Virus record (IMG/VR): IMGVR_UViG_3300050821_013430
Location: 248,001 to 312,000 of that record
Direction: 5' to 3' (one strand)
DNA length: 64,000 nt
Shown: positions 1-64,000 of the stretch, piece after piece
How positions within the stretch are numbered: position 1 is the first letter of the stretch
How the letters are laid out: every line of letters starts with the position of its first letter
Notes under the pieces: model-generated
What the model was told of the DNA's origin: nothing
Databases searched by the model: none
The model's input: the letters and a program-made list of their open reading frames with translations, nothing else
Program-made: the position numbers and the translations under genes

Positions 1-189
1 TTCAATCACGAGGAAGTGTTGCCCATTAGTATGGGTTACCTCGAAATCGAGTTCATCTGGCACTGCATTACTGCAAGGAATTTCAACCAGTTCACACTTG
101 AAATACACTCTTACTCTATCCGGCTTACCACGTCGCAAACGAAGTGATACCGAATTACTTCCAACTACAAGTAGTTCTCCACTGATCAT
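1..189 (-). CDS. hypothetical protein, runs off window edge
   Basis: Open frame MISGELLVVGSNSVSL... with GGAGG SD; not in ORF track (truncated). Confidence 0.6.
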   Translation of the reverse strand, partial: MISGELLVVGSNSVSLRLRRGKPDRVRVYFKCELVEIPCSNAVPDELDFEVTHTNGQHFLVIE

Positions 190-197
190 ATTGCCTC

Positions 198-226
198 CAT
201 ATAACTATGACAGGTTATGCAGTCAA
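198..226 (-). promoter_or_regulatory. possible sigma70-like promoter
   Basis: TTGACT-17nt-TATATG on minus strand; the -10 overlaps the SD, so uncertain. Confidence 0.3.
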
Positions 227-285
227 TTGTGAAGAATTAGCCCTCGTCGTCCGACAATCAGAGAATCGTTTGTAATGTGGCGGGC

Positions 286-573
286 TTAGACCTTACAAAT
301 CACCTGATCTTCGCGCAAAACCAAGTAGTTCTTGTTGTCAAACTTGACTTCGGACGCGGCGTGACGACGGAAGAGGATCCGATCACCGACTGCTACCTCT
401 AAGGGCAGAATGCCATTGTTGGTAATACGTCCAGAGCCGATAGCAACGATGGTGGCCTCGATCTCGGCGGAGTCGATATTGCCCGGCTTATAGAGCAAGC
501 CTCCGGCAATCTTCTCGTCTTCCTTCTTTTCGGGCGCTTCGCAGATAATTCCGTCTCGAATAGGTTGTAGCAT
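286..573 (-). CDS. groES: co-chaperonin GroES
   Basis: LQPIRDGII...GGLLY...IVAIGSG...LEVAVGDRILF...YLVLREDQVI is the GroES signature; AAGGAG SD supports start at 573. Confidence 0.93.
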   Translation of the reverse strand: MLQPIRDGIICEAPEKKEDEKIAGGLLYKPGNIDSAEIEATIVAIGSGRITNNGILPLEVAVGDRILFRRHAASEVKFDNKNYLVLREDQVICKV

Positions 574-577
574 AATG

Positions 578-1135
578 TTAGTCTCCTTGTATAGGCGTTT
601 CAATGATAGTAATGAGTTGTGAAAAGGCCTGCTTGATCCGTTTGACTTGCGCAGGTTTAGAGAGTGAGAGTTGAATATCCTTGCAAGGCTGTTTCAATTC
701 GGAGAGAAAGTCTTTCAGGATAGTAGGGTGATGATGCCAATAATCGTCTTTCAGTTTGGAATGGGCCCAGGAGATCAATTCCTTAGGCACCCAAGGCTTG
801 TCGGTTTGGATAGCCTTTTTTCTGCCCACTTGCAGGATTTTGATTTTGGAATTGGCAACGAAGAGGTGGAAGTACTTGGTGATCTTGATTGTGGGCCAAT
901 CAAATTCGGCAGCAAACTCGAAGAAGTTTCGATGTCCTCGGCGCTGGTTGCAGGGTTTGCAGGCAACGGTGAGATTGGTGGGGCAGAAGGCCCCGTCTTT
1001 TGAGTCAGGCACGATATGGTCTAAACTCACCTCTTCGAGATCGAGATAGCACTCGCAAAAACAGCAGATCGGCCCGTCTCGTTTGATCACTGCTTCGCGA
1101 ATGCGTTTCTCTTTACGGCGTTGGGAGGCGCTCAC
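578..1135 (-). CDS. HNH endonuclease
   Basis: CCFC...LDHIVPDSKDG...NLTVACKPCNQRRG. Confidence 0.85.
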   Translation of the reverse strand: MSASQRRKEKRIREAVIKRDGPICCFCECYLDLEEVSLDHIVPDSKDGAFCPTNLTVACKPCNQRRGHRNFFEFAAEFDWPTIKITKYFHLFVANSKIKILQVGRKKAIQTDKPWVPKELISWAHSKLKDDYWHHHPTILKDFLSELKQPCKDIQLSLSKPAQVKRIKQAFSQLITIIETPIQGD

Positions 1136-1429
1136 TTAGTTGCTCAGTAGGCTTCTCAACTCATCTACTGGGTTGAGAGGCTTATTGTCCGAAGCGGTAA
1201 TCAGTTTGGCCAAATCCATCAGCGCATCCGATACCGTCTCTCCGGATGCCTTGAAAGCCACTTCTTTGCCGCGGCCGAAGGCGTCCTTATGTCTGACTGC
1301 GGAGACATACCACTTACCGTTCTTCAATTGACTGACTAATACGCCTGGGGCGGTCTTATCCTTGTCATACTTGAACGTTAGTGCTTTTGCCACCAACTCG
1401 ATCATCGTTTCTGTATTCGTGTTCTTCAT
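1136..1429 (-). CDS. hypothetical protein
   Basis: Coupled ORF in minus-strand run. Confidence 0.7.
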   Translation of the reverse strand: MKNTNTETMIELVAKALTFKYDKDKTAPGVLVSQLKNGKWYVSAVRHKDAFGRGKEVAFKASGETVSDALMDLAKLITASDNKPLNPVDELRSLLSN

Positions 1430-2244
1430 TGTACCTCTGGGAATAATGCGTTGAGTTCTTCTTGATCACGGTTCAATAACAAGCGATACCTTGCGAATTG
1501 ATTGCTTGGCCCGTTGTTGATGATTACGTGATTGCGGCGGAGGAAATCGAGTGTCGTATCGTACTCCTTGGAAGTGATCTTGCACTTCATCGCCTTGTCT
1601 AAATTCTGCTTGATTGTCGTGGTCAATATCGGAGTAGTCGTGTTGAGCAACGAGACCAATTTTTCCGCGATATCCTTCACCTTTGTAGGTGCCTTGTCCA
1701 AAATCGAAGTGATGCTGGGCTTAGCAGATGGTAATCTAATCACCGGTGCTATTGTTGGCAAGGTGAGTTGCGTCGATTTGGTTTTGCCATCTCCAATTCC
1801 AGTACGGATAATTCCAAGCAATTCCTTCTTGCACGAAGTAAAACAAGGAGAGCAAACTTTTCGACCTTTCTTCTCGTACTCTTCGACTGTGCAGGGCCGC
1901 TCCTTAGTTAGTTTTTGTTGGCAGGCAGAAGCAAACACTCCATCCGCATTCTTGACCAAATGCACTTGATGCCCTTCCTTGGCGAAGTAGAGTTCGTTAT
2001 ACTTGCTATGTTTGAGAATGTCTCTCAATCCAATGCGAGGCTCCGGCGGAGCATCGTTCGGCTTTGTCGCCGCTCTCACCGTTTTCGTCTCCGATGTTGT
2101 CTTGACCACCTTCGGCTGAGGCTTGCCCCCGTCGAGGTCAAACTTCTTCGCCAGGTCGAGCGTCAGTTTCATCGCTTGATCGGGATCGTCCATGTACGAA
2201 AAAACCTCCGTGAAAATACCGATTACCGTTTCTTTATCCATCAT
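1426..2244 (-). CDS. hypothetical protein (Cys motif, possible C-terminal winged helix)
   Basis: 272 aa ORF overlapping both neighbours by 4 nt. Confidence 0.7.
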   Translation of the reverse strand: MMDKETVIGIFTEVFSYMDDPDQAMKLTLDLAKKFDLDGGKPQPKVVKTTSETKTVRAATKPNDAPPEPRIGLRDILKHSKYNELYFAKEGHQVHLVKNADGVFASACQQKLTKERPCTVEEYEKKGRKVCSPCFTSCKKELLGIIRTGIGDGKTKSTQLTLPTIAPVIRLPSAKPSITSILDKAPTKVKDIAEKLVSLLNTTTPILTTTIKQNLDKAMKCKITSKEYDTTLDFLRRNHVIINNGPSNQFARYRLLLNRDQEELNALFPEVQ

Positions 2245-2510
2245 CCATTACCTTTCTCTTGATGGGGCTCACCACATTGCGGGCAAATTCCCATTGTTCT
2301 TACCTTGTTGATTGTCTCTTGCCACCCATCCATAAACACACCATCACATTGATCACGATCGTTTTTCCAATACCACTGAGCCTGTTCTCGTATATCAAAC
2401 ACTCGTTGCGAACATCTTCGACAGCATATCTGTTCTGGTCGGTTGCTTACCTTATGTTCATCTTGATTCACAAGACTATACAGCGGCTTCTCACAACAAT
2501 AGCACTTCAT
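2241..2510 (-). CDS. CPQCG-tag family, CxxC-CxxC type
   Basis: CYCC...CCRRC...CPQCGEPH. Confidence 0.8.
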   Translation of the reverse strand: MKCYCCEKPLYSLVNQDEHKVSNRPEQICCRRCSQRVFDIREQAQWYWKNDRDQCDGVFMDGWQETINKVRTMGICPQCGEPHQEKGNG

Positions 2511-2770
2511 TGCTGCTCTCCTTTATGGCTTTCACCACACTGAGGACAAATGCCCATTGCTTTCACTTTCTCGATAGTACCATGCCAATCGCCTAAAAGT
2601 GATACGCTATCATACACACTCCTATAAACGGATTCTTTCCAATAGGATTGGCAGTCTTGCTTGATATCGAATACACGTTGAGAACATCCGCGACAACAAG
2701 TCTTGCCGCTTGCGTAAAACCCATTGCTGGACTTATAGACCGGCTTCTCGCACACATAGCACTTCTCCAT
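2507..2770 (-). CDS. CPQCG-tag family, CxxC-CxxC type (close paralog of 2241..2510)
   Basis: CYVC...CCRGCSQRVFDI...MGICPQCGESH. Confidence 0.8.
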   Translation of the reverse strand: MEKCYVCEKPVYKSSNGFYASGKTCCRGCSQRVFDIKQDCQSYWKESVYRSVYDSVSLLGDWHGTIEKVKAMGICPQCGESHKGEQQ

Positions 2771-3717
2771 TAGACGCTTCCTTCCAAAGTTTTGGCCACC
2801 TCAACGGCCAAATCCGTTTCCTCTTTCACAATGCCCTCGCCTACCACGCATCTCACGAAAGACAACACACGCACTCGTCCCGCCTCTCCGCATAGTGTAG
2901 TCGAGAGTTCATCGGCTAAGGTAGCGATAGTCTTCTTGGCAGTGATAACGCTCTCCTGTTCCAATAAGCAGGCCTCTGAATACCACTTGTTGAGTTTGCC
3001 TTCTGTGATCTTGGGCCAAGAGGCTTCCGGCTTGCCTAACTCCTTCAACTGGGTTTGGAAGATGCCATTCTGGCGCTCAATCAATTCGGGAGCCAGTTTG
3101 TCTCGACTAACCGCGATCGGCGCCATGGCAGCGATCTGCATGCACACATTGTCTGCAAACTCCAAAAAGGACTCGGAGTGCAGGGTATCGGCAGTAGGTG
3201 CCTCGAAGGAAGCCAAAACGCCGATCTTGTCGTTGTTATGAACATAGCGCCAAATCATCCGATTATCGCCCGAAACCTCCTCAACGAAGAAGCGGCGGAC
3301 TTGGATGTTCTCCTTAGTCTTAGCCACCAACTCTTGGCGTTGGACTTCCAACTGCTCGTTTATTGGCTGAGCGGTGGCGAAGTCTCTAACTGCCGAGGAA
3401 AGTAGTTGCTGCTCTATGGCATCGGCGAAGGAGAGAAACTCGGGAGTACGGGCTTGAAAGTCCGTATTCGAGGTTAGTTCGAACATAACGCCCATTGGGG
3501 TGTTGCCATTGGCATGATGAATACGAGCCCTGACAACACCCTCGGTAGCGACTCTGGTCTCGGTGTTCTTGGTCTGCTGCAAACCTCTGGATTTGATCAG
3601 GTCGGTGGCAGCCTCCATCTGGTAATCGGTCTCTTCCAAGGCGCGTTTGACCGCATTCATTGGGGCTTGCGTAGTTTCACGAAGTTGCTTGATGAGTTCG
3701 AGTTTATTGATGGTCAT
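2770..3717 (-). CDS. tsf: translation elongation factor Ts
   Basis: KLELIKQLRETTQAPMNAVKRALEET, ATEGVV, ELTSNTDFQAR, MQIAAMAP, CLLEQ, FVRCVVGEG; start re-called to MTINK. Confidence 0.93.
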   Translation of the reverse strand: MTINKLELIKQLRETTQAPMNAVKRALEETDYQMEAATDLIKSRGLQQTKNTETRVATEGVVRARIHHANGNTPMGVMFELTSNTDFQARTPEFLSFADAIEQQLLSSAVRDFATAQPINEQLEVQRQELVAKTKENIQVRRFFVEEVSGDNRMIWRYVHNNDKIGVLASFEAPTADTLHSESFLEFADNVCMQIAAMAPIAVSRDKLAPELIERQNGIFQTQLKELGKPEASWPKITEGKLNKWYSEACLLEQESVITAKKTIATLADELSTTLCGEAGRVRVLSFVRCVVGEGIVKEETDLAVEVAKTLEGSV

Positions 3718-3997
3718 GATAGGTGTCTTTCTTGGGATGTAATAGTGAGGTGAAAATGGTGCGCTTCCAGCCACATGCAGGACAACAGGCTGTTTTGATC
3801 AGTCGTGAAGGTTTCCACGGTGTGTCGCATTGAAAATTGAACCACATTCTATGAAGAGGCTGCAAACAAGCATCTACTTGTTCTTGCCATGCCTGTTGTT
3901 CTTGTTCGGAAGAAGAAAGCCAGTCTTTGGAAAAATCGAAACCTTGCCAAGTTCGGAACTCATTCCAAAGGCCATCTTGTAAAGTGCTGTTATTCAT
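3704..3997 (-). CDS. hypothetical protein with CPACG motif
   Basis: 3' part of track ORF; the upstream extension overlaps a + strand gene. Confidence 0.55.
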   Translation of the reverse strand: MNNSTLQDGLWNEFRTWQGFDFSKDWLSSSEQEQQAWQEQVDACLQPLHRMWFNFQCDTPWKPSRLIKTACCPACGWKRTIFTSLLHPKKDTYHDHQ

Positions 3998-4048
3998 GAG
4001 GTGAGTGCGATGGGGGCAAAAATTGGCATAGAGTGTAGGGAGATAAAG

Positions 4049-4810
4049 ATGCTGATAGCCGTGCAAAATCTGAGTACTATGGTAAGTGATGCTGATGTAG
4101 CGACAATGGTGGCCGCAATTGATGTGCAATTGAGGTTGCAATTTCTACCCGCTTGGCGAACGAATAGCGTATCCATTCAATTCTTTGCGAAAGGCACTGC
4201 TATCCCTGGCTATGCCTGGGTATTGGACGTAATTGACAACGATGCCAGCGTACCTGGGGCATTAGGCTACCACTCCGAAGATGGCGATAAAATCGATGGC
4301 TACATTATGGCCCAGCCAGTACTGACTAACGGCGGGGTACCTCTGATTTTCGACCCAACCAATCCTGGACGTTATACGGTAGCAGCGACACTTTCGCACG
4401 AGGTATGCGAGACGATAGCAGATCGCTTCGTCAATCTCTATGCGGACAACGGCAACACTTCCTGGGCAGTAGAGGTTTGCGACCCGGTGGAAAGCGTATC
4501 ATACGGCGTGGGTGTCAATGGGGTGGTGGTGGCAATGAGCGACTTCGTATTCCCCAACTTCTTCAACCAAGAAGCAACAGCATCTAACGCGCCGTTCTCG
4601 TTTATGAAGAGTGTTTCGGCTCCCTTTACTTTGGCATCGGGTGGGTATGCGGTGGTCAGGACGGGTGGGCCCGGAACCGAGCAACAGATCTACGGAAAAT
4701 CTATGCCCAAATGGCGCCGAGATCAAAAGCGTTCTGAGTTCTCACGGGCCTACAAACGCAGTGGCATTGGAAAGTCCTTTTGGGGAAGGCTTTCACGGGC
4801 TCTCTTCTAA
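4049..4810 (+). CDS. putative zinc-dependent hydrolase (GYH...SHExxExxxD...EVCDPVE)
   Basis: LGYHS, TLSHEVCETIAD, EVCDPVE motifs; GGGAG SD before ATG 4049. Confidence 0.65.
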   Translation: MLIAVQNLSTMVSDADVATMVAAIDVQLRLQFLPAWRTNSVSIQFFAKGTAIPGYAWVLDVIDNDASVPGALGYHSEDGDKIDGYIMAQPVLTNGGVPLIFDPTNPGRYTVAATLSHEVCETIADRFVNLYADNGNTSWAVEVCDPVESVSYGVGVNGVVVAMSDFVFPNFFNQEATASNAPFSFMKSVSAPFTLASGGYAVVRTGGPGTEQQIYGKSMPKWRRDQKRSEFSRAYKRSGIGKSFWGRLSRALF

Positions 4811-4969
4811 CCTTCGCAACGGAAACCTCTCTCCGCACACTGAGCACTTATGATAAGCGTCCTTGGCTTTCCTATTCATAGTCAGGATTAGCACTCCCTT
4901 GCACTCCTCGTTTTCACAGGGCGGGCCATACAACTCAAACATCGGGACATCGACATTCTTTGGGGACAT
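4793..4969 (-). CDS. small zinc-finger-like protein (58 aa)
   Basis: Manual translation MSPKNVDVPMFELYGPPCENEEC...HKCSVCGERF. Confidence 0.55.
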   Translation of the reverse strand: MSPKNVDVPMFELYGPPCENEECKGVLILTMNRKAKDAYHKCSVCGERFPLRRLEESP

Positions 4970-4980
4970 TGATCATCCTT

Positions 4981-5220
4981 TCAATCAACTGGATATTCGT
5001 CTTCGACCGTAGTACCAATAACCAACGGTTTGCCGATTTCCGTCCAATAATCCTCGGTTGCCAATTCTCGGGAGAAGTCTTGCGCGGCTATCTTTTTGGC
5101 CATCTCGAAGGCTTCTTCTTGTGAGGAAGCCTCTATATCTTTGAGAGATGAAAATCGTTGTTCGACAATCACTTCAATCACATAGTGTTTGAGCTTTTGC
5201 TTCTTGGTTCGCTTTTTCAT
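4981..5220 (-). CDS. hypothetical protein
   Basis: ATGA-coupled to upstream tagged ORF. Confidence 0.65.
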   Translation of the reverse strand: MKKRTKKQKLKHYVIEVIVEQRFSSLKDIEASSQEEAFEMAKKIAAQDFSRELATEDYWTEIGKPLVIGTTVEDEYPVD

Positions 5221-5615
5221 TGGTGCTCTTTCCTGCACTGCCCACACAACTTCTTCTCCTTGGCGAACATCCTATCAAGAACGCCATCGGTATAGGCCGC
5301 GTCATCTTCCCCATCATACAGTTCTTCCAATGCCATCTTGGACTTGAACGGCTTGAACAAACCGTCGAGATGACCATCCGATATGCTTCGCCATCGCTTG
5401 GAACGGGTGAGATAGATCACGGCGTTCTCAGTCGAAAGATACCATTCGAGGGCGATGAGTTTGGTATCCTCGAATATCGCGGCGAAACAATGGCCATCAT
5501 TACAATGGGCTCGAAGGGCTTTTTCGTTGTCGGAACGCAGATCGCGCTCAATCTTGCCGAAGGGCTTCTTGCAACGGGGGCAGCCACGCTTTTGTAGGTC
5601 ATCCCAAGTAATCAT
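5217..5615 (-). CDS. CPQCG-tag family variant (CGQCRKEH)
   Basis: CPRC...C..GHC...LCGQCRKEHQ*. Confidence 0.7.
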   Translation of the reverse strand: MITWDDLQKRGCPRCKKPFGKIERDLRSDNEKALRAHCNDGHCFAAIFEDTKLIALEWYLSTENAVIYLTRSKRWRSISDGHLDGLFKPFKSKMALEELYDGEDDAAYTDGVLDRMFAKEKKLCGQCRKEHQ

Positions 5616-5818
5616 CTGCCACAATCCTTTCCACACTGCGGGCACATCCCAAACGGAAACTCCATAAAGAATCTAACCATCGAGTCTATATCGCTTGGGG
5701 AGAACTTGATTGTGGTAGTGGGCTTGTAATCCAAACTTCCACCGCCAGGCAGGTGCAAATCCTCATTACGCAGCGAAACACACTTTCCAGTAGTATGGTC
5801 GTATATGGCTTGGCTCAT
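5612..5818 (-). CDS. CPQCG-tag family variant, unrelated body
   Basis: Ends MCPQCGKDCGR*; ATGA coupling. Confidence 0.65.
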   Translation of the reverse strand: MSQAIYDHTTGKCVSLRNEDLHLPGGGSLDYKPTTTIKFSPSDIDSMVRFFMEFPFGMCPQCGKDCGR

Positions 5819-5822
5819 CTGA

Positions 5823-6293
5823 CTAACATCCCCACGGCATCTCTCTGGCAATCATCTCTACATCTGCCAACTCTACCCAATCCGTGCTTTCATCGATGAT
5901 GCCAATCTTCTCTAACCAAGCATCGGCAATCCATCTGGTACCCTTATAGCCAGCAATAACGGGGCCTATACCACCGTCATTGAGATGCAGAAACTGAAAC
6001 GGTAGGTTTTGATTGCCTCGACTGACGACATCTTTGTTGGGAAGGGGAAGTGTAGTGGAAAAGGCCCTGCTCAATTTGGGGCGATCCAGGTGCATTCGGG
6101 CTATCCCTAACTGGCAGGTCGAGTTGCCCATCCCTCGGTAGAGCTCGAACGGATAGATGGTCATCGAGGAACAATGACCGATGACATCCATATTGTCTCC
6201 CACACAAACAAGGATTTTGGGGGTGGGTTTGGGTGGTGCTTTGGCTAATCCTAATTGGAAGAGCAGGTTATGGATGGTGCGTTTGAGGTTCAT
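5823..6293 (-). CDS. hypothetical protein
   Basis: Coupled ORF. Confidence 0.65.
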   Translation of the reverse strand: MNLKRTIHNLLFQLGLAKAPPKPTPKILVCVGDNMDVIGHCSSMTIYPFELYRGMGNSTCQLGIARMHLDRPKLSRAFSTTLPLPNKDVVSRGNQNLPFQFLHLNDGGIGPVIAGYKGTRWIADAWLEKIGIIDESTDWVELADVEMIAREMPWGC

Positions 6294-6778
6294 TGACTTT
6301 TAGGAGCGCTATATGCTATCGCGAAGCCACGACATTCGGGTGCGATCACTTCCTCGGCTTCCAAGGTCATCTCATCGACCAGTATCCAATCCTGAGCCAT
6401 ATAGGATGTCTGGCACTCTGTAATCCAAGCGTTTTTGACTTCCACTTTCCCCACGACAAGGTTATTCACCGTAATTTGGAAGGGCAATCTCTGAGCATTC
6501 TGATGCACAAAACCCCGGGAAAAGACTTCTGCTATCTTGGCTTTGTCGAAACGAATGTACTGGGCAGTAAGCCGATTTTCAGGCGGATCGTTATCAGTTG
6601 GAAACTCGGGCTTTGACCAATTGAGACGCTGAGCCAGTCCCACTAATTGATCGCCAACGAAGATTTGGATGCTGGCTACCGGCTCTTCTGGTTTTGCGCA
6701 AGCCTCTTGCACGGCATCGATAATCTTCTGCAAAAGAGCAATGGCTTCTTCTCGGGTCAGGTCTTGTAGCGTTTTCAT
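6290..6778 (-). CDS. hypothetical protein
   Basis: AAGGAG SD; N-terminus MKTLQDLTREEAI resembles neighbour MKPLDSFTHDEAI. Confidence 0.65.
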   Translation of the reverse strand: MKTLQDLTREEAIALLQKIIDAVQEACAKPEEPVASIQIFVGDQLVGLAQRLNWSKPEFPTDNDPPENRLTAQYIRFDKAKIAEVFSRGFVHQNAQRLPFQITVNNLVVGKVEVKNAWITECQTSYMAQDWILVDEMTLEAEEVIAPECRGFAIAYSAPKSQ

Positions 6779-6806
6779 CGTATCTCCTTGCACTTCCTAT
6801 ATCCGG

Positions 6807-7055
6807 CTATTCTACCGTCGGTTTGGGGTAGTAATCTGGCAGCGTCGATATAACCAAATCCATCTCGCACTGATTATCGAAGTCGTTGTCATAGGTAGGG
6901 ATGACCACACCTAACTCATTGGATAGCCAATATAGGAAGTCATCGGTCAGCCCGGTATGGCCAATGATATACTCTTGGCGAGCGCGGAGGGTGTTGGCGA
7001 TCCGAAGAAGTTTATCGATGGCTTCGTCGTGGGTAAAACTGTCTAATGGTTTCAT
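6807..7055 (-). CDS. hypothetical protein
   Basis: N-terminal similarity to 6290..6778. Confidence 0.65.
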   Translation of the reverse strand: MKPLDSFTHDEAIDKLLRIANTLRARQEYIIGHTGLTDDFLYWLSNELGVVIPTYDNDFDNQCEMDLVISTLPDYYPKPTVE

Positions 7056-7159
7056 TGTCTTTCTCTTTCTTACTCAGAGCGATCTATCGGACTCGAACCG
7101 ATGGTGATGTCTGCTTGGAAGGCAGATGCAGTCGCCGCTGTGCCAAGATCGCCTATATC

Positions 7160-7369
7160 TCAGTCGTCGTCCCGATCCCAACTTTGAGTATCACTCTCGA
7201 CCGGTTGAGCATCATTATCTCGATATCCACCTCGGCCATCATTGATCCAACGACCACGATTTCGACATTCGCATATCAACACTGGGCCATCTCCGCAACG
7301 ACCGTCATAATAGGCCGCTGCACCACACTTGGAACACACATAATTACTCATCACACACCTCTTTACCAC
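7160..7369 (-). CDS. small Cys-rich zinc-ribbon-like protein
   Basis: CSKCG...CGDG...CEC. Confidence 0.55.
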   Translation of the reverse strand: MVKRCVMSNYVCSKCGAAAYYDGRCGDGPVLICECRNRGRWINDGRGGYRDNDAQPVESDTQSWDRDDD

Positions 7370-7544
7370 ATCGTGTCTTGCACCGCGGGCACAATTTGAC
7401 TATCATCTCACCACAATGGGCACACTTCTCAGGTGTGAGGCCGTTGTAGTTGGTCAGTTTTCCGCAGGCATCGCAACCTACTACATTGACCAAGCCGATG
7501 GCGATGGTCTCATAGACTTCCCAGCCATTCACACCTTTATTCAT
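7344..7544 (-). CDS. small zinc-ribbon protein
   Basis: CDACG, CAHCG, CPRC. Confidence 0.6.
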   Translation of the reverse strand: MNKGVNGWEVYETIAIGLVNVVGCDACGKLTNYNGLTPEKCAHCGEMIVKLCPRCKTRCGKEVCDE

Positions 7545-7549
7545 CGCTT

Positions 7550-8644
7550 TTACTTGCCCCAGTTTATGCGGATTTCCTCGAAGGGCAAACCTAATACCAC
7601 ATCAGGCCCGACCCCCATAACGAAGGTGATCGCTTCCTCGAAAGAAACATTGGCTGCCCGTTGCACTCTCGCCACAGCGTTTTGCTCTGCTCTGGTCAAA
7701 TCTCTCCCGCCCCAAGTAGGAGCCACTACATTCGGCTCTTCCAATACACCCTCAAAACTGGTTTCGCCCTTTTCGTTATGGGGCCGGTGCTTCCAGGCGT
7801 GTTCTTCGCCTGATCCAGGTGGTAGGTGCTGAAACCCTTTGTTGATCTCGTGCTTCTTCTCGGAAGTGAAAGCGGCAGCCATATAGCCTTGCCGATATCC
7901 TGCATAGTCGATGTCGAATGGTGTCCCCACATACATCTCGTGATGCTGTTTGCGGGCGATATAAGCCTCTCGCGGACTGCCCCACTGATCCAAGTGAATG
8001 TCCTCGGTGCCATCTTGAAAGCCCTCTTGATAGGATTTGGAAGTGGCTAACTTCTCAAACCGAGCGGCAAGAGAAGCGGTCTTGGGCTCTTTGTATCTGC
8101 CAGTCGGGAATACTACCCCTAATATCATCCGACCACTATCTCGAAGTTCAAGAACAACGTCAATATGATCGCCGTAATGCCAAACGTGCTTTCTATGTGT
8201 GGCCACGGTGATGGGCGGAATAGCCTCGGTAATCACTTTGGAGAACTTCTTGAACTGATCCAGTTGCTGATCAGGCGTCAAAAAAGTCATCTCCGCTATC
8301 ATCGTCAGTTTATACGTATTGTCCGTAACAGGAGCGTCCTTGAAATGGAGGTCTGTTCCTATGGTGTTTATGCTCTTGAAATATCTGGTTAACCTATCGA
8401 ACAGGCTATATGGCGCCGAGGTATGGGCAGGCTGACGAGTAATGGGTTTTGGCTTCTCCGGCTCTTCTTTGCCTCCCCACATTTGAGCCCGCATCTTACA
8501 TTGACGACATACATAGTTCGGATCGGGATCCATATAGGGATTGTCGTAGCCGCACTCTTTGCAAACCGCAGTAGCGTTTTTGACAAGTGAAGAGGCCAGT
8601 TTATGGAAGAGAGCGGCGAGGGCGATCAGTCGTTCAGCGTTCAT
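7550..8644 (-). CDS. hypothetical multidomain protein (candidate virion/late protein)
   Basis: Start re-called to MNAERLIALA at 8644 to avoid overlap with the divergent Kelch gene; CKECG/CRQC zinc ribbon. Confidence 0.7.
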   Translation of the reverse strand: MNAERLIALAALFHKLASSLVKNATAVCKECGYDNPYMDPDPNYVCRQCKMRAQMWGGKEEPEKPKPITRQPAHTSAPYSLFDRLTRYFKSINTIGTDLHFKDAPVTDNTYKLTMIAEMTFLTPDQQLDQFKKFSKVITEAIPPITVATHRKHVWHYGDHIDVVLELRDSGRMILGVVFPTGRYKEPKTASLAARFEKLATSKSYQEGFQDGTEDIHLDQWGSPREAYIARKQHHEMYVGTPFDIDYAGYRQGYMAAAFTSEKKHEINKGFQHLPPGSGEEHAWKHRPHNEKGETSFEGVLEEPNVVAPTWGGRDLTRAEQNAVARVQRAANVSFEEAITFVMGVGPDVVLGLPFEEIRINWGK

Positions 8645-8688
8645 TTCCAAATGCCGAATTACGCATATCGGTTTTCCCGCATTCTTGT

Positions 8689-9588
8689 ATGACCTCTCCC
8701 CCTGCCGCATCCTATTGCCCCCTGGTTGATCAGCCTTCCGCCCAACAATTGGTGCTTTATAATCGAGCGATACCGGGCCCTGTTGAGTTTCCGCCCACTT
8801 CTGTTTGGGTATGGTCAGGCTCAAACTGGGCCGAGATAGTCAATCCCACCTTAGCCGATCGTGTCGATCCCCTCTTTGCCTATGATGGCATCAATGTCCT
8901 TCTTTATGGGGGTCAGAATAACTACTCCTTTACCACCGACCAAGAGACCTTTGACGGTCATAACTGGTCAGTCTCTTCCGCCATTCTTCCTCCCCCACGC
9001 ACTCGTGCTACTGGCACCTATATAGCCAGTTTAGACGAGGTGGTAATGGCCTTTGGCGAAAGTCAGAATATGCAGTTGAACGAAACCTGGGTCTTCCATC
9101 GGGGTACTCAAATATGGAAGCACGTGCACGTGCCTCAGCCCCCTTGGCGGACGGAAAGCCCAATGGCTTCGGATGGTATCAATGTGCTCTTGTTCGGAGG
9201 TCTGCCTGGTGTAGGGTTGCCCGTACTGGGAGATGTATGGAACTTCTCGAATGGGATATGGACTCAATTGAGCACTATCAATGTTCCGCCACCCCGTGCA
9301 GGTCATGGATTAGTGTTTGATACGGTAAGAAATCAGTTTGTTCTCTTTGGGGGTTATGATGGCACCGGACGATATTTCAACGATACCCATACTTTCGACT
9401 TCCACACTTTGACTTGGAAGCCATTGGAGCCTAACTTGTCTCCTACTCCTCGGGCAGGCATTAGTATGTGTTGGGATAGCACACGGAAGAATACGGTGGT
9501 TTGGGGCGGGGTTGATGGATCAGGAACGGTGTATAAGGATACCTTTCTCTGGGATGGGAATAATTACCTGCCCGTGCAAGGGATTTAG
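8689..9588 (+). CDS. Kelch-repeat beta-propeller protein
   Basis: Repeated LLFGG...TW/DVW...W...PPPR.GH units; N-terminus from MTSPP aligns with the next gene. Confidence 0.85.
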   Translation: MTSPPAASYCPLVDQPSAQQLVLYNRAIPGPVEFPPTSVWVWSGSNWAEIVNPTLADRVDPLFAYDGINVLLYGGQNNYSFTTDQETFDGHNWSVSSAILPPPRTRATGTYIASLDEVVMAFGESQNMQLNETWVFHRGTQIWKHVHVPQPPWRTESPMASDGINVLLFGGLPGVGLPVLGDVWNFSNGIWTQLSTINVPPPRAGHGLVFDTVRNQFVLFGGYDGTGRYFNDTHTFDFHTLTWKPLEPNLSPTPRAGISMCWDSTRKNTVVWGGVDGSGTVYKDTFLWDGNNYLPVQGI

Positions 9589-9631
9589 CCTACGCCTAAT
9601 TGAGCATATTAGCATACCCTAAGAGGCTTAT

Positions 9632-10585
9632 ATGACGACACTCGCTCCTTATCCTTGCGTTTTTGGCTCGTTGGTGGATTATCCAACATCATCAGTTCAG
9701 GTGCTCTATAATCCGAGCAATTATCCACGCACTAATTTCCTTGGTGGTAGCGGATCGGTCTGGTCATATAACGGAACAGCCTGGACACAGTTTGCTGGTT
9801 CTGGCCCCGCTGGAACAATCCCGAGCGATCGCACTGGTCAAACAATGTCCCAGGACGGTACGAACTTGGTTCTCTTCGGAGGTGAAGGAACTATCGCCTA
9901 TCTCGGAGACACTTGGAAAGGAACCAACTCTTCTTGGAGCCAAAGCACTGCAACTTGGTTTGGTACTGCTCCGTATCCCCGTACTAACTGCCAAACAACT
10001 TACCTCTCAGGGACACCAACGGTCGTCTTATTCGGAGGCGCTTCTCAATCTTTCGTCAATCAAGAAACCTGGACTTGGACGTCTTCTAACGGCTATTGGA
10101 CTAACCTTGGTCTTGCCAGCACGGCGCAACCTCCTTGGCGACAATATGCCTGCTTCGCGGCCGATCCAACTCACGCCATCTTATTTGGAGGACAAGGCAA
10201 TGGCAATCAGGTCTTTCAGGATACCTGGCAATTTTCAGGTGGTCTATGGAGTGATTTGAACACCATCAATACTCCCTCAGCCAGATGGGGAGCGTCCTTC
10301 GTCTATGACAGTACCAACAGCCTTTTCACTATGTTTGGAGGGTGTCAGATCAGCAATAGCGTTCCGCTCAACGAAACTTGGGTATTCAATCTGGGTACAT
10401 TGACCTGGACTAACTTGTCCGCTGGACTAACCAATGCCCCAAGTGCTCGATATGGCGCCTCGGCTTGCTGGGATAGTACGCATCACAAGATGTTGCTCTT
10501 CTCTGGTGCAAACCAAGATGGATTACTACCGGACTTTTGGACATTCTCAGGTGGGCTTGCAGGGACTTGGGTACAGGTCTTCTAA
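9632..10585 (+). CDS. Kelch-repeat beta-propeller protein
   Basis: Repeated VLFGG...DTW...W...PSAR.GA units. Confidence 0.88.
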   Translation: MTTLAPYPCVFGSLVDYPTSSVQVLYNPSNYPRTNFLGGSGSVWSYNGTAWTQFAGSGPAGTIPSDRTGQTMSQDGTNLVLFGGEGTIAYLGDTWKGTNSSWSQSTATWFGTAPYPRTNCQTTYLSGTPTVVLFGGASQSFVNQETWTWTSSNGYWTNLGLASTAQPPWRQYACFAADPTHAILFGGQGNGNQVFQDTWQFSGGLWSDLNTINTPSARWGASFVYDSTNSLFTMFGGCQISNSVPLNETWVFNLGTLTWTNLSAGLTNAPSARYGASACWDSTHHKMLLFSGANQDGLLPDFWTFSGGLAGTWVQVF

Positions 10586-10605
10586 GAAACCCAAATCCCA
10601 ATAAC

Positions 10606-10899
10606 CTACTCGTAGATCGTTTCTAACTCTACCGTTCTCAGATGAGCCAATAATCGTTCCAATTCCTTCCTCACAGTATCGAAACTGGTGAAAGGCTTTT
10701 GATCGCCATAATCAGCATATAGGCTGGCCAAACTATCGAGGGAACTCATGGCTTTGTCCAAATTTTGGATGACATTGCTCTTGGCGATCTCGGCTTGTTG
10801 TCCCGGGGGAGGGCCGAAGGAAGGTCTGGTATCAATCTGACTTGGCATTTGGGCATATTTGGCTTGGAAACGTTCGGCGAGAGAGGCAATCTTGGTCAT
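10606..10899 (-). CDS. hypothetical protein with N-terminal IASLAERF helix
   Basis: ORF; GACAT-N6-ATG upstream. Confidence 0.7.
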   Translation of the reverse strand: MTKIASLAERFQAKYAQMPSQIDTRPSFGPPPGQQAEIAKSNVIQNLDKAMSSLDSLASLYADYGDQKPFTSFDTVRKELERLLAHLRTVELETIYE

Positions 10900-10917
10900 A
10901 TGGAAATGTCGGGATAT

Positions 10918-11256
10918 TCACCAACACTCATCCAGCACCTCTTCTACATTGACTTCCTTGTAATCCCAGGCCCGTTGCACCCAATTTGGAAGCCTATCCC
11001 ACTCATCGCCATGAATAGTGAGGGTATTGGTAGGAGCAATCGCCATAGCCAACTTCTTGCCATCAAAACTACCCCAATAGAAGATGTAGCAATAGTCTTT
11101 GCCAGTTAGTCGAGCGGCAATTAGGGCATCCACCAATTCCTTGCCAGTATATGGGGAAGGGTATAGGAGTTGTTTCTCTCGGTTAGGATAGTAGCCATTG
11201 TAGATGGCCCCGATTTCACCTTGACCATTGATGCGAATGAAGAAAGGGGTCACCAC
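10918..11256 (-). CDS. hypothetical protein
   Basis: ORF coupled to rnhB. Confidence 0.65.
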   Translation of the reverse strand: MVTPFFIRINGQGEIGAIYNGYYPNREKQLLYPSPYTGKELVDALIAARLTGKDYCYIFYWGSFDGKKLAMAIAPTNTLTIHGDEWDRLPNWVQRAWDYKEVNVEEVLDECW

Positions 11257-11903
11257 TTCACCATACTCTTTACTGGCTCGTACGAAACCCGATGCAAAGG
11301 CGTTGCTCCATATTTCTTCAACGCGGCCTTATGGTCTTTTGTCCCATATCCCGAATTTTCGGCCCATCGATACTCAGGATGTAATTGTCCCCAAATTGCC
11401 ATCCTTCCATCTCGATAGCATTTGGCCAGAATTGAGGCTGCCATCACCTGGGGAACGAAGTTATCGGCCTTGGGCAACCATCTGACATCGGTCATATTGG
11501 CGGGAGGCTCTCCCTTGGGTCGTGCTCCGTCTATAATGAGATATGAAGAGGTTTTGAGGTCGGTTTGGGCCTTGGCTACCATCGTACCAATCGCCTCGCT
11601 AAACGCCTCTGAGAGGCATTGAGTAATACCGTAATGGTCAATATGGAGATTAGAGCGCTCTGCAATGGCAAAGCCTATCTCTCTCCGTTCATATGCGGCT
11701 CCGATAATTGCTCGCATTTCTTCTCGACGCTTCTTGGAAAGAGCCTTGCTATCGTTGAGACCCTCTAATGTCCAGGATTTAGGGGCAAGAATGGCACAAC
11801 AAACACACGGGCCTGCAAGTGCGCCCGTACCGACATCATCCGCCCCTATCACCCAATCCTGAGTAATATGACTAAGTTCTTCTTCCCATCGTTTATCCAT
11901 CAT
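11250..11903 (-). CDS. rnhB: ribonuclease HII
   Basis: IGADDVGTGALAGP, LNDSKAL, IIDG, KADN...MAASILAKCYRD, GYGT..H...GATPLHRVSY. Confidence 0.92.
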   Translation of the reverse strand: MMDKRWEEELSHITQDWVIGADDVGTGALAGPCVCCAILAPKSWTLEGLNDSKALSKKRREEMRAIIGAAYERREIGFAIAERSNLHIDHYGITQCLSEAFSEAIGTMVAKAQTDLKTSSYLIIDGARPKGEPPANMTDVRWLPKADNFVPQVMAASILAKCYRDGRMAIWGQLHPEYRWAENSGYGTKDHKAALKKYGATPLHRVSYEPVKSMVKW

Positions 11904-12100
11904 CGGTGATCCAATCCGCATTGTTGACAGCAGCCAGAAAGACCTGAGCCGTTGCAAACGGGACAAGTTCGGGCTCCGACATTCTCAGGTTCGTTGTAAT
12001 CGAGATATTGCTCCTGACCTTCACCACCACAATTGGAACAGGCGCCAGGCGGAAAAATGGTCTCGCTCTTTTCGATCAATTTCCAATCGAAGTCTCTCAA
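11900..12100 (-). CDS. CPQCG-tag family variant (DnaJ-like CxxCxGxG body)
   Basis: CSNCGGEG...CPVCNGSG...CQQCGLDHR*; probable TTG start overlapping the upstream stop. Confidence 0.6.
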   Translation of the reverse strand: MRDFDWKLIEKSETIFPPGACSNCGGEGQEQYLDYNEPENVGARTCPVCNGSGLSGCCQQCGLDHR

Positions 12101-12300
12101 TGGGTTTCTCCGCATTGAGGACATCGTTCTACTACGACAAAGCGTAATTGGCTATAACTGCCTGGCAGCCCACTGATCTTGTAGTCGGGGTTGTGCACTT
12201 CTGCGTCATACACCTGTCCCAAAACCAGTTGCATCTCCTTATCGAAGTATTCCGGCGAGGCATTGAACCTGTTGGAGACATCAATGCACTTGACTTTCAT
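12097..12300 (-). CDS. CPQCG-tag family, MKVKCID type
   Basis: MKVKCID...LGQVY...RFVVVERCPQCGETH*. Confidence 0.8.
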   Translation of the reverse strand: MKVKCIDVSNRFNASPEYFDKEMQLVLGQVYDAEVHNPDYKISGLPGSYSQLRFVVVERCPQCGETH

Positions 12301-12482
12301 GGATGTATCTCTCCACATTGGGAACAAGCATTACTCGGCACAATTTGGAAGCGGTGCTTGAACCACCACCCAGCACCTTTCAAATGATAACCATCACCGT
12401 ATTCAGAAATCACTTCATAAACCCTGCCTTCAAATAATGGCATACGAATACAATCACACCCTTCTACACACTTGACTTTCAT
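12297..12482 (-). CDS. CPQCG-tag family, MKVKCID type
   Basis: MKVKCVE...GRVYEV...WFKHRFQIVPSNACSQCGEIHP*. Confidence 0.8.
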   Translation of the reverse strand: MKVKCVEGCDCIRMPLFEGRVYEVISEYGDGYHLKGAGWWFKHRFQIVPSNACSQCGEIHP

Positions 12483-12697
12483 TAGTGAGTTTCTCCGCAT
12501 TGAGGACAACGCTCGCCCTCTTTGACTATCACGAAACGGTTGCTACGCCACCAATCAGACAAACCTATTAGGTGGTACATCGTCATATTGAGGGTGGAAG
12601 AGTGGTATGCGCTAAGCACTTCATACTCTTTGTCTATTACGAGATCGCTTTTCTGATCCAGATCGCCCGGAGCAGCATCTATACATCTAACTCTCAT
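12482..12697 (-). CDS. CPQCG-tag family, MKVKCID type
   Basis: MRVRCID...KEYEV...RFVIVKEGERCPQCGETH*. Confidence 0.8.
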   Translation of the reverse strand: MRVRCIDAAPGDLDQKSDLVIDKEYEVLSAYHSSTLNMTMYHLIGLSDWWRSNRFVIVKEGERCPQCGETH

Positions 12698-12966
12698 TGA
12701 TGTACCTCTCCACATTGATGGCAACGAGACTTCTTCGCGAAGGCTTCCAATTCGGCAATGATGCCTTTATTGAACCACCAACGAGGTAATTGGTTATCAT
12801 CCCTAACTATATCCAAAGCGCCCCACGCACGGGTGGCGAAGTCCTGATGCCATTGTGCTAAGGTAGAGAAACACTTAGCACACCAGAGATACCAGTCTTC
12901 ACTGGTGTAGTTTTTGGTTCCGGGCATTGATATGCCGCAACACTTGCAATTAGCCATCTTTTCCAT
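12694..12966 (-). CDS. CPQCG-tag family, CxxC-CxxC type
   Basis: CKCC...CAKC...CHQCGEVHQ*. Confidence 0.8.
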   Translation of the reverse strand: MEKMANCKCCGISMPGTKNYTSEDWYLWCAKCFSTLAQWHQDFATRAWGALDIVRDDNQLPRWWFNKGIIAELEAFAKKSRCHQCGEVHQ

Positions 12967-13002
12967 CTACAATCACACCTATGGGTTATTTCGCATCCTG
13001 AT

Positions 13003-13563
13003 ATGTCCGCCAAGTTATCCAAACTAAGCCGGAAACTGCTCCTAAAATGGGCGATGAAACTCAACATCTCCGACGCCCCCTACTATTCACCAGTCCCAAA
13101 GGGAGAGGAATGGGGGAAGTTGGAAACCGGCTCAGATCCTCTTTTACCAGTCGCGCCTTCTACCGCGCCATCCCTTTTAGACCTGTTGAAATCGAAGGCT
13201 ACCCAGATATACACGGAGGGCAATACCCTTCGGATCTACTTGGAAGCCGCGGGCGGAGAAGATGACCACGGCCCGCAACGGCAAACCCCATCTAAACGCC
13301 ACCTACTGATGAAAGAGGCAGCCAGAGAGGTCGTTAGAGCCATTACTGAGGTGGCCGATATTCTCAATGCGATAAGGAAAGGCGATCATTCCGTTGATGA
13401 TCTGGCTGCGAAAGCCAAAAGCCTTTGGAAACTGACCCAAACGCTAATGGCCAAAGAGTATTCCTTAGAGATGGAAGAGTTGGAACGGTTTCATCTCTAT
13501 CTTGAACAGTTCCTTGGACTATTGAGTAGTATCGTTGAATATGAGGATTACAAGGAGTTCTAA
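13003..13563 (+). CDS. hypothetical protein with N-terminal amphipathic helix
   Basis: ORF; GCAT-N6-ATG upstream, no SD. Confidence 0.7.
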   Translation: MSAKLSKLSRKLLLKWAMKLNISDAPYYSPVPKGEEWGKLETGSDPLLPVAPSTAPSLLDLLKSKATQIYTEGNTLRIYLEAAGGEDDHGPQRQTPSKRHLLMKEAAREVVRAITEVADILNAIRKGDHSVDDLAAKAKSLWKLTQTLMAKEYSLEMEELERFHLYLEQFLGLLSSIVEYEDYKEF

Positions 13564-13733
13564 TCCTTGATCTTGCCATCTTTGCCCAAAACGATAGGCT
13601 TCTTTTTTCCGTTGCGATCTACCTCGACCAATATCGGTAAGAGGACGGTATAGGCATTACCATCTTCATCCTTATAGGTTGAGTAGATGCGATTATCGCT
13701 GTAAAAGTGCCTTACTAATTCAGCCCTCTTCAT
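13560..13733 (-). CDS. small hypothetical protein (57 aa)
   Basis: Manual translation MKRAELVRHFYSDNRIY...; abuts upstream stop. Confidence 0.55.
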   Translation of the reverse strand: MKRAELVRHFYSDNRIYSTYKDEDGNAYTVLLPILVEVDRNGKKKPIVLGKDGKIKD

Positions 13734-14015
13734 TTAGCCTAACCGATAGGAAGATACCTTGCCACGCTCAATAAAGAGATTGACCCGCCCCGTCTTGATA
13801 TCATCGGTTAGTAATCGAGTGTCCCCATCTTCTTGGGCAAGACGCCATTCACGTTTGTTGGTTTCTAAGGTGGTGATGGCCGCTTCCTTGGTCATTCCGA
13901 CGATGGAAGTGAGTTGGAATCCCTTGACCGAAACCGTATCAGGCTCCACATCTCGTATCTCGGTATGAATTTCAGAGAGTTGTTCGGGAGTAATCTTCTT
14001 GTCAGTAGTATCCAT
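13734..14015 (-). CDS. possible I78/potato-inhibitor-like protease inhibitor
   Basis: IVGMTKEAA...WRL...DG...[19 protein letters not shown]...LG resembles the T-x-D-x-R-x-x-R-x-N pattern. Confidence 0.5.
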
Positions 14016-14076
14016 TTTGTCTTCTTTCTTATTATTTTATTTGAAATGTCAAATAACTTCCGATATATATGTATAT

Positions 14077-15078
14077 ATGAAACTATTTGAACAGTTTGAG
14101 TTGTTATGTGTTCCAGAGCCTAATAGTGGATGTTGGTTATGGGCCGATGAAATGGATTCCAGAAACCAATATGGCATATTTAGAGTTGGCGGTATTCCGT
14201 TTGGAGCCCATCGTATCGCGTTTGAGTTATACAAAGGGCAGATACCAGCAGGACTGCAAATATGTCATAGTTGCGATGTTATGGCTTGCGTCAATCCAGA
14301 ACATTTATGGCTTGGAACAAAAGAGGATAATGCTCTCGATGCCGCTGCAAAAGGCATTTTAGCCAAAAGAACAAAGAAATCAAACAATGTAATTTGTAAT
14401 TATTCCCAAAATAATATAAAATTCATCCAACCCACTTACCAATATAATCAGATCACTTTTATTGAAAGATTTCTCTCATCTTTTGATGAAACGAATAACT
14501 GTTGGAATTGGAAATCAGAATTGAATTATGCTGGTTATGGCATCATACGAATTGGGAAAACGCAGATACTTGCTCATAGGCTTAGTTTTCAACTATTGAA
14601 AGACGATCTTACTAAGGGATTATTTATTTGTCATTCTTGCGATAATAGGAAATGTATCAATCCAAAACATTTATGGTTAGGAACTCAGAAAGAGAATATG
14701 GCTGATGCAAAAGCAAAAGGAAGAATGAATCGCGGAGAAAATAATTGGAGCGCCAAACTAAATGAAAATGATATTAGAAATATTTTTGATATGTATCATA
14801 ATGGATATAGAACTGCTGAAATAGCACAAAAATATGATTTAGATCAGAGTTATGTTTCTCATATATTGAGAGGGTTGGTCTGGAATCATATTGATACACC
14901 AAAAATCAAATCAACAAGAACAAATAATGTCAGTAATAAATTGACACAAAATCAAATTGACGAGATCAATATACTGCGTCCAACAATGACAATAACCGAA
15001 TTGGCCAATAAATTTGTTATTTCTCGAACCACCATACAACGAGTATTATCAGGTAAATTGACGGGGCGAAGAAAGTAA
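14077..15078 (+). CDS. free-standing homing endonuclease, two HNH domains plus HTH tail
   Basis: Two CW.W...YG...AHR...ICHSCDN..C.NP.HLWLGT...N units; AT-rich; opposite strand to neighbours. Confidence 0.88.
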
Positions 15079-15570
15079 TTTTGTTTTATATGTTCTAAAC
15101 AATCTATCAAACAAGAACATAAAAATTGAAAAATTTGTCCTCATATCCAAGTGATGAAAATAATGTAATTCTACTAATTTATTGTATCCCTTTCCACCAA
15201 TCTTACCTATCCAATGATTGGTGATGTGAAAACTGTCGTGTAAGAAACCGTTGATCCCGCCGATCAGCAGTATCTCGACTACCAATCCCAGTGCCAGCCA
15301 GATGCCGAAAACCCCGCAGAGCCAAAGTACAATAGGCAATAGCAGGAGAGGGGCACCGCCCATAACGAAGATGATGGTAGAGTCGTCCTTGCCCGCGTCT
15401 CGATACTTGTCCGAGGTGAAATCGTGAGCCGGATAGAGTTTTTGGTGATGGGCCAGATGATTACGATACCACCGTCCTGCACGAGGGGTGTGCAGGAAGC
15501 GATGGAAAGCGTAGCCAAAGAAACAAGTGAGTAGAAAAGTGAAGATGAATAACGATACTGCTAAAAGCAT
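15049..15570 (-). CDS. fatty acid hydroxylase / sterol desaturase family membrane enzyme
   Basis: Four His boxes HRFLH, HLAHH, HDSFH, HYFHH plus hydrophobic segments. Confidence 0.82.
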
Positions 15571-15573
15571 AGT

Positions 15574-15930
15574 CTAATTCCCAGGTCGAATATTAGGTCG
15601 AGTCCTCTCAAAGTGCTTGATCAATTTGACCACTTCGGAGGCTTGTAATTGGGCATCGCCAAAGTAGAAGTTGCTGGCGATCCCTTTTAGGAAGTGCTTG
15701 ATGTGGGGGAGCGCCGCGACATCTACCATACGCTCATCTATCGCTTGCTCTACGCCATACTCAATGATGGCTTCGATTTGATGCTGCATATTCCATCCTA
15801 AGCGATGGTATTCTTTGCAGACGGTGAGAATGTCAGAGATATCCAAGGGTAAATCCAAGTAAGGAGTTTCTTCGGTTGAGACCGTTTCATTGATGAGAGC
15901 GAGTGATTTGTCGGAAACTGGGGGTCGCAT
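15574..15930 (-). CDS. hypothetical protein
   Basis: AGGAG SD. Confidence 0.7.
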   Translation of the reverse strand: MRPPVSDKSLALINETVSTEETPYLDLPLDISDILTVCKEYHRLGWNMQHQIEAIIEYGVEQAIDERMVDVAALPHIKHFLKGIASNFYFGDAQLQASEVVKLIKHFERTRPNIRPGN

Positions 15931-16100
15931 AGCGGCTCCTATGAGAGCAGAAAGTTATGGGTCTTGCGGGGAAGTTTGTAGATACACCTCCGATGTCGGA
16001 CTCGAATGTCCGTTGTGGTAATAAGTGATTGGGAGTGCTAAATCGAAACGGCAGGCACCTTTGCAGGCACCCGCCGTAAGATGTTGTCGTGGCGGGTGAA

Positions 16101-16280
16101 TTAGGCGGACTTGCTAAACAAGCCCATAACCGCAGTCCATGCCTTTTTGAGAGCACTGACAACAAATTGAACTGGCACCATAACGGTGTTGAGGGCAGCC
16201 TCGACAACGGGAAGTCCCGCCATCAAATGCATGGCAAACGCGCCAACAACACAGCCTACGACGAATGATAATAGCGACAT
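16101..16280 (-). CDS. small hydrophobic/amphipathic protein (59 aa)
   Basis: Manual translation MSLLSFVVGCVVGAFAMHL...; GGAG SD. Confidence 0.6.
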   Translation of the reverse strand: MSLLSFVVGCVVGAFAMHLMAGLPVVEAALNTVMVPVQFVVSALKKAWTAVMGLFSKSA

Positions 16281-16339
16281 GATATTCTCCTTCTGAACTG
16301 ACTTACCCGTTCAGAGAAGATGCGCTATTATGCCCCAAT

Positions 16340-16756
16340 TCATCCCAATTCGTCGAACAAAAAGTCCGCACCGAAATCCTTGTAGAGTTGCGAGAGTTTA
16401 TCTCTCACTCCGGGATTGGATTTAGAGGCGGTGGTGGATGTATTCTGGTGAATGTCTTCCAATACGTCTAATAGGACGTCGAGATCGTACTCCGCCTTCA
16501 ATCCTCGGATGGTGCCGCGCAGAGCCTCCAAGGAGAGTTTGGCGCCCACATACTGATTCATATTGGCCGTAAGAGACTGAATGTAATGGACTTTCACTTG
16601 CAGTCCATCAATCTGATCTGGCACCATCTCAGAAACTACGTTGTCCATTCGATGAACATAAACGATGAGTGCTTTGGGGCCATCTTGAATGACTTGTCCC
16701 GAAAACCAATCGTACTTGGTGAGTTGTTCTTTGAGTTGTGTAATCTGAGTATCCAT
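16340..16756 (-). CDS. hypothetical protein
   Basis: AAGGA SD. Confidence 0.7.
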   Translation of the reverse strand: MDTQITQLKEQLTKYDWFSGQVIQDGPKALIVYVHRMDNVVSEMVPDQIDGLQVKVHYIQSLTANMNQYVGAKLSLEALRGTIRGLKAEYDLDVLLDVLEDIHQNTSTTASKSNPGVRDKLSQLYKDFGADFLFDELG

Positions 16757-16765
16757 AGATGTTCC

Positions 16766-17881
16766 TTATAGGTGTTGGGCGCAGTAGCCACCATCGGCAT
16801 TGACCCACTGTTCTTGAATCAACCAATCCAATCCATCCAAGTGTTGATTGGCGGGACTACCATTGGCACTTGAATAAGTGGTGGCATATATCCAACTACA
16901 TTCATCACTTTCCTCCTCAAATCCTGTCCAAGACTCCGATGTTGGATCGGTCGTTGCCTCACTCAATTCGTGGAAGATGATGCTCGCCATACTATCAGAC
17001 GAGAAGTCTCCGTTAGGGGTTGGCAATGCGGCATCATACCCACCAGCATCTTCCAACAAGGCCCACTCATCACATAGACCGGGACATTGGATCGGATCGC
17101 CCACAAAGGCGATCTTGATGGTGTCATTACCGAAGGGATAGAAACTATGGTAGCCGCAGTATATCGAACACTCATTACCTTCCACAACATCCTTAGATGT
17201 CAGGACGAAGTATACCCCATTAGTATCGACCGGCAAACTCTTGTCAGTAAGGTGGCTGGATACGATGTCCCAGATGTTGTTGCCTTGTAAATTGGCGCCA
17301 AGTGAATAGAGATCATTGACAGACTGCACCAATTGGACTTTGCCGCTGACATAACTGGGATACCAAAACGGCGGGGGCGATTCATCAATACCAGCATCAC
17401 CATAGACAATGGTGCCGCAGTGATCAAACTGATAACCTACTGGGCCACCATCGGTTCCTATCCCGTCTAACTGATAGTAGCCGGTGTTGATATCAAGTAT
17501 GGGTGAGGCATTCAATCCGACAATCAGATCGTTGACTAACCCTGGTGCTTTGGGCGCGTATGACCAATCTCCGTACCAGATCAGATAGACATTGACAGTA
17601 TTGAGGATGACTGGCCCACCACCATAAGGAAGCCCATTGTCAGGGACGGATACCGAAACACAGCCCGAAGTGTCAGGCTGAAAACCAGCATCGCTATCAT
17701 CACCGTCCGTGAAAGATGGATAGCCATCGGAAAAGGGACGCCCTACATCAGGACTACTGGTATCGTGAGAAGCATCTACAATAACCATCCCACCATCTAA
17801 TGCGGTGGTATCGTCACCCATGCAGGCGATGAAAAGGAGAGGGCAGATCGAGAATAGGACAAAGAGCCAACGCTTGTTCAT
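16766..17881 (-). CDS. lipoprotein with Phi-1/EXORDIUM-like domain
   Basis: Lipobox-like LFIAC; GGPV...VYLIWYG.W, YFVLTS.DV, YCGYH, SIIFHELSEATTDP, DECSW. Confidence 0.72.
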   Translation of the reverse strand: MNKRWLFVLFSICPLLFIACMGDDTTALDGGMVIVDASHDTSSPDVGRPFSDGYPSFTDGDDSDAGFQPDTSGCVSVSVPDNGLPYGGGPVILNTVNVYLIWYGDWSYAPKAPGLVNDLIVGLNASPILDINTGYYQLDGIGTDGGPVGYQFDHCGTIVYGDAGIDESPPPFWYPSYVSGKVQLVQSVNDLYSLGANLQGNNIWDIVSSHLTDKSLPVDTNGVYFVLTSKDVVEGNECSIYCGYHSFYPFGNDTIKIAFVGDPIQCPGLCDEWALLEDAGGYDAALPTPNGDFSSDSMASIIFHELSEATTDPTSESWTGFEEESDECSWIYATTYSSANGSPANQHLDGLDWLIQEQWVNADGGYCAQHL

Positions 17882-17902
17882 TGAGGTACCGTTGAATGAA
17901 GG

Positions 17903-18154
17903 TTAGGAGGATTTGAGGAGCGGCAGCAACATACGCATGCGGGACGTGTCAGGATGCTTCGGATACCAGTGATTGAAATTACGCCCATCAGCAGCATCAT
18001 ACTGAATACGGTGCGCGGCGAGCGACGTCTCATTACGTACGGTGCAAGAGCGACACAACACAACGCTGAAAATCTCTGCGAAATCTCCCCAGTAATAACT
18101 GGTCAGATTGTTGGGAGAAAACTTCTGCTCACAACAGCAACATATCACTTCCAT
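17903..18154 (-). CDS. CxxC-CxxC small protein lacking the tag
   Basis: CCCC...LCRSC; body resembles the tagged family. Confidence 0.6.
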   Translation of the reverse strand: MEVICCCCEQKFSPNNLTSYYWGDFAEIFSVVLCRSCTVRNETSLAAHRIQYDAADGRNFNHWYPKHPDTSRMRMLLPLLKSS

Positions 18155-18167
18155 AGTACACCTGTTC

Positions 18168-18716
18168 TTACTTTGAGTCTTGTACGACGGGGCCCATCTC
18201 AGCCCAGTCCTTATCTGCTAATCGGTAATTCGAGTACTGCTTCTCTTCGGTGACCTCTTTGGTAATCTCTAACCAAGGCGGTAATTCGACCTTCTGTTGC
18301 TTACTCTCTAATTCCAATTCCAGGATGATCATCCCTTTTCGTTTGGGAAAGATATCCAACTCGAAATCCTGACCATTGTAGTCGAAGGTATAACGGACTT
18401 TGCTTATCGGGTCTTTCTTAGGATCGGCTCGTTCCAAGAACTTATCGTACTGTTCTTTGGTGATTTGGTTCTCGACCTCCCGATTGACACCGTTTTCAAT
18501 CAGGGTCTTCTTAGTATGCCAATAGGTCTTGTTGGTACCGAAGAAATCGTGGCTGACTTCTCGTACTCGTTCAGTGTCCTTGTCGGTAGAAGACTTCATA
18601 TAGGATTGGGAGATGTACTCGATATCTTTGGCATTAGAGACGATATGCTCGATGGCCTCTATCGAAAGAGGGTGCTCGACGCGCCATCTTCTTTCTATTT
18701 CCAATTCGTCAGTCAT
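18168..18716 (-). CDS. CYTH-domain protein (triphosphatase/adenylate cyclase-like)
   Basis: ELEIERRW, ISQSY, RVR, KVR..F..ELDIF, ELELE, YSNYRLA. Confidence 0.88.
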   Translation of the reverse strand: MTDELEIERRWRVEHPLSIEAIEHIVSNAKDIEYISQSYMKSSTDKDTERVREVSHDFFGTNKTYWHTKKTLIENGVNREVENQITKEQYDKFLERADPKKDPISKVRYTFDYNGQDFELDIFPKRKGMIILELELESKQQKVELPPWLEITKEVTEEKQYSNYRLADKDWAEMGPVVQDSK

Positions 18717-19285
18717 TTCCAATTATTGCCATAGATGATGTCTTTGATACAACTTACGGAAACACCATATTTCCGTGCTAAGGTGGTACAAGCACCATAT
18801 TTTGGCCGCTTGATATGATTTGGCATCCAATACGCATCATACTCTTTCCGAATATTTGCTACTTGAACATCAGTAAGAATGGCGCGGCCGTTTTTGCTTC
18901 CACTTTGAGAAATGGACATTTTTTCCAACGTTTCGTTAGTATGTTTCGTGCCCCTTCTCGAAAAACCAAACTCTAATAAATTATAGCCGTTGTCAATGCT
19001 GTCAAATTTTTTGATGAAGAAGTTTTCCCAGTAATCGGCTATTTCTTGCGTATGGCATATCATCAAACAATGGATGAAAAAATTGTCTTTGCCATACTTA
19101 GCGATGGCTCTGGCTATCTTGACACAATGGTTATGCGGGCCTATCCGACAATGAGACATAAATCGAAACTGTAAATTCTTCCAAGTCTGCCCCACATATA
19201 CCTTGTCATTGACCGTATTTCGGATCACATAAATAAAACAATGGGTCGTTTGATTTTCGGCTAAACTTCTTGGGCAATACACCAT
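18713..19285 (-). CDS. GIY-YIG homing endonuclease with NUMOD3/HTH
   Basis: FIYVIRNTVNDKVYVGQT...RF..H...GYN; KHTNETLEKMS; AT-rich. Confidence 0.88.
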   Translation of the reverse strand: MVYCPRSLAENQTTHCFIYVIRNTVNDKVYVGQTWKNLQFRFMSHCRIGPHNHCVKIARAIAKYGKDNFFIHCLMICHTQEIADYWENFFIKKFDSIDNGYNLLEFGFSRRGTKHTNETLEKMSISQSGSKNGRAILTDVQVANIRKEYDAYWMPNHIKRPKYGACTTLARKYGVSVSCIKDIIYGNNWK

Positions 19286-19334
19286 ACAAGTCTGCTAATT
19301 TATTGGCAGATTGCAAGTCATTTCGGAAGTAAGA

Positions 19335-19604
19335 TCAGTGTTTTTCTCCGCACTGAGGGCAATTTTCTTCGGCTATCAGTTTTTTGAGGGCCTCATAGAA
19401 CTCATCGCCATCTTCGAGAACGAAAGAGTAGAGAGACTGCGTTTTGAGATCGTTCCATAGGCTGCCCCCAACGACTTCACGGACTCGATAAGCACACGGC
19501 CCACATACCACGCCAATGAACGATTTTGGATCGAAGACAAGTCTATAATGGTAAGACCATCCCTCGGTCAGTAGTTTGCGACAAAGAGGACACTTATAGT
19601 CCAT
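19335..19604 (-). CDS. CPQCG-tag family, CxxC-CxxC type
   Basis: MDYKCPLC...CGPC...CPQCGEKH*. Confidence 0.8.
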   Translation of the reverse strand: MDYKCPLCRKLLTEGWSYHYRLVFDPKSFIGVVCGPCAYRVREVVGGSLWNDLKTQSLYSFVLEDGDEFYEALKKLIAEENCPQCGEKH

Positions 19605-19848
19605 GTCGTTCTCCGCACTGAGGACAATATCCGAGTTTGATCCTGGCCTTGTATAAGGCACTAACGAAACTTGGGCTTCCCCCATCCACACAGAAAGTCC
19701 ATCCTGCTTCCGTACCCGCATACCACTCAGCATGGAACGGCTCTCCCTTTTCCCGATACACCAATTCAGCGCAGGACAGGCATGTAATCCCAATATTAGC
19801 ACCTATTTCCCTGGGTATTGAACATTGACACAAGAAACACTTAGACAT
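19594..19848 (-). CDS. CPQCG-tag family, CxxC-CxxC type
   Basis: CFLC...CLSC...CPQCGERHGL*. Confidence 0.8.
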   Translation of the reverse strand: MSKCFLCQCSIPREIGANIGITCLSCAELVYREKGEPFHAEWYAGTEAGWTFCVDGGSPSFVSALYKARIKLGYCPQCGERHGL

Positions 19849-20029
19849 GCACTTCTCCGCATTGAGGGCAAGGCTCTTCCACTACCTCAAAGCGAGTTTT
19901 GGCCCAGCACAATCGCTTATTCTCGACCAATTCATAGTGGTTTTTGTGCTCTACTGCGACCGTATAAACTACGGTCATACCGAGAGTGCCGTGGCCAAAC
20001 CCACGATCATTGATGCATCTTACCTTCAT
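19841..20029 (-). CDS. CPQCG-tag family, MKVKCID type
   Basis: MKVRCIN...RFEVVEEPCPQCGEVHV*. Confidence 0.8.
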   Translation of the reverse strand: MKVRCINDRGFGHGTLGMTVVYTVAVEHKNHYELVENKRLCWAKTRFEVVEEPCPQCGEVHV

Positions 20030-20286
20030 AGGTGTTTCTTTCCGCACTGAGGACAATTGCCGTTCTTTCTGCTTTGCAGAATATCCAACACCGCCTTATC
20101 CAAAGGCGAGTCGCCGTTATAGCCAGTTGCTCCGTATTGTCGATACATTCCCGGTAGTCCTAATTTACTTACTGCTTGAACAGCAGGATGTTGATAGGCA
20201 ATTTCAGCACAAGGAATGCAAAGAAACTTAGAACAGCCACTAAGCGCCGTATGTACTTCGATTCTGCATATCTCGCAGTTATTCAT
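20026..20286 (-). CDS. CPQCG-tag family, CxxC-CxxC type
   Basis: CEIC...CIPC...CPQCGKKHL*. Confidence 0.8.
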   Translation of the reverse strand: MNNCEICRIEVHTALSGCSKFLCIPCAEIAYQHPAVQAVSKLGLPGMYRQYGATGYNGDSPLDKAVLDILQSRKNGNCPQCGKKHL

Positions 20287-20473
20287 GTCGCTCTCCACAT
20301 TGGGGACAACCATTCTCTGGCACCTCTACAAAACGCCACTTGAAAAAGACCCAATGCGGATTTCCTAACTCATAGCAATCAGATCGGCTATAATTGGAGC
20401 GAGTTCGATATACCTGGCCCAAAACAAGCCATCCACTGATATCGCCGCTTACATCAATGCACTTGACTCTCAT
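20279..20473 (-). CDS. CPQCG-tag family, MKVKCID type
   Basis: MRVKCID...LGQVY...RFVEVPENGCPQCGERHE*. Confidence 0.8.
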   Translation of the reverse strand: MRVKCIDVSGDISGWLVLGQVYRTRSNYSRSDCYELGNPHWVFFKWRFVEVPENGCPQCGERHE

Positions 20474-20730
20474 TGATGCTTTTCTCCACACTGCGGGCAG
20501 TACAATTCCGCTCGGGCTTTGAGAATGGCTTTTTGGGTAGCCAGATGCCTACCATCTTTCTTTTCCTTCCCATAGCAGATAAATCCCGAACAAGAGCAGG
20601 TGTATTGGGCACCATAGTCTTGCTCTAACATCTTAGCGCAAGGATCGCATAGGTATCCAATACCAGCCCAACCATGCTTGTCAATTAGGCAACTACAAAG
20701 ATCACAGCGTTTTTCCAGATTAGGCATCAT
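20470..20730 (-). CDS. CPQCG-tag family, CxxC-CxxC type
   Basis: CDLC...CDPC...CPQCGEKHQ*. Confidence 0.8.
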   Translation of the reverse strand: MMPNLEKRCDLCSCLIDKHGWAGIGYLCDPCAKMLEQDYGAQYTCSCSGFICYGKEKKDGRHLATQKAILKARAELYCPQCGEKHQ

Positions 20731-20742
20731 TCATCTCCTACA

Positions 20743-20778
20743 CAAAGACAAAAGGCCCAGACCTTTCGATCTGGGCCT
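20743..20778 (-). terminator. Rho-independent terminator
   Basis: AGGCCCAGA/TCTGGGCCT stem followed by TTTTGTCTTTG on minus strand. Confidence 0.75.
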
Positions 20779-20803
20779 CCTTGGCTTACAACCTCATTTT
20801 TGC

Positions 20804-21115
20804 TTACTGGCTATCCGAAGTATCCGTCTCAGTAGATGAGGTCGAATTTACCTTGCGGGTGCCCTTGACTGGCTTCTCGCCGCGAATGTATCCGCCAAAC
20901 TTGCCGCGGGATACATAACCCTCGGGCTCGTTGTTATGAGCAAACCAATCAACGAAAGGTAGCACTGACTTAGGCTCTGCCCCTACCGTGCGACCTACAT
21001 TGATGGACATCTCCATCAGGGAGATGCGATCTCCGAGGCTCATGCTGTCGTTCTCTGTCTCGAATGCGTCGAGGATGTTCCCAACGCGCTCTGTTAGTGT
21101 TTTGCGTGTCTTCAT
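20804..21115 (-). CDS. small putative DNA-binding protein
   Basis: GGAG SD; YVSRGKFGG motif shared with 35987..36343 (YIERGMKGG). Confidence 0.65.
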   Translation of the reverse strand: MKTRKTLTERVGNILDAFETENDSMSLGDRISLMEMSINVGRTVGAEPKSVLPFVDWFAHNNEPEGYVSRGKFGGYIRGEKPVKGTRKVNSTSSTETDTSDSQ

Positions 21116-21170
21116 AATGTCAATTCTCCATAATTGGGCGGTCATCACGACCGTCCGTGTAAGTACCAGG

Positions 21171-21199
21171 AATATAGGGCCCCTGGTGAGCCTTGTCAA
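21171..21199 (-). promoter_or_regulatory. sigma70-type promoter
   Basis: TTGACA-17nt-TATATT on minus strand. Confidence 0.7.
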
Positions 21200-21232
21200 T
21201 GGCCTACTCTCAAACAGGTAGGATAAGATGCG

Positions 21233-21517
21233 CTAATTGAGGAGAGTGGCGCTAAACTCACGATTGATGGCGTCCAAAACTTCGGAATATCCCGCCTTCT
21301 CATCTGGGTCGGTCGTCGTCATCAATTGGTTTCTAATCATCCCCGTATAGAGTTCAACGACTTTTTGGTCGCCCACGGCATCAGCCGCAATTGTCAGTAA
21401 TTTGGATAGGGTTTGGGTGGCCTCTTTGGTTTCCGACCAATCTCTTTCAGGAGAGAGGGTTTCGGCTTTTTTGACGAGGCCGAAGAGGACTTTGACAAGG
21501 CGGTCGAGATCAGTCAT
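21233..21517 (-). CDS. hypothetical protein
   Basis: ORF. Confidence 0.65.
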   Translation of the reverse strand: MTDLDRLVKVLFGLVKKAETLSPERDWSETKEATQTLSKLLTIAADAVGDQKVVELYTGMIRNQLMTTTDPDEKAGYSEVLDAINREFSATLLN

Positions 21518-22112
21518 TCGTTGGGTCTATATCGCCGCTTTCGGAGATCAATTCGCCATATTTGGTGAGGAGGTAATCTGCCATTGCCACTACTTTGTCG
21601 CGACGGTAATACTTGGATTTTGGGGGTTTAGGGACGGGAAGTTTTTCGCGGAGGCCTAATTGGACTTGGCGAGCATAACGGCCCGCGCATTCTCTACCAC
21701 AAAAGGCGGAGACCTTTCCTTTGCTGGACTTGTCTCTAATCAAGCGAGGGCTACGCTCAAACTTCTTCTTGCACATCGGACATTTGAGTTTGACCATTTT
21801 GACCCTGCGAGTATCAGATGCTGAATGTTCGGAGCGAGGAAGTAATTGGAGGTTTTCCATTCGATTATCATTCCTATCACGATTGATATGATCGACTGTC
21901 ATCTCGGCAGGAATATCACCGTGATGCTGCTGATAGAGCCAACGAGCCTCTGACATTGTTTTTCGAGTGCCATCAGGCCAGAGAAGGATGACAAAACTAC
22001 GATCGGCTTTGTTGCGATACGGCCCGAACACTTTTGGCTTCTTTTTTGCCGTAGCAATAAGTTCGTAGAGTTCCGCAAATTCGGAAAGATCGCTATACTT
22101 TTCCACACCCAT
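21510..22112 (-). CDS. HNH endonuclease with zinc-finger extension
   Basis: TVDHINRDRNDNRMENLQLL...EHS; CPMC...FCGREC. Confidence 0.85.
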   Translation of the reverse strand: MGVEKYSDLSEFAELYELIATAKKKPKVFGPYRNKADRSFVILLWPDGTRKTMSEARWLYQQHHGDIPAEMTVDHINRDRNDNRMENLQLLPRSEHSASDTRRVKMVKLKCPMCKKKFERSPRLIRDKSSKGKVSAFCGRECAGRYARQVQLGLREKLPVPKPPKSKYYRRDKVVAMADYLLTKYGELISESGDIDPTND

Positions 22113-22167
22113 ATGCCACTATAATGGCATACCACTATGTATGGGCCCTTATAAAGAAGGCAAATGA

Positions 22168-23346
22168 ATGAAACTCAATGAATACGCTAAGACCTTAGGT
22201 ATCAGTTATAGTGCAGCACGAGATCGTTATTACGGAGGGAAGATAGATGGCGCCTATCAAGATATCAAGGGTAGAAGCCTGCTTATCAATACTGGCGATT
22301 ATGACAATGATCTAATCCAGTGCGGCAAATATCGATACAACTTGGGAACACTTACCAGAGAAGACGCCAACTCATTCTACATCCTCGGCGCATTCATCAC
22401 CGATGGTAATATCATCTCCAACAATGGATGTAGTTGGCAATGCGAAATCAAGTCAATAGACTATGATTGGTTAGAGTTGATGGCATCAAAATTGGGGCCG
22501 GACTTGAAACTACATCCGACACATAATAGGTGTAAGAGGATACGGTTATTCAGCCGAGAAATCGGAGATTGGTTCATCGCTCATAACTGCACGCCTAACA
22601 AGTCGATGACAGTAAAGATGCCTAATGTCCCGTCGCAATATCTACCAGACTTCATTAGAGGAGTAATTGATGGTGATGGAACACTAACCATACCACCCAA
22701 TAGAAGTGATAGGGCTTCGTGCCATGTATCCATAACGACTGCGAGTATCGATTTCGCAATGTCAATGCGGCAGGCGATTTCTAATACCTATGGAGTGTAT
22801 GTTGGCCTAACTCTTCCCAAAATGCGAGACTGTATGATAGATGGACATCCAGTGATAGCGCGAAACCAATTATACACAATAGGGGTAAGTGGGGAGGGGT
22901 GCCGAAAACTACTTGAAAAGGTGTATTTCCCTGGTCATGAAATGGCGCTCAAAAGAAAAGCCGCTCTTGCCTTGAAAATCATCGCCAGACAAGAACAAAT
23001 CGCTTTGCAAGCGGCAGAGCGAAAAACTTACTACCTCAGGTCAGACGGAAGCAAATTCTTTTGGCCACCGATAGAAAATTTGGTCTCAATGATCAATGAG
23101 AGTGGTGTTGAAAATCTCGGCAAGGAATTGAACATCGGCCCACAAGCCATTAGAAGGCAAATCAAGAAGTTTGGGATGGAAGACAAAATCAAGAAGTGGA
23201 AAACACCCAAAAGAGTATTACTACCATTCTCAAAAGAGGAGATTATCGACTTGCTCAAAACGCACAACTATGTTCAGATCGCTAAAATGGCTAACACATC
23301 AACAACTACGCTTCGGCAAAAGATGAAAGAGATGGGATTACCTTAG
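22168..23346 (+). CDS. free-standing LAGLIDADG homing endonuclease with N- and C-terminal HTH
   Basis: FYILGAFITDG and DFIRGVIDGDG; N-terminal MKLNEYAKTLGISY. Confidence 0.85.
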   Translation: MKLNEYAKTLGISYSAARDRYYGGKIDGAYQDIKGRSLLINTGDYDNDLIQCGKYRYNLGTLTREDANSFYILGAFITDGNIISNNGCSWQCEIKSIDYDWLELMASKLGPDLKLHPTHNRCKRIRLFSREIGDWFIAHNCTPNKSMTVKMPNVPSQYLPDFIRGVIDGDGTLTIPPNRSDRASCHVSITTASIDFAMSMRQAISNTYGVYVGLTLPKMRDCMIDGHPVIARNQLYTIGVSGEGCRKLLEKVYFPGHEMALKRKAALALKIIARQEQIALQAAERKTYYLRSDGSKFFWPPIENLVSMINESGVENLGKELNIGPQAIRRQIKKFGMEDKIKKWKTPKRVLLPFSKEEIIDLLKTHNYVQIAKMANTSTTTLRQKMKEMGLP

Positions 23347-23504
23347 TCATATTGCTGCAAATTGTTCATCTCTTGCAGGATTTCGTCCTTGACGCTGGCA
23401 GGAAGACGCATAAGCATATAGGTGTTGAACAAGAGGAAAATGGCCAACAATAGCCAGCCTAAGACATTCCAAACCCGATCCTTGCTATCGTCTCGTCCCA
23501 TCAT
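23343..23504 (-). CDS. small membrane protein (53 aa)
   Basis: Manual translation with one TM segment; ATGA coupling. Confidence 0.5.
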   Translation of the reverse strand: MMGRDDSKDRVWNVLGWLLLAIFLLFNTYMLMRLPASVKDEILQEMNNLQQYD

Positions 23505-23713
23505 AGTAGTTTCCAATACGGTGTCAGCGGAGGATTGATCTTACCCACCAATTTCTCGATTACTTCTTCGAGAGGCCTATCTTCTTCCTCAATGTCGAGG
23601 AAGCGGGCCAGGCGACGGATATCCTCGGGTTTTGATCGACGAAGTTGAGATGCTTTGATTATCACTCTACTTCTCCTTTGCGGTCGCGAGGTGAAAAAAC
23701 CCACACAGACCAC
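23501..23713 (-). CDS. hypothetical protein
   Basis: ORF; true start uncertain. Confidence 0.5.
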   Translation of the reverse strand: MVCVGFFTSRPQRRSRVIIKASQLRRSKPEDIRRLARFLDIEEEDRPLEEVIEKLVGKINPPLTPYWKLL

Positions 23714-23871
23714 ATTGATAGGATTTCATCGGTCGATTATAGAGGGCTGCAACGGTTTTGGCTTCCTCTTTTGCTTTGGTAGCCGTTTTATAGACCGTTT
23801 TACCGCGACACTGATCATTCATATCGTTCATAGCGTCTATGCCTACTGTTTAGTAGTTGGCTACTGAGCCA

Positions 23872-24273
23872 CTATAATAGGTCTTCCCTCAGTTGTTTCT
23901 CGGTCGCTCTAACTTCTTCGAGAGTTTTCAGACCCTCAAACCGTTTGAGACAACTGATGAAATGATCCGATCGATAGTCAGCGCCTACGGCTATCTTGCA
24001 CAAGGTTTTCACCTGATCAAGCCTACACACCCTCATCGCATCGCATAGATAGACCAGCAATGAATGCTCGCTTTGGGCGAGACGCGTCTTGTATTCGCAC
24101 TCGGCGCACTCACCGCCTTCTGCATAAGTAATCCTACCACATCCAGAACATCTCTTTTCCAAACTATCGACCTTAGGTAGATGATGAACCTCAGCGTGCC
24201 TCTTGACATACTCTTCAAGAGAACGAACACGATTGGTCTTGCCATCGTGATATGTCCAACAGAGATGACACAT
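23872..24273 (-). CDS. hypothetical protein with CxxC motifs
   Basis: CHLC, CSGCG, CAEC. Confidence 0.65.
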   Translation of the reverse strand: MCHLCWTYHDGKTNRVRSLEEYVKRHAEVHHLPKVDSLEKRCSGCGRITYAEGGECAECEYKTRLAQSEHSLLVYLCDAMRVCRLDQVKTLCKIAVGADYRSDHFISCLKRFEGLKTLEEVRATEKQLREDLL

Positions 24274-24461
24274 TACCTAACCACCTTCCACACTTCCTCG
24301 CGAATCTGCGTCTTGGCCTTATTGACCTTCCGGCATTCCTTGGCCATTGTTTCGGCCTCTTCGATTGAGAGGTACATCCATTCGTTCCAAGGGCCGATGT
24401 ACTTGCCGTTGCGTTTGTAGAAGACTGAATAGAGTTTAGTCATTACTGTCCCTTTTCCCAT
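24273..24461 (-). CDS. hypothetical protein
   Basis: Coupled ORF. Confidence 0.6.
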   Translation of the reverse strand: MGKGTVMTKLYSVFYKRNGKYIGPWNEWMYLSIEEAETMAKECRKVNKAKTQIREEVWKVVR

Positions 24462-25042
24462 ACAACAGCATACCGTTTCACAACACTTTCCTCATCAATA
24501 TGGCAGTCATCACAAGTGCCACCCAAGGTATTGATGTTGCCAATGAGATATTGAGTGATCTTGCCGCTTCTGTCTTCGATTTCAATCAATACCCCGGCCT
24601 TGTTGAGACCACGGCCGCAAAAGGATTTGGTGTTCTGTACCATATCGTCCGCCTTAGTAATCTCGTCGCACTGCTTATTCCACTCAATCATCTCTGGCTG
24701 CTCATCGAGCCAGGCATTATAGCGCGTAAGAAAGTCGTAGTAATCCAACACCTTGTTGATTACCGGCTTATTGAGTTCTCGGAGATAAGTGTCTCTTGCC
24801 TTGCGCTCACGCCCAACATCTCTAAGCGCTTCGCTCCCGGCATACCAATATTCATCGTGATTAGGATGATCGAGATATGATTCGTCTTCTTTGAGACCGG
24901 GGAAAGCCTTCTGCTCCTCTTCTTTGATAGTAGAGCCTAAGGCGGTTTCAGCCCGAACGCTTAGATCGGGGACGGGCGGAAACTCCGGCCGTTCATAATT
25001 GTAGCACTTGAACGGTAGATTGAGATCAATCCATTTGGTCAT
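24443..25042 (-). CDS. hypothetical protein
   Basis: 199 aa ORF. Confidence 0.7.
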   Translation of the reverse strand: MTKWIDLNLPFKCYNYERPEFPPVPDLSVRAETALGSTIKEEEQKAFPGLKEDESYLDHPNHDEYWYAGSEALRDVGRERKARDTYLRELNKPVINKVLDYYDFLTRYNAWLDEQPEMIEWNKQCDEITKADDMVQNTKSFCGRGLNKAGVLIEIEDRSGKITQYLIGNINTLGGTCDDCHIDEESVVKRYAVVWEKGQ

Positions 25043-25081
25043 TGGGAAGTTCTTTCGTTGGTGTTAGGATGGCATTGAGGT

Positions 25082-25357
25082 ATGCAATTGGAAGCAATTC
25101 AGGAGTTGGCCAATCGGTTCTGCAAACTGGCCATCCATAACTACTATGCGAATGATGGACTGAGCGCCGAGGATCGGAACGAGATCGATCTCTCGATGGC
25201 GAATGACAAGCATTATCCGTCGTGGGTGGCAGACCGCAAAATCTGGGATCGGGCGAAAAAGAAGGTCAATAAGGTATGGAAACGGTACAAGAATCCGTAC
25301 AAGATCATATCGACAATCTACTTTTCGATGCACGGGACAAAGAAAAAGGCTAAGTAG
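25082..25357 (+). CDS. hypothetical protein with N-terminal amphipathic helix
   Basis: Isolated + strand gene; GCAT-N6-ATG upstream. Confidence 0.7.
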   Translation: MQLEAIQELANRFCKLAIHNYYANDGLSAEDRNEIDLSMANDKHYPSWVADRKIWDRAKKKVNKVWKRYKNPYKIISTIYFSMHGTKKKAK

Positions 25358-25358
25358 C

Positions 25359-25673
25359 CTATTCTATTCTCCTAAGCACTTGCGTCGTATGCTTGCGCAC
25401 TTCTACACACGCCAGCCATTTGAGATCATCCAGGTCTTTTGACCGCTCCTCGATATAGCGATTGGCATAGGCTACCGCTTCTTCCTCAGTAGGGAAGAAG
25501 TGCTCTCGTTGCGTGCGCTCATCTGGCTTGTCTATGGGGAGAATAATCATCTCACCATTCTCATCGATATCGTAGGGCAGATCACCAACGTCCCAATCCA
25601 CAGTATATACAGTGTAGTGAGTTTCAATGGGGCCGGGAACGGCGACTTCAATTTGGTAGGGTACTGGTTTCAT
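25359..25673 (-). CDS. hypothetical protein
   Basis: Coupled ORF. Confidence 0.65.
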   Translation of the reverse strand: MKPVPYQIEVAVPGPIETHYTVYTVDWDVGDLPYDIDENGEMIILPIDKPDERTQREHFFPTEEEAVAYANRYIEERSKDLDDLKWLACVEVRKHTTQVLRRIE

Positions 25674-25954
25674 ACTTCCTCGATTACTGCCTTGAATCCA
25701 TAGTTCTGGGCAAACCTAACGAGAGCCTCTAAAAACTGAGGGTCGTTCGGTCTAATTCTCTTCGTACGGATATCGTAGTCAGGCTGACCACTGGTACCAG
25801 TTTCGATTTGTTCTTGCAGCCCAATCTTGATGATTCTCTCCATATCAGGACGCATCAATACGGATGCGCGGACAAGAGTCAGGGCGCCATCATTACTACG
25901 CTCTACCACCGCTAATTCTTTACCATCTCCGCGATCGATTGTTAGTCGTTGCAT
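25670..25954 (-). CDS. hypothetical protein
   Basis: Coupled ORF. Confidence 0.65.
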   Translation of the reverse strand: MQRLTIDRGDGKELAVVERSNDGALTLVRASVLMRPDMERIIKIGLQEQIETGTSGQPDYDIRTKRIRPNDPQFLEALVRFAQNYGFKAVIEEV

Positions 25955-26253
25955 TGGACTGCTTTCAACTCCTGCTTGACTTTTCGTTCCAAACGGGAAA
26001 GAGCGGTAGGAAGGGTTTTGCCGGTCGCCCCCAATACTAACCAGCCATTATCCTTGTCCCACATAGAACCTTCCATCTCGGCATCAACATAAAAAGGGTG
26101 GCCATCTTGGGCGTCATAAACGACGCAAACCTGACAAGCCTTATCATCCACACAATCGATGGCTACCATCACGCTCTCGTAGTATATCTCACTGGCGATC
26201 AGTAATTGTTCAGTTAGACTCTCAATATGCTTGATCTGCGCTACTACTTCCAT
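25942..26253 (-). CDS. hypothetical protein
   Basis: Coupled ORF. Confidence 0.65.
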   Translation of the reverse strand: MEVVAQIKHIESLTEQLLIASEIYYESVMVAIDCVDDKACQVCVVYDAQDGHPFYVDAEMEGSMWDKDNGWLVLGATGKTLPTALSRLERKVKQELKAVQCND

Positions 26254-26281
26254 CTTACCTGCTCAACTTTCAATTCGTCAA

Positions 26282-26524
26282 TTAGAGGCCTTCTAACCAG
26301 GCCAATACTTCCTTCAATTTCCCCTCTAACTCAACCAGTTTCTCTTTGGAGAATTTGCCGGGATTACTCTCGTAATCGGTCAAGGCCTCGTGCAGTTTCA
26401 ATGCTCGGCGCCCAATCTTCTCTAAAAGGTGGGAGTTTCGATTGATCAGGGAAAAGAGGTCGGTGCGGGGAGGGAGGAGTTTCTCTTCCATTCGTTGGGC
26501 CAGGGCTAAAAGATTGGACTTCAT
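26282..26524 (-). CDS. hypothetical protein with N-terminal amphipathic helix
   Basis: GACAT-N7-ATG upstream, no SD. Confidence 0.65.
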   Translation of the reverse strand: MKSNLLALAQRMEEKLLPPRTDLFSLINRNSHLLEKIGRRALKLHEALTDYESNPGKFSKEKLVELEGKLKEVLAWLEGL

Positions 26525-26542
26525 AGAGGAAATGTCGAAGTA

Positions 26543-26833
26543 TTACTTGCGCTTTTTGCGTCCATCCGAGTATGCTTCGGGGTCTGCCCGACTGACATAG
26601 CCTGGGACGGACATCGCTTCATCCGCTTCTTTGACGCACTTGATGGCTAACTCGGTCATTTCCTTATTGACCTCTTTTTGAGCGGCTTTTAGGAAGGCCT
26701 TCTTTTCAGCAGGAAGCAATTCGTCCCAAGCCATTCGGAGAGCACGCATCTCGATCTTCATCTGAGTGAGATCGGTAATGCTTGGCGGGCTACCCAAAAG
26801 AGTCCGCGACCCCATATCTTTTCCGTCTTTCAT
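26543..26833 (-). CDS. hypothetical protein
   Basis: ORF. Confidence 0.6.
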   Translation of the reverse strand: MKDGKDMGSRTLLGSPPSITDLTQMKIEMRALRMAWDELLPAEKKAFLKAAQKEVNKEMTELAIKCVKEADEAMSVPGYVSRADPEAYSDGRKKRK

Positions 26834-26977
26834 TCGCGTGTTTTCCTATCGTGAAAATTGGCCCCAAAGGCTTGCTTTGATACAAGCGTCTACAATATCA
26901 TCCATCTACTCGGCCGCGTCAGATGTTGTTGGGCGCCCACAAAAGGAGGAGGAGAGGGTCGTCCGGTGATGATGTTG

Positions 26978-27226
26978 CTATTTTGCTCCTAAACTACTTT
27001 GGGATTGAACTGTTGCCGCATAGGCTCGTTCGCCTTCGGCTGTAATCTGATACTCACGCATTAGGGTAAAACGGATGAAACGCTGCGCTTCAAGGGCCTG
27101 TAAATCCTGTGCGGCGTGCTTACTGATCTGCAAAACGGCTCTGATGTTGTTCTTGTTTCGATTGTGCTTCTGAATCTGAATGAGGGAGGAGAGGATTTTC
27201 CGTTGGGGGTCAGTCAATTCAGTCAT
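26978..27226 (-). CDS. possible winged-helix protein
   Basis: LTDPQRKIL...LQALEAQRFI...YQITAEGE. Confidence 0.55.
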   Translation of the reverse strand: MTELTDPQRKILSSLIQIQKHNRNKNNIRAVLQISKHAAQDLQALEAQRFIRFTLMREYQITAEGERAYAATVQSQSSLGAK

Positions 27227-27260
27227 TCGATAGTATGCTCCGGTATGCGTAGTGAATTAT

Positions 27261-27342
27261 TGGTGCTCTCCCCAGGATTCACACCTGGATTATTCCGGGC
27301 TTTTGAGGGCCCGGTGCCGTTAGTAATTACGGCCAGAAGAGC
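27261..27342 (-). tRNA. tRNA-like gene, atypical (8-nt anticodon loop CCTCAAAA, T-loop TGTGAAT)
   Basis: 7-bp acceptor GCTCTTC/GGAGAGC plus ACCA; D stem GCCG/CGGC; T stem CCAGG/CCTGG. Confidence 0.7.
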
Positions 27343-27344
27343 AT

Positions 27345-27426
27345 TGGTGCCACCGCCCCGCCTTTCACAGGGATCATTCACGGGTTTTCAAGGCCCGAGC
27401 GTTCTGAGTTATTGAACTACAATGGC
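27345..27426 (-). tRNA. tRNA-like gene, atypical (TGA-centred loop, T-loop TGAAAGG, no long variable arm)
   Basis: Acceptor GCCATTG/CGGTGGC plus ACCA; D stem GTTC/GAAC; anticodon stem CGGG/CCCG. Confidence 0.68.
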
Positions 27427-27427
27427 G

Positions 27428-27503
27428 TGGTGCAAGGGGCTGGATTCGATACCAGCATCTTCCCACCGCGGGGGCGGGATGATCTCTGTTGATCTACCCT
27501 TGC
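27428..27503 (-). tRNA. tRNA-like gene, atypical (loop CCCCGCG, T-loop TATCGAAT)
   Basis: Perfect acceptor GCAAGGG/CCCTTGC plus ACCA; D stem GATC/GATC; T stem GCTGG/CCAGC; 76 nt. Confidence 0.72.
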
Positions 27504-27526
27504 GTGAGGTATAATCTAAACCACCC

Positions 27527-27862
27527 TCATTGGGGTGTCAAGGGGCTTTCGTTTTCTCCGAATTTGAGGAAGCCTCCGCCCTCAATCTCAGACCCAGATC
27601 GGGGATCGGGGGTGCCCGTTTTCTCGACTTCAATTGTCTCGGTTTTGGGAACGAGGGCATCGAGCGTGGCCAGCCAGCGCATCGGTCGATAATCATCGGT
27701 AATATGGCGACACTTCCCCTTATGCAGCCATATTTTGGTGCAGGGTTTCCCACCATCGTAATGCCACACCGAATGAGGTACAATATTCGTGCATCGTTTG
27801 TAGGTATAACGAGCGCGAAGTGCTTGTATCTCTTCGGCGCTAAACGGCTTGATGTCAGTCAT
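27527..27862 (-). CDS. hypothetical protein
   Basis: Coupled ORF; C...LHKGKCRH motif. Confidence 0.6.
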   Translation of the reverse strand: MTDIKPFSAEEIQALRARYTYKRCTNIVPHSVWHYDGGKPCTKIWLHKGKCRHITDDYRPMRWLATLDALVPKTETIEVEKTGTPDPRSGSEIEGGGFLKFGENESPLTPQ

Positions 27863-28017
27863 TGGTCATCCTTCTCTGGTACGGTCTTGTTCTCTTCGGC
27901 TATTCTCTTCTTCATCTTGCGTCTGATTGACCACGGGGACAACGGACAATTGAGCAGGTGATATCTGGGTTTTCTCTCTGGCCAAAAGGGTTTGCAAATG
28001 CAATCGTCCGTGTTCAT
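27859..28017 (-). CDS. small hypothetical protein
   Basis: ATGA coupled; CIC...HLLNC. Confidence 0.55.
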   Translation of the reverse strand: MNTDDCICKPFWPERKPRYHLLNCPLSPWSIRRKMKKRIAEENKTVPEKDDQ

Positions 28018-28268
28018 TGAACATCCTTGTAAGCCAGTTTCTCTTTGGCGGAGAGTGATTTTAGGTGTGCTTCCAAACGCTGCGCCTCGCTTCGGGTCGA
28101 ACGAATAAACGACCTGATGCATCTGACAGGTCGTCTGCCGCGAGTATAGCGGGCACCACGGGAAGTGTTGTTGTGTTCGTGCAGACGCCGGTCGAGATTG
28201 TTGGTGATCCCCGTATATAGAGTATCATCGGAACAACGCAGTATATAGACAAAAAAGGGCTGTTCCAT
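28014..28268 (-). CDS. small GIY-YIG nuclease (YhbQ/UPF0213-like)
   Basis: FVYILRCSDDTLYTGITNNLDRRLHEHN...ARYTRGRRP...SEAQRLEAHLKSL. Confidence 0.9.
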   Translation of the reverse strand: MEQPFFVYILRCSDDTLYTGITNNLDRRLHEHNNTSRGARYTRGRRPVRCIRSFIRSTRSEAQRLEAHLKSLSAKEKLAYKDVQ

Positions 28269-28271
28269 TGA

Positions 28272-29246
28272 TTATTCCTGAGGAAACAATTGCTCTTTGC
28301 AGCGCTTTATAGCCCTGAAAATAGTGCTCTTGGTAGCACTATATTTAGTTGCCAGTTCTTTCATAGTGATATTGCCAGCCATATATTCTCGATAGATTTC
28401 CATCTCGATTTCGGGCGAGAATTTCATTCTGGCTTTGCCAATTTTCTTTTTATGCTCCTCAGATTTGGGCCTGCCTCTCCCGGCTATAGACATTTTTTGT
28501 CTCGCTTCTTGCGAGACAATTTTACCGGTATTGGCTATCGATAGTTTTTGTCTCGTCTCTGGCGAGACGGGGCGCCTCGCGTTGGATATTGCGATTTTCT
28601 GTTTCGTCTCATCACTATGTTTTCGGCCAGTACTGGCGATTGACATTTTCCGCCTTGTTTCTTCCGATGGAGTTTTTCCGAAGTTGGGATTTCTGTTGCC
28701 CTTCTTGGTCTCTGCGATTTTCTGACGGGTTTCTTCTGAAAGGGGCCCATTCGATTTGCCCTTCCTTATCTTGCTTATTTTGCTTATTTTCTTTCTTGTC
28801 TCCCCTGAAACTGACTTTCCTTTATTGCCTTCACCAATTTTTCGTTTATGCTCTTCTGATTTTGGCCTGCCTTTTGCGGCTTTTGACAATTTTTGTCTTG
28901 TCTCTTCCGTATGTTTCCTACCTTTTCCGCCTCCCTTACCTATATAATGAGGATCGTTGTATAGTTCGGCGCCAATCAACTTGAAATAGCCATACCAAAA
29001 TTCCTCTGCATCAGGAAGTTCGGAAGTAGTTGCGTATTCTTCGATCACTTCCATTACAGGTTTTAGTCTTTGTTTTTTGAGCCCGCCGATCCAAATACAT
29101 TTCTGTTTGGTGCCCTCTTTATTTTGACAATGGGCTTCGTATCTTCTTTCTTGGTTAGAAGTGTATCCTATGTAGTGCAAGCATTTGCTGATAGGATCGA
29201 ACAGGCCATAAATTACATTGGGCCCGTCAGGTGCAGTAATGTTCAT
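28272..29246 (-). CDS. GIY-YIG homing endonuclease with tandem NUMOD3 repeats
   Basis: VIYGL...HYIGYT...RRY..H; many H/S-EETRQK(I/M)S...GR/K repeats; C-terminal HTH. Confidence 0.88.
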   Translation of the reverse strand: MNITAPDGPNVIYGLFDPISKCLHYIGYTSNQERRYEAHCQNKEGTKQKCIWIGGLKKQRLKPVMEVIEEYATTSELPDAEEFWYGYFKLIGAELYNDPHYIGKGGGKGRKHTEETRQKLSKAAKGRPKSEEHKRKIGEGNKGKSVSGETRKKISKISKIRKGKSNGPLSEETRQKIAETKKGNRNPNFGKTPSEETRRKMSIASTGRKHSDETKQKIAISNARRPVSPETRQKLSIANTGKIVSQEARQKMSIAGRGRPKSEEHKKKIGKARMKFSPEIEMEIYREYMAGNITMKELATKYSATKSTIFRAIKRCKEQLFPQE

Positions 29247-29295
29247 ACCATCATTCTAACACGTGGTATGACGGATGTCAAGGTCTGCGCTTCAC

Positions 29296-29664
29296 TTAGT
29301 TTAGTCTTCCCATCTTAGTATCGCCACGAGCGTTGATCATCCGTTCTATCCCGGGCTCCAAGGTCGGGCCCAATTCCTCGTCGAGTTTAGCCCATTCTTT
29401 GGTCATCCGATCTTCCTCATCGGGGTAGTAGAAGCGTCCTTCCTCGTAATTCCAATGGCGGTTATCGGTTATACTCAACTCATAGAAGAACAGGCGAAAG
29501 ATGGAGAACCAAAAACGGAAACCTGCGTGATCGCCTTTGTTAGTCCATCGAAAGGTGAGTTGGAAAGGATCGATGGCTAACTTTCGACCCCATTGGTATT
29601 CGAGGGACTTGTTCTTGGTGAGGGTAATGCTGCCGGAAAACCAGCCGAGGTGTAAGAAACTCAT
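29296..29664 (-). CDS. hypothetical protein
   Basis: Coupled ORF. Confidence 0.65.
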   Translation of the reverse strand: MSFLHLGWFSGSITLTKNKSLEYQWGRKLAIDPFQLTFRWTNKGDHAGFRFWFSIFRLFFYELSITDNRHWNYEEGRFYYPDEEDRMTKEWAKLDEELGPTLEPGIERMINARGDTKMGRLN

Positions 29665-30227
29665 CGATCAAACGCTTTCTGCAAGACCTCTATTATCTGC
29701 GGCAAGTTTGAGCCATCATAGCGATAGAAACGGTCATGCCTAAAATCTCTGTTCCAGGGCTGAGCAACGGCAACAACGACGCCCCGCGGTCTCTTTTCGA
29801 GCCACGGTTTGGCGTAGGGAATGAAATCGTCAATCAATACCCTACCATAAACCAATGACTTATCTTCACTCACATGCATCTTGGCATCGGGGACGTGTTC
29901 GGTCGCCCACACTAACTTCTCTGACCAGGCCGCGGGCGATGTTCTTGGGCCCTTCGTGAGAATATGGAGATCAAACCCTATCTTGCGCACCTCATCCAAC
30001 AATTGAAAGCCCAAAGGATGGCGGGGCAAATTGCGCCAGAAATCTGGCTTGGACTGTACCAGTTTGCGTCGAGCAGCAATATGAGGCTCCTCGAAGTCAT
30101 CGTGATCGCGTCCCTTGTATTCGGGCTCGCCAGGAGATTGTAGAGAGCGCATGATGGGAGTGAGAGCCGAGTCATAGTCAGCAAGAGAGCCATCGAGATC
30201 CAAAAGACAAACCTTAGCATTCACCAT
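29661..30227 (-). CDS. 5'(3')-deoxyribonucleotidase (HAD, NT5C-like)
   Basis: LLDLDGSLADY, FWRNLP, LTKGP, EKLVW, LIDD, QPWN. Confidence 0.85.
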   Translation of the reverse strand: MVNAKVCLLDLDGSLADYDSALTPIMRSLQSPGEPEYKGRDHDDFEEPHIAARRKLVQSKPDFWRNLPRHPLGFQLLDEVRKIGFDLHILTKGPRTSPAAWSEKLVWATEHVPDAKMHVSEDKSLVYGRVLIDDFIPYAKPWLEKRPRGVVVAVAQPWNRDFRHDRFYRYDGSNLPQIIEVLQKAFDR

Positions 30228-30230
30228 CGT

Positions 30231-30398
30231 TCAATTCCTCAATACTGTTGCTCTACTATCAGGCCCACAAGGGCATTCGAGTTGTAATTCGTCGTTCCTA
30301 ATGTCTTCGATGTCGTTTTCATCCTCAAACTCAACGGCGAAGATGGTACCGCACTCGGAGCACTTGAAAGTGAACTTTTGTCTCTTGGTCTCTAACAT
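30231..30398 (-). CDS. small zinc-ribbon protein (55 aa)
   Basis: Manual translation ...FKCSECGT...LECPCG. Confidence 0.55.
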   Translation of the reverse strand: MLETKRQKFTFKCSECGTIFAVEFEDENDIEDIRNDELQLECPCGPDSRATVLRN

Positions 30399-30412
30399 AC
30401 CAAGATGCCGAG

Positions 30413-30562
30413 TTATTGAACGGCGAAGCCCTTCCTTCGGCTCGGTCTATTGTTGAGCAGATATTGAGTCCAACACTTAGGGCATCCGTCTACGAAAGTA
30501 CGCGTGGGCACCGGCAGGCGCTTGGCTCTGTATTTCGGATGGGTTTTACACTTGGCTTTCAT
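30413..30562 (-). CDS. small hypothetical protein (49 aa)
   Basis: MKAKCKTHPKY...GCPKCW; SD lies inside the upstream tag. Confidence 0.5.
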   Translation of the reverse strand: MKAKCKTHPKYRAKRLPVPTRTFVDGCPKCWTQYLLNNRPSRRKGFAVQ

Positions 30563-30833
30563 ATCGATGATCCTTTCCACATTGGGGGCAGAGCCCCAGT
30601 CTTACGCCTTGTTTCAGTTTCGATACCGCATCTCCAATCCCAGATGGGCCTGTACCATCTAACTTGATAGGGCGATAATCCACTCGGCCACGACCCCGAT
30701 CTTCGGTTAGTATCCGATAGTCCTTCATGTACTGAAAGACCATCGTCTCAGCACAAGGAATGCAGATGACGTGAGTATAGGGATCGCACGGCGGGATGGG
30801 AATGTTGATGCCACAGACTTCGCAACTATGCAT
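30546..30833 (-). CDS. CPQCG-tag family, CxxC-CxxC type
   Basis: MHSCEVC...CIPC...CPQCGKDH. Confidence 0.8.
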   Translation of the reverse strand: MHSCEVCGINIPIPPCDPYTHVICIPCAETMVFQYMKDYRILTEDRGRGRVDYRPIKLDGTGPSGIGDAVSKLKQGVRLGLCPQCGKDHRYESQV

Positions 30834-31098
30834 GTACGCCTCCACATTGAGGACATTTACCTTGCCTTCTTTCGGCGAGCACTTTGTTCACCATGTCTGC
30901 AAACCGGGTGGGACGTTGATCGGCATAAGTGAAGCGGTAATCAAACCTTCCTCGTTGATAGTCAACGGATTCGATTGGCAGATGTTGTATCTTGAAACGG
31001 ACAAGCACTTCCTCAGTACAAGGAATGCAAACGACATGCGTTCTTGGTGCCACGGGAGGGATAGCGATAGAGGCAGAACATAACTGGCAACTATGCAT
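30826..31098 (-). CDS. CPQCG-tag family, CxxC-CxxC type
   Basis: MHSCQLC...CIPC...CPQCGGVHA*. Confidence 0.8.
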   Translation of the reverse strand: MHSCQLCSASIAIPPVAPRTHVVCIPCTEEVLVRFKIQHLPIESVDYQRGRFDYRFTYADQRPTRFADMVNKVLAERRQGKCPQCGGVHA

Positions 31099-31360
31099 GT
31101 TTGTTCCCACACTGAGGGCAGTGTCCGGCAAGTCTTCGTTCCAACAACTCTATCACTGCCTTATCCATCTGAGAGGTAAGAGAGTAGAGTAGTCTACCTT
31201 TTTTCCTATCACCATTAGACACTTCCCATTTGGGGTTCAGATGACGCATTGCGATCTCGCCACAAGGAATGCAGACATTCCCAATCGATCCGGTGAGGTA
31301 ATCAATGTTAGGCATCACTACATCACACAACGAACATCTATTCAACGAACATCTACTCAT
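31091..31360 (-). CDS. CPQCG-tag family, CxxC-CxxC type
   Basis: CSLC...CIPC...CPQCGNKHA*. Confidence 0.78.
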   Translation of the reverse strand: MSRCSLNRCSLCDVVMPNIDYLTGSIGNVCIPCGEIAMRHLNPKWEVSNGDRKKGRLLYSLTSQMDKAVIELLERRLAGHCPQCGNKHA

Positions 31361-31386
31361 GGGTACCTCTACATTACTGACTTGTT

Positions 31387-31641
31387 TCACCGATGAATCC
31401 CTCCGCACTGAGGACAGAACGCCTCACTTCTTAGTTCTGGGTGAGCCATTAGGATATCGTTCATCTTGGACTTGATCATGAATGGAAACTTGCCTTCGTC
31501 CTCGTTCCGGCGCACCCAAGGCGAATCCCAATTCAATCCTCCAACTTGGAAGAGACGATTGGCGCAAGGAATGCACAACACCAAGTCATACCCGGGCCAC
31601 GTCGAAATTGGAATGGCACACATGGCACAATTGTTCGTCAT
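31387..31641 (-). CDS. CPQCG-tag family, CxxC-CxxC type
   Basis: CAMC...CIPC...CPQCGGIHR*. Confidence 0.8.
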   Translation of the reverse strand: MTNNCAMCAIPISTWPGYDLVLCIPCANRLFQVGGLNWDSPWVRRNEDEGKFPFMIKSKMNDILMAHPELRSEAFCPQCGGIHR

Positions 31642-32001
31642 CTACTTCCCCTTCTTGCCCTTCTTGGGCTTTTTGCTACGGGGCCTAACTCCGGGAATAC
31701 CGATCTTCTTGGTAGGCTTGGACTTACTTTCGGCAGTGCCGTTCTTCCAGGTCTTATCACCTTCCTGATGCTTTCCCTTATGGCCCTTTTCCAAGACGCA
31801 AAAGTGCAGCATCTTATGGCAGGCGTTGCAAAACTTGGGATCATCAGTCCTGACAAGGATTTCCACCACCCGTTCGCGCATGTCTTGCACCAGGAGCGAG
31901 GCTTGGGTTTTCCGAGTAAACTCCTCCGCTAAGGATTCCAAGTCCATGGCTAACAAAACCAACTTGGCCCTACCAAACATCCATTTTTCGTCGTTGTTCA
32001 T
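31642..32001 (-). CDS. hypothetical protein, Lys-rich tail
   Basis: CNAC...CVLEKGHKGKH. Confidence 0.65.
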   Translation of the reverse strand: MNNDEKWMFGRAKLVLLAMDLESLAEEFTRKTQASLLVQDMRERVVEILVRTDDPKFCNACHKMLHFCVLEKGHKGKHQEGDKTWKNGTAESKSKPTKKIGIPGVRPRSKKPKKGKKGK

Positions 32002-32045
32002 CGGTGTTCTCTTTCTTTGACCCAGGCATTTCCTGGTATAGTTCA

Positions 32046-32663
32046 GTGCAGTTGAAAAGGCTTTTCGCGGCTGTTGTTTGCGGCATCGCTCTTTGCGTAG
32101 GGTGCGCCCCCCAGTTTCAACTCAATAAGTCGAATTACGCAGAGAACGACACCATCTACACCGTATGGCACGTCGACACACGGTTTTCCACAAGGGAACG
32201 AGCGGCTATCTTTCAGGCCACTCAGGAGTGGCAGCAATTCGCCCGAGGTAAGGTAGAGATCAGTTTGATCTTCGACTTGGACTATTCAGATCCTTCCATT
32301 CTTCGAGATGAGCGTCTGTTGATCTATTCCTCATCCAAATCCAGAGCGATAAGCCAGGCTGATAAGGAAGTCAAAAGGGATGACCCTGATGCTTACACAC
32401 TTGGGCTATTCGAGAAAGATGGGGTGCTCGGGACGCCAACGATATCGATCGCAATGGATCGGATCTGGTCGGAACGGATGTTGAAATCAGTTGTTCAACA
32501 CGAGTTGGGGCATAGTTTGGGGCTGGCACACACGAAAGGCATCGGAGTAATGAACGCGATGGCGGGATGCCATTGTCTCACGCTTGCGGATGCGGAAGAC
32601 TTCTGCGGCGTGTATGGCTGCAAACCAGCAGACCTCAATTACTGCGATCCGAGCGCTCCCTAA
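32046..32663 (+). CDS. matrixin-like zinc metalloprotease, probable lipoprotein
   Basis: HELGHSLGLAH plus Met-turn (GVM); LCVGC lipobox-like; start approximate. Confidence 0.8.
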   Translation: MQLKRLFAAVVCGIALCVGCAPQFQLNKSNYAENDTIYTVWHVDTRFSTRERAAIFQATQEWQQFARGKVEISLIFDLDYSDPSILRDERLLIYSSSKSRAISQADKEVKRDDPDAYTLGLFEKDGVLGTPTISIAMDRIWSERMLKSVVQHELGHSLGLAHTKGIGVMNAMAGCHCLTLADAEDFCGVYGCKPADLNYCDPSAP

Positions 32664-33493
32664 TACTCTAAGCATTGGAAAGTAGTCGCAAACTTCATCC
32701 AAGCATCGGGAGTGATGAGCGACTTGAAACCCATTCTCTCAAACTCTTTCCTGAGTTGGTGGAAATTGGTTTGTCCCTCTTCCACAATCAGATCATCCAA
32801 AGGGATAGACCTCAATTCAATTAGGTAGCGATTGATGGCGAAGTTGGCTCGGTTTTCTTCGATTGACATCCATTGCTCGAAGAGAGTAGGATTGGCCAGC
32901 ATTTTGAGAGCGGTCTTTTTGCCTACTAAGGAAGGTATGTTATCAGCCGTATCGCCATAAAGGGATTTCCCCGCCACCACCGGATGAGACGGGGGTTTGA
33001 CGAAGACCTTTTTGATGGGGTTGTAGATTTTGACCTGATGTCCCAATTGGGGGACTTGGAGCAGATCACTATCGTTGCTAACGACGGTTAGATCTTCCCC
33101 TTGGAGGTTTTCCACCAGTGTGAGCACTACATCATCCGCTTCCGAAGCGTCATGACGGACGCGAGTAATCGGAAGGTGCTGGACGGAATTGAGTGCTTCG
33201 TTCTTGGACAAGCGGAAACGATCTACTTCCTTTTGCGTCTTGGAAGCGATCTTGACTAAGCGATTGGCTTTGTAGCCGGGGTAAGCGTCTCTACGAAACT
33301 GAGGATCTCCTTCGAGAACAAGGAAGCATTTATGGGGTTGAAACTGCTCAATGAGAAGTCGAAGACTACGGAAGAAATTGAACACTGCCACATAGCGAGT
33401 ATCGATCGGATTCAATTCGTCAGGTTTAGACTTGAAAGCGACCTGCGCGCGCCATAAGAGGTTGTAAGTATCGAGGATAAGTATGCGATCCAC
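32660..33493 (-). CDS. 5'-3' exonuclease / flap endonuclease (T4 RNase H/Pol I 5' domain-like)
   Basis: ILILDTYNLLWRA, YPGYKANR, EADDVV, SNDSDLLQ, GDTADNIP..VGKKTA. Confidence 0.92.
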   Translation of the reverse strand: MDRILILDTYNLLWRAQVAFKSKPDELNPIDTRYVAVFNFFRSLRLLIEQFQPHKCFLVLEGDPQFRRDAYPGYKANRLVKIASKTQKEVDRFRLSKNEALNSVQHLPITRVRHDASEADDVVLTLVENLQGEDLTVVSNDSDLLQVPQLGHQVKIYNPIKKVFVKPPSHPVVAGKSLYGDTADNIPSLVGKKTALKMLANPTLFEQWMSIEENRANFAINRYLIELRSIPLDDLIVEEGQTNFHQLRKEFERMGFKSLITPDAWMKFATTFQCLEY

Positions 33494-33496
33494 CTA

Positions 33497-33775
33497 TCAA
33501 TGCGTGGATAGGCATTGGAGGCAGAAATCGGGATTGACGGTTTTAGCCTGCTCCCATATGCTCTCCCAGCGTCCGTAGTGCTCGCACACATTGGTGAAGT
33601 AGTTGCTGCTATTATGACTCCCGCCACCATCGTCTGCGATATTCGCCTTACGATGGCAGATCAAGCACCGCACAGGCACCTTGATCAAAACGCACCTGGT
33701 GTCGCGAGAATAGCCCTCTCGTCCCGCACTTCTGATCACATCCTCGCCAAGCCAAAAGTCTTGCGTTTCCATCAT
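33497..33775 (-). CDS. CPQCG-tag family, METQ type (degenerate tag CLQCLSTH)
   Basis: METQDF...PVRCLIC...CEHY...FCLQCLSTH*. Confidence 0.75.
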   Translation of the reverse strand: MMETQDFWLGEDVIRSAGREGYSRDTRCVLIKVPVRCLICHRKANIADDGGGSHNSSNYFTNVCEHYGRWESIWEQAKTVNPDFCLQCLSTH

Positions 33776-34059
33776 CGATGCTCCTTCCCGCACTGCGGGC
33801 ATATAGGGAGATTAGTGTTGAGGTGCCAGGAATGCTTCCATAGGTGAGAAGTTCCATCGATGGTGTCGCCATAGTGGAAGTGATTACAGTGATTGACGAA
33901 AGAGTCCCTCGCGCCAGGAGAATGATCGAGTTTGATGCGACGAGAGCATACGGGGCAGTGGGTAGGGATCTTGATGGTGATCAGGTCTTTCCCTACCTCG
34001 CCCCAGTTCAACGAACGGACTAACCTCATCCTCTCTACCTGAAAGTCTTGCGTCTCCAT
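33772..34059 (-). CDS. CPQCG-tag family, METQ type
   Basis: METQDF...PTHCPVC...CNHF...CPQCGKEHR*. Confidence 0.8.
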   Translation of the reverse strand: METQDFQVERMRLVRSLNWGEVGKDLITIKIPTHCPVCSRRIKLDHSPGARDSFVNHCNHFHYGDTIDGTSHLWKHSWHLNTNLPICPQCGKEHR

Positions 34060-34355
34060 TACTGATGCTCCTTACCACACTGCGGGCAGACATTGAGCCA
34101 TGGATTGAGATGGGCACAGTGCTTCCATAACATGATGGTGGTGCTATTAGCGTCGCCGGGGCCGTAGTGAAAGTGATTACACCAGTTATCCAGAATGGTG
34201 CGACTCTTATCGCTGCCACCAATAGTGGTGATCTTCTTCCCACAGACAGGACAATTCAGTGGCACTCGGATCTTGATGCACTTGGAGGAATTGCGATGGA
34301 TCGACAAACGATCGGTGAGGTATTCCTTCTCTAACCAGAACTCCTGCGTTTCCAT
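34059..34355 (-). CDS. CPQCG-tag family, METQ type
   Basis: METQEF...PLNCPVC...CNHF...CPQCGKEHQ*. Confidence 0.8.
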   Translation of the reverse strand: METQEFWLEKEYLTDRLSIHRNSSKCIKIRVPLNCPVCGKKITTIGGSDKSRTILDNWCNHFHYGPGDANSTTIMLWKHCAHLNPWLNVCPQCGKEHQ

Positions 34356-34357
34356 TC

Positions 34358-34867
34358 TTACTTCTCCAAGTGAAAGTGTCTCACCACCTCATCACAGATG
34401 GGGTGATTATGGTCGTAATCGATGGTAAGCCCACCACATTCCACCACATTGATTTGGTTATCTGCCACGAAGAGAGTAATCCACATAGTCAATTCAACAC
34501 GGGTAGCCTGAAAGCGATATAAGGACGGACTGCCAGTGATGATCTGATCCTTACTGGCTTTCCATCCGGCTCTAAGCATAGACTGGCGCTTCTTGATCCC
34601 TTCATCGAAGAGGGTACCAGAAGCGATGGTTTGGTCGATGAACAGGTGAGTCATTCCGTCATAGACGGTAATGATGTCAGGGAGGGAATGCCAACGCTTG
34701 TCGAGATCGAGTTTCCATCCTGGGCCAGAAAGGGACGCATAAGTAGCAGCAGATGCTGCCGCTTGTTTGGCTTGATGTTCCGCGATCATCGACGGAGGCA
34801 ATTGAAAACTACCTCCACCACAACCGAAGAGACAAGCAAGGATAGGGATGTATCTAAGCAGACGCAT
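34358..34867 (-). CDS. lipoprotein, paralog 1 of tandem trio
   Basis: LFGCGG lipobox; GWKLDL, VECGG, PICD...F. Confidence 0.75.
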   Translation of the reverse strand: MRLLRYIPILACLFGCGGGSFQLPPSMIAEHQAKQAAASAATYASLSGPGWKLDLDKRWHSLPDIITVYDGMTHLFIDQTIASGTLFDEGIKKRQSMLRAGWKASKDQIITGSPSLYRFQATRVELTMWITLFVADNQINVVECGGLTIDYDHNHPICDEVVRHFHLEK

Positions 34868-34870
34868 CCA

Positions 34871-35422
34871 TTACTCCGTGATGTAGAAGCCCTGCAACAC
34901 TCGATCGCAGAGCGCCTTATTGAGGTCTTGCTTGATGGTTAGACCACCACAGCCAATGATATCGGCATGCTTGCCGGTCGCAAAGATGGTCGTCCAAACG
35001 GTGATGTTCTTGATGGCCATGCTCATCTGCTGAGCGGAAACGCCATTGACAACGATGGTCATCAGATCAGATACTTGCACTTCCTTACTGGCCATCTTGT
35101 CGTGGATTTGAGGTGCCAACACAAGTAGCGGTTGATTGGTCGTCAATTGCATGAACACGATATGCGTGTCCGCATCTGCATTGTTGTCGAGAATGAACTC
35201 ATCTGTCCCATCGGAAGGGGTATTTGATAGGTGCCAGGAAGATACTCCATTCAGATTGAGATAGCATCCATTACGCGCGATCTGCGTGATATGAATTGGC
35301 ATCGGCGTTTCTTCCACTACTGGCGGTAGTGTAGGCTGAGGGGCTGGCTGAGGCTGCGTTGAGGTGGCGCCACCACAAGCGAGGAGTAGGCTGGTAAGTA
35401 GAGTAAGCAGTGTCTTTTTCAT
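34871..35422 (-). CDS. lipoprotein, paralog 2 of tandem trio
   Basis: LLACGG lipobox; IGCGG, ALCD...F. Confidence 0.75.
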   Translation of the reverse strand: MKKTLLTLLTSLLLACGGATSTQPQPAPQPTLPPVVEETPMPIHITQIARNGCYLNLNGVSSWHLSNTPSDGTDEFILDNNADADTHIVFMQLTTNQPLLVLAPQIHDKMASKEVQVSDLMTIVVNGVSAQQMSMAIKNITVWTTIFATGKHADIIGCGGLTIKQDLNKALCDRVLQGFYITE

Positions 35423-35432
35423 TGGGTGTTCC

Positions 35433-35990
35433 TTATTCAGTGATCTGAAAGCGTCTAATTGCAGAGTCGCAGATGGGTTCGTGTTTGCTTTTCACTTCGG
35501 TTTCTCCGCCACAACTCAGAACGAACGCGTGCTTGCCGGTAGTGAAGAAAGCGACCCACATTGTTGCGGGGCCGGTCGTCGTTTCCAACTCAAAACTCTC
35601 TACGCCATCACGAATTACGGCATTGTCCCAAGCAATGGTAAAGCCTTCATTCAGCATCTGAGCGCGTTTCTCAGAAGCGAAGTTGGTTAGTGTTTCCGTT
35701 GAGTCAAACTGCACCACCGTCAGCAAAGTCTGAGCAGCCTCGGCACGCAGCACTAAGGCTCTCATACCAGGACGGTGCGGGTGCATATTCACCTGACGCC
35801 AATCGGCTTCCGGCCAATTGGTCAGATCGAGTTTCCATCCGGTGCCTGCATACACACCCGGACTGCCAGCCAAGGGGCCAGGCATTGGGGCAGTATCAGT
35901 CGGGTCGGGCGTTGCGGGAACAGTTTCCACCGTAGGCCCGCCGCAACCTATCATCACACACGCCAACATCGTCATCAACATCTTCTTCAT
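35433..35990 (-). CDS. lipoprotein, paralog 3 of tandem trio
   Basis: MIGCGG lipobox; GWKLDL, LSCGG, PICD...F. Confidence 0.75.
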   Translation of the reverse strand: MKKMLMTMLACVMIGCGGPTVETVPATPDPTDTAPMPGPLAGSPGVYAGTGWKLDLTNWPEADWRQVNMHPHRPGMRALVLRAEAAQTLLTVVQFDSTETLTNFASEKRAQMLNEGFTIAWDNAVIRDGVESFELETTTGPATMWVAFFTTGKHAFVLSCGGETEVKSKHEPICDSAIRRFQITE

Positions 35991-36343
35991 ACCGTCTCTC
36001 CTTTATCTCGCAGTCCTTCTGCGATCTCTTCGTTTCGTAGTCTTTTCACTTCGGCTTCCTCAGCCTGAACTTTCTCTCTTGCGTCTCGCATTGTCTTCCA
36101 TTGCACTCCGCCCTTCATTCCTCGCTCGATGTAGTAATCGGAATGCGTGCGGACATAGGAGCGGATGATCAATTCCAATCCAGGCACCAAGGACGGATCC
36201 AATTTGAGTTTCGCACCGATGGCCCCCATCATCGTAGGAAGGGACACGCCCTTCTCCTGATTGATCCATTCGGCCATTATGGCTTCAATGGTCTCAAACA
36301 CTCGCTGATGGTAGGCGAGGGCCTTTTGGACGTTCGCGTTCAT
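35987..36343 (-). CDS. small putative DNA-binding protein
   Basis: Similar to 20804..21115 around Y-x-x-RG-x-x-GG. Confidence 0.65.
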   Translation of the reverse strand: MNANVQKALAYHQRVFETIEAIMAEWINQEKGVSLPTMMGAIGAKLKLDPSLVPGLELIIRSYVRTHSDYYIERGMKGGVQWKTMRDAREKVQAEEAEVKRLRNEEIAEGLRDKGETV

Positions 36344-36558
36344 CGCTGCGTCTTAGTCAGTAGTTTGCTGCGGGCTCGGAGGTAGAAACTGACGCCGAAC
36401 GCTGCTACCAAACCGATTACGAATGCGACCGTCGAAGAGCCACTTAGCATACCAGCATAGCCAAAAGCCAAGTCAAAGACCGACACAATCAAAATGAAGT
36501 CGCACAAGAACATCAACCCAAACATCATCCATCTATTCATCAGTCTTCTCCTTAGCAA
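36340..36558 (-). CDS. small membrane protein
   Basis: Two hydrophobic segments. Confidence 0.6.
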   Translation of the reverse strand: MLRRRLMNRWMMFGLMFLCDFILIVSVFDLAFGYAGMLSGSSTVAFVIGLVAAFGVSFYLRARSKLLTKTQR

Positions 36559-36901
36559 GGTGTTCGATTCCCAGATCGAGGAGAATCATCTCGTCATCAT
36601 AGTCCAGTTTGCCGCGGATCAATTGTCCGCCTGAGGTGTCATTCAGGAAGTCCTGAGCCGCGCAGATCAGGTAATTGGGCTCGCTAATGTCCCATAACTC
36701 CTGCCAAGCAAACTTCTCGAAGGCACCTGATAGAGACCATTGATAGGCCTTCTCGTTGGTCGGATCGATCTCTTGCCCAAGCGTATCGACCGCCTTCGGC
36801 CAATACACCCAAGTCTTAGGTGTCAAGAACAACTCTCTGGTCATTCTCAACAGCCTAAGGACTTGCTGGGCATCTACTTCGCGCCATCCGAAGAACGGCA
36901 T
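36533..36901 (-). CDS. hypothetical phage protein
   Basis: W...AVDTLG...P....A.QWSLSGA. Confidence 0.65.
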   Translation of the reverse strand: MPFFGWREVDAQQVLRLLRMTRELFLTPKTWVYWPKAVDTLGQEIDPTNEKAYQWSLSGAFEKFAWQELWDISEPNYLICAAQDFLNDTSGGQLIRGKLDYDDEMILLDLGIEHLAKEKTDE

Positions 36902-36915
36902 TGATAGTCTCCTCT

Positions 36916-37170
36916 TTACTGACGTTCCAACCGCAGTTTCAACTGTCGGAGGCATTCTCCAAACTTCGCGTGGAAGTCTTCGGCTTCTTCAACCGACCAG
37001 TAGAAAGTCTCGTCCCACTCCGAATAAGCGTACTTCGCATCGAAAGCATCCGAGCCAGCAGTCCCCCAAAAGTGGGCTTTGATCTCGTTATGAGCGGTCA
37101 GGCTGATCTCTTCGTTGCCACGATCTTCTGGCAACGGGTATCCATAATCAAGTGTATCGATTGTTATCAC
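36916..37170 (-). CDS. hypothetical protein
   Basis: Coupled ORF. Confidence 0.6.
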   Translation of the reverse strand: MITIDTLDYGYPLPEDRGNEEISLTAHNEIKAHFWGTAGSDAFDAKYAYSEWDETFYWSVEEAEDFHAKFGECLRQLKLRLERQ

Positions 37171-37385
37171 TGTTGCAGTTCCTTCTCTTGCTTGCGCGAG
37201 AGTCTCGTCTTCAAGCGCTGAATAGCGTTTCCAAGTTCATTGTAGAGGAACTCCGCCCTATCGAGATCCAATTGAAACTGGTCATCGAAACCGGCCTCAT
37301 CCCAATCAACCTCTCCCTCAAAGCGGAGATCAATTCGATCTGCGCTTGATACTCCAACCGTTATGTCTAAACTGTTCTCACTCAT
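37167..37385 (-). CDS. hypothetical protein
   Basis: Coupled ORF. Confidence 0.6.
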   Translation of the reverse strand: MSENSLDITVGVSSADRIDLRFEGEVDWDEAGFDDQFQLDLDRAEFLYNELGNAIQRLKTRLSRKQEKELQQ

Positions 37386-37818
37386 TGTCTTTCTCCTTAG
37401 TGTAATCAGTTCGTATCCGTTCACCCATCTGATAGGCTTCCAAGTCTTTCGGCCGTACTTTCTCTTCCAAGGCCCCTCCATCAAATCCGCGCCAGAAGTG
37501 AGCCAACCATTGGAAACTGCGTTGCAACTTCTCCTCCAATATCCAGGCTCGGAAGTCGGTCTTGTACTTAGGGTCTTCTTCCTGACTCTCTAAGATGACG
37601 CAACTCAATGCGCAGCAGGTCTTAGCCTTCTTATCGACGAAGTGCCAGTTTTCCTTCTTGCTCCACTCTACTCCCCAAGTGCCGGGAACAACGGTAATGC
37701 CTTTCTCAACACACTTGTTGCAGGCCTCTCGGATCAGTTTCTCCACTTCCTCATCGGATAGGAGAACGACCTCTTCAATCACCGGAGTGATAACCTCTTC
37801 CACTTTGACTGCTTCCAT
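37378..37818 (-). CDS. hypothetical protein, paralog of 38966..39331
   Basis: ALSCV and W...F...W/F.G shared. Confidence 0.65.
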   Translation of the reverse strand: MEAVKVEEVITPVIEEVVLLSDEEVEKLIREACNKCVEKGITVVPGTWGVEWSKKENWHFVDKKAKTCCALSCVILESQEEDPKYKTDFRAWILEEKLQRSFQWLAHFWRGFDGGALEEKVRPKDLEAYQMGERIRTDYTKEKDNE

Positions 37819-38111
37819 CAGTTCTTCTCCCTTGATTTGCCACCGAAAATGCTCTCAAAGATGCCCGGTACCTCACCCTTAGGTTTAGTCGCCAAGCGAG
37901 AGAGTTGAGAGAAGTCTCCCTGCAATAGTAGGGCTTCGTTCTGAATGCCAGCACAAAGTCCAATCAGTTTGGATACGGCCACGATGCATTCGGTGTTGCT
38001 TACCTTGTCATCCTCATAGAGTCCGCGTAGGTTAGTTGTTCCCCCATTCAATTCCCTCAATAGGGCACTAAGCACCTCTAAGTCGGGTATCTCAATATTC
38101 GAGTTCGTCAT
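37818..38111 (-). CDS. hypothetical protein
   Basis: TGATG coupled. Confidence 0.6.
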   Translation of the reverse strand: MTNSNIEIPDLEVLSALLRELNGGTTNLRGLYEDDKVSNTECIVAVSKLIGLCAGIQNEALLLQGDFSQLSRLATKPKGEVPGIFESIFGGKSREKN

Positions 38112-38718
38112 TGTTCCTCATCGTAAGTTTGAGTCTATCCAAGTCCACCAGTCGAAAGTTGCCACCGGCGTCCTTCATTACGTTCCGAGTATGTAGGTCT
38201 AAGTGCTGAAATTGACCCGATCGCACTTGCCAGTAGAGCAATCTAACCCCCGCTATTGAGAAGTCAAGTCCCTTCGCTAATCCTTCCAATACTCCATCCA
38301 ATTCCTTCTCATTGTAGTCGTGTCGTAGATGTCGGTCTTCGTGAGAGAGTATAGTCTGAAACACCTTCTGCTCATCCTCTGTCAGGGGTAGTAATTTCTC
38401 CATCCGGCAGTAATAGACCAAGTAGGGATGATCTTGCGGCATCAGGGTGCCATAAGTCAGTACATTGAGATCATACACCCTCACCAAGTAAGGAGGTCGT
38501 CGATCCCTCACCTGATGCAACACCCACCAAATCCGGGCATACTCTTCGTGCAGGTCGAGCCCCTTGTCTGCCCAATCCGAAAGCACCGTCAGTTTGACTG
38601 CTGCCGTATCTGAAAGAGAGAAGACTTCCCCATCGCTTCCACCCCCAAGCGATTGAGAGAGATCGAAGGGCACGGTAAGATGCGGGTGATGCTCTTGCAA
38701 GAAGGTCGCAACTCTCAT
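38092..38718 (-). CDS. protein kinase-like (Ser/Thr kinase fold)
   Basis: LGGGSDGEVF Gly loop, AVK, MEKL, HLDLHTRNVM catalytic loop, LVDLD. Confidence 0.82.
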   Translation of the reverse strand: MRVATFLQEHHPHLTVPFDLSQSLGGGSDGEVFSLSDTAAVKLTVLSDWADKGLDLHEEYARIWWVLHQVRDRRPPYLVRVYDLNVLTYGTLMPQDHPYLVYYCRMEKLLPLTEDEQKVFQTILSHEDRHLRHDYNEKELDGVLEGLAKGLDFSIAGVRLLYWQVRSGQFQHLDLHTRNVMKDAGGNFRLVDLDRLKLTMRNNDELEY

Positions 38719-38957
38719 TGAGCGAGAGACTTCAAGTTGTTGGCTGTAAGGATCAATTCCATCTCCTGAGCAGAGATGGTACGACGTTCCTTCTGCCAGA
38801 AGTCAAGAACGGTTTGTAGAGTAGCGGGCTTATCGCCTAACTGGTAATGGACATCATCCATCACGGCGATGGTCATGAAACCGTAAGCAGTTTCGTCGCG
38901 AAAGAGTTCCACGACCTGGCCGAGCACATCGGCTCGGTAATAGTCAAGCACTACCAT
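38715..38957 (-). CDS. hypothetical protein
   Basis: Coupled ORF. Confidence 0.6.
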   Translation of the reverse strand: MVVLDYYRADVLGQVVELFRDETAYGFMTIAVMDDVHYQLGDKPATLQTVLDFWQKERRTISAQEMELILTANNLKSLAQ

Positions 38958-38965
38958 ATCGACAC

Positions 38966-39331
38966 CTACTTAGTGTAGAGAGAGCGGATCTTACGACCCA
39001 TTAGATAGCCACTGATTGAGTTGCCGTGATTGGGGAAGCCTTGCCAGGCAAACTGAAAACTGTCCACCCAGATAAGACGACGATCGAAGTACTTAGCGAT
39101 GGTGGCGATGGCGATGTTGTCATAGCCTTTGCCAGCAGGTTCGATCTGATTGGCAACCAAGACGCAGGATAAAGCATCCGCTTGTAGCGAAGAGCGCCAA
39201 GCGTTCTCCCTACTAATCCAAAAGGCGCTGAAACAACCGTCTTCTACGCAGGAGAAGTCTAATGAGTGTCCTACGACGAGCAGTTTGTCGATCGCGGCAC
39301 AGATCAATTTCTCGATGGTGAGGTCGTTCAA
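38966..39331 (-). CDS. hypothetical protein, paralog of 37378..37818
   Basis: Shared motifs. Confidence 0.6.
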   Translation of the reverse strand: MNDLTIEKLICAAIDKLLVVGHSLDFSCVEDGCFSAFWISRENAWRSSLQADALSCVLVANQIEPAGKGYDNIAIATIAKYFDRRLIWVDSFQFAWQGFPNHGNSISGYLMGRKIRSLYTK

Positions 39332-39362
39332 GGCATAAGAGATGCGATCTTATGCGGAGAGG

Positions 39363-39563
39363 CTATTTAGAGCGCTTCTTACGAGGCTTGATCTCTTTGA
39401 CCTGACACCCAAGTTCTTCGAGAGGAGCGACCAGACTGATCTGCATCTTCTCCAACTTCTCCTTGTGTTTGTTGAGAGAACGGACTGCACCCTCTTCGGA
39501 CTTGGCGTTGCAGGTGTAGGTGAGTTTGACAACTGCGTGATAGGAGGCTTTGTATCGCTTCAT
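39363..39563 (-). CDS. hypothetical protein
   Basis: ATGA-coupled to tagged ORF. Confidence 0.6.
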   Translation of the reverse strand: MKRYKASYHAVVKLTYTCNAKSEEGAVRSLNKHKEKLEKMQISLVAPLEELGCQVKEIKPRKKRSK

Positions 39564-39805
39564 TGATGATACCGTTTGCATTGATGGCATCGTTGAGGAA
39601 CGGAGATGCCAAGTTGTTCGATATACTCTGTCCAAACCCTGATGGTAAAGGCATTGCCTCCGGATTGCTGGTAGATCCCCGCTGAAACGGGGTAATTGGC
39701 CTCTGCCGCGAGTTTCGCAGAACAGGATGGACAGGCTGCCATTTGATCGGCGTGCATTGCGAATGACAGTTTGACCTCGGCAGTTTGGCAGATGAAGCAC
39801 TTCAT
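39560..39805 (-). CDS. CPQCG-tag family, CxxC-CxxC type
   Basis: CFIC...CPSC...CHQCKRYHQ*. Confidence 0.75.
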   Translation of the reverse strand: MKCFICQTAEVKLSFAMHADQMAACPSCSAKLAAEANYPVSAGIYQQSGGNAFTIRVWTEYIEQLGISVPQRCHQCKRYHQ

Positions 39806-40650
39806 TGGCTACTCACCTGGCAACATCTCCCGTCTGTGAAGTTATGATACCCAGCCCCATGGTTTTTGGTGATGGGGCGACAGCGATGTCTGCCACCAAA
39901 CATTGTTCCCCCTTTCAATCCTGAGCGAAGCATCAAACCAGGAACGGAAGAATGCGCATACTGCGGAACTTCAATCCAATCATCAGTATCTCCCACCATC
40001 TGATGAACATGGTATTGCAGACTGGTGCATCCAGGAAACTCCGTAATGTTGGCGCGGTAATCACATGCCTTGTTTCCGCACATAATCGGTTGGCGCTCAG
40101 TATTACAGGTGGTATTGCTAAACTCAAAACCGCTGCCGTAAGGATAAGGTGCCATATCCTCCCCCTCGCAGGCCATATTCCATTGATCCTCGTCGCATAA
40201 CTTCGCGCCACGATCCGTACACATCTTTTGCGCCTCACCCCAGGTTAGATCATACGGCATCCCCATCTCATCATGCAGTTCTTCCCGATCGATGCAGTAA
40301 TCCATATGCACACGCTGCTTGGATAGACATACAGATGGCTGTTGGTATCGTTTGCATCGAGCCCAAGGCTTATCAGCCTCTTCCTTAGACATCCATTCGA
40401 GACACTTCTGTTCGACTTTGGGGCAGTAATCGCCCACCACATGCACCATTCCATTAGGGCAATAAGTAGGCTCGGGAACAACGGTAAAAGTACCCTCTAT
40501 CTTCACTGAGTTAGCAGGAGGTGGAGGATTAGGGCAACCGTTAGGATAGCAGACATTGTGTAGATTATTGGGAGGTGGTGTGGTTTGCTGCACCGTATGC
40601 TGACAAGCCATTACACTCAGACAGATGATTGATGGAATCATGATGCGCAT
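39802..40650 (-). CDS. lipoprotein with FGE-sulfatase (SUMF1/EgtB/PvdO-like) domain
   Basis: VMAC lipobox; YCIDREE, TWGEAQKMC...KLCDEDQWNMACEG...YPYG, HQMVGD..DW, GRCC; AAGGAG SD. Confidence 0.78.
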   Translation of the reverse strand: MRIMIPSIICLSVMACQHTVQQTTPPPNNLHNVCYPNGCPNPPPPANSVKIEGTFTVVPEPTYCPNGMVHVVGDYCPKVEQKCLEWMSKEEADKPWARCKRYQQPSVCLSKQRVHMDYCIDREELHDEMGMPYDLTWGEAQKMCTDRGAKLCDEDQWNMACEGEDMAPYPYGSGFEFSNTTCNTERQPIMCGNKACDYRANITEFPGCTSLQYHVHQMVGDTDDWIEVPQYAHSSVPGLMLRSGLKGGTMFGGRHRCRPITKNHGAGYHNFTDGRCCQVSSQ

Positions 40651-40664
40651 GATGATACTCCTTG

Positions 40665-41033
40665 CTACTGAGAATGAACGAGACCACATTGAGAACAGGC
40701 GTTTTCTTCAACCACTACAAAACGATCTTGAAACCAAGGGTTGCCGGATACTTCTGCCAACACGTACCCGCATTGCGGACACGCTCCATAGTAGTCGATA
40801 GTGTTTCGCACCGCCCTCTCATGAGCATAATGACCTTTCAGCATCTCGATCCTTTTCCCGTTCTTGACGAACTCTTTCCAGGAGTCGCCAGGGAATAGGT
40901 CTTGTCTCAACGCAGTGGTGCGGTCATAGATGCCCTTGGCGCAGGAGCAACAAAACTCGTACCAGCCAGGACTAAACTCTTTGTCTTCGCAAGAAGAGTA
41001 CTGGCCGCACATGTCGCACTTGAACTTGATCAT
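40665..41033 (-). CDS. CPQCG-tag family, fused double-tag unit
   Basis: CDMC...CCSC...CPQCG-YVLAEVSGNPWFQDRFVVVEENA-CSQCGLVH. Confidence 0.78.
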   Translation of the reverse strand: MIKFKCDMCGQYSSCEDKEFSPGWYEFCCSCAKGIYDRTTALRQDLFPGDSWKEFVKNGKRIEMLKGHYAHERAVRNTIDYYGACPQCGYVLAEVSGNPWFQDRFVVVEENACSQCGLVHSQ

Positions 41034-41040
41034 CGATATC

Positions 41041-41340
41041 TCACGAAGGGTAAGGAGTGGGCGTAATGTCGTGTACAAACCCACACTGACCGCAGGTAGT
41101 CCAGTGAGACTTGACTTGCTCGACCGCAGCGGCAAAGTGCGGATTGCTTCTGCTGTAAAAGAAGCCCCTTTTGTCCGCTTCTGTATGCGCTATCCGTTTA
41201 TGCCAGCCATACTCTGATCGGTCTGCATAGAAGCCCGGCGCATGGAGGAAGACCTCCCTCGCACAAACGGGACACAAGTGCCAGTAGGCATCATATTGCT
41301 TGCCAATCACCCCGACGCCACATAGATCGCACTTGTTCAT
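41041..41340 (-). CDS. CPQCG-tag family, CxxC-CxxC type
   Basis: CDLC...CPVC...CGQCGFVH. Confidence 0.78.
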   Translation of the reverse strand: MNKCDLCGVGVIGKQYDAYWHLCPVCAREVFLHAPGFYADRSEYGWHKRIAHTEADKRGFFYSRSNPHFAAAVEQVKSHWTTCGQCGFVHDITPTPYPS

Positions 41341-41636
41341 TGGCTCACCTCTAACTGAATGGGCGGAACCCAATGACACATTCCACACTGCAAACAAGTA
41401 CCATACTCGGCTTTGATGGCCTTGATAGTCTGATCGAATGAAGGATAGTCGACATAGTTGAATCCACCACCACGCCCATCGAATATCTCGTTCCATTTGA
41501 GCCATGCTTGTTCAGAATGATCGGGGAAGAAAGCGTCCCGAAGGAATATCTGCTTGGCGCAATGGACACACACCTTACGATATTCTGAGCGAAGGTCGAA
41601 GTCTAACTTGACGCCGCATATGTAGCACACACTCAT
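41337..41636 (-). CDS. CPQCG-tag family, CxxC-CxxC type
   Basis: CYIC...CVHC...CLQCGMCH. Confidence 0.78.
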   Translation of the reverse strand: MSVCYICGVKLDFDLRSEYRKVCVHCAKQIFLRDAFFPDHSEQAWLKWNEIFDGRGGGFNYVDYPSFDQTIKAIKAEYGTCLQCGMCHWVPPIQLEVSQ

Positions 41637-41637
41637 C

Positions 41638-42246
41638 TTAGTACCTCGCCTCTGGGTTCTCGAAAGGATCGGTCAAAGAGTTGGTCTCCTGGTAGTAGGC
41701 GTCCAACAGTTTTCGATACACCCGCATATTGGGCTTGAATCGACCGGAGAAAAACTCCTCGTCGTTTCCGAACAAGGCCTTGCTCAACGCTCCGGCTACA
41801 CCACTCGATCTGCTAATTCCGCCATCACAATGGATGACGATGCGTTGAATGTAGTGCAGGTGCTTTCTGACGAATGACCAGATTTCGCCAGCCTGCAAAG
41901 CAGTGAAGAGTTGGCTCTCAGTAGTTTGACCGACAGCCACATCGGCATCCGCAAAGGTCAGCCCCAAAGTTCCCAAGCAAAGAGGGTTGGTCGGTATCTT
42001 CGGTACATCATCCGCTCTGCTGGTGATTGAGATGATGATATGCGGTACCTCTTGCGGAGCCACTCTTTCGATGGCAGCCCGACTATACACCAGTATCTCC
42101 ACCTTCTTGTTCTCTTGCTGCTCATAGAGACGAGGAGCAAAGAGGATCTTATGCCACTGATGCTTCTGATAACTCCGATATTGGAGGTAGAGGAAGAAAC
42201 CAGCAGAGCCAACAGAGAGGATCGAGAAGAAGTCTATCCAATTCAT
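41638..42246 (-). CDS. Cys-based (CX5R) protein phosphatase-like protein
   Basis: IISIT, L.FAD, IVIHCDGGISRSSGVA, PN..VY; N-terminal TM segment. Confidence 0.8.
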   Translation of the reverse strand: MNWIDFFSILSVGSAGFFLYLQYRSYQKHQWHKILFAPRLYEQQENKKVEILVYSRAAIERVAPQEVPHIIISITSRADDVPKIPTNPLCLGTLGLTFADADVAVGQTTESQLFTALQAGEIWSFVRKHLHYIQRIVIHCDGGISRSSGVAGALSKALFGNDEEFFSGRFKPNMRVYRKLLDAYYQETNSLTDPFENPEARY

Positions 42247-42446
42247 TGAGAGTCCTTATTGCGACCAGCGATCGCCATTACGAAGGATGCTACCACCATC
42301 ATTGGGGAGAAGAGCCAGAGCAACACTCTGGGGGACAAAGGCGCCTTACCTTCGGTCTGATGCGAGGGCAAGAACACCAATGCTCCCCAGAGATAGGAAG
42401 AGAGGAGGAACACGAACAGAGTGAGTCGTAGCAGAGTATGGATCAT
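42243..42446 (-). CDS. small membrane protein
   Basis: Two TM segments. Confidence 0.55.
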   Translation of the reverse strand: MIHTLLRLTLFVFLLSSYLWGALVFLPSHQTEGKAPLSPRVLLWLFSPMMVVASFVMAIAGRNKDSQ

Positions 42447-42715
42447 TGGGTGGGGTTATGGTGAATGGAAGTGCTGAGGTTTCCTTTCATCCGCTCGATG
42501 GTAGTACCGATCTCGGTATTGGCTTGATTGAAGAAGACGATCTCCAACTGCTTTTCCAGATGGTTCTTGCGCCTGATCAGAGCGGCAGTAGGCTTCTTGG
42601 CAGCCTTAGCGGCTTCCAGTTTGACCACAATACGAGCCAACTTGGTTTCGATAGTGGCAGCATCGATCGACTTTTGCATGGCCTTGATGCGGCGTTTTAG
42701 GTTCTTACGGCTCAT
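42443..42715 (-). CDS. basic hypothetical protein
   Basis: Coupled ORF. Confidence 0.6.
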   Translation of the reverse strand: MSRKNLKRRIKAMQKSIDAATIETKLARIVVKLEAAKAAKKPTAALIRRKNHLEKQLEIVFFNQANTEIGTTIERMKGNLSTSIHHNPTQ

Positions 42716-42966
42716 GATGCCACCTCTTCCTTCTTGGGAGAGTGTTGTATGACCAGTTTGGCGCGCTGCTTCTTAGCACCAAGACCAACGCCGAGTCTGC
42801 TATCCAACAGAGCGATCTTCTGCTCGGTAGAAAGCCCGGCAAAGAACGCCTGACGCTCGATGGCTTCCTCACGCTTGTGTTTCTTGTTGTCCGGACGACG
42901 ACCATTGCAACCAGGATTACGACGCTGACGAATATGCTTACCGCGTTTCGATACGAGAGGTTCCAT
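42712..42966 (-). CDS. basic hypothetical protein
   Basis: Coupled ORF. Confidence 0.6.
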   Translation of the reverse strand: MEPLVSKRGKHIRQRRNPGCNGRRPDNKKHKREEAIERQAFFAGLSTEQKIALLDSRLGVGLGAKKQRAKLVIQHSPKKEEVAS

Positions 42967-43517
42967 TATTGTCTTCCTTGTTTGAGTGAATATGCAAACA
43001 GAGCCGCAGCACTTGCAGCCCCAACATTGATTGATCGAACAGAGCCGCGCATTGATATCTCTACCAGATGATCCAGCAACGCCAATATCTCAGGCTGCAA
43101 ACCGTCCTTCTCTTCGCCAAAGCATAACAGCGGTTTCTCGGGCCATTGGAAGTCTTGCAGTGGCGTAGTTCCGTTGATATTGTTCTCCAATCCGACGAAG
43201 GCATATCGCTCTTTCAGAGCGGACACGGCTTCGATAGAAGGAAGATGGATGACATCAGTATATCGGTAGGTGCCTTGTGCGGCTCTGCGATCCCAGTGTC
43301 TTCGACCATAGTAATAGACCGCTTCGGCTCCAAAGGCATTAGCGTTCCTGACCAAGCAACCGAAGTTGAAGTCGTGTTCGATCTGAGCCATCAATACTGC
43401 GCAAGGCAGCGCTTTGGCTTTCAGATCAGCCTTGATCTCTTCGGTGCTTAGTGCCCTATAGCAGTCTCGGACATTGCGTTGCCAGAGGAAGCGCTCATCG
43501 TACTTCTGCTCTTCCAT
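42966..43517 (-). CDS. TrmH/SpoU-family RNA 2'-O-methyltransferase
   Basis: HDFNFGCLVRNANAFG, LCFGEEKDGL, VEISMRGSVRSINVGAASA. Confidence 0.9.
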   Translation of the reverse strand: MEEQKYDERFLWQRNVRDCYRALSTEEIKADLKAKALPCAVLMAQIEHDFNFGCLVRNANAFGAEAVYYYGRRHWDRRAAQGTYRYTDVIHLPSIEAVSALKERYAFVGLENNINGTTPLQDFQWPEKPLLCFGEEKDGLQPEILALLDHLVEISMRGSVRSINVGAASAAALFAYSLKQGRQ

Positions 43518-43767
43518 AATTGACTCCGCAGATCAATCCAATCAGTTTAGTGATCAGGAAAAAGACGAGTCGATTCCACCAAGTGAAAGGGATGTACTCT
43601 CCACACTTGACACCTCTTACTTCGTCCTCGAAGGGAGAAAGGACGGGATAGACCCAATGAAAACGACTGGGGAAGTAGCCACGATTGTCTTCCTCACGCC
43701 AAGAGCCATCCCACTCACAATAGGAGACCTCGCCACAGGTACGACAGAACTCGCGGATGCGTTTCAT
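43495..43767 (-). CDS. hypothetical protein
   Basis: ATGA coupled; CRTC. Confidence 0.55.
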   Translation of the reverse strand: MKRIREFCRTCGEVSYCEWDGSWREEDNRGYFPSRFHWVYPVLSPFEDEVRGVKCGEYIPFTWWNRLVFFLITKLIGLICGVNYGRAEVR

Positions 43768-44396
43768 AGATCGATGACGATGGGAGGATTGATTGGCTGA
43801 TAATGTCGATTGCAGGATGAGGCATTGACGAACTTGACGCCATTTCTTTCGGCAGTGCCATAGCCTTCGTGTATGTGCCCACAAGCAAAAAGGCGCAACT
43901 GCTTCAACTGGTCAATACGACCCAACAAGTCTTTATCTCCAACCTTCTCTCCGGCTTTGGTAGTATCCAACATCCCGTAGGCAGGCCCGTGTGTCAAAAG
44001 AACTTGTGTGTCGTCTGGTATTTTGGCCCAAACCGCAGCGATATCCGCACCTCGACGAACATTGAATGCCCAATCAAAATACCACGCAGAGCAAGGCGAG
44101 CCGTAGATTTTGAGCCCATCGATCTCGATTGCTTCGTTCTCCAAGTAGATCGTGCCTGACTCTCTAATCAGATTGACGCAAACATCACGATCTCTATTCT
44201 CGAAACAGAAGTCGTGGTTTCCCGCAATGAACACTTTGTGCTTGTGCGGTAGTCCTCGAAGCCAGTTGGCAAACTTGGCGATCCGATCTACGGCACCGTG
44301 ATAAGTCGCGTCGCCAGTATGGATGAAAATGTCCCCGTCCGGAACGACTACTTTCTCTTCCTGTTCGTGTGTATCTGATGCTAAAACTAAGCGCAT
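43764..44396 (-). CDS. calcineurin-like metallophosphoesterase
   Basis: SDTHE, HTGDAT, AGNHD, THGP, CGHIHE. Confidence 0.92.
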   Translation of the reverse strand: MRLVLASDTHEQEEKVVVPDGDIFIHTGDATYHGAVDRIAKFANWLRGLPHKHKVFIAGNHDFCFENRDRDVCVNLIRESGTIYLENEAIEIDGLKIYGSPCSAWYFDWAFNVRRGADIAAVWAKIPDDTQVLLTHGPAYGMLDTTKAGEKVGDKDLLGRIDQLKQLRLFACGHIHEGYGTAERNGVKFVNASSCNRHYQPINPPIVIDL

Positions 44397-44416
44397 ACTC
44401 TAAGACCCTTTCCTAA

Positions 44417-44590
44417 TCAACGACCACAATGATATCCACACCCACACTTTCCGTTGCGACAATAGACCTTCTCGGCCCAAAAGTGCCAAGACCGCGGGTG
44501 CTTACACTCCGTACAGACCTCTCCTTTCGAGAAGCCAAAGCGCCACCATAACCACCAAGCATAGTGTTGCAAGTCGCGATACCAGTTCAA
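44417..44590 (-). CDS. small Cys-rich protein
   Basis: CTECKHPRSWH...C..GKCGC; probable TTG start inside upstream tag stop. Confidence 0.5.
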   Translation of the reverse strand: MNWYRDLQHYAWWLWWRFGFSKGEVCTECKHPRSWHFWAEKVYCRNGKCGCGYHCGR

Positions 44591-44850
44591 TGCACATCCC
44601 CACACTGAGTGCAGCGACTACTAATTGCTTCCTTCACTCTTCCTTCGTTCCAATTATCCCACCCCGTATATCCATGTTCCAAATTGGTATCATCAATTGA
44701 TGGTATCCATAGGCTATGACCAGCCTTGCTTATGGCCTGCTTGTAGATAAGGCAGCAGGCTTTACACATCACAATGTGCTTGCTGGTGGTATAATGCCCT
44801 GGCCTACATATCACGCTCTGCTTACAATGCAGGCACTTATGCTCGTTCAT
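44587..44850 (-). CDS. CPQCG-tag family, CxxC-CxxC type
   Basis: CLHC...CKAC...CTQCGDVH*. Confidence 0.78.
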   Translation of the reverse strand: MNEHKCLHCKQSVICRPGHYTTSKHIVMCKACCLIYKQAISKAGHSLWIPSIDDTNLEHGYTGWDNWNEGRVKEAISSRCTQCGDVH

Positions 44851-45038
44851 TTCTTCCCACCTTCCAAAGTCTTCTCCAACTTGTTGCACCCCTGCCGTAT
44901 CATCAGCAGTTGCTCTCGGATAGTCTTGTCGTCTGACTTATTGAGCAGGGTAGAAGAGGTCATCTCCAATACTCGTTTCAGGTCGATCAACATCTTGCCC
45001 TTCTCGGTCAGTCCGTACTCTTTCTCTTCGACTTCCAT
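44847..45038 (-). CDS. hypothetical protein
   Basis: Coupled ORF. Confidence 0.6.
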   Translation of the reverse strand: MEVEEKEYGLTEKGKMLIDLKRVLEMTSSTLLNKSDDKTIREQLLMIRQGCNKLEKTLEGGKK

Positions 45039-45039
45039 C

Positions 45040-45285
45040 TTAGTGCCTCTTTCTGCATTGGGGACAGATCTCAGCCAGAATCTTGTCTACTTGATCACTG
45101 AAACAACCACCGGAGCGCACGAATGTGAACCAATCTTGGGTAAGTATACTCGCATATCCTATCCCGTGCTTATCGTCTAACCCTTTATAGACTTCCACTG
45201 CACAGGCAGGGCAAACAACACCTGTCGTTGATTGGTTTGCGGGCGGGTGTACGAGTTTTAGACACATCTCACACGACTTTTCCAT
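45040..45285 (-). CDS. CPQCG-tag family, CxxC-CxxC type
   Basis: MEKSCEMC...CPAC...CPQCRKRH*. Confidence 0.8.
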   Translation of the reverse strand: MEKSCEMCLKLVHPPANQSTTGVVCPACAVEVYKGLDDKHGIGYASILTQDWFTFVRSGGCFSDQVDKILAEICPQCRKRH

Positions 45286-45287
45286 TG

Positions 45288-45536
45288 TCAGTGTACCTTT
45301 CGACATTGAGGACAAGTCTTCCCAATCATCCTGTCTACCTGGCCAGCAAACTTCGGGGAGCTATTACTGAACGACCACCAATTACCCTCTGATTCGTGCT
45401 GAGCGTCCGAGGCACCTTCTTCGTCTCCTATCTCACGATAGACTTCCGCCGCACAATCAATGCAGAGCATACGATGCTTCATTTGGTTGGCGGACGGATG
45501 GACTATTCTCAAACAGAGTTCGCACGGCTTTTCCAT
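45288..45536 (-). CDS. CPQCG-tag family, CxxC-CxxC type
   Basis: MEKPCELC...CIDC...CPQCRKVH*. Confidence 0.8.
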   Translation of the reverse strand: MEKPCELCLRIVHPSANQMKHRMLCIDCAAEVYREIGDEEGASDAQHESEGNWWSFSNSSPKFAGQVDRMIGKTCPQCRKVH

Positions 45537-45545
45537 CTCTTCACC

Positions 45546-45746
45546 TCAGTGTTGAATGCCACATTGCGGACAGGAGCCGGGCGCAAGCACTGTAAAGTGC
45601 CAGGCATAGTACCACGCTAATAGGCCCAGGTTATTGATCAGTTGATAATCACCCACATTGTCGGGGTTCGATACCGTATAGACCTTCCCCACGGTCAACT
45701 TGTTCTCATCTACACCAGTGGTGTTGATGCACTTGACTTGCTTCAT
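45546..45746 (-). CDS. CPQCG-tag family, MKVKCID type
   Basis: QVKCIN...LTVGKVYTV...CPQCGIQH*. Confidence 0.8.
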   Translation of the reverse strand: MKQVKCINTTGVDENKLTVGKVYTVSNPDNVGDYQLINNLGLLAWYYAWHFTVLAPGSCPQCGIQH

Positions 45747-45759
45747 TCAGTCTCTCTTC

Positions 45760-46017
45760 TTAGTGTTTCAGACCACACTGCGGACAATGGCCACGCTTGA
45801 TGCGTAGTATTTCCAGCCCTTCGGCAATGTTCTTGCTAGTCTTGTCGAAGTCCCACCATCCCTCAGTGTCTCTCTCGGCACGGTCTCGTCTTTCGCGATC
45901 CCCCACTTCCACATAGGCATCTACGGCGCAAGTAGTACACACCACTCGTCGTGTAAGAACTTCCACGCGCGAAGGACATTCCAATACCTTCGAACACAAT
46001 TCACAGTGTCTTGTCAT
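45760..46017 (-). CDS. CPQCG-tag family, CxxC-CxxC type
   Basis: CELC...CTTC...CPQCGLKH*. Confidence 0.8.
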   Translation of the reverse strand: MTRHCELCSKVLECPSRVEVLTRRVVCTTCAVDAYVEVGDRERRDRAERDTEGWWDFDKTSKNIAEGLEILRIKRGHCPQCGLKH

Positions 46018-46040
46018 TGTCTTTCCTCCTCGATTGAGGG

Positions 46041-46253
46041 TTAGTTAGAAGTCTTCGGCGGGCCCCAACCAGAATCGATATGCTTCAACTCTTCGTGTTG
46101 GTATTGCTCGGGAGTATACCCACAGCGTTTCAACCACTCTACATACTTATGGTAGTAGGCAGCCGCTTCGTGATAATCCTTGGCCATCGCCATCTGACTA
46201 ATCAGGGCATCGGCTCGTTCGGATACGAAGTGATATGGGAGTTTAGCGGCCAT
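46041..46253 (-). CDS. hypothetical protein
   Basis: GCAT-N6-ATG upstream. Confidence 0.6.
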   Translation of the reverse strand: MAAKLPYHFVSERADALISQMAMAKDYHEAAAYYHKYVEWLKRCGYTPEQYQHEELKHIDSGWGPPKTSN

Positions 46254-46264
46254 ACCACTATGCC

Positions 46265-47260
46265 TTATTCTGCGCAGCGATTGATCCTCTCTACCGCTTC
46301 CTGCAAGGTTTTAGCCTCCACCGCCAAATTGATCCTGATATGGCCTTCCTTACCGAAGTGCTTTCCATCTGGCACTGAAATCTTGGCCGCTTTCAGAACA
46401 TCCGGTCTCTTGCATTGTACGAAGGCGAACATTCCGGGCTGTTCCGGCAAATCCTTGGGAATATCCAAAACGGTTGGATTGATCTTGACCAAGGTTTTCT
46501 TGGCTTCTTTCAAGGCGTGCCGAGCATCAGCCTCAAAGGCTAACTGCTTCTCGGGACATTCCTGCATAGCCCGTAGCAGGCCGTAAACGGCCTTCTGAGA
46601 GGCAATTGAGACCCCGACCGTGGTCATCTCCACATACTCACGGATAAGCCCGTAGAAGTCAGAATTGGGGCATACGGCCCATCCTACTCGGAGGCCGGAT
46701 AATCCCAGATATTTGGAAGCGCTGAATAGTTGGATATCACCGATTGGGGGTAGAGGATAATCGGCGGGAAGATAGAGATGGTTGTAATAGACCGCATCGT
46801 GAATGAGCGGCACACCCTCGAAAGCCCATTCTCTTTCTGAGGTATCAAGTGAATTGTCTGGATTATTAGGTAGCACCAATAGTTGAGCATCAGAAGGCAA
46901 AAGGGGATCAAACTCGCAAGTAAGACCGTGGCAGTGCATCACGGGCGGAAGCAAACACCAATAGATCGGGCCCAGTCCGATCGATCTTTTGCCCATCTTA
47001 TGCAGGGCATACGCTATACTTCCGAGACCCTGCTTGGCTCCGTTGGTAATCACAACCGGAGCCTTATACTGCTCTTCCAAAAGACCGACCAATGGTTTAT
47101 AGCCAGAGGGATCGGGATACTCATACTCGTGGTCAGTGAGTTTGTAGAAGGGAAACTCGAAGTGTTTGGACAAGGCTTGCCGGACTAAAACCGCTTCACC
47201 AACTGATAAGTCTATCCAATCAGCGGGCAGTTTTGGTTTGGCAAGGAGCATGTCGGTCAT
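46265..47260 (-). CDS. PLP-dependent aminotransferase class I/II
   Basis: IDLSVGE, ITNGAKQGL, PNNPD, HDAVY, SASKYLGLSGLRVGW, GHIRINLA. Confidence 0.9.
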   Translation of the reverse strand: MTDMLLAKPKLPADWIDLSVGEAVLVRQALSKHFEFPFYKLTDHEYEYPDPSGYKPLVGLLEEQYKAPVVITNGAKQGLGSIAYALHKMGKRSIGLGPIYWCLLPPVMHCHGLTCEFDPLLPSDAQLLVLPNNPDNSLDTSEREWAFEGVPLIHDAVYYNHLYLPADYPLPPIGDIQLFSASKYLGLSGLRVGWAVCPNSDFYGLIREYVEMTTVGVSIASQKAVYGLLRAMQECPEKQLAFEADARHALKEAKKTLVKINPTVLDIPKDLPEQPGMFAFVQCKRPDVLKAAKISVPDGKHFGKEGHIRINLAVEAKTLQEAVERINRCAE

Positions 47261-47294
47261 ATAAGGATGTCGGAAAGTTAGCGGGCCTCAATAC

Positions 47295-47420
47295 CTAACG
47301 AGAGGGATGATTTTCACAGCAATGGACTACGAGATAGAAGCAGCGATCGCATTTTGATCCGAGGTCTGTCTTCGTCCAACGATGTCCGAATAACCGACAC
47401 CAGATGCGCCTCCAATTCAC
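47295..47420 (-). CDS. small zinc-binding prophage-type protein (41 aa)
   Basis: Manual translation WCRLFGHRW...CDRC; GTGA coupling. Confidence 0.5.
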   Translation of the reverse strand: MNWRRIWCRLFGHRWTKTDLGSKCDRCFYLVVHCCENHPSR

Positions 47421-47602
47421 TTGATCTCCGTTCCACCATCAGCGGCAGCGCATACAACGCGTTTGGTACAAAGTTGCGGAGAAGTGCTTTCGCAATAGGT
47501 CTCGATCAACTGAAACGGATAGCACTTCTTTTGATCCTCAGTTGCTTGATAAGTCTCAACACACCCAGCACACATCAACACTGCCAGCATTAGCCACTTC
47601 AT
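47417..47602 (-). CDS. small Cys-rich lipoprotein
   Basis: MKWLMLAVLMCAGC lipobox. Confidence 0.6.
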   Translation of the reverse strand: MKWLMLAVLMCAGCVETYQATEDQKKCYPFQLIETYCESTSPQLCTKRVVCAAADGGTEIK

Positions 47603-48024
47603 TCGCTCTTTTCCTTCCGCAGTTTCAGGTCGAACCCTTCCTTGCGATTGATCTTGGTCAGGTCATATCCCGCCTTCTTCAATCCCATCAGGGCGCAGCA
47701 AGCCTCATCGTCATTCTTGCCGTTGCAAGCCCAGGTGATCTTCTGGGTAGCCTCCGCCTCAGTCAGTATCGGCTCTTCTTCCATCGCAGGCTCTAAGACT
47801 TTCAGCAGTCGAGACCAATCCTCTTTTCGGAGGAGGAAGTTGTCGAAGTGAAAGGACTTGCCAAACCCGAGAACGTACTCAGCGGCGACTTGCAACCTCT
47901 TCAAGAGGGGAAGTGCCGGATTGAGGTAGAAGTCGAAGTTGAACTCTTTGTCCTCTTCGTCAAACTCGATCTGCATGACGTGAGAGGGATCAGAACACTG
48001 ACAGGTAAAGTGGGCGGTATTCAC
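47599..48024 (-). CDS. hypothetical protein
   Basis: CQC...H motif. Confidence 0.65.
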   Translation of the reverse strand: MNTAHFTCQCSDPSHVMQIEFDEEDKEFNFDFYLNPALPLLKRLQVAAEYVLGFGKSFHFDNFLLRKEDWSRLLKVLEPAMEEEPILTEAEATQKITWACNGKNDDEACCALMGLKKAGYDLTKINRKEGFDLKLRKEKSE

Positions 48025-48203
48025 TTGGTCTCCTTGATCTCAGTTTGGACATACATCTTACCCTGGTAGTCGCTGCGGTATTCCAGTTTCAATTCTTGTT
48101 GCCCCAATTCGGGATAGAGGCGTTGGAGAAACTCGGTTGTAGCCCGTTGCAACTCGTTGGGAGTAAGAACGAAGATGGTGGTCTTAGTCATGGGCAGACT
48201 CCT

Positions 48204-48599
48204 TTATATGCGGAAGGTCTTCTCTTCGCCAGTCATGGGGTACAATACCCCGTATGACGAACCGTCTATTGTATAGGCAACTTTTTGGGTGCGCTTAGAA
48301 CGGAGGTAGATCTGGCAAACTGGACACGGCCGGGAAAGCGTCCAGCCACCACTTTTCTTCGAGATACGAGCCACCGCCATTACACCTTCGGCGCCAAGTT
48401 TCCGAAGCAGTCTGACTTCGGCATGGGCTTCTGGTATGGGAAAGTAGCGATCTACTTCGGTAGAAAACACGGCACCGTTTTGGGCCCGCACGATAGTCGA
48501 GTCTTTTCGTTTGCCAGCCGCGCCAACAAGGAAGTTCCTGGCATCGTTCTCATCATTCGGCAACGCATAACTGGCCGCAAGTTCCAACAAGTCAATCAT
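48204..48599 (-). CDS. cytidine/deoxycytidylate deaminase-like protein
   Basis: HAEVRLL...SRPCPVC zinc-binding motifs; VGAA, AQNG. Confidence 0.82.
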   Translation of the reverse strand: MIDLLELAASYALPNDENDARNFLVGAAGKRKDSTIVRAQNGAVFSTEVDRYFPIPEAHAEVRLLRKLGAEGVMAVARISKKSGGWTLSRPCPVCQIYLRSKRTQKVAYTIDGSSYGVLYPMTGEEKTFRI

Positions 48600-48765
48600 T
48601 GTCTCTCCACTATCCCCAGTACCTTGAATCGCTTTCGGTCAATCGTCTTCTTGGCTTGCTTCTTGGCCTTGCGTTTGCTCTTGGCCCACAGGAAGTACGT
48701 GCCTTCCGTTTGCAGACCCTCACGAGCAATCACCTTGACCAGATACTCTTTGAGAGTCATGGCAA

Positions 48766-49068
48766 TCACTTATCGGCTTCTTCCCACTTGACCAACTTCT
48801 TGGCATACTGATTCATCTGTTTGTCGTAATCGGGATTGGGTACAGTCTCCTGCCAACTGATGTATAGGTATGCATCAGCACCGTCTTCCGGCCATTCACT
48901 ACGATAGTCCTGTATCACGTCCACCAGAGCGATATCTCTGTATTTGACCGGCACTGACTTCTTGACCCACTTTACGAAGTCAGAGAGGCCCATTGAAGGA
49001 TCCCCTTCTTTCTTCTTGACTTCTCGGGTAATGACCATGGTCTTGGTAGGTCGTTTAGGCTTGTTCAT
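48766..49068 (-). CDS. hypothetical protein
   Basis: GGAG SD. Confidence 0.6.
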   Translation of the reverse strand: MNKPKRPTKTMVITREVKKKEGDPSMGLSDFVKWVKKSVPVKYRDIALVDVIQDYRSEWPEDGADAYLYISWQETVPNPDYDKQMNQYAKKLVKWEEADK

Positions 49069-49070
49069 GC

Positions 49071-49841
49071 TCAATTCTCCTCGTCTTCCCATACGTCTAA
49101 AAGGAAGGCTCCGCCCTTACCCTCTACAAACTTGACATCAATGCTATCGTCATCTAACTCGATCTGAGACCCATCTGCTACCCCTCGAAGATAAGCGATC
49201 GGATCTTCCACCTTGGACTGAGCCCCAACATCAGCCGTAGACTCAATCTTGGGCGGGGCAATCTTCTCTTCGGTATCGGTCTTGACCATCTTGGTCTTGT
49301 CTTCCGCTTTGATCTCGGGCTTGACCTTGACCATCTTGGGAAGACTGAACTCTAAGTAGTCGAGTACCTCACGAATACCGTTGACCGCACCCTCTTGATA
49401 GGAAGAGAGATAGCGTTCGCCACGTCCCACACAGTTAGTAGCAACCAACTCCTCGATCTTGGCAAGGAAGGCATTGAAGAGGTGCTTGACCAACGGAGCG
49501 TCCTCATCATCACCGTAGAGGAAGTAGACGTACTCACTTGGGCCTTCTGACGGGACTTGGTGTTCCTGCACGACATAAGAGTCATACTTCTGACTGAGCA
49601 GCAACGATAATAGCGACTTCCATCCCACTATGGTTGGCGTCCTGAAAAGGATATCGCTGTCATCATAGAGAGGCAATTCAGAACGAATGCTCTCACTCAA
49701 TTCTTGCTCGGAGATGCCGTGCTTGTCAATCAGTTTTTGAGCGAGGGTCTTGGCAGCGAGGGCTTCATTCTCGTTGGGAGAAGCAGCAAGCCGTTGTAGG
49801 TACTTCACTTTCGTCAGGATCTTGGGATCAGTTTCGCTCAT
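49071..49841 (-). CDS. DUF2786-like N-terminal domain protein
   Basis: KILTKVKYLQRLAASPNENEALAAKTLAQKLIDKHGI. Confidence 0.7.
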   Translation of the reverse strand: MSETDPKILTKVKYLQRLAASPNENEALAAKTLAQKLIDKHGISEQELSESIRSELPLYDDSDILFRTPTIVGWKSLLSLLLSQKYDSYVVQEHQVPSEGPSEYVYFLYGDDEDAPLVKHLFNAFLAKIEELVATNCVGRGERYLSSYQEGAVNGIREVLDYLEFSLPKMVKVKPEIKAEDKTKMVKTDTEEKIAPPKIESTADVGAQSKVEDPIAYLRGVADGSQIELDDDSIDVKFVEGKGGAFLLDVWEDEEN

Positions 49842-50010
49842 CGATCATCTCACGAAGGTGCTTCTTGGTTTGGTGCAATTCGCAGCCGCTGGTATGGCAG
49901 AACTTGTTGATGTCATAGCACACCGGGCAATGCTCGTAGTAGACAAACTCAAAGCGATCAAGGAAGGTCAGTGCAGAGGTAAGCGTTTGTTGGGTAGTAG
50001 GGGTGTTCAT
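49828..50010 (-). CDS. small zinc-binding protein
   Basis: CPVC...HTSGCEL. Confidence 0.55.
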   Translation of the reverse strand: MNTPTTQQTLTSALTFLDRFEFVYYEHCPVCYDINKFCHTSGCELHQTKKHLREMIDERN

Positions 50011-50231
50011 TGATGGACTTTCCGGCATTGAGGGCAGACTTTGAGTAGGTCATCGCGGAAGGACTCGGGCCAAAGATCATAGTCCATACCGCTTCGCCAG
50101 AGGCGATTACCCTTAGACGCATAGTAGGCCTTGGCACAAGGAGTGCATACGTAAACTCTGGCTTCCAAAGGTACATCGTAGGAAAGCCAGATCTCGGCAT
50201 GACAGATCAGGCATTGAGTAATGCAACTCAT
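50007..50231 (-). CDS. CPQCG-tag family, CxxC-CxxC type
   Basis: CLIC...CTPC...CPQCRKVHQ*. Confidence 0.8.
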   Translation of the reverse strand: MSCITQCLICHAEIWLSYDVPLEARVYVCTPCAKAYYASKGNRLWRSGMDYDLWPESFRDDLLKVCPQCRKVHQ

Positions 50232-50455
50232 TGATGAAACCCTTTGCATTGTGGGCAGTGGGCCTGAACGAGACGATCGTGCTGTTCACTGCGCTTTCCG
50301 ATCAGTCCGTAAGGAATGACACAATCCTTCACAACGGAGACTCGGCCTATGATCTTCCCAGCCTTTCCAGCGCAGGCAAGACACAAGTAGGTAGCATTAC
50401 CCGCACCACCACGAGTGCTGTCAATGAGGGCTTGGCAAAAGAAACAGTTGATCAT
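50228..50455 (-). CDS. CPQCG-tag family, CxxC-CxxC type
   Basis: CFFC...CLAC...CPQCKGFHQ*. Confidence 0.8.
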   Translation of the reverse strand: MINCFFCQALIDSTRGGAGNATYLCLACAGKAGKIIGRVSVVKDCVIPYGLIGKRSEQHDRLVQAHCPQCKGFHQ

Positions 50456-51369
50456 TGAGTCTCCACAAACGGCTTCACCAGTCCACTCTTGGTATCCGCC
50501 TGAAACTTCTCCCAATACCCTTTCGGGTATAGTTTGAGGATCTCCGGCCCGTTCTCAAACGCAAACTCTCGAAACCATCCTGAGGTAATGGAAGACATTA
50601 CCTTGCCCAGAGCAAACTTCCACGCACGCTCAGGCGTCCATACGCCAACATGAGGAACAAGGGAACGCTCGATGGCCAATACAGCCGCTTCTTCCACCAC
50701 ACCAGATAGTTGGATCTCACGTGTACAGGCGAAGAACTTTTCCTTGTCGCACTGCACCTGAGCCCCGTCTTTCATGTAGTAGGTGTAAGCAGGCTTCTCT
50801 TGTTGGGCCACGGAGAGATGCACGGTATCGTGATCCCAGATATAGGTTAGCCCATCGCTCTTGAAGAAGCCTTCCTTATCCTGATTGAGTTTGGGATGCT
50901 GATAGGTATAGGTCTCCTTCTCGCGTTGAGCAAGGAAGTCTCGATACTCAGGACGCACCTTCGCACCCAATCGTTTCATCACGTGGTAGTCTCGGAAGGT
51001 CTTCCAGAAGACGTGATCGGAGTACTCAAACTTCCGATACCGATGAGAGGCCTTGATGGTGAAAAGCAAGTCGAGAGTGGGCACCCAGCCGAGAGATGTC
51101 TTGATGCTCTCTTCGTTATCCTCTACCAGGCCTTTCAACATCTGGCAGGAAGTGTCGGGCTGAATGATCTCAAACTCGCAATTGGTCAGACCTTCCACGA
51201 TCATCTTCCCATTCTCGGGATAGACCTTGGTAGGTTTGACCTGAGCGGAATTGATCTTCATCCAATGCTCATACTCTTGCTGAGTGCAGACCCAATCGAA
51301 GTCCTTGGGATACCGAGAAAGGGCGTCGGGACATCGGAGGAAGAAGGCTCGGGAGCCGATGAGGATCAT
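50452..51369 (-). CDS. conserved phage protein with nucleotidyltransferase-like N-terminus
   Basis: LIGSRA...KDFDWV resembles a GS...DxD motif; KASH, WDHDTVH. Confidence 0.55.
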   Translation of the reverse strand: MILIGSRAFFLRCPDALSRYPKDFDWVCTQQEYEHWMKINSAQVKPTKVYPENGKMIVEGLTNCEFEIIQPDTSCQMLKGLVEDNEESIKTSLGWVPTLDLLFTIKASHRYRKFEYSDHVFWKTFRDYHVMKRLGAKVRPEYRDFLAQREKETYTYQHPKLNQDKEGFFKSDGLTYIWDHDTVHLSVAQQEKPAYTYYMKDGAQVQCDKEKFFACTREIQLSGVVEEAAVLAIERSLVPHVGVWTPERAWKFALGKVMSSITSGWFREFAFENGPEILKLYPKGYWEKFQADTKSGLVKPFVETQ

Positions 51370-51373
51370 GGGA

Positions 51374-51577
51374 TCAGCAGCCTATCGAGGAATTAGACCA
51401 ACCATCTTTTTCCAGGTCAAAGAGAGCGTCAGACAGACCAGAGGTGGAGTATTCATCTCGAAAAACATCGTGCTCATTGACTATCTCAGAGGCTTCTTTG
51501 AGCAACTTGGTGGCAGCCTCTATCTTGGACTGCACTAACTTGATGTACTCTTGCTCCAACTTGTTCGTCTCTTCCAT
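51374..51577 (-). CDS. hypothetical protein
   Basis: ORF; start approximate. Confidence 0.55.
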   Translation of the reverse strand: MEETNKLEQEYIKLVQSKIEAATKLLKEASEIVNEHDVFRDEYSTSGLSDALFDLEKDGWSNSSIGC

Positions 51578-51618
51578 CTCAGTCTCCATTTCTATGGGCC
51601 AAACCATTGGGATGTTCC

Positions 51619-51831
51619 TTAGTGAAACCTTCCGCATTGAGGACAGGTATGCCCTTTCAGGTTGTTATGGAACGGCCAGTCCTTATGGTAAGCGACCGAA
51701 CCGTAGTCAATAACCAGACCTAAACGAGCCATGACCTTGGCACAATCCAAACACGCGTGTAGAAACTCGGGTTTGGTGTATTCAGTAGGTGTCAATCCAA
51801 CGCCGCAAGTATGACAGGTGTGAGTATGCAT
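51619..51831 (-). CDS. CPQCG-tag family, CxxC-CxxC type
   Basis: CHTC...CLDC...CPQCGRFH*. Confidence 0.8.
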   Translation of the reverse strand: MHTHTCHTCGVGLTPTEYTKPEFLHACLDCAKVMARLGLVIDYGSVAYHKDWPFHNNLKGHTCPQCGRFH

Positions 51832-52082
51832 TTAGACCTCATGAATATGCAGGCATTGGGGGCAGGCGTGGCTCTTATGCTGCTCTAAGAGAGGCCAATG
51901 TCGCCAAACTCGTTCTTCAACGGATACATCTCAAAACGAGTATCCTTATGCAGGTTGGTGTAGTAGTCCCAACCGTTCTTGCGCTCTAACATGAGGACAT
52001 CGTGGTAGATGCCATCATCGCTGGGGGCGATCCAAAGTCGTAGGGGGCCATAGCAATGATCAACGCCGGATACTATCGACAT
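51832..52082 (-). pseudogene. probable frameshifted tag-family unit
   Basis: ORF 51885..52082 stops 5' of an out-of-frame CPQCLHIHEV* tag at 51832..51864. Confidence 0.45.
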
Positions 52083-52624
52083 GCCTGCTCCTTGCAAAGG
52101 AAAGTGATGTCATCTTCATAGAGGTGAAAGTCCGTTTCAACTTCATGCCTGATGGCTTCGTTCATTATAGCCGGGTGTTCAATACTGAGATCAGGTAAGT
52201 TCATGACATGGCCAAACTCATGCGAAGCGAACACTCTCAACTCCGACATTCTACTCACTCGATCTTCCATTAGCCAGATCGTATTGGTCGCAGGCTCATG
52301 CAATCCCATCGTCCAGAGCCCCGGATGATCATAGGTGCTCGTGATCCATCGTCTCTTCTCCCCAAACGGTATCTTGACTTGAATGGCATTGGGCTCGCAA
52401 CGCTCGACAAACCTTGCCTCAGGCGCCCTATAATCCCATATGGCCGCGCCCTCTCTAATCATCTGCTTCTCTTGATCGGAGAAACCATCGCTGATGCAAT
52501 ATGATCGCTGCACGAAGGCAGGGCGTTCAACGCTGCGATGTAGGAAGGTAAGTGTCCAAACCAGAATGACAGCAATCAGAGCGAAGCGTAAGCCTAAGGA
52601 AAGCCAGATGGACTTGAAGGTCAT
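52073..52624 (-). CDS. matrixin-like zinc metalloprotease with N-terminal anchor
   Basis: HEFGHVMNLPD...AIMN; start coupled to upstream tag. Confidence 0.72.
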   Translation of the reverse strand: MTFKSIWLSLGLRFALIAVILVWTLTFLHRSVERPAFVQRSYCISDGFSDQEKQMIREGAAIWDYRAPEARFVERCEPNAIQVKIPFGEKRRWITSTYDHPGLWTMGLHEPATNTIWLMEDRVSRMSELRVFASHEFGHVMNLPDLSIEHPAIMNEAIRHEVETDFHLYEDDITFLCKEQACR

Positions 52625-52854
52625 TGGTGTATCTCTCCACATTGAGGACAAGGGGGATGCAATCGCATCTCCTCGATGAGAGCGTTCCACTTGTATTGAG
52701 GGGACAGAGAGAAACGACAAGGGTTGGTTTCCAAACCCCCGTCATGACGCTTCCATAATCGACCAGAGCACCTGCCGCAACACAATACCATCTCATCAGA
52801 AGGGCCAAGGCCATACGATACGCTGGCTGAACACACATAGCACGGATTGATCAT
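52621..52854 (-). CDS. CPQCG-tag family, CxxC-CxxC type
   Basis: CYVC...CCGRC...CPQCGEIHQ*. Confidence 0.8.
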   Translation of the reverse strand: MINPCYVCSASVSYGLGPSDEMVLCCGRCSGRLWKRHDGGLETNPCRFSLSPQYKWNALIEEMRLHPPCPQCGEIHQ

Positions 52855-53063
52855 CAATGAACCTCGGCGCAAACACCCACATACGAGCCACCGCCCTTGT
52901 AGCAGACGAAACCGCTACTGCACTGACTATCGCTCACACAATGGGGATCAGGGTTAGTGGAAGCGACAGGAGCCGCATTAGGAGTGTTCGGATCGCTACA
53001 CAAAGAAGCGTAGCAATAATCGCCACACCCCAACATCAACAAACAGAGGCAAGCAATTCTCAT
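52854..53063 (-). CDS. small Cys-rich lipoprotein
   Basis: LMLGC lipobox; CVSDSQCSSGFVC...GVC. Confidence 0.65.
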   Translation of the reverse strand: MRIACLCLLMLGCGDYCYASLCSDPNTPNAAPVASTNPDPHCVSDSQCSSGFVCYKGGGSYVGVCAEVH

Positions 53064-53275
53064 GACAGCACCGGAGGCTCAAAGTCATCAATGATTAGGT
53101 AGTAAGGATGCACCGCTTCTCTAACCATCTCAATCTTGTTCTCGGGGCACTCTATCAACCGTACTTCACCATGAGTGCTAAGGATACGCAACTCCTGAAA
53201 CGACTGCACCAAATGCTCGAAACGAGGAACGGTGATGGTGGTTGGGGAGGGGGTGAAAAACGCGACATACCTCAT
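53060..53275 (-). CDS. hypothetical protein
   Basis: MRYVAFF...; ATGA coupled. Confidence 0.55.
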   Translation of the reverse strand: MRYVAFFTPSPTTITVPRFEHLVQSFQELRILSTHGEVRLIECPENKIEMVREAVHPYYLIIDDFEPPVLS

Positions 53276-53766
53276 TGACGGAATACCTTGTTGCAATCGG
53301 TGTTTGCCCCATTCTCTACCACGCTTTCCAAACAAGCCCGATAGGACTCGAAGTTGCGAGAGATGCGGGTGGGGGTGCAGAAGCGGTAAGTACCTGCGTA
53401 ATTGGCCATGTACTCGGTGATAGTGGGCTCTCGTTTCAGCCACTTGCGACAGAAGTCTCTGTTCTTGGCTATCAGATAGGTGCCCATCCGGATGTTGGTC
53501 TCAGGATTGAACAGGTCTTGGCAGGGAGCCTTATAGGCAAGACCGCACCTGATTTGCATAAGCCCATAATCGAGATGATCAGAAGAGATAGCCATTGGAT
53601 TCCAACGGCTCTCGTGTTTCGCCACTGAAACCGTGAGTAGGGGGTCAATGTCAAACACCTCGGCCTGCTGTTTGATGATCTTGGCGTAGGCTTCTGCCTG
53701 CACGGCTGGCATTGTCGGTGCAGAGAGTTGAATAGCGAGGACGATCTTGGCAAGTTCTCGGAACAT
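53272..53766 (-). CDS. SLT-domain lytic transglycosylase
   Basis: IDPLLTVSVAKHESRWNP.A...DYGLMQI...LFNPETNIRMGTYL...NY. Confidence 0.88.
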   Translation of the reverse strand: MFRELAKIVLAIQLSAPTMPAVQAEAYAKIIKQQAEVFDIDPLLTVSVAKHESRWNPMAISSDHLDYGLMQIRCGLAYKAPCQDLFNPETNIRMGTYLIAKNRDFCRKWLKREPTITEYMANYAGTYRFCTPTRISRNFESYRACLESVVENGANTDCNKVFRQ

Positions 53767-53812
53767 GAGGTTATCCTTTGTCGGTTAGGTGCCTTCCCCA
53801 CGGCAAAGTTGG

Positions 53813-53852
53813 CTCGACAGGCAAAGACCGTTTGGATCTTTGCCCCGTCGAG
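53813..53852. other. long intergenic hairpin (about 16 bp stem)
   Basis: CTCGACAGGCAAAGACC-GTTT-GGATCTTTGCCCCGTCGAG. Confidence 0.5.
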
Positions 53853-53859
53853 GTGCTGC

Positions 53860-54522
53860 TTAGAGCGCTGCCCAATCGATGGGATCAGCGCCGTTATCGG
53901 TCAAGAACTGATTGGTGCGTGAGAAGTACCGTCCGCCAAACCATCCGCCACGATTAGCGCTGAGCGGACTGGGATGTACTGCCTCGATGATGAGATGCTT
54001 GGTGTTGTCCAGTAGGTGCCTTTTGCTCTTGGCAAACGACCCGAACAACAGGTACACCACCGATCTATCCAAACCATTCACCACTCGGATGATTTGGTCG
54101 GTAAAGGTCTCCCACCCAGCGGTCTTATGGGAGCCAGATTGTCCTTGTCGGACGGTAAGAACAGAGTTGAGCAGAAGAACACCTTGCTTGGCCCAACCAA
54201 TCAGACACCCATGAGATGGCGGATCGATGTTGAGATCGTCTTTCAACTCCTTGTAGATGTTGAGGAGAGAAGGCGGAGGGTCAATGCCTTTGGGTACGGA
54301 GAAGGAAAGACCGTGGGCTTGGCCTGGGTTGATATAGGGGTCTTGGCCTAAGAGAAGGCAACGCACATTATCCAAAGATGTATGCTTGAAGGCATTGAAA
54401 ATCTGGTTATGCGGAGGATACACCTCGAACTTCTTGGCATCTTCCTGCACGAACTTGATGATGTCTTGGAAGTAGGGCTTGGCTTTTTCCTCTTCGATGA
54501 TCTGCTTCCAGTTCAACTCCAT
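53860..54522 (-). CDS. ung: uracil-DNA glycosylase family 1
   Basis: LGQDPY..PGQAHGLSFSV, LLLNSVLTV, HPSPLSA. Confidence 0.95.
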   Translation of the reverse strand: MELNWKQIIEEEKAKPYFQDIIKFVQEDAKKFEVYPPHNQIFNAFKHTSLDNVRCLLLGQDPYINPGQAHGLSFSVPKGIDPPPSLLNIYKELKDDLNIDPPSHGCLIGWAKQGVLLLNSVLTVRQGQSGSHKTAGWETFTDQIIRVVNGLDRSVVYLLFGSFAKSKRHLLDNTKHLIIEAVHPSPLSANRGGWFGGRYFSRTNQFLTDNGADPIDWAAL

Positions 54523-54824
54523 ACCAATCCGATAGTGTTCTTGTTCTCTTTGGTGATCTCAGAAGGACGAGGCTCACACTGATTCACGAACCAAAAGATT
54601 GCTTCCCTCTTCTTAGACTCCTTAGGAAGACCCACATTCACTGAGCAGAAGAAGTCGTCGTCGATCTTGATGGTGGCCCCCATCTTCTCCAACTTGGTGA
54701 GAAGGGTTATGACCTCAGCATCGGTATTGAAGTTGCCATCGCCGAAAGTGTAATCGTCATAAGCAGTCATCTTGTGTATCTTGTGTCGTTCCTCAAACTC
54801 TTTACGCCAGTTCTTCTTGTACAT
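54513..54824 (-). CDS. hypothetical protein, paralog of next
   Basis: KNWRKEF...L..LE.MG..I.ID. Confidence 0.7.
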   Translation of the reverse strand: MYKKNWRKEFEERHKIHKMTAYDDYTFGDGNFNTDAEVITLLTKLEKMGATIKIDDDFFCSVNVGLPKESKKREAIFWFVNQCEPRPSEITKENKNTIGLVWS

Positions 54825-54836
54825 CGTCGTTTCCTT

Positions 54837-55136
54837 TCAGTCCCATTCTAAGACCATCTTGTTCCGTGTTTCCATATGTGCTTCCCTCGGAAGCGGCTCA
54901 GCGGTCATTGTTCGCCGTAGTATTCGATCCCTTACTCCGTGCTTGTTCTTCCCGATCGGGAGGGTCAATCGCACCTTGTTGAAGCAGACCTCATCGATCT
55001 CGATCTTGACCCCCATCTCTTCCAGGTCGGAGAGGTATTGGACTGCGTGAAGATCATCGACGAAACTGACACCACCGAAGGCGTTATGTCCTTCTTCTTG
55101 TCGGAGGTCAAACTCTTTGCGCCAGTTCTTTCTCAT
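54837..55136 (-). CDS. hypothetical protein, paralog of previous
   Basis: MRKNWRKEF...; start coupled to tag. Confidence 0.7.
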   Translation of the reverse strand: MRKNWRKEFDLRQEEGHNAFGGVSFVDDLHAVQYLSDLEEMGVKIEIDEVCFNKVRLTLPIGKNKHGVRDRILRRTMTAEPLPREAHMETRNKMVLEWD

Positions 55137-55405
55137 GGATGCCTCTGATAGCATTGAGGGCAGATATCGCAGATGACAGCCACCTTCCTCGCGGCCGAAG
55201 CATACTTGCCTCCCTCCGCCTCGAAAGGCCAATGAGTGAAACCCTCATCGCGTATAAGGCTATCATCAACGGAAGTCCATATGTCCTTCAATGAGCCTTT
55301 GAGGGACGAACAGCACTCTGAACACAAGATGACAGAAGGAAGATACACCTGAGCAAAGCCTCTGGCATCGAAGGATTTTCCGCAACGGCAACAACACCAG
55401 TTCAT
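55133..55405 (-). CDS. CPQCG-tag family, CxxC-CxxC type
   Basis: CCRC...CSEC...CPQCYQRHP*. Confidence 0.8.
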   Translation of the reverse strand: MNWCCCRCGKSFDARGFAQVYLPSVILCSECCSSLKGSLKDIWTSVDDSLIRDEGFTHWPFEAEGGKYASAARKVAVICDICPQCYQRHP

Positions 55406-55665
55406 GGATGAATCCTTTCGCATTGAGGACACAAGGGATACTTGGGTGTGATGGCGTCAATGAAGAGTCGGTTTTCCGACCACCAAGTATAACCGCACTG
55501 CTCGATCATAAGTTGGCATCCGTACGTCCAAAGTCCATTCACGCTAAGAAGCGTCTTCATGTTCTCTAAGCAGCAGTCTCGACACCAACTAACACGATCG
55601 AAACCGATCTCCCTTGTACCGTTTGTCCTTATCTCTTTGCCACAGTGAGCGCAAGGGAAGATCAT
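55402..55665 (-). CDS. CPQCG-tag family, CxxC-CxxC type
   Basis: CAHC...WCRDC...CPQCERIHP*. Confidence 0.8.
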   Translation of the reverse strand: MIFPCAHCGKEIRTNGTREIGFDRVSWCRDCCLENMKTLLSVNGLWTYGCQLMIEQCGYTWWSENRLFIDAITPKYPLCPQCERIHP

Positions 55666-55943
55666 CCGTGAACTCTCCTACACTGCGGACAAACCGAAGG
55701 CAAGGGAAGAAGCGCTTCCGCTCGCTTGGCTCGATCGGTCATATTGGGACGATCCAAGATCCAACGAGTGTATGGCTGATAGTCCAGCATGTGTTGATCG
55801 TCCTCTCCCCAGATCCCATTATCGACCAGCAGTTGTTTATCGATCATGCAACACTCTTTGCACCAGAAGACGTTCAGGTCGGTATAAGCGTATTCAACGG
55901 TCGTGATGAGTCGACCGCAGTGATGGCACCAGATCTGCTGCAT
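55662..55943 (-). CDS. CPQCG-tag family, CxxC-CxxC type
   Basis: CHHC...WCKEC...CPQCRRVHG*. Confidence 0.8.
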   Translation of the reverse strand: MQQIWCHHCGRLITTVEYAYTDLNVFWCKECCMIDKQLLVDNGIWGEDDQHMLDYQPYTRWILDRPNMTDRAKRAEALLPLPSVCPQCRRVHG

Positions 55944-56224
55944 TAGTGCTTCTTTCGGCATTGGGGGCACACGCCTTCAACAGGCATGATAGCGGCCACC
56001 TTGGCTGCTTGCTCCGCAAACACCACCCAACGCTCTAACGGCCAATGCGTATAGCCGTACTTTTCGAGTAGGCCTCGATCTTGGCCATCTATATTCACCT
56101 TCGAGGAGAGCAGGGCTGCATAGTCGGTGCAGCACTTCTTGCACCAAACGATAGTGGGCCCATAGTCTTCCAGATGCCCCTGCGAATCGATCGGGGCCGC
56201 ACAGTGATTACACGAGTACTCCAT
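55943..56224 (-). CDS. CPQCG-tag family, CxxC-CxxC type
   Basis: CNHC...WCKKC...CPQCRKKH*. Confidence 0.8.
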   Translation of the reverse strand: MEYSCNHCAAPIDSQGHLEDYGPTIVWCKKCCTDYAALLSSKVNIDGQDRGLLEKYGYTHWPLERWVVFAEQAAKVAAIMPVEGVCPQCRKKH

Positions 56225-56284
56225 ATCAGTTCTCCTTCTGTGTCTTGGTAAGCGTTGCAAACTTCATGGACAGGGCGTTCTGCT

Positions 56285-56680
56285 TCATCTGGTTGTGCAC
56301 TCCGCGTAAAAGGTGGCCGTGTAATACTGAGGAGCAACAACCATCGTCCAAGTCTTGGACTGATGGTCGGGAGCATCGGACTTGCAGGTGATGGTAGAGC
56401 CGATTGGCGTATGACCGTTGCTGCAAGCAAAGCCGGTGGTGTAGAACTTGTCATCCGAACTCGGAGAGATGCCAAGACGAACGCAAGCCCAATTGGCTTT
56501 GATCATCCGAGCAGGAAGAGAGACGCCAACGGTTTGACGAGGATCCTCCGGATACTCTACCTTGCCACGAGCATCCTCCACATAGAAGGAGTAAGTGGTA
56601 TGCAGAGGCTCGTCCGCCTTGATGGTGGTGGCGGTAGAGAGACAGGCGGTAATGAAACACAGAGAGAGAAACTTGACCAT
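56285..56680 (-). CDS. secreted hypothetical protein
   Basis: Signal-peptide-like N-terminus; AAGGAG SD. Confidence 0.65.
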   Translation of the reverse strand: MVKFLSLCFITACLSTATTIKADEPLHTTYSFYVEDARGKVEYPEDPRQTVGVSLPARMIKANWACVRLGISPSSDDKFYTTGFACSNGHTPIGSTITCKSDAPDHQSKTWTMVVAPQYYTATFYAECTTR

Positions 56681-56690
56681 GGAAAACTCC

Positions 56691-56945
56691 TTAGGGATGA
56701 ATCTTGTCGCATTGCGAACAACGAACGACTTTGGGGATGGCGCGAATGCGCTGCTTCATCTCGGCATTCACGATGCTGCTGAGGCTTGCAATTTCCTCGC
56801 AGCCCTCAACGGTGCATGGTGGCGTGAAACCAACCTCTTTCAACAGGTCAATGCCTTCGCGATGATAACAGTCAGCACACCAGAAGAGTGCGGTAGGAGC
56901 GTTATTACTCGATCGCAGAAACCTACCACAGTGATCGCAATCCAT
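56691..56945 (-). CDS. CPQCG-tag family, CxxC-CxxC type
   Basis: CDHC...WCADC...CSQCDKIHP*. Confidence 0.78.
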   Translation of the reverse strand: MDCDHCGRFLRSSNNAPTALFWCADCYHREGIDLLKEVGFTPPCTVEGCEEIASLSSIVNAEMKQRIRAIPKVVRCSQCDKIHP

Positions 56946-56947
56946 CT

Positions 56948-57223
56948 TCAACCTCCAAACGAAACCAACCAAGCCCAACTCAGATCCGCATTCAGCGGAT
57001 ACATCTCGTTCCTACCAGATAACTGGCGGGCGTCCCAGTATCGTCCCTTGTCGTCCAACCACCAGTTTTTCAGGGTGGGGAGATCGCAAGGACGCAGGAC
57101 GCTCATCGAGAAGTCTCCCCGAAACTCGGAGAGCATGACGATCCGACAGTCGGGATGGATCAGATCAGCAGAAGGAATGGGTGCCGGGCGCCATACCAAT
57201 TCGGATAGTGAGCGAATGATCAT
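56948..57223 (-). CDS. hypothetical protein (untagged)
   Basis: MIIRSL...EMYPLN; EMYPL shared with 51885..52082. Confidence 0.6.
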   Translation of the reverse strand: MIIRSLSELVWRPAPIPSADLIHPDCRIVMLSEFRGDFSMSVLRPCDLPTLKNWWLDDKGRYWDARQLSGRNEMYPLNADLSWAWLVSFGG

Positions 57224-57462
57224 GGATGGAGGTTTCCGCATTGGGGACAGATATGCTTGGCTTTATGCGCATTCAACTGCTCTGTCCATCCATCGAAACC
57301 CATCGCAAGACTGCCCTTCAACTCCTCGATATAACTCACGCTAAACTGATAGAGCCTTTGCAGTTCGGTCGCGCAAGAGAAGCAAACGATCTGATAGGAA
57401 GGACTATAAGCCCTGACGGGGCTGCACTTTTTACCACAGCAGTAGCAATCGAACATGATCAT
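57220..57462 (-). CDS. CPQCG-tag family, CxxC-CxxC type
   Basis: CYCC...CFSC...CPQCGNLHP*. Confidence 0.8.
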   Translation of the reverse strand: MIMFDCYCCGKKCSPVRAYSPSYQIVCFSCATELQRLYQFSVSYIEELKGSLAMGFDGWTEQLNAHKAKHICPQCGNLHP

Positions 57463-57468
57463 CTCCGT

Positions 57469-57705
57469 TCAGTGTTTGAGACCACACTGGGGGCATCGTG
57501 CAAGGACGTCCAGTTGGGACTCCCAGTATGTAGACCACGCCACTCCGTCGTGTTGCTTGTAGAAGATGGGGTAATCTCGCTCCCAATCGCAGCCGATGTA
57601 GTCGTAGACACGCTTGGAACAAGCGAGACAGGCTATCTTGGGCGAATACGAGGAAAGGCCATAGGGCTTATGACAAGTCGTTCCACAGAATATGCACTTA
57701 TGCAT
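57469..57705 (-). CDS. CPQCG-tag family, CxxC-CxxC type
   Basis: CIFC...CLAC...CPQCGLKH*. Confidence 0.8.
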   Translation of the reverse strand: MHKCIFCGTTCHKPYGLSSYSPKIACLACSKRVYDYIGCDWERDYPIFYKQHDGVAWSTYWESQLDVLARCPQCGLKH

Positions 57706-57949
57706 GTAGATCTCCACATTGAGGGCAATGGCCCATCCTGACTTTGACTACCGAGACAGCAAGATCCAATCTGTCCGCGCTCCCAATACTACTTTCCCAT
57801 GTCCATCCGTTTTTGATTCCCCAATCAAGGGGAGGGAATCGACCACAATACTCTTTGTACACCGGCTGCAAACACTTGGCACAAAGGATCTTCTCACAAG
57901 CCGATAGGCTCCTGTCAATGAAGACCTTGCAGATCATGCAATTAGCCAT
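57698..57949 (-). CDS. CPQCG-tag family, CxxC-CxxC type
   Basis: CMIC...CAKC...CPQCGDLHA*. Confidence 0.8.
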   Translation of the reverse strand: MANCMICKVFIDRSLSACEKILCAKCLQPVYKEYCGRFPPLDWGIKNGWTWESSIGSADRLDLAVSVVKVRMGHCPQCGDLHA

Positions 57950-57986
57950 GATGTAGCCCTCCACATTGGGGACAGCGGATGATCAA
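57942..57986 (-). other. 'empty' tag-only mini-ORF (14 codons, TTG start)
   Basis: TTG ATC ATC CGC TGT CCC CAA TGT GGA GGG CTA CAT CAT GGC TAA = (M)IIRCPQCGGLHHG*. Confidence 0.6.
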
Positions 57987-58264
57987 TGGACTTCTCCGCA
58001 CTGAGCGCATCTTACGCCCTGTTTATGGGCCTTATCGATATACTGCTCCCAATTATCGGGATACAGGGTGCCATCGGTATTGGGATACCACTCATCGTAG
58101 TTGGCTTTACATCTCTCCACCTCAGACGGAGAGTACTCACCATAAACAGCAGGAGAACAAGTCTTGCAAACCGCCAGCGGAGAATAGCCAACAAACGAGG
58201 CAGCATGAACGCGGTAAAGAGGTTTCAAGCAGAGAAAGCAGATATGAGTAGGGTTAGTGTTCAT
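57983..58264 (-). CDS. CPQCG-tag family, CxxC-CxxC type
   Basis: CFLC...CKTC...CAQCGEVH*. Confidence 0.8.
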   Translation of the reverse strand: MNTNPTHICFLCLKPLYRVHAASFVGYSPLAVCKTCSPAVYGEYSPSEVERCKANYDEWYPNTDGTLYPDNWEQYIDKAHKQGVRCAQCGEVH

Positions 58265-58467
58265 TGGCATAGTCCTATCTGGTTAGAGACGAGGCCGGAG
58301 CCAAGAATGGCCAAGGCCACACCCCATACGAAGAGGGCAATGAATAGGTAGAGGAAGGCATAGTTGACCGGATCTGTTTTGATCCGAGCGTCTTTATGCA
58401 GGTAGGCAAGGAAGACGAAGACAAAGGCGCTGACCACGAAGTAGAGGATGTTCCACCAGTACATCAT
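58261..58467 (-). CDS. small membrane protein
   Basis: Two TM segments; coupled to tag. Confidence 0.6.
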   Translation of the reverse strand: MMYWWNILYFVVSAFVFVFLAYLHKDARIKTDPVNYAFLYLFIALFVWGVALAILGSGLVSNQIGLCQ

Positions 58468-58718
58468 GAGTGAACACACTTACACTGAGGGCAGGTCAAC
58501 TCTTTTCTGACCGCTCTTAGTTCGGTAATCCAACCTTCTGCGAAACACACGGCATCAACTCTTTTAGCGGCTATCACGGCCAATCTCTCTTCCTCCTGCC
58601 CTTTATAGACAGAACTGACTTGATAGGTCTTCTTACCACATGGAAAACAGGTCATAAAGACCGCCCATTCAGGCATCAATCGTTGTAAGGTGGTTCCACA
58701 GCAAAAGCAAGTGTTCAT
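58464..58718 (-). CDS. CPQCG-tag family, CxxC-CxxC type
   Basis: CFCC...CFPC...CPQCKCVHS*. Confidence 0.8.
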   Translation of the reverse strand: MNTCFCCGTTLQRLMPEWAVFMTCFPCGKKTYQVSSVYKGQEEERLAVIAAKRVDAVCFAEGWITELRAVRKELTCPQCKCVHS

Positions 58719-59152
58719 CAGTCGTCTCCCTTATACACCGGCAGTGGAATGATCCCTTCCGGTACCTTGTAGTGTTTGGCAATCAGTCGGATGAAGTTCT
58801 CCACCTTCCGACCATCATTACGCCGCTTGACATTGAGCAAGCACTGAGCGGGGTCGTTCTCGAAGAAGACCCACTCAATAGTGGCGTGGGCACTAACTAA
58901 CTTCTCTACTGCTGTTCGGTTCTCGGGAAAGCAGAAGTGCGGATCGATCAACACCACCTTCTTGCCCTCAGCAATAGCGGCAAAGGCATCTTCCTTCTTA
59001 GAGGCTCGTCCGAGATCATCAAAGACCAGGTATCCTTGCGTGGCGTACTGAGCGCCGAGATAGGTCTTACCGCAGCCTGGCGCGCCACATATTCCAATGA
59101 CAAGCGGATCAGCCAACTTTCCCTGCCTTGACCAATCGGTCATATAGGGCAC
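58718..59152 (-). CDS. P-loop nucleotide/polynucleotide kinase-like protein
   Basis: GICGAPGCGKT Walker A, FDD, CLLNVKRR. Confidence 0.75.
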   Translation of the reverse strand: MPYMTDWSRQGKLADPLVIGICGAPGCGKTYLGAQYATQGYLVFDDLGRASKKEDAFAAIAEGKKVVLIDPHFCFPENRTAVEKLVSAHATIEWVFFENDPAQCLLNVKRRNDGRKVENFIRLIAKHYKVPEGIIPLPVYKGDD

Positions 59153-59570
59153 GGAGTTTGATCGTCTTCTTGGCGTAATCAGTGTAGTTGCCGTAGTAGT
59201 CGTTGCTACGATCTTCTGATCGAGTGATTAGATCTCGTGAAAGCCCCTTGTACTGGATGAAACTGATCTCAGGCCATAACCGCTCCAACACCTTGTCGAG
59301 AACATCGAAATCCGGCTCGGGCTCAGCATCACAAGCATAATGACTGCTCTTACCATCATCCCAACAAGAGCCACCATATTGGCCACCAGTTGTCCAATCA
59401 ACGCTTATCTGATCTCTTTCGAGACCATCCAAACCAACCAGATCGGAGATGCCATCGAGAAACTTCCGATACTCCTCAGGCTCAATCTCAGCCAGGGCCT
59501 TCTGCTTAGCCTTCTCCTGCTGCTTCTCCTGCTGCTCCTCCCACGAAGGGCGCTTCTTCTCCTTAGCCAT
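59109..59570 (-). CDS. hypothetical phage protein
   Basis: DWTTGGQYGGSCWD; start re-called. Confidence 0.65.
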   Translation of the reverse strand: MAKEKKRPSWEEQQEKQQEKAKQKALAEIEPEEYRKFLDGISDLVGLDGLERDQISVDWTTGGQYGGSCWDDGKSSHYACDAEPEPDFDVLDKVLERLWPEISFIQYKGLSRDLITRSEDRSNDYYGNYTDYAKKTIKLRALYDRLVKAGKVG

Positions 59571-59572
59571 TG

Positions 59573-59854
59573 CTATACCCCTTCCACCACCGGCTCCCAG
59601 AAACACTCCGTTCCGAAAATCCTCTGACCATCTCCCAACAGGAACATCCGGTTCAGTTTCCTTTTCGAGTGTATCTGGTACTGCGAGCCTAAGTATCGCT
59701 TGCCACGATGTCTGCCAGAAGTCCAACACCATCCCTGATAGATGGCTTCTTGTCCGTTGGACTTCTTCTCCGTCGCAACCTTCCTATTGTCGATCGCGAT
59801 CTTGACCTTGCTTCCGACCTTGATGTCTAACTCAGTTCTCTTCGTCTTCTTCAT
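59573..59854 (-). CDS. hypothetical protein
   Basis: GGAG SD. Confidence 0.6.
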   Translation of the reverse strand: MKKTKRTELDIKVGSKVKIAIDNRKVATEKKSNGQEAIYQGWCWTSGRHRGKRYLGSQYQIHSKRKLNRMFLLGDGQRIFGTECFWEPVVEGV

Positions 59855-60017
59855 CGTCATCATCTCCAATGGGCAATTCACCCTCGTCTAAGCCAACCAA
59901 CTCCTCATCCACCTCTTTCAATCCGGTATGGATGATGATCTCACCATCTTCCCCCTCAGCGAGCTCAAAGTCATTCAGAATCTCGGATAGGGCTTCCTCC
60001 AACTCGAAACGGTTCAT
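59832..60017 (-). CDS. small acidic protein
   Basis: AAGGAG SD. Confidence 0.6.
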   Translation of the reverse strand: MNRFELEEALSEILNDFELAEGEDGEIIIHTGLKEVDEELVGLDEGELPIGDDDDEEDEEN

Positions 60018-60028
60018 ACTGATACTCC

Positions 60029-60445
60029 TTAGCCCAATGAGGATGTTGCCAGGCTGGCAATGGTTTCGACGGAATCCATCTCCATCGACCTCTGCTTAGC
60101 AGCATACTGCATCCACGCTTGCGCGGCCTTGCGGGTGCGATTGGGGATCTTCTTGTCCTTGATGACATCATCCACCACTTCACGAAGGAGTTCGTGCAAG
60201 GTCGATTTAGTCCAAGGCATCAGCACTCGATTGGGGTCTTCGATGGCCCGACCCAAAGCCAATTGGCGACCAACCTTGCACTTGCAATGGTCAGCGGGAT
60301 TGCAGGTCGAGACACCATAGGAGACTTCCATTCGACTCTTGGGAATTACCATCGCAATACAAGCAACCGGAGTTCGATTCTTGTCGCGTAGGTAAAGGTA
60401 GCGGATCTGGGGAGTGTCGGTGAGATCAGTTTTCGCGAGTCGCAT
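60029..60445 (-). CDS. hypothetical phage protein
   Basis: YGVSTCNPAD...K.VGRQLALGRA. Confidence 0.7.
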   Translation of the reverse strand: MRLAKTDLTDTPQIRYLYLRDKNRTPVACIAMVIPKSRMEVSYGVSTCNPADHCKCKVGRQLALGRAIEDPNRVLMPWTKSTLHELLREVVDDVIKDKKIPNRTRKAAQAWMQYAAKQRSMEMDSVETIASLATSSLG

Positions 60446-61064
60446 GTGGTGCTTCCTTCTGTTTGAGGATCGATTTCAGGGCCAATACGATGTTGGTGAT
60501 CTGGGTTTCGGTTTCTTCGATGGTACCATCGGTAGAGACAGGTATGTCTGCGTACTTCATCTTCTCTGCTACCGGCATCTGAGCATTGACCCGTAGCAGC
60601 GCTTCTTCCCGAGAGAGGGGGTTGCGTTTCATCAGACGTTGTACTTGGGTTTCAGGAGAGCAGTAGATAAGGATGAGTGGCTTATAGACCAGCGCATGGC
60701 CCGATTCGATGATGGTAGCACCATCGAAGCAGATCAGTCTATGACCCTCTTCCGACAACTTCCCAAACTGCTTCTTGGCCTCTCGATTGATAGCGGGCAA
60801 CATCAACTTGTTGAGGACGCGTAGATGTTCAGCATCGCCAAAGACTAACGCTCCTAACTTGGTACGATTGAGAGTGCCATCGGCGTTTAGATACTCTCTA
60901 CCAAAGGTCTCAATCAGATCATCCAAAAGGAAGGTGCCCGGCTCAACCACTTGGCGAGCGATAAGATCAGCATCCACAATGGGGATGTCGTGCTTGGCGA
61001 TGACATTGGAAGCGGTGGTTTTGCCCGCGCAGATACCGCCTGTAAGACCAAAGACCCAACTCAC
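60426..61064 (-). CDS. coaE: dephospho-CoA kinase
   Basis: GLTGGICAGKTT, VDADLIARQVV, LNRTKLGALVF, Q..RLMKRN, RVNAQMP, AD...DG. Confidence 0.93.
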   Translation of the reverse strand: MSWVFGLTGGICAGKTTASNVIAKHDIPIVDADLIARQVVEPGTFLLDDLIETFGREYLNADGTLNRTKLGALVFGDAEHLRVLNKLMLPAINREAKKQFGKLSEEGHRLICFDGATIIESGHALVYKPLILIYCSPETQVQRLMKRNPLSREEALLRVNAQMPVAEKMKYADIPVSTDGTIEETETQITNIVLALKSILKQKEAPHATREN

Positions 61065-61396
61065 AGTTCCACCTCGGTCTCTTCTTCAACCGGCTCTATC
61101 GGCTCAATTGGCTTGATCTCTTCCTCTACCTTAGTCTCTACGACTGGGATAGAGTTGAGCCGTTGGCACATAGCCAGATGTTGTTGGCCCGCCTCGAAGA
61201 GGTTAGTAGCGACTTCGAGATTGGTGGGCCCTACGATACACCACTGATTGATGGAGAAGAGGGTATGTACCTTCCGACCATCGGCGAGGGTGGTGCGAAT
61301 CCTAAGCAGGGGCTCAAACACTGAGCCACCTGAGTTTCTTGACCAGAAGCCACTTTCCAATGCGCTTGGAGAAGAGGAGAGTGAGAAACGGAACAA
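61061..61396 (-). CDS. hypothetical protein
   Basis: Coupled ORF. Confidence 0.55.
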   Translation of the reverse strand: MFRFSLSSSPSALESGFWSRNSGGSVFEPLLRIRTTLADGRKVHTLFSINQWCIVGPTNLEVATNLFEAGQQHLAMCQRLNSIPVVETKVEEEIKPIEPIEPVEEETEVEL

Positions 61397-61766
61397 GAAG
61401 CGTGCCTATCCCGATAAACCAACCGACCAGCCAACTTCCCATTTCATCGGCAGTCCCAAGTGATTGTTTGGTCAATTGCAATCCGTACCAATGACGACCC
61501 ACATATAGTCCAAGGTCGGACGTCTTGGGGAAGACCACCCAAAGAGCCAACAAGGCCACCATCGTGGCTGCGGCGAGAAAGAGCATCCCACTTAGCATGA
61601 TGAGAGCGTGCTTGCCAATCTTGGGCATATGGTTGCTCTTGCGAAGAAAGGCTTTCAGCAGAGCCGAGAGTTTCTCTCCCGTCCCAACGCCCGCCTCTCC
61701 GGTCAATAGTCCGGAACGATAGGGATGATTGGAGACGACTTGATGGCAGGTCTTACAGGTGTCCAT
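61314..61766 (-). CDS. membrane protein
   Basis: Two TM segments. Confidence 0.55.
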   Translation of the reverse strand: MDTCKTCHQVVSNHPYRSGLLTGEAGVGTGEKLSALLKAFLRKSNHMPKIGKHALIMLSGMLFLAAATMVALLALWVVFPKTSDLGLYVGRHWYGLQLTKQSLGTADEMGSWLVGWFIGIGTLLVPFLTLLFSKRIGKWLLVKKLRWLSV

Positions 61767-62115
61767 GTTGTTTGACTCGCTTGATTAGGGTTTTGGTGCG
61801 CTTACTGGGCTTCTTAGTGAGGAATCCACATCCACGCGCAGACGCGTAGGGTGGAATAGAGATGAACTGCTTCTTGGTCAGATCGAGTATCTTGCCCGAC
61901 TCGTGTTTCAGAAACCAGTGAGTAGCGTTCTCGTGGCGGACGACCATCGGTTTCCATCCGGCTTTCTTACCGCCAAGGAGATGATAGGCACATTCAGATG
62001 CCGTATAACAATGATATGCCGTGGGGTGTATTCTTGCGCGCCATTGATACTTGGGTTTCAGTAAGTCGTCAGTCAGACTGGCTTGGATCAGTGAAGTAAG
62101 TTTGCGTAGGGTCAT
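61753..62115 (-). CDS. hypothetical phage protein
   Basis: HCYTASECAYHL...THWFL...ILDLT. Confidence 0.7.
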   Translation of the reverse strand: MTLRKLTSLIQASLTDDLLKPKYQWRARIHPTAYHCYTASECAYHLLGGKKAGWKPMVVRHENATHWFLKHESGKILDLTKKQFISIPPYASARGCGFLTKKPSKRTKTLIKRVKQHGHL

Positions 62116-62570
62116 CTAACGGTCATCCAGACTATCGGGATCAGAAAGAGAAGGTGAGTGAATTGATCGATGGCGATCATCAGGATGGCTCCAACCGGCT
62201 CTTGGATGGTGGTGCGAAAGGCTCGGATATCTGCTTCATCAATCCGCCAACGAAACTTCATGTCAGTCATGGCAGCAAAGGCGGGGGCCTTGCGGATATA
62301 CTTCATCCACATTACTGTTGAGTAGTAAGTGTCAATGGCGTGATGACTAACGAACAGGATGGCAAGTGATGCCAGTATCTTCCACCAGCACATTCCAAAC
62401 ATGAGGAGTACTGGTAGGAAGAGAAGCGCGTAGATGGCACAATGCTTGGTGCGGATGCGGAAGTTGGTACTCTTGTTAATAGCCTCAAAGTGAGACTGAG
62501 GTATCCAATCACTCAACACATGCACAAATGCATACCACGCGAAGTATCCACCAGCGATACCGTAGATCAT
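62112..62570 (-). CDS. DUF3307-like membrane protein
   Basis: HVLSDWIPQ, HC.IY, SHHAID, IDQFTH. Confidence 0.75.
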   Translation of the reverse strand: MIYGIAGGYFAWYAFVHVLSDWIPQSHFEAINKSTNFRIRTKHCAIYALLFLPVLLMFGMCWWKILASLAILFVSHHAIDTYYSTVMWMKYIRKAPAFAAMTDMKFRWRIDEADIRAFRTTIQEPVGAILMIAIDQFTHLLFLIPIVWMTVR

Positions 62571-62824
62571 AGTTCGTCCTCTTTCTCCGTCTCATCCCGC
62601 TCGAAAAACTGACACCCCATATGCTCGTACGAAAGAAGCCCTGCTCGCTCCGAAAGAGGATTCGTACAGACACCCCAGTCATATCCCTCATCACCTTTCA
62701 ATGGATGAAAGTGTTTGCACCCACACGAGCAATCAGGTTTCTCGTGGTTATCAGTATCGGTGCCAGCCTTATAGGCTTCTTGATCTCGACACACTTTCCA
62801 TAGTTGCAAGTGCGTAGCCATCAT
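62567..62824 (-). CDS. small Cys/His-rich protein
   Basis: CSCGCKHF...DWGVCTNP.S.RAG....EH.GC. Confidence 0.65.
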   Translation of the reverse strand: MMATHLQLWKVCRDQEAYKAGTDTDNHEKPDCSCGCKHFHPLKGDEGYDWGVCTNPLSERAGLLSYEHMGCQFFERDETEKEDEL

Positions 62825-63009
62825 TCATCTCCTACCAGCCACAACTCGTTCTCTACCACTGGCAACTGCATGTAGTAGCAGCGCATCGTAGTAGCAGCAA
62901 GGAGAGCAGCCTGCACATTGTCGGTCTCGACGACCAAAGTCTTCTTGCCCAACACCATAGTGATTGAGCACTGAAACTCTTGATCGCCTACTTGGATGGG
63001 GAAAGTCAT
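62821..63009 (-). CDS. hypothetical protein
   Basis: Coupled ORF. Confidence 0.55.
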   Translation of the reverse strand: MTFPIQVGDQEFQCSITMVLGKKTLVVETDNVQAALLAATTMRCYYMQLPVVENELWLVGDE

Positions 63010-63085
63010 TGGCTACCGCCGAATGATGAGGTAGAGGATGATTCCAACCATCAATACCAAAGCCGTAATCTCTGCGCCGTATTGT

Positions 63086-63334
63086 CTAAGCATGTACAGT
63101 CTCCATTAGTTGGGCGTCGATAGGACGCCAATGCACTTCCATGATGTCCCGCCCGTCCAGAGTATGGACAAACGGCAACCCCTCTTGACTGAGACGGATA
63201 TCCACCTTCTCTCCTTGGTAGAAGCGAGAGCGATGCCATTCCGATCCCAGGTAGCGATGATTGAGTTTGACGAAGAGGAACTCCCCCTTAGCCTGTACTG
63301 TCCGTTTCATCTGCCTTGGCATCTGCTCGAACAT
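63086..63334 (-). CDS. hypothetical protein
   Basis: GGAG SD before MFEQ. Confidence 0.5.
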   Translation of the reverse strand: MFEQMPRQMKRTVQAKGEFLFVKLNHRYLGSEWHRSRFYQGEKVDIRLSQEGLPFVHTLDGRDIMEVHWRPIDAQLMETVHA

Positions 63335-63500
63335 AGTTGTCTCCCCAGGCGATAGCCGCAGCATCGTCCTTGAAACCTGCCTGCTCGAATAGCAGTACCC
63401 CGTCCTTGTAGATGAATAGCCAGGTGCCATGATTACCATCCAACATTACGAGAGCGTAGGTAGTGTCGCCTATCTGAATCGTCTTCTCTCGGTTACGCAT
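63288..63500 (-). CDS. hypothetical protein
   Basis: ORF. Confidence 0.55.
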   Translation of the reverse strand: MRNREKTIQIGDTTYALVMLDGNHGTWLFIYKDGVLLFEQAGFKDDAAAIAWGDNYVRADAKADETDSTG

Positions 63501-63837
63501 TGAACACCAATCCATCGTGGGTATGGATACTGACTACCTGATCATTTGAGTTCAGATACACCAAGTCTCCGGTGTTGTACTTGATGGATGTACGACCAAT
63601 ACCGATGATGGCGGTCTCCTCAGCACCATTGGCATAATGCTTGATGACCAGATCGCTCTCCTTCAACTCATCTTCCTGGTGTCCCTTATGCCACTCACGG
63701 CACTTGGGGACATCGCATTCCAGGAATCCGTCAGCGTGCCAAGTCCAATGAACCGTTGAAACCATCGTTATTCCTTTGCTTATCACGTCGCAACTTCGCG
63801 ATTTCATTTGGTAATCAGGGCATAATGGTGCATCCAC
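63493..63837 (-). CDS. hypothetical protein
   Basis: ORF; start uncertain, abuts TnpB. Confidence 0.5.
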   Translation of the reverse strand: MDAPLCPDYQMKSRSCDVISKGITMVSTVHWTWHADGFLECDVPKCREWHKGHQEDELKESDLVIKHYANGAEETAIIGIGRTSIKYNTGDLVYLNSNDQVVSIHTHDGLVFNA

Positions 63838-63845
63838 TTAGACCC

Positions 63846-64000
63846 ATGATGACCTTCAAGTACAAACTCTACAAGAGCCATAAGTTTGGCTACTTAGAGG
63901 CACTTTTGCCCATCGCCTGCGATATCTACAACTGGGTGCTTTTGACCAAACGGGAAGCATATTCATGGGATAAGACCAACATCAGCCTTTATGAGATGCA
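63846..64000 (+). mobile_element. tnpB: IS200/IS605-family TnpB, N-terminal fragment (runs off window)
   Basis: Manual translation MMTFKYKLY...LEALL..ACDIYNWVL..KREAY..DKTNIS resembles the OrfB/TnpB N-terminus (T-Y-K-Y-R-L-Y...YN..L..R..AY). Confidence 0.65.

Follow-up and report, generated by a model that had tools for sequence, protein, structure and literature searches.

A C-x-Q-C-x3-H tail on unrelated small proteins of a jumbo phage, and its possible use as a docking handle

Why would a phage carry the same short Cys/His tail on dozens of small, otherwise unrelated proteins? The window analysed is a stretch of 64,000 nt within a 472,749-bp IMG/VR contig, and about 116 kb of that phage, roughly a quarter of its genome, was sampled. 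Six-frame translation of the window gave 46 matches to C-x-Q-C-x3-H, all on the minus strand and 0–11 residues before a stop codon; mononucleotide shuffles (n = 30) gave only 0 or 1 match each. An earlier note had counted about 46 tagged ORFs in a series of clusters. The 46 matches are found, and only in those clusters, but 44 are C-terminal ends of intact ORFs (61–142 aa, median about 86 aa) and two are tag remnants ("ghosts"; Table 1). Similarly, the cluster given as 5217–5818 holds one tagged gene (5217–5645), while ORF 5612–5851 ends in CPQCGKDC, a His-to-Cys variant outside the motif. The sampled 116 kb contains about 86 (at least 85) intact tagged genes, organised as tandem, cassette-like arrays.

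The tag consensus is C-[P]-Q-C-[G]-x-x-H, with 0–1 residues after the His in 80% of cases and strict conservation of the non-ligand residues Pro2, Gln3 and Gly5. When the Gln-free pattern C-x-x-C-x3-H was used, position 3 was still Gln in 84 of the 85 coding-strand ORFs of this phage that carry it near the stop, which shows that the invariance of the Gln is genuine and did not arise from the way the pattern was written. The true starts of tagged genes overlap the upstream stop; the N-termini of the longest ORFs, e.g., MSSMRRN and MPSMWRG, come from reading the upstream tag in a different frame.

Table 1. Tagged genes, tag remnants and one variant ORF in the window (+n, residues following the motif).
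Positions	Strand	Feature
2241–2510	-	Family B (CxxC..CxxC body), tail CPQCGEPH+6
2507–2770	-	Family B, tail CPQCGESH+5
5217–5645	-	One-off body, ~142 aa, start uncertain, tail CGQCRKEH+1
5612–5851	-	Variant ORF, Cys replaces His at end
11900–12100	-	Tagged one-off, TTG start; two CxxCxGxG repeats resembling DnaJ (Pfam score under cut-off)
12097–12300	-	Family A (MKVKC.. SH3-like body), tagged
12297–12482	-	Family A, tagged
12482–12697	-	Family A, tagged
12694–12966	-	Family B, tagged
19335–19604	-	Family B, tagged
19594–19848	-	Family B, tagged
19841–20029	-	Family A, tagged
20026–20286	-	Family B, tagged
20279–20473	-	Family A, tagged
20470–20730	-	Family B, tagged
30546–30833	-	Family B, tail +6
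30826–31098	-	Family B, tagged
31091–31390	-	Family B, tagged; start uncertain, GTG 31390 or ATG 31360
31387–31641	-	Family B, tagged; modelled with AlphaFold2
33497–33775	-	Family C (METQ.. body, own CxxC..CxH site), adjoins 5′-3′ exonuclease gene
33772–34059	-	Family C, tagged
34059–34355	-	Family C, tagged
39560–39805	-	Family B, tail CHQCKRYH+1
40665–41033	-	Chimera: B body, internal CPQCG (without His), A C-terminal half, tag
41041–41340	-	Family B, tail +9; ATG 41340 overlaps upstream stop
41337–41636	-	Family B, tail +11
44587–44850	-	Family B, tagged; start as in relative P0079
45040–45285	-	Family B, tagged
45288–45536	-	Family B, tagged
45546–45746	-	Family A, tagged; weak DUF6501 match
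45760–46017	-	Family B, tagged
50007–50231	-	Family B, tagged
50228–50455	-	Family B, tagged; start as in P0102
51619–51831	-	Family B, tagged
51832–51930	-	Tag remnant CPQCLHIH+2; end abuts ATG of 51619–51831
52621–52854	-	Family B, tagged; start as in P0061
55133–55405	-	Family B, C.HC..WC..C..GYT.W subfamily
55402–55665	-	Family B, C.HC..WC..C..GYT.W subfamily
55662–55943	-	Family B, C.HC..WC..C..GYT.W subfamily
55943–56224	-	Family B, tagged; start as in P0005
56691–56945	-	Family B, tagged; start as in P0067
57220–57462	-	Family B, tagged
57469–57705	-	Family B, tagged
57698–57949	-	Family B, tagged
57942–58010	-	Ghost cassette: second tag copy CPQCGGLH+2, no body left
57983–58264	-	Family B, tagged; start as in P0030
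58464–58718	-	Family B, tagged

Clustering of the tag-stripped proteins of the sampled phage gave a single large family plus some nine unrelated groups, about ten in all; the four body classes first described hold up, and further classes exist in the phage outside the window. Body A resembles SH3 domains, body B had no match in a fold search, family I bodies seem helical, judged solely from sequence composition, and family E has no conserved Cys or His besides the tag. The tail is a separable module, as the earlier note had proposed. Body A occurs with the C-x-Q-C-x3-H tail (P0155–P0165), with a different tail, ECPCG..QCxYH (P0166–68, P0171; six tandem genes in L057), and without any metal tail (P0169, P0170), and body B is found untagged in the giant proteins P0001 and P0003, in up to 19 tandem repeats. 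Because these untagged repeats carry only two CxxC each, the four Cys of body B appear to form a complete site to which the Cys2-His of the tag is extra, and both bodies B and C are predicted to hold complete four-ligand sites already. AlphaFold2 was confident for the bodies (pLDDT 92–95 for B, 84–93 for A) but not for the tail, at only 61–68 in both unrelated folds, although the low tail values may reflect only the metal blindness of AlphaFold or the shortness of the tail.

Among the best 150 profile matches, 113 end in the tag, and 13 of 13 metagenome pattern matches were true members. Families and synteny are kept in L051 and L054 without any DNA similarity, and such comparisons show each body family to have inherited its tail even among relatives with no detectable similarity at the DNA level. 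In one related phage the corresponding genomic position is occupied by a tagged body of an unrelated type, and the arrays show body replacement as well as tandem duplication. No match to the tagged proteins was found in Pfam at gathering score, in PHROGs and PDB sequence and fold searches, or in 50,697 records of isolated phages (including a tblastn search with one tagged protein), and a literature search returned no described counterpart. No described protein family corresponds to the tail, and the earlier statement to that effect withstood all of these searches.

The codons of the tag show that it is under selection for its peptide, not for its DNA. The two Cys codons are divided between TGT and TGC at 43:42 and 42:43, Gln between CAA and CAG at 48:37, and His between CAT and CAC at 49:36; synonymous usage at C, Q, C and H is thus about 50:50, the same as in gene bodies, which bears out the protein-level selection first suggested by wobble variation. 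Comparison of tag pairs gave 207 identical pairs with 221 ± 12 expected, and 0.487 vs. 0.499, and neither homogenisation nor excess identity was found among the tag DNAs, adjacent genes included. Orthologs in L073, with bodies 54–72% identical, keep C, Q, C and H despite 2–8 nucleotide changes per tag. Since the Cys, Gln and His synonymous sites vary freely and without homogenisation, selection acts on the peptide, and the idea of a recombination handle is not supported, given the same saturation of synonymous sites and lack of homogenisation even between neighbours.

A point absent from the earlier note is that the following gene takes its Shine-Dalgarno (SD) site and start region from the 3′ half of the tag. 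The Gly-Glu codons contain GGAG(A), placed 6–9 nt ahead of an ATG which shares bases with either the His codon or the stop; the next start falls within −14 to +8 nt of the stop in 68 of 85 tagged genes, and ATGA overlaps occur at 40 of the 85 junctions. SD-like sequences are present in 68% of coupled and 29% of uncoupled tags, and the codon GGA stands at 58% in tags versus 21% in bodies. These junction features show a dual-coded 3′ half, predicted to couple translation of the next array gene. The Gly-Glu/GGAGA bias follows from this ribosome-binding and start function, but it does not account for the invariance of C, Q, C and H.

It is quite improbable that the tag DNA is simply a cassette linker, providing the next ribosome-binding site and start and/or recombination homology, with the peptide as a by-product. 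The spacing of GGAG(A) and the ATGA overlaps would suit such a linker, as would the differing cassette content of related phages and the body-less ghost tags, which persist at precisely the places where the following gene draws its start from them. Ghost 57942–58010, for example, starts 8 nt past the stop of 57983–58264 (11 nt past its His codon), out of frame, and supplies GGAGG and the ATG of gene 57698–57949. However, the 17 tagged genes without a coupled downstream gene keep C-P-Q-C-G..H, with Pro2 and Gly5 persisting, and lose the SD bias; the first four codons of the tag lie upstream of the SD; untagged genes of the window also overlap their neighbours by ATGA; and synonymous positions in the C, Q, C and H codons are both saturated and unlinked. 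As the sole cause, a junction element is largely refuted by the saturation, the uncoupled tags and the lack of homogenisation. Scarcely credible is the related idea that the last 8–10 residues act in the exit tunnel at termination and promote re-initiation: in most members the conserved residues do lie within that distance, and stops usually overlap the start that follows, but the tag is kept in uncoupled genes, tails with 5–11 extra residues exist, the motif is a canonical metal knuckle, and no arrest peptide known to us resembles it. The other remnant, 51832–51930, is out of frame with an upstream 70-aa ORF (51885–52097) and is a probable frameshifted tagged member.

The explanation we prefer, tentatively, is that the tail is an autonomous C-terminal Cys2-His metal knuckle, quite possibly serving as a common docking or oligomerisation handle. 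It would be a 'CPxCG' knuckle of the rubredoxin/zinc-ribbon type plus a His, which a jumbo-phage clade has attached to a wide range of unrelated small proteins. In most members its flexible end would offer three ligands (Cys, Cys, His) together with the invariant Gln, which is probably exposed; because there are only three ligands, we infer that an outside ligand completes the metal site, donated either by a common partner (a host or phage hub) or by another tagged protein. The metal would most likely be zinc, with iron as the second candidate. Such a handle would gather about a hundred different small, fast-evolving bodies in one place, and host takeover, anti-defence or regulation would then be candidate roles of the bodies at the shared site.

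Completion within one chain is possible as well, since family I completes its own site and chimera 40665–41033 pairs the tag with a second CPQCG knuckle. In seven of eight family I proteins a fourth Cys lies 2–4 residues past the His (C-x-Q-C-x3-H-x2-4-C), and these tails are predicted to be complete Cys2-His-Cys knuckles; in family A an invariant N-terminal Cys (Cys5) could be the fourth ligand. The tail might then be an intramolecular staple in general, closing a metal site with a ligand of its own body or its own C-terminal carboxylate, stabilising a small protein, and recurring through duplication, fusion and body replacement that keeps the 3′ end. We consider this unlikely, although the small size of the proteins, the extra Cys of families I and A, the arrangement of the chimera (two knuckles flanking a hairpin, as in a classical zinc ribbon), the nearby carboxylate where the His is 0–1 residues from the end, and the observed duplications and replacements all agree with it. 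Outside the tag, family E has no conserved Cys or His that it could contribute, Cys5 is also conserved in untagged A relatives without other Cys (e.g., P0169), bodies B and C have their own four ligands, and the tail is modelled with low pLDDT in both cases; stability alone would also leave the invariant Gln, at an exposed position of the CPxCG knuckle, unexplained. An improbable alternative is a C-terminal address or degradation signal, read by a putative dedicated machine (virion packaging, export, a compartment importer or a protease/unfoldase), with the metal only shaping the signal. The extreme C-terminal position on unrelated bodies resembles that of classical sorting signals, non-ligand residues are strictly conserved and orthologs keep the tail across deep divergence, but the His can be followed by as many as 11 residues and the motif is a textbook metal knuckle. 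This alternative overlaps with docking, and sequence data alone cannot separate the two.

Bacillus phage G carries a lineage-specific zinc-ribbon expansion of about 35 copies, suggested by the authors to be possible transcription factors or DNA-binding proteins (Iyer et al. 2021, PMC7824862). Both are phages of ~500 kb with dozens of small Cys-rich paralogs in tandem and a conserved C-terminal motif. The phage G proteins, however, are one paralog family, with an N-terminal CPIC..C.xC ribbon and a helical C-terminal 'YWKENDRYL' motif, and phage G showed no C-x-Q-C-x3-H tail, no family B profile match and no tag common to unrelated bodies.

The proposed docking handle has other partial counterparts. 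SEC-C (PF02810), the C-terminal metal-binding tail of SecA, is a docking element for SecB and the ribosome and is also found on many unrelated proteins. It is likewise a short Cys/His tail at the extreme C-terminus of diverse bodies, but is cellular and single-copy, with four ligands (C-x-C-x8-C-[HC]), whereas the phage tail (C-x2-C-x3-H) has three ligands, an invariant Gln and a multigene setting; PF02810 was absent among the Pfam matches even at E ≤ 1. The alternative A tail of L057 (C-P-C-G-x5-C-x-Y-H) looks closer to SEC-C, also without a Pfam hit. The autonomous, ~14-residue CCHC zinc knuckle of retroviral type (zf-CCHC, C-x2-C-x4-H-x4-C) has the same ligand order as family I tails, but the phage tails differ in spacing, mostly lack the fourth Cys, have no nucleic-acid-binding aromatics and gave no Pfam match. 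In the Rad50 zinc hook (CPxCG-type CxxC, two chains), the CD4/CD8-Lck clasp and HIV Tat-cyclin T1, an incomplete Cys/His set on a flexible element is completed by another chain, as proposed here, an analogy of mechanism only and not of sequence family. Poxvirus ankyrin-repeat proteins also join variable N-terminal parts, used in recognition, to a constant short C-terminal element (a PRANC/F-box-like end leading into the SCF ligase), but these belong to eukaryotic viruses and have one body type and a known partner, whereas the bodies here are mutually unrelated. DUF6501 (PF20111), for which we know of no function, resembles body A only ('MKVKCI..RFxVV', tail not included), at 18.6 bits and E 0.0017, below the gathering score of 23.8; in L057/L058, neighbours of untagged or alternatively tailed A relatives carry precomputed DUF6501 hits.

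A six-frame scan of the window for C.QC...H gave 46 matches, all on the minus strand and 0–11 residues before a stop codon; each of 30 shuffles of the window gave 0 or 1. Every match lies inside the clusters named in the earlier note, which had described about 46 small proteins with this ending; in 44 cases it closes an intact ORF, and two matches are remnants. A rough count puts these 44 genes at about one third of the ~135 coding-strand ORFs of the window and 18% of its bases. A degenerate DNA pattern for CPQCGE..H led to the 472,749-bp contig IMGVR_UViG_3300050821_013430, several loci of which coincide exactly with parts of the window. Another ~43 tagged genes lie on this contig outside the window (loci L001, L008, L041, L044, L048 and L063). 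Intact tagged genes of this phage therefore number about 86, accompanied by three ghosts (tag remnants without an intact gene), in the ~116 kb covered, roughly one quarter of the contig. For the genome as a whole these figures are minima, and there are probably around a hundred tagged genes in all. A looser pattern, C-x-x-C-x3-H near a stop, took in 85 coding-strand ORFs of this phage, and 84 of them have Gln at the third position, making Gln a real invariant. The one exception could be a diverged form of the tag or else coincidental. The tag described in the earlier note is therefore real and extends well beyond the window. The 33 single-match contigs of a first IMG/VR pattern scan were set aside as non-members, their near-stop cases being chance or ordinary CPQCG knuckles.

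Codon choice for the Cys, Gln, Cys and His of the tag is split ~50:50 between synonymous forms, the same as in the gene bodies. Identity between tags at these sites does not exceed that after shuffling, and tags of adjacent genes resemble each other there no more than randomly drawn ones do. In ortholog pairs from L073, a 285,913-bp contig of a closer relative (70–77% DNA identity), C, Q, C and H are kept through 2–8 nucleotide changes per tag, with bodies 54–72% identical. Because synonymous sites are evenly split, homogenisation is absent and the four residues are kept in these orthologs, the codon evidence indicates that the tag is under long-term purifying selection as a peptide. The same statistics argue against a recombination handle, or gene conversion, at the nucleotide level, and that part of the earlier interpretation is not supported: synonymous sites are free, and even adjacent tags show no excess likeness.

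The DNA of the tag carries a second message. Its 3′ half reads TGY-GGA-GAR-NNN-CAY, followed by 0–1 codon and the stop, and the next gene's ATG shares bases with the His codon or with the stop. The downstream start lies −14 to +8 nt from the stop in 68 of 85 tagged genes, with an ATGA overlap in 40 of those. GGA is the Gly codon in 58% of cases in tags versus 21% in bodies, and an SD-like sequence is found in 68% of coupled tags (those with the next start at or near the stop) versus 29% of uncoupled ones. Since Pro2 and Gly5 are kept whether tags are coupled or uncoupled, and the SD-like sequence follows coupling, C-P-Q-C-G..H is a protein-level motif, and codon choice and the Glu or Lys at position 6 are shaped by the ribosome-binding site of the next gene. 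The locus is a clean example of overlapping codes, with protein motif and ribosome-binding site in the same 24 nucleotides. The MSSMRRN-like N-termini of many of the longest ORFs are the upstream tag in another reading frame; the true starts (MKVKC.., METQ.., M..C..C) overlap the stop of the upstream gene.

Stripped of the tag, the bodies were grouped by all-against-all BLASTP, with family I added from later loci, and form one large family and many small groups (about 10 in total). Family B (about 54 members seen) has an N-terminal CxxC..CxxC domain and eight invariant columns, four N-terminal Cys and then C, Q, C and H, at a mean column identity of 17%. The other families are A (6 seen; MKVKC.. 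body), C (5; ME[TF].. body with its own CxxC..CxH site), E (5; FNVW..RWT..REVLxDGSPG body), G (3; ..YGW body), F (2–3; SH3-like by sequence), H (2; small, no other feature noted) and I (3 in this phage and 5 in L073; 99–129 aa, helical-looking by composition), with several singletons of up to 214 and 232 aa.

Pfam gave no match at the gathering cut-off, to body or whole protein, for ten proteins chosen to represent every body type. Among its zinc-ribbon, treble-clef and zinc-finger families (Zn_ribbon_6/8/15/19, DZR, zf-Tbcl_FmdE, LIM and others), the best match was Zn_ribbon_6 on family C (19.2 bits versus a cut-off of 25), the others being lower. Ten further bodies matched no Pfam family at all. 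PHROGs had no family for 10 tagged proteins (E ≤ 0.01), a tblastn search of 50,697 phage records with a tagged protein found nothing, and a literature search on the motif string returned only irrelevant results. Body A has a sub-threshold match to DUF6501, and precomputed DUF6501 matches occur on neighbouring genes in contigs L057 and L058. The AlphaFold2 model of family B (51 paralogs as alignment) has a pLDDT of 89 overall, 92–95 over residues 1–70 and 62–68 in the tail, and no fold match in the PDB by Foldseek (best E 0.78). For family A the values are 83 overall, 84–93 across the body and 61 for the tail; SH3 domains dominate its top fold matches, which are non-significant (best E 0.35, TM 0.52–0.57) and also include the SH3-like C-terminal domain of DtxR. 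A sequence-profile search of the PDB gave only generic Zn-ribbon noise for family B (E ≥ 0.015) and nothing for family A. In both models, on unrelated bodies, the tail is placed with low confidence.

A profile search covering 1.84 billion representative proteins gave 173 matches. Tag-ending proteins of 64–145 aa account for 113 of the top 150, only 26 of them from loci already in the analysis, and the untagged matches are multi-repeat proteins. Two of these, P0001 (3,226 aa, with 19 repeats) and P0003, string together untagged B bodies, each repeat having two CxxC; as they show the B body to be a self-sufficient four-Cys domain, the Cys2-His of the tail is an extra. The repeats of P0001 each end in ..IPKK directly before the next C.HC knuckle, and the protein resembles the tandem gene arrays fused into one, or the arrays resemble it split up. 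Body A carries this tail in the clade (P0155–P0165), a different tail, ECPCG..QCxYH, in another contig group (P0166–68, P0171 and six tandem L057 genes), and no metal tail in P0169 and P0170. In family E the tag holds the only conserved Cys and His, whereas seven of eight family I members have an extra Cys 2–4 residues past the His, giving a full Cys2-His-Cys knuckle. Taken together, the results show that the tail is a separable, clade-conserved C-terminal element of the CPxCG-plus-His type, dual-coded with the initiation region of the next gene. The modular tag on unrelated bodies is accordingly the part of the earlier interpretation that stands; the effector role proposed there is a possibility.

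The same families and tag are found on contigs without detectable DNA similarity to this phage (L051, GC 45%; L052–L055, L060, L061, L064, L065, L068 and L069). L051 has three G genes, an acidic Cys-rich protein, five B genes and then C, the same order as in L048 of this phage, and in L054 the C genes adjoin a 5′–3′ exonuclease, matching 33497–34355 and 32663–33493 of the window. L073 has a single B gene versus a tandem pair in this phage, and elsewhere, between conserved flanks, an unrelated helical 71-aa tagged gene where this phage has a B-type tagged gene and an untagged ORF. Genes in these phage early regions turn over like cassettes, through duplication and body replacement, and leave ghost tags behind. 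Within the window, the chimera at 40665–41033, the body-less tag at 57942–58010 and the out-of-frame tag at 51832–51930 add to the signs of turnover.

Of known systems, this one comes closest to C-terminal metal tails and to expansions of small viral proteins. Among described cases the nearest is that of Bacillus phage G, whose zinc-ribbon expansion runs to roughly 35 copies (PMC7824862). That expansion is a single paralog family with an N-terminal CPxC..C.xC ribbon and a helical C-terminal YWKENDRYL-like motif; the C-x-Q-C-x3-H tail is absent from the inspected gp32, 34, 35, 37 and 46, and the family B profile, run with hmmsearch, had no match in 50 kb of phage G. With another C-terminal motif and no sequence similarity, it was rejected as the same family.

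The best analogue is the SEC-C motif (PF02810) of the SecA tail, a short metal-binding C-terminus that occurs on diverse proteins and has the four-ligand pattern C-x-C-x8-C-[HC]. The present tail, for which metal binding is predicted, likewise stands at the extreme C-terminus of unrelated proteins, 80% of 218 tagged proteins ending 0–1 residues past the His, but it is C-x2-C-x3-H in all 85 members, and PF02810 is absent from the Pfam matches of the ten representatives at E ≤ 1. The retroviral-type CCHC zinc knuckle (zf-CCHC) is C-x2-C-x4-H-x4-C, unlike the spacing found here, and its fourth Cys has a counterpart only in family I. CCHC knuckles and zinc hooks or clasps, in which one metal ion is coordinated by residues of two chains, are analogues of form and proposed mechanism only. 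The distinctive, undescribed feature is one tail common to about ten unrelated body families and around a hundred genes per genome.

Metal binding by the tail is a prediction based on its CPxCG consensus and invariant ligands; zinc is the default metal, and iron is also possible. Because most members would offer just three ligands on a flexible end, together with an invariant, probably exposed Gln, the site may be completed from outside, by a ligand of a common partner or of another tagged protein, and the tail would then be a shared docking or oligomerisation handle. Taken as a whole, this reading has somewhat less than an even chance. A bolder version, in which the tail is a phage addressing code whose incomplete three-ligand knuckle is completed by one hub residue (of a host machine or a phage scaffold), so that each genome would plug around a hundred small, fast-evolving and mutually unrelated proteins into one site, is possible but doubtful; we know of no described phage 'tag-and-hub' arrangement of such a kind.

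The tail could instead be an intramolecular stabilising staple, a tentative alternative that is rather less probable than external docking. Cys5 of family A was considered as a fourth ligand and is weakened as such, since untagged relatives without other Cys keep it. A C-terminal address or degradation signal is unlikely. An element that serves purely as a junction or for recombination is less likely again and, as sole cause, largely refuted by the free synonymous sites. A nascent-peptide re-initiation device is very improbable.

In both this phage and L073, an IscA/HesB-type Fe–S cluster carrier lies directly upstream of a tagged array, with adenylosuccinate synthase before the carrier. Because the carrier adjoins the array in both, iron rather than zinc is possibly the relevant metal.

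One eight-residue ending is common to about one third of the window ORFs and probably around a hundred genes in the genome, and the phage lineage has kept it on unrelated bodies through divergence that erased all DNA similarity. Purifying selection of this extent on so short a peptide implies an important interaction that its carriers have in common. Finding the partner would at a stroke give much of the jumbo-phage 'dark matter' a first functional handle. The system is experimentally tractable (proteins of 60–100 aa, a tail of 8 aa, clear Cys/His/Gln mutants), and a portable metal-dependent docking peptide, if that is what the tail is, might be useful as a tool too.

Features of the window and of related loci (window positions unless a locus is named)
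Feature	Position	Strand	Remarks
EF-Ts homolog	2773–3774	−	Full-length; Pfam EF_TS, E 2.5e-49
ORF neighbouring tagged genes	5612–5851		Ends CPQCGKDC, His-to-Cys variant
tRNA-Gly(tcc)	7077–7152	−	Reaches Rfam tRNA gathering score
Kelch-repeat beta-propeller ORFs, adjacent pair	8587–9585; 9632–10582	+; +	Pfam E 1e-28; 4e-30
DnaJ central cysteine-rich domain (PF00684), rejected	11900–12100		21.2 versus 32.7 bits; two CxxCxGxG repeats, not four
Low-GC patch (~43%)	13000–15600		Contains HNH gene 13999–15075
Homing-endonuclease-type genes	13999–15075; 18716–19285; 21513–22112; 22168–23343; 28275–29246	+; −; −; +; −	HNH_3 (two), GIY-YIG (two), LAGLIDADG-like
Phi_1 (phosphate-induced protein 1/EXORDIUM-like) ORF	16769–17881	−	E 6e-25
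C-x-x-C-x3-H ORF without Gln	23667–23831	−	Ends CGLCGFFH plus 7 residues
tRNA-Leu(caa)	27261–27342	−	Below Rfam tRNA gathering score
Three tandem paralogs, 169–185 aa	34358–35990	−	C-terminal ..CGG.T... motifs; directly upstream of family C tagged genes
FGE-sulfatase-like ORF	39805–40689	−	Weak, E 1e-4
Chimera	40665–41033		B body, internal CPQCG, C-terminal half of A body
DUF6501 match of body A	45549–45746		18.6 bits, E 0.0017; gathering cut-off 23.8 bits
Alliinase/aminotransferase-like ORF	46268–47260	−	E 9e-18
Tag out of frame with upstream ORF	51832–51930		Probably a frameshifted member
Body-less second tag (ghost)	57942–58010		Starts 8 nt past preceding stop, 11 nt past preceding His codon; kept exactly where it gives the next gene GGAGG and ATG
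Fe–S carrier (Pfam Fe-S_biosyn, C-terminal CGCG motif), this phage	L044 4675–5016	−	
Fe–S carrier (same type), relative	L073 6405–6725	+	
P0001 gene	L056 10001–19681		Logan SRR21686417 contig (36 kb), phage-like, of small genes
Six tandem A-type (DUF6501-like) genes	L057 9400–11511		JGI 3300076650, 52.8-kb contig; four-ligand tail Y-x-P-[DN]-x-E-C-P-C-G-x5-C-x-Y-H, parallel but single-family, another phage group
TnpB/Cas12f-like gene	L057 15094–16215		Near the A-type array

The window has a GC content of 49% and its genes lie almost all on one strand. Phage-type genes include GIY-YIG, HNH and LAGLIDADG homing endonucleases, a 5′–3′ exonuclease, RNase HII and a phrog_2141 protein 41–42% identical to relatives in Phapecoctavirus-type phages. 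Megablast of 13 kb against the 50,697 phage records found no close isolated phage, and a sigma-70 promoter scan was uninformative (9 sites versus 12.9 expected from shuffles). Several of the homing-endonuclease-type genes directly flank tagged arrays, and the Kelch pair is on the strand opposite to nearly every other gene. The Phi_1 domain is mostly known from plants and is unusual for a phage. The alliinase/aminotransferase-like and FGE-sulfatase-like ORFs are of auxiliary-metabolism type and lie amid tagged arrays. Among GTDB species genomes, the closest cellular relatives of the EF-Ts homolog are consistently Polyangiales/Polyangiaceae (Myxococcota; 36–45% identity), on true bacterial contigs of 64–72% GC, a weak hint of a host lineage near this group despite the 49% GC of the phage.

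What the first reader, a model, noticed from the sequence alone, without database searches (positions are those of the whole stretch)
8642..47270. G(A)CAT-N6/7-ATG motif at mostly SD-less gene starts: candidate phage late promoter making leaderless mRNA
Seen upstream of eight genes outside the coupled blocks: 8644(-) taattcgGCATttggaaATG; 8689(+) ttttcccGCATtcttgtATG; 10899(-) aatatcccGACATttccatATG; 13003(+) ttatttcGCATcctgatATG; 25082(+) taggatgGCATtgaggtATG; 26524(-) aatacttcGACATttcctctATG; 46253(-) aataagGCATagtggtATG; 47260(-) aactttccGACATccttatATG. A ninth, ataatgGCATaccactATG at 22137(+), precedes a 5-codon ORF upstream of the LAGLIDADG gene. Apart from a GAGG only 1 nt from the ATG at 25082, these starts lack an SD. 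Established: a -10-type element lies about 6-7 nt upstream of the transcription start, so this spacing would put +1 on the A of ATG. Inference: a phage sigma factor or RNAP recognises this element and makes leaderless transcripts. The 8644/8689 pair forms a back-to-back divergent promoter in 44 bp.
Basis: partly seen in the sequence, partly recalled or inferred. Interest (0 to 1): 0.68.

Follow-up and report, generated by a model that had tools for sequence, protein, structure and literature searches.

The report
Huge-phage late promoter abutting start codons
The short GCAT signal in front of several genes is the end of a real 12-base promoter-like element (ATAAT-N3-GCAT), conserved in a clade of uncultured 350-470 kb phages that carry their own sigma factor; in about a third of its copies it sits so close to the ATG that the mRNA probably starts at the start codon.

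Summary
The window is part of a 472,749-bp uncultured phage genome.

**What the motif is.**
- About 45 copies occur genome-wide.
- It is 18 times denser in sense-oriented upstream DNA than in other noncoding DNA.
- It is conserved in relatives of 31% and 48% GC.
- It lies upstream of the major head, tail sheath, tail fibre, baseplate and lysis-type genes, so it looks like a late promoter.

Five of the nine fit well. Two are weak (8689, 46253). Two are probably chance (25082, 47260). Two more start-abutting copies (30398, 33493) were missed.

**Distance from CAT to the start codon.** It falls into two groups.
- At 6-8 nt there are 17 sites, and 16 lack an SD.
- At 14 nt or more there are 24 sites, and 22 have an SD.
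- In long-leader copies, the 6th and 7th bases after CAT show a pyrimidine-purine start-site signature. This is exactly where the A of ATG sits in the short class.

**Transcription machinery.** A 209-aa sigma-70-family gene is conserved across the clade. No phage RNA polymerase was found.

**A second promoter class.** An extended -10-like GATATA element also abuts ATGs, at N8-10, in all three genomes.

**Limits.** No RNA data could be obtained, so the transcription start and the sigma assignment are inferences.

The parts
8651..8662 (-). Class A promoter-like element (ATA block plus GCAT), 6 nt upstream of the ATG at 8644 (364-aa protein, no family hit). It is the best-scoring copy in the window.
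   Evidence: 18.2 bits; sequence read; no Pfam hit for the gene.
8671..8682 (+). Weak class A copy: GCAT is present but the ATA block is replaced by TTTT. It lies 6 nt upstream of the ATG at 8689 (299-aa Kelch-repeat protein) and is the back-to-back partner of 8651-8662.
   Evidence: 10.7 bits; Kelch domains.
10906..10917 (-). Class A element 6 nt upstream of the ATG at 10899 (97 aa).
   Evidence: 13.9 bits.
12985..12996 (+). Class A element 6 nt upstream of the ATG at 13003 (186 aa), in a divergent intergenic region.
   Evidence: 13.1 bits; the nearest upstream neighbour is on the opposite strand.
26532..26543 (-). Class A element 7 nt upstream of the ATG at 26524 (80 aa). The TAA stop of the upstream gene lies 3 nt upstream of the motif's T-A core.
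   Evidence: 13.5 bits; upstream stop at -11 from the C of CAT.
30405..30416 (-). Class A element 6 nt upstream of the ATG at 30398 (55 aa).
   Evidence: 13.9 bits.
33500..33511 (-). Class A element 6 nt upstream of a GTG start at 33493 (277 aa), in a divergent intergenic region.
   Evidence: 12.1 bits.
22119..22130 (+). The ATG 6 nt after CAT opens only a 5-codon mini-ORF.
   Evidence: 13.3 bits. An ATG at this spacing in 3 of 28 long-leader copies is near chance (about 0.9 expected).
9596..9607 (+). Class A element with a 24-nt leader containing an SD, before the ATG at 9632 (317 aa).
   Evidence: 12.5 bits.
16320..16331 (-). Class A element with a 39-nt leader containing an SD (AAGGAG), before the ATG at 16280 (59 aa).
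   Evidence: 15.6 bits.
46260..46271 (-). Borderline copy before the ATG at 46253 (70 aa). GCAT is present but the A/T block is out of register.
   Evidence: 9.8 bits, below my 10.5-bit cut-off.
47267..47278 (-). It has the GACAT core only and is probably not a member.
   Evidence: 2.6 bits; Pfam.
25064..25075 (+). It has the GCAT core only, the ORF is uncertain and a GAGG lies next to the ATG. Probably not a member.
   Evidence: -2.0 bits.

Best explanation
**What it is.** The element is a clade-specific late promoter of a huge phage that relies on host core RNA polymerase.

**Anatomy.** It has two blocks on the coding strand, ATA(A/T)T and GCAT, separated by 3 nt. No conserved -35 was found.

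**Proposed mechanism.**
- Transcription most likely starts at the purine 7 nt (sometimes 8 nt) downstream of the T of CAT. This puts CAT at -9 to -7 and the ATAAT block at -18 to -14.
- The most likely reader is the phage's own 209-aa sigma-70-family factor.
- Where the gene's ATG occupies the start position (17 of 45 copies; seven in this window), the mRNA has no leader and no SD. It would be translated by the leaderless route.
- Where the start codon is 14 nt or more downstream, the leader carries a normal SD.

**What is shown:** the motif, its orientation, its placement and conservation, the late-gene association, the two-group spacing with the SD split, and the presence of the sigma gene.

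**What is inferred:** the exact start site, leaderless translation, and which factor reads the motif.
For: **1. A real, oriented element.** Matrix hits of 12 bits or more:

| DNA class | Hits | Size |
|---|---|---|
| sense-upstream noncoding | 28 | 17.6 kb |
| other noncoding | 4 | 45 kb |
| coding, sense | 9 | 442 kb |
| coding, antisense | 15 | 442 kb |

. Starting from ATAAT or ATAAA alone, with no CAT required, the base 6 nt downstream is A in 40 of 60 upstream-region occurrences.

**2. It works where a new transcript must begin.** Several copies sit in divergent intergenic regions. The upstream stop codon coincides with the motif's TAA/TAG triplet in only 8 of 48 hits.

**3. Conservation.**
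- Upstream of tail-sheath genes that are only 50-56% identical, dozens of IMG/VR relatives keep AATA-N6-CAT in the same register.
- Two relatives (31% and 48% GC) carry the motif before orthologous and other genes.

**4. Late genes.** Downstream genes include the major head protein, tail sheath, tail fibres, a baseplate protein and an endolysin-like peptidase.

**5. Spacing.**
- The pattern ATA-N6-CAT lies 6-7 nt from the start far more often than placement at random allows:

| Genome | Observed | Significance |
|---|---|---|
| this phage | 10 of 46 (1.9 expected) | p = 1.4e-5 |
| relative G001 | 5 of 27 | p = 0.006 |
| relative G003 | 3 of 16 | p = 0.03 |

- No matrix site lies at 0-5 or 9 nt.
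- SD split: 16 of 17 short-spacing sites lack an SD, and 22 of 24 sites at 14 nt or more have one.

**6. Independent start-site signature.** In 29 long-leader copies (21 nt or more, three genomes), the 6th base after CAT is a pyrimidine in 23 of 29 (p = 0.002). The 7th is a purine in 21 of 29, and G rises from 2 to 10. With leaders of 12 nt or more, the 7th base is a purine in 34 of 44 (p = 4e-4).

**7. Evolutionary flexibility.** One orthologue keeps CAT-N6-ATG in G001. Another has the motif at 8 nt in G001, and at 34 nt with an SD in G003.

**8. Machinery.**
- One sigma-70-family gene with regions 2 and 4, 49-60% identical in 5 of 5 relatives.
- No Rpb2_6 or T7-type polymerase hit and no NADFDGD motif.
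- In the HMMER alignment to solved sigmas, the positions that read the -10 element in SigA/RpoS are substituted. This fits a non-TATAAT specificity, but the evidence is weak.

**9. Precedent in the same genomes.** The canonical extended -10-like GATATA class abuts ATGs at N8-10 in all three genomes (p = 2e-6, 1e-3 and 1e-7). Start codons at the transcript's 5' end therefore seem to be normal practice here.
Against: - No RNA 5' ends could be examined; none was listed for this phage.
- The ATAAT block resembles a TATAAT -10 hexamer, and CAT is the classical start-site triplet. A conventional reading would therefore start transcription inside CAT.
- With the start at the ATG, the base at -11 is C or G rather than the near-universal A. 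This is unusual for a sigma-70-family promoter.
- Purine-rich SDs in short leaders could inflate the purine signal; it weakens to p = 0.024 when only leaders of 21 nt or more are used.
- The same signature test on the GATATA class, used as a positive control, was not significant, so the test is not sensitive.
- Four copies at 10-13 nt have neither an SD nor a 5'-terminal start codon, which neither model explains.
- The sigma gene itself has a class A-like motif 28 nt upstream. The sigma therefore cannot be the only route to its own expression.
- In the window itself the downstream genes have no known function, so 'late' rests on copies elsewhere in the genome.
- Gene starts come from a home-made caller.
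Confidence: 0.55

Rival explanations
1. Conventional geometry. ATAAT is an ordinary -10 hexamer read by the host primary sigma or a close mimic. Transcription starts at the A or T of CAT, the classical C-A-T start triplet. The short class then has an 8-9 nt SD-less leader rather than none.
For: - ATAAT matches 5 of 6 positions of TATAAT, and the A of CAT lies 6 nt after it, within the normal start window.
- In two SD-led copies the SD begins at the 6th or 7th base after CAT, which sits more comfortably inside a longer leader.
- In the tail-sheath promoter, GATATA occupies the ATAAT position.
Against: - The position equivalent to T-12 is T in only 1 of 28 long-leader copies, and the equivalent of T-7 is less conserved than the T-A two to three positions upstream.
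- GCAT is near-invariant, far more than a start-site preference usually is.
- A fixed 8-9 nt leader has no known rationale, whereas a zero-length leader explains the sharp peak and the empty 0-5 nt bins.
- The pyrimidine-purine signature lies 7 nt after CAT.
- In the GATATA class the ATG sits at the canonical start distance.
Confidence: 0.25
2. An RNA-level signal rather than a promoter. Either it is a processing site for a phage or host endoribonuclease that trims transcripts to the start codon, or it is a termination-reinitiation signal between adjacent genes.
For: - Many copies lie just after an upstream same-strand gene. In 8 of 48 hits the upstream stop codon is the motif's TAA/TAG triplet.
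- No -35 element is seen.
Against: - Copies occur in divergent intergenic regions with no upstream same-strand gene (8644/8689, 13003, 33493 and several outside the window).
- The distance to the start codon varies from 6 to about 70 nt, which rules out a fixed coupling signal.
- The association with late genes and the conserved two-block DNA-like architecture fit a promoter better.
Confidence: 0.07
3. Chance. A 4-5 base word at a loose spacing, picked out by eye from A/T-rich intergenic DNA.
For: - The bare pattern is only mildly enriched genome-wide. GCAT-N6-ATG occurs 86 times against about 65 at neighbouring spacings.
Against: - Flanking positions that were never selected are conserved.
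- There is a strong orientation and location bias.
- The spacing peak recurs in three genomes.
- The motif is conserved in relatives of very different GC content.
Confidence: 0.03

Closest known systems
Phage T4 late promoters (TATAAATA, read by the gp55 sigma-family factor with gp33 and the sliding clamp)
   Same: A phage-encoded sigma-family protein redirects host core polymerase to a short element near -10, with no -35, in front of virion genes. (This rests on my own knowledge of T4; jumbo-phage sigma and gp33 usage is summarised in PMC7824862.)
   Different: - The sequence is unrelated, and the element here has two blocks.
- The sigma here has region 4, which gp55 lacks.
- T4 late mRNAs have SD-bearing leaders.
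- No gp33 or clamp dependence was tested here.
Bacillus phage SPO1 sigma cascade (gp28; gp33/gp34)
   Same: Small phage-encoded sigma factors replace the host sigma to switch temporal classes. The SPO1 late -10 (GATATT, recalled from memory) resembles the second promoter class found here (GATATA).
   Different: SPO1 promoters are bipartite (-35 and -10). No -35 was found here. No sequence relative of this sigma was found in cultured phages.
Bacillus jumbo phage AR9 late promoters, AACA-N6-T-A/G(+1)
   Same: A 4-nt element whose C-A sits at -9/-8, followed by 6 nt and a pyrimidine-purine start (PMC5312081). This is the geometry that G/A-C-A-T-N6-A takes if transcription starts at the ATG.
   Different: - AR9 uses its own multisubunit polymerase on uracil-containing DNA. 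No such polymerase was detected here.
- AR9 5' UTRs are 26-491 nt and none is leaderless.
Leaderless mRNAs of Actinobacteria and some phages (lambda cI from PRM; Thermus phage P23-45 middle/late genes)
   Same: A -10-type element lies 6-7 nt upstream of an A/GTG that is both the transcription start and the start codon, with no SD (mycobacteria: PMC4633059, listed but not read). P23-45 middle/late promoters are of the extended -10 class (PMC7403470). That their transcripts are leaderless is my recollection, not checked here.
   Different: Here the arrangement sits in a phage that otherwise uses a strong AAGGAG SD. It occurs with two different promoter classes, and one of them has a non-TATAAT element.
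Bacillus phage G, the nearest cultured relative
   Same: Huge myovirus. Its portal is 34% identical. It also has a large expansion of small zinc-ribbon proteins (PMC7824862; 43 CPQCG-type copies here).
   Different: The relationship is very distant: the tail sheath aligns over only 18% of its length. Phage G's group is reported to lack sigma factors, whereas this clade has one.

Membership tests
Sigma-70-family-dependent promoter | A cognate sigma factor is available | tested here: met
   A 209-aa protein matches Sigma70_r2 (27 bits, above cut-off), Sigma70_r4 (22.2 bits, just under its 24.1-bit cut-off) and TIGR02937 (61.8 bits). It is conserved in 5 of 5 relatives. Host sigmas are also available by default.
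Sigma-70-family-dependent promoter | A -10 element with A at -11 and T at -7 relative to a mapped start | tested here: inconclusive
   No start site is mapped. If transcription starts at the ATG, T-7 and A-8 are invariant but -11 is C or G. If it starts in CAT, the ATAAT block fits positions -11 to -7 but T-12 is absent (1 of 28).
Sigma-70-family-dependent promoter | A -35 element, or an extended -10 TG in its place | tested here: not met
   No position from -40 to -14 relative to the C of CAT exceeds 0.35 bits. An A/T block lies where an extended -10 would be.
Leaderless mRNA | The primary 5' end coincides with the first base of the start codon | not testable with these tools
   No RNA run was listed for this sequence.
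Leaderless mRNA | A promoter element at a fixed short distance from the start codon, and no SD | tested here: met
   17 sites lie at 6-8 nt, and 16 of them have no SD. The spacing peak is significant in three genomes.
Leaderless mRNA | The start codon is AUG (GUG is tolerated in some hosts) | tested here: met
   15 ATG and 2 GTG among the 17 short-spacing sites. This does not differ significantly from the genome-wide 79% ATG among the first 543 calls.
Phage late promoter | Lies upstream of virion and lysis genes | tested here: met
   Major head, tail sheath, tail fibres, baseplate and endolysin-like peptidase. It also precedes homing endonucleases and genes of unknown function.
Phage late promoter | Active late in infection | not testable with these tools
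   The phage is uncultured and no time-course data exist.
Phage-encoded RNA polymerase promoter (T7-like or phiKZ/AR9-like) | The phage encodes such a polymerase | tested here: not met
   - PF00562 and PF00940 gave no hit. For PF00940 the control genomes also gave nothing, so that negative is weak.
- The single weak Rpb1_2 hit is a 146-aa protein without catalytic motifs.
- No NADFDGD-type motif occurs in any frame.
Sigma-54 promoter (GG -24 / GC -12) | GG about 10-11 bp upstream of the GC, with the start 12 nt after the GC | tested here: not met
   The position 10-11 bp upstream of the GC is the A/T block, and the GC would lie at -10/-9.

The most novel reading that the evidence does not exclude
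A whole clade of uncultured 350-470 kb phages (portal distantly like Bacillus phage G) may combine two unusual things.
- Its own sigma factor would read a non-canonical late promoter, with GCAT at -10 to -7 plus an ATAAT block at -18 to -14 and no -35.
- About a third of all its promoter-proximal genes would be built as leaderless mRNAs. This covers both the late class and the extended -10-like GATATA class. All other genes use a strong SD.

This would make leaderless translation a deliberate, conserved expression strategy of huge phages rather than an oddity of a few genes.
Probability: 0.4. Interest if true: 0.65.

Novelty: new variant of a known kind. Interest (0 to 1): 0.55.

Why it matters
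- **Annotation.** Gene expression in huge uncultured phages is almost unknown. This gives a concrete, testable promoter grammar for a large clade: dozens of IMG/VR contigs, several of them 350-450 kb. It allows late genes and true start codons to be called among hundreds of unknown ORFs.
- **Sigma specificity.** If the sigma assignment holds, it adds a sigma-70-family specificity that lacks the usual A at -11.
- **Translation.** If the leaderless reading holds, a phage that uses a strong SD for most genes also relies widely on 5'-terminal AUG initiation. This says something about its still unknown host's ribosomes and could be a means of temporal or stress-linked translational control.
- **Practical use.** The 44-bp back-to-back pair at 8644/8689 is a compact natural test fragment.

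Tried and rejected
**Searches that found nothing**
- RNA evidence: one search for sequencing runs holding window 8000-13500 listed none.
- Close relatives by DNA in cultured phages: no match.
- Relatives of the 364-aa protein at 8644: none in IMG/VR.
- The sigma has no match in cultured phages at E up to 1e-5.

**Explanations rejected**
- Phage RNA polymerase: see the membership test.
- Reinitiation or stop-codon artefact: the upstream stop coincides with the motif in only 8 of 48 hits, and several sites are in divergent regions.
- Bacteroidetes-type TAnnTTTG -7 box: the motif resembles it superficially. However, the third T is usually G or C, and the genome uses a strong SD.
- Sigma-54 and sporulation-sigma or sigma-28 consensus sequences recalled from memory: the spacing or key bases do not fit.

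**False positives and weak tests**
- PWM hits on the + strand at window 12104-12115 and similar places are antisense to a repeated CPQCG zinc-ribbon codon string, not promoters.
- The pyrimidine-purine start-site test applied to the GATATA class as a positive control was not significant. The test is therefore insensitive, and the class A result should be read with that in mind.

**Not attempted**
- Host identification.
- The large protein-homology searches, which were not needed for the claim.

Full report
**Context.** The window is bases 248,001-312,000 of a 472,749-bp IMG/VR virus record rated complete. It is about 50% GC. With my own hexamer-based caller it has about 760 genes, most of them on the minus strand. 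AAGGAG-type Shine-Dalgarno (SD) sequences are strongly enriched 9-13 nt before starts. No cultured phage matches at the DNA level. The portal is 34% identical to that of Bacillus phage G, and the tail sheath matches phage G only in its C-terminal fifth. The tail sheath also has 46 IMG/VR relatives at 46-56% identity, several of them on 350-450 kb contigs.

**Checking the observation.** Genome-wide, the bare pattern GCAT-N6-ATG is only mildly enriched (86 against about 65 at other spacings). At gene starts the enrichment is clear.
- 24 called starts carry G(A)CAT-N6/7. 21 of them are among the 364 SD-less starts.
- Among SD-less ATG starts with at least 10 nt of intergenic DNA, CAT peaks at spacing 6 (13) and 7 (5), against a background of about 2.

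**The motif is longer than described.** Aligning the sites on CAT reveals conserved flanks that were not part of the selection. The element is A-T-A-(A/T)-T at -9 to -5 and G-C-A-T at -1 to +2, counted from the C of CAT. GACAT is the same register with G at -2. As a check free of that selection, ATAAT or ATAAA anywhere in an upstream region is followed 6 nt later by A in 40 of 60 cases.

**It behaves as a promoter.**
- Matrix hits of 12 bits or more number 28 in 17.6 kb of sense-oriented upstream noncoding DNA and 4 in 45 kb of other noncoding DNA. In 442 kb of coding sequence there are 9 sense and 15 antisense hits.
- The element also lies 10-70 nt upstream of many genes that have ordinary SDs. 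It is therefore not tied to the ATG.
- It is not a by-product of stop codons or a coupling signal. The upstream stop coincides with the motif's TAA/TAG triplet in only 8 of 48 hits, and several copies sit in divergent intergenic regions. One of these is the 8644/8689 pair, whose two copies (8651-8662 minus, 8671-8682 plus) fill the 44 bp between the ATGs.

**Conservation.**
- Upstream of tail-sheath genes in dozens of relatives, the string GGAATATTAATA-CAT-TTTAATGAT aligns in register with this phage's GGGATATACCCG-CAT-TTTAGCGAT.
- I fetched 400 kb each of two relatives, G001 (31% GC) and G003 (48% GC). Both carry ATAAT-N3-GCAT-type elements before structural-region genes and before orthologues of this phage's class A genes.

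**Which genes it drives.** Class A copies precede the major head protein, tail sheath, tail fibre proteins, a tail-fibre-assembly-like protein, a baseplate protein and an endolysin-like metallopeptidase. They also precede homing endonucleases and genes of unknown function. This supports 'late'. In the window itself the downstream genes are uninformative: a Kelch-repeat protein, an alliinase-like enzyme (the site at 47260, which fails the matrix anyway) and several with no hit.

**Spacing and SD.** Among 45 curated sites, the distance from CAT to the start codon splits as follows.

| Distance from CAT to start | Sites | With an SD | Start codons |
|---|---|---|---|
| 6-8 nt | 17 | 1 | 15 ATG, 2 GTG |
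| 10-13 nt | 4 | 0 | 3 ATG, 1 GTG |
| 14 nt or more | 24 | 22 | 24 ATG |

No site lies at 0-5 or 9 nt. I repeated the test with the unbiased pattern ATA-N6-CAT, using as null every noncoding position upstream of a gene. The 6-7 nt bin then holds 10 of 46 sites (1.9 expected, p = 1.4e-5) in this phage. It holds 5 of 27 (p = 0.006) in G001 and 3 of 16 (p = 0.03) in G003.

**Where does transcription start?** No RNA run was listed, so this rests on sequence logic.
- In long-leader copies, where no ATG constrains the sequence, the 6th base after CAT is a pyrimidine in 23 of 29 (p = 0.002). The 7th is a purine in 21 of 29, with G rising from 2 to 10 (three genomes, leaders of 21 nt or more).
- With leaders of 12 nt or more, the 7th base is a purine in 34 of 44 (p = 4e-4), and C occurs once.
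- This is the usual -1/+1 signature, and it falls where the A of ATG lies in the N6 class.
- Together with the empty 0-5 nt bins and the SD split, this favours a start 7-8 nt after CAT. That means leaderless mRNAs in the short class.

**The main rival for the start site.** ATAAT may be a normal -10 hexamer with transcription starting inside CAT, which would give an 8-9 nt leader.
- Against it: the T-12 equivalent is almost never T (1 of 28), GCAT is near-invariant, and a fixed 8-9 nt leader has no rationale.
- It is not excluded. My signature test was not significant on the GATATA class used as a control.

**Machinery.**
- The genome encodes one sigma-70-family protein of 209 aa at genome 2112-2741, minus strand. 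It matches Sigma70_r2 above its cut-off, Sigma70_r4 just under its cut-off (22.2 against 24.1 bits), and TIGR02937 at 61.8 bits.
- It is 49-60% identical in 5 of 5 relatives, about as conserved as the tail sheath. It has no match in cultured phages.
- Its nearest solved relatives are SigB, SigA and RpoS. In that alignment the residues that read the -10 element are substituted, which is weak support for a non-TATAAT specificity.
- A second protein of 159 aa, next to a Toprim-like gene (domain not scanned), has a sigma-region-4/LuxR-type helix-turn-helix.
- No phage RNA polymerase was found.
- Assigning class A to the phage sigma is an inference. The sigma gene itself has a class A-like motif 28 nt upstream.

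**A second promoter class.** (C/T)GATATA(T) is the most enriched intergenic word in this phage (37 upstream regions against 6 expected) and in both relatives. It looks like an extended -10 element (G at -14, then TATA). It precedes a PhuZ-like tubulin, the portal, RuvC-like and exonuclease genes, a transposase and others. Its distance to the start peaks at 8-10 nt, which is the canonical -10-to-start distance.

| Genome | GATATA sites at 8-10 nt | p |
|---|---|---|
| this phage | 12 of 41 | 2e-6 |
| G001 | 8 of 35 | 1e-3 |
| G003 | 11 of 26 | 1e-7 |

. Start codons at the transcript's 5' end therefore appear to be common practice in this clade.

**Comparison with known systems.**
- The closest functional analogues are phage late promoters read by phage sigma-family factors (T4 gp55, SPO1 gp34).
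- For geometry, the nearest is the AR9 late promoter AACA-N6-T-A/G(+1) (PMC5312081).
- For leaderless expression, the nearest are Actinobacteria and some phages.
- No described consensus that I could find or recall matches ATAAT-N3-GCAT. A review of jumbo phages places phage G's group among those without sigma factors (PMC7824862).

**Verdict.** The promoter reading is well supported. The late-gene association is supported genome-wide. The leaderless reading is the best explanation but is unproven. The sigma assignment is plausible only. I rate this a new variant of a known kind, of moderate interest.

Noticed in passing
window 5692(-), 6803(-), 44672(-); genome-wide, e.g. genome 36914, 44760, 49978, 142684, 157403, 244687, 316594, 336483: A second promoter-like class, (C/T)GATATA(T), resembles an extended -10 element. 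It is the most enriched intergenic word in this phage and in two relatives. About 30% of copies lie 8-10 nt from an SD-less ATG in all three genomes.
   Followed up: yes
window 2548, 12123, 12326, 12508, 12723, 19361-20308 (five copies) and further copies up to window 58009; 43 copies over genome 203,810-390,998, all on the minus strand: A repeated 17-mer (TGTCCTCAATGCGGAGA, up to 3 mismatches) encodes C-P-Q-C-G. This indicates a large lineage-specific expansion of small zinc-ribbon proteins, like the roughly 35-copy expansion reported for Bacillus phage G (PMC7824862). Its antisense strand gives false hits with the promoter matrix.
   Followed up: partly
relative G001, loci L086-L088 (first 60 kb of the contig): A third, very specific motif, CCCATC-N3-TAACGG, occurs in 27 copies. 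Most lie with TAACGG 15 nt before an SD-less ATG. It is absent from this phage (0 matches). It may be an early-gene promoter or an RNA signal of that relative.
   Followed up: partly
genome about 138,853-139,332, minus strand (L027:1360-1839:-): A 159-aa protein with a sigma-region-4/LuxR-type helix-turn-helix lies directly downstream of a Toprim-like gene (judged by eye, not scanned). It is a candidate second transcription factor.
   Followed up: partly
genome about 2742-2790, upstream of the sigma gene (L002:1801-1850, minus strand): The sigma gene itself has a class A-like element (ATAACGAAGCAT) 28 nt before its ATG. This hints at autoregulation, or at a different reader for the motif.
   Followed up: no
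About 0.9 would be expected by chance, so this may mean nothing.
   Followed up: partly
Each has its own class A or class B promoter.
   Followed up: partly
L004:11815-13173:- (genome 11,815-13,173): A 453-aa protein weakly matches phage tubulin PhuZ (E = 4e-9) and lies behind a GATATA promoter.
   Followed up: no
L041 (IMGVR_UViG_3300021407_000383, 221 kb): A second IMG/VR contig carries a tail-sheath gene 100% identical to this phage's. It is probably the same phage from another assembly or sample.
   Followed up: no
genome about 282-425 kb (window from about 34,000 onwards): This region has almost no class A or class B promoters (one class A, three GATATA copies). My codon-usage model also called its genes poorly. 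It may have a different composition and a different, unidentified expression signal.
   Followed up: no

What the first reader, a model, noticed from the sequence alone, without database searches (positions are those of the whole stretch)
12097..57986. The tag's DNA doubles as the Shine-Dalgarno and start site of the next gene
Seen: the Gly-Glu/Lys codons of the tag usually form an SD 5-9 nt before the next start. Examples (minus strand): 12482 TGC GGAGAAACTCAC TAATG; 12694 GGAGAGGTACATCA ATGA; 19841 GGAGAAGTGC ATG; 30826 GGAGGCGTAC ATG; 34059 TAAGGAGCATCAG TAATG; 52621 GGAGAGATACACCA ATGA; 57942 GGAGGGCTACATC ATG. Gly is very often GGA. Where Gly is replaced, a purine run is often kept (55662 AGGAGA, 55133 AGAGG, 55402 AAGGA). 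The His codon often supplies the next start: CAT-G gives ATG at 19594, 19841, 20279, 30826, 31091 and 57698; CAT-TGA gives TTG at 12097, 44587 and 57983. Inference: each unit carries its own translational plug, so any gene landing downstream of a tag is translated at once. That would make the arrays self-extending.
Basis: partly seen in the sequence, partly recalled or inferred. Interest (0 to 1): 0.78.

Follow-up and report, generated by a model that had tools for sequence, protein, structure and literature searches.

The report
Zinc-finger tag doubles as ribosome-binding site
In this uncultivated 473-kb soil phage, the last codons of about 45 small zinc-finger genes really do spell the ribosome-binding site of the next gene, but every other tightly packed gene here does the same, so this is ordinary translational coupling seen very clearly, not a special self-spreading device.

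Summary
The window holds 45 minus-strand C-terminal tags, C-P-Q-C-[G]-x-x-H followed by 0-6 residues and a stop. In 34 of them the next gene starts within 5 nt of the stop: ATGA, TAATG, or CATG taken from the His codon.

- **Codon bias.** Tag Gly is GGA in 21 of 31 cases against 22.5% in gene bodies (p=1e-7). Cys, Gln and His codons in the same tags sit at background.
- **Position dependence.** Where the Gly codon lies 10-14 nt before the next start, GGA is 44/52. Elsewhere it is 13/38 (p=1.6e-6). This holds separately in the window, in the rest of the genome and in independent metagenomic relatives.
- **Recoding test.** Synonymous recoding weakens anti-SD pairing (z=-4.9).

- Non-tag coupled junctions have equally strong SDs (-5.4 vs -5.6 kcal/mol) and the same recoding signal (z=-4.2).
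- They also show the same GGA bias and K/E/G enrichment, and the same spacing.
- Tags whose neighbour has its own spacer SD use GGT or GGC and rarely have Glu.
- The paralogs are old (median 23% identity).

The SD is therefore a junction-by-junction adaptation written into the free positions of a zinc knuckle. It is not a portable plug. This is a known mechanism and a tidy natural experiment.

The parts
2241..2770 (-). Two tagged genes (2244-2510, 2510-2770) whose tags carry long tails after His
   Evidence: Tag Gly is GGT in both. The SD for the next ATGA start sits in the tail instead (AAAGGAGAG at 2507, -8.7 kcal/mol; AAAGGT at 2241)..
5217..5818 (-). Two tagged genes (5220-5615, 5615-5818), both with ATGA junctions
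   Evidence: GGAAAGGAT (5612) and AGGAAAGAG (5217) give -5.4 and -4.3 kcal/mol..
7077..7152 (-). Phage tRNA-Gly, anticodon UCC, which reads GGA and GGG
   Evidence: ARAGORN and Rfam tRNA at 54 bits. It decodes the codon that the SD constraint favours. Any link is inference only.
11900..12966 (-). Five-gene tagged array, with tags ending at 12694, 12482, 12297, 12097 and 11900
   Evidence: Four tags have GGA GAR 11-14 nt before the next start (ATGA, TAATG, ATGA, TTGA), at -6.4 to -7.7 kcal/mol. The last tag (G-L, 11900) gives only -4.1 before the RNase HII gene..
19335..20730 (-). Six-gene tagged array, with tags ending at 20470, 20279, 20026, 19841, 19594 and 19335
   Evidence: All six Gly codons are GGA. 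Junctions alternate between ATGA and CATG (-8 or -11). The tag at 19335 keeps GGA GAA although the next start is 49 nt away, which is a counter-example. A hairpin plus T-run at 20781-20750 precedes the array..
30546..31641 (-). Four-gene tagged array, with tags ending at 31387, 31091, 30826 and 30546
   Evidence: GGAGGC at 30826 gives -9.3 kcal/mol through a CATG start. GGGAAC at 31091 is weak (-4.2). The start after 31387 is ambiguous (GTG at -4 or ATG at +26)..
33497..34355 (-). Three tandem tagged paralogs, with tags ending at 34059, 33772 and 33497
   Evidence: Here the SD is AAGGAG, made from the Lys-Glu codons at x6-x7 (-8.4 and -8.0 kcal/mol), and Gly is GGT or GGG. The tag at 33497 (L-S-T) gives no SD before the exonuclease gene..
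39560..41135 (-). Two isolated tagged genes (39563-39805, 40668-41135)
   Evidence: The tag at 40665 has GGT and the next gene has its own spacer SD, AAGGAG. The tag at 39560 (K-R) has no SD and no coupled neighbour under the start rule used..
44587..46017 (-). Array of five tagged genes, with tags ending at 45760, 45546, 45288, 45040 and 44587
   Evidence: Tags at 45760 and 45546 have GGT and GGC, with SDs in 9-13 nt spacers. R-K tags at 45288 and 45040 give AAAGG and AAGAGG. The tag at 44587 has GGGGAT before a possible TTG..
50007..50455 (-). Two tagged genes with K-G and R-K tags and ATGA junctions
   Evidence: AAAGGG gives -4.5 and CGGAAAG gives -3.5 kcal/mol. These are weak SDs..
51619..51864 (-). 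Tagged gene 51622-51831, plus the tag ending at 51832
   Evidence: At 51832 the tail codons GAG GTC supply GAGG 5 nt before the ATG. At 51619, GGA AGG lies 26 nt from the next start, which uses a spacer AAGGA..
52621..52854 (-). Single tagged gene followed by a non-family 183-aa gene
   Evidence: GGA GAG ... CAATGA, -6.4 kcal/mol. The tag SD serves an unrelated neighbour..
55133..56260 (-). Four-gene array in which tag position 5 is not Gly (R-K, R-R, E-R, Y-Q)
   Evidence: Purine runs are kept: AGGAGA -7.3, AAAGGA -5.4, AGAGG -5.8 kcal/mol. The tag at 55943 (CGA AAG AAG) gives only -1.0..
56691..57705 (-). Three tagged genes, with tags ending at 57469, 57220 and 56691
   Evidence: The tag at 57469 has GGT and the tag at 56691 has D-K. 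In both cases the next gene has GGAG in its own spacer. The tag at 57220 has GGA AAC, weak at -3.5..
57698..58270 (-). Two tagged genes separated by a bare-tag mini-ORF (57945-57986, 13 codons)
   Evidence: The tag at 57983 (GGAGAA) runs through TTGA into the mini-ORF. The mini-ORF's GGAGGG (-9.8, the strongest in the window) and CATG start the gene 57701-57949, whose own tag GGAGAT and CATG start the next gene..
58464..58718 (-). Tagged gene with a K-C tag
   Evidence: An ATGA junction with no SD (-0.9 kcal/mol) before a membrane-protein-like ORF..

Best explanation
This is ordinary translational coupling in tightly packed, polycistronic phage gene arrays. The window is part of a 472,749-bp uncultivated soil phage contig. 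That contig carries at least 90 very divergent paralogs of a small, uncharacterised Cys-rich protein (most likely zinc-binding) ending in a CPxCG...H knuckle.

Each gene stops within a few nucleotides of the next start, so the SD of the next gene has to be written inside the last 3-5 codons of the upstream gene. In the tag, Gly is mostly kept, its third base is free, and residues x6-x7 are variable. Selection for 16S pairing therefore picks GGA for Gly and often GAR (Glu), AAG or AGG next to it. It also picks NNA-TGA or CAT-G to build the start.

Shown here: the sequence signals, their position dependence and their generality across the window. Inferred: ribosomes terminating on the tag re-initiate, or 30S subunits bind de novo, at that SD.
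For: - **Packing.** 34 of 44 tag junctions have the next start within +5 nt of the stop.
- **Codon bias.** GGA is 21/31 in tags against 22.5% in bodies and 12/46 in body Gly-Glu dicodons. Cys, Gln and His codons in the same tags are at background.
- **Position dependence.** GGA is 44/52 when Gly lies 10-14 nt before the next start and 13/38 otherwise (Fisher 1.6e-6). It is significant in each of three sets: window 16/19 vs 5/12; rest of the genome 14/18 vs 6/19; independent relatives 14/15 vs 2/7.
- **Recoding null.** Tag junctions z=-4.9, non-tag junctions z=-4.2.
- **Generality.** Non-tag coupled junctions average -5.39 against -5.55 kcal/mol for tags. In non-tag genes, Gly 7-15 nt before a coupled start is GGA in 11/20 against 170/769 in bodies (p=0.0016), and K, E and G are enriched 2.6x, 2.1x and 1.8x there. 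Median aligned spacing is 6 nt in all classes.
[quoted passage not shown] The dual role constrains end-of-gene codon usage (PMC8410138, citing Eyre-Walker 1996). NNA-UGA bias comes from overlapping starts (PMC7246954).
Against: There are no expression data. No RNA run was listed, so coupling itself is not shown.

Starts were assigned by a rule, not measured. An in-frame ATG inside the tag (CAATG) is an alternative start at every d=14 junction, and public gene calls sometimes use it.

The host and its anti-SD are unknown. A canonical 16S tail was assumed.

Some tags keep GGA GAA without a coupled neighbour (19335). GGA in out-of-register tags is 34%, slightly but not significantly above background (p=0.12).

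Paralogs are not phylogenetically independent, although the Cys, Gln and His codons in the tags are at background usage.
Confidence: 0.85

Rival explanations
1. The tag is a self-contained, portable translational plug: any gene landing behind it is expressed at once, and this drives self-extension of the arrays.
For: Tag SDs serve non-family neighbours at 52621 and, weakly, at 11900. A bare-tag mini-ORF at 57945-57986 supplies the strongest SD in the window. Tagged genes are more often tightly coupled than other genes, 34/44 against 60/106 (p=0.025). The closest paralogs are neighbours, which indicates tandem duplication.
Against: SD strength, spacing, codon bias and amino-acid bias are the same at non-tag junctions. 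GGA and Glu drop out when the next start is out of register. Identity is at most 53% and median 23%, so there is no recent growth. Tandem duplication of any whole gene in such an operon recreates its junction without a special plug.
Confidence: 0.08
2. The GGAGA bias is inherited DNA identity from recent duplication or gene conversion among tags, not selection for an SD.
For: The tags form a repeated motif, and tandem paralogs exist.
Against: Cys (23/22 and 22/23), Gln and His codons inside the same tags are at background usage. The bias depends on register with the next start in three separate data sets.
Confidence: 0.03
3. The downstream genes really start at the in-tag ATG (CAATG). The Gly third base is then constrained by the overlapping frame, because GGT followed by GA would create TGA in that frame.
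For: The in-tag ATG is in frame with the downstream ORF at all d=14 junctions. Some public gene calls start there (P0001). CAA is commoner than CAG in in-register tags across all sets, 51/19 against 22/31.
Against: This would forbid only GGT, yet GGC is also almost absent (1/52 against 35% background). No SD lies upstream of the in-tag ATG. Family N-termini align from the stop-overlapping ATG. d=10 (CATG) junctions are not in that frame but show the same GGA bias. The window alone shows no CAA effect.
Confidence: 0.04

Closest known systems
Intragenic Shine-Dalgarno motifs at overlapping gene pairs, with termination-reinitiation coupling (Huber et al. 2019, PMC6728339)
   Same: ATGA and TGATG-type overlaps. 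[quoted passage not shown]
   Different: Here dozens of junctions fall in one paralogous C-terminal motif, so the same residues can be compared in and out of register. Coupling is not measured.
End-of-gene codon-usage distortion caused by the neighbouring gene's signals (Eyre-Walker 1996, as cited in PMC8410138; NNA-UGA bias in PMC7246954)
   Same: Synonymous choice (GGA, and a last codon ending in A before TGA) is explained by the next gene's SD and start.
   Different: The effect also reaches the amino-acid level in a conserved motif. Glu at x6 is 30/52 in register against 5/38 out of register. Part of that sample was ascertained with a Gly-Glu pattern.
CPxCG zinc-knuckle, zinc-ribbon and rubredoxin-like small proteins
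   Same: Paired CxxC motifs and a C-terminal C-P-x-C-G. Sub-threshold hits to several zinc-ribbon Pfam and NCBIfam models.
   Different: No model reaches its cut-off. A confident AF2 model (pLDDT 89.5) has no Foldseek neighbour in PDB or the AFDB clusters. The invariant His four residues after the knuckle and the strictly C-terminal position are family-specific.

Membership tests
Translationally coupled gene pairs with an intragenic SD | Co-directional genes with a stop/start overlap or a gap of a few nucleotides | tested here: met
   34/44 tag junctions have the next start within +5 nt of the stop: -4 x21, -8 x6, -1 x3, -11 x1.
Translationally coupled gene pairs with an intragenic SD | Anti-SD complementarity 5-10 nt upstream of the downstream start, inside the upstream ORF | tested here: met
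   Mean -5.55 kcal/mol. 71% are at or below -4.4. A core of at least 4 nt is present in 25/34, with median spacing 6 nt.
Translationally coupled gene pairs with an intragenic SD | Synonymous choice shaped by the SD | tested here: met
   Recoding null z=-4.9. GGA is 44/52 in register against 13/38 out of register.
Translationally coupled gene pairs with an intragenic SD | Downstream translation depends on upstream translation and on the SD | not testable with these tools
   The phage is uncultivated and no RNA run was listed. Reporter assays are needed.
   Out-of-register tags use GGT, GGC or GGG in 25/38 cases and have Glu in only 5/38.
   Non-tag junctions are equal in energy, spacing, codon bias and residue bias.
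   Maximum identity 53%, median 23%.
Zinc-ribbon / rubredoxin-knuckle proteins | A match to a curated family model above its cut-off | tested here: not met
   Pfam, PHROGs, NCBIfam and PDB profile searches gave only sub-threshold hits.
Zinc-ribbon / rubredoxin-knuckle proteins | Conserved metal-ligand pattern | tested here: met
   Invariant C4, C7, C23, C26, C75, C78 and H82 in 28 paralogs. Metal binding itself was not tested.

The most novel reading that the evidence does not exclude
The demand for an SD has shaped not only codons but also the protein sequence of a conserved zinc-knuckle tag (Glu or Lys at x6) across more than 120 paralogs. The resulting tag-plus-overlapping-start junction makes whole-gene tandem duplicates immediately expressible, which would help this family expand to about 100 copies in a 473-kb phage. 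The phage's own tRNA-Gly(UCC) may be kept to serve the GGA load this creates.
Probability: 0.12. Interest if true: 0.5.

Novelty: new member of a known kind. Interest (0 to 1): 0.25.

Why it matters
The mechanism is textbook, so the finding does not change how phage gene expression is understood. Its value is as a clean natural experiment. One short motif is repeated about 120 times, both in and out of register with a downstream start. That shows directly that SD selection fixes a synonymous site (GGA) and biases a neighbouring residue (Glu).

It also has a practical use. Gene callers mis-start many of these ORFs at an in-tag ATG, and the SD register tells annotators which start to prefer.

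The protein family itself is large, unannotated, confidently folded and without structural neighbours. It is probably the more interesting object.

Tried and rejected
- **Public phage records.** Megablast of 19300-21300, and tblastn of a 424-aa ORF and of a tagged protein, gave no match. Only a DUF7275 protein found distant phage homologues, at 42% identity.
- **The search for related loci** with the family alignment failed because no stretch was conserved enough.
- **Second IMG/VR pattern scan.** It returned mostly out-of-frame chance matches in unrelated phages. These were discarded. Only pieces of the same genome were kept.
- **Near-identical strain L005** (99.0% identity). None of its 44 substitutions falls in a tag, so the comparison is uninformative.
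- **RNA evidence.** No run was listed.
- **Junction RNA structure.** Tag junctions are only marginally more structured than shuffles (mean z -0.38, p=0.08).
- **Family annotation.** Atlas, PDB sequence, Foldseek PDB and AFDB searches gave nothing significant.
- **CATG overlaps.** An excess of CATG (-8) overlaps after tags was tested and is not significant.
Full report
**What the window is.** It is densely packed with small minus-strand ORFs. It belongs to IMGVR_UViG_3300050821_013430, a 472,749-bp uncultivated viral contig. The same contig was assembled almost identically from other soil metagenomes. Nothing in deposited phage records is close to it.

**The tag.** Forty-five minus-strand ORF ends read C-x-x-C-x-x-x-H (once C) followed by 0-6 residues and a stop. 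Most read C-P-Q-C-G-x-x-H.
- The proteins are 60-100 aa and come in two body types. One has CxxC...CxxC near the N-terminus. The other starts MKVKC.
- Across 28 members only C4, C7, C23, C26, C75, Q77, C78 and H82 are invariant, with mean identity about 25%.
- No Pfam, PHROGs, NCBIfam or PDB family is matched above threshold.
- An AF2 model is confident (pLDDT 89.5) but has no Foldseek neighbour.
- A profile search of 1.8 billion representatives finds about 80 further small proteins with the same strictly C-terminal tag.

**Checking the observation.**
- In 34 of 44 junctions the next start lies within +5 nt of the stop: ATGA x21, CATG-type -8 or -11 x7, TAATG x3.
- Tag Gly is GGA 21, GGT 6, GGG 3 and GGC 1. 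GGA is 22.5% of 996 Gly codons in gene bodies and 12/46 of body Gly-Glu dicodons. The binomial p is 1e-7.
- Inside the same tags the Cys (23/22 and 22/23), Gln and His codons are at background. Pro CCT is mildly high, 18/35 (p=0.016). The tags are therefore not recent DNA copies, and the Gly bias is site-specific.
- Mean anti-SD duplex energy upstream of tag-coupled starts is -5.55 kcal/mol, against -2.5 for random intragenic 20-mers.
- Recoding the upstream codons synonymously with window-wide usage gives -3.91. None of 2000 recodings was as strong as the real sequence (z=-4.9).

**Register test.** I classed each Gly tag by the distance from its Gly codon to the next start.

| Data set | GGA, 10-14 nt before next start | GGA, other distances | p | Source |
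|---|---|---|---|---|
| Window | 16/19 (the rest GGG) | 5/12 (6 GGT, 1 GGC) | 0.021 | |
| 47 further tags, same genome outside the window | 14/18 | 6/19 | 0.008 | |
| 31 tags, divergent relatives on independent metagenome contigs (under 80% or no nucleotide similarity) | 14/15 | 2/7 | 0.004 | |
| Pooled | 44/52 | 13/38 | 1.6e-6 | |

- The search patterns used to fetch these loci left the Gly codon free.
- The out-of-register tags are the ones whose neighbour has its own SD. It lies in a spacer (57469, 45760, 45546, 40665), in a long tail after His (2507, 2241), or in the Lys-Glu codons one step later (34059).
- Glu at x6 follows the same rule, 30/52 against 5/38 (p=2e-5). That sample is partly ascertained with a Gly-Glu pattern, and the window alone gives p=0.16.

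**Is the tag special?** It is not.
- The 60 non-tag coupled junctions have mean energy -5.39 kcal/mol (MWU p=0.89 against tags).
- Their recoding z is -4.2 and their median aligned spacing is the same 6 nt.
- In non-tag genes, Gly codons 7-15 nt before a coupled start are GGA in 11/20, against 170/769 in bodies (p=0.0016). K, E and G are enriched 2.6x, 2.1x and 1.8x in that zone.
- The CATG (-8) arrangement is not significantly commoner after tags, 7/34 against 6/60.

**Self-extension.** The closest paralogs are neighbours, so arrays grew by tandem duplication. Identity is at most 53% and median 23%, so no recent growth is visible. Duplicating any whole gene in such an operon recreates its junction, so no special plug is needed.

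**Mechanism.**
- Shown: the sequence signals, their register dependence and their generality.
[quoted passage not shown] This dual role distorts end-of-gene codon usage (PMC8410138, citing Eyre-Walker 1996). NNA-UGA bias comes from overlapping starts (PMC7246954).
- Inferred: ribosomes finishing the tag reinitiate, or 30S subunits bind, at the tag-encoded SD. Gly is mostly kept at position 5 of the tag (consistent with a structural role in a CPxCG knuckle, from general knowledge, not tested here), its third base is free, and x6-x7 are variable. That is where selection writes the SD.

**Caveats.**
- Starts were assigned by a rule: the first ATG from 14 nt before the upstream stop.
- An in-frame ATG inside the tag (CAATG) is an untested alternative start.
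- The host 16S is unknown.
- There are no expression data.
- Paralogs are not fully independent.

**Verdict.** The plug and self-extension reading is not. This is a known mechanism in a new, unusually clear setting.

Noticed in passing
window 7077-7152 (-) and 27261-27342 (-): The phage encodes tRNA-Gly(UCC), which reads GGA/GGG, the codon favoured at SD-positioned Gly. It also encodes tRNA-Leu(CAA), which reads UUG. A link to the GGA load is speculation.
   Followed up: partly
window 57945-57986 (-): A 13-codon mini-ORF consists of little more than a tag (M-I-I-R-CPQCGGLHHG). It sits between two tagged genes, is entered through TTGA, and supplies the strongest SD in the window. It is probably the remnant of a deleted family member.
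   Followed up: partly
all d=14 tag junctions, e.g. window 12482-12510, 55943-55970: The Gln-Cys codons CAA-TG create an ATG that is in frame with the downstream gene. The ORF listing and some public gene calls (P0001, P0010) start there, adding 6 or more residues. CAA against CAG is 51/19 in in-register tags and 22/31 otherwise across all sets (p=0.0009), but the window alone shows no difference. This is unexplained.
   Followed up: partly
tag position 2, window-wide: Pro is CCT in 18/35 tags against 31% background (p=0.016). Tag junction RNA is slightly more structured than shuffles (z -0.38), while non-tag junctions are at +0.26. A possible CCUC/GAGG pairing that masks the SD was not tested.
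   Followed up: no
window 20750-20781 (-): A strong 14-bp hairpin followed by a T-run lies directly upstream of the six-gene array 20730-19335. It could be a terminator or an operon boundary.
   Followed up: no
tagged protein family, e.g. window 19597-19848 (-): The family is large: at least 90 copies in this genome and about 80 further cluster representatives in metagenomes. It is unannotated. Its AF2 model is confident (pLDDT 89.5, pTM 0.79) but has no significant match in PDB or the AFDB clusters.
   Followed up: partly
L001 893-2137 (same contig, just beyond the high end of the window): An OrfB_IS605 / Cas12f-like TnpB gene sits on the opposite strand among the small-gene arrays.
   Followed up: no
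window 16766-17881, 46265-47260, 28272-29246 (-): Unusual cargo for a phage: a Phi_1 (phosphate-induced protein 1) domain protein and an alliinase/aminotransferase-like protein. There is also a GIY-YIG/NUMOD3 homing-endonuclease-like gene.
   Followed up: no
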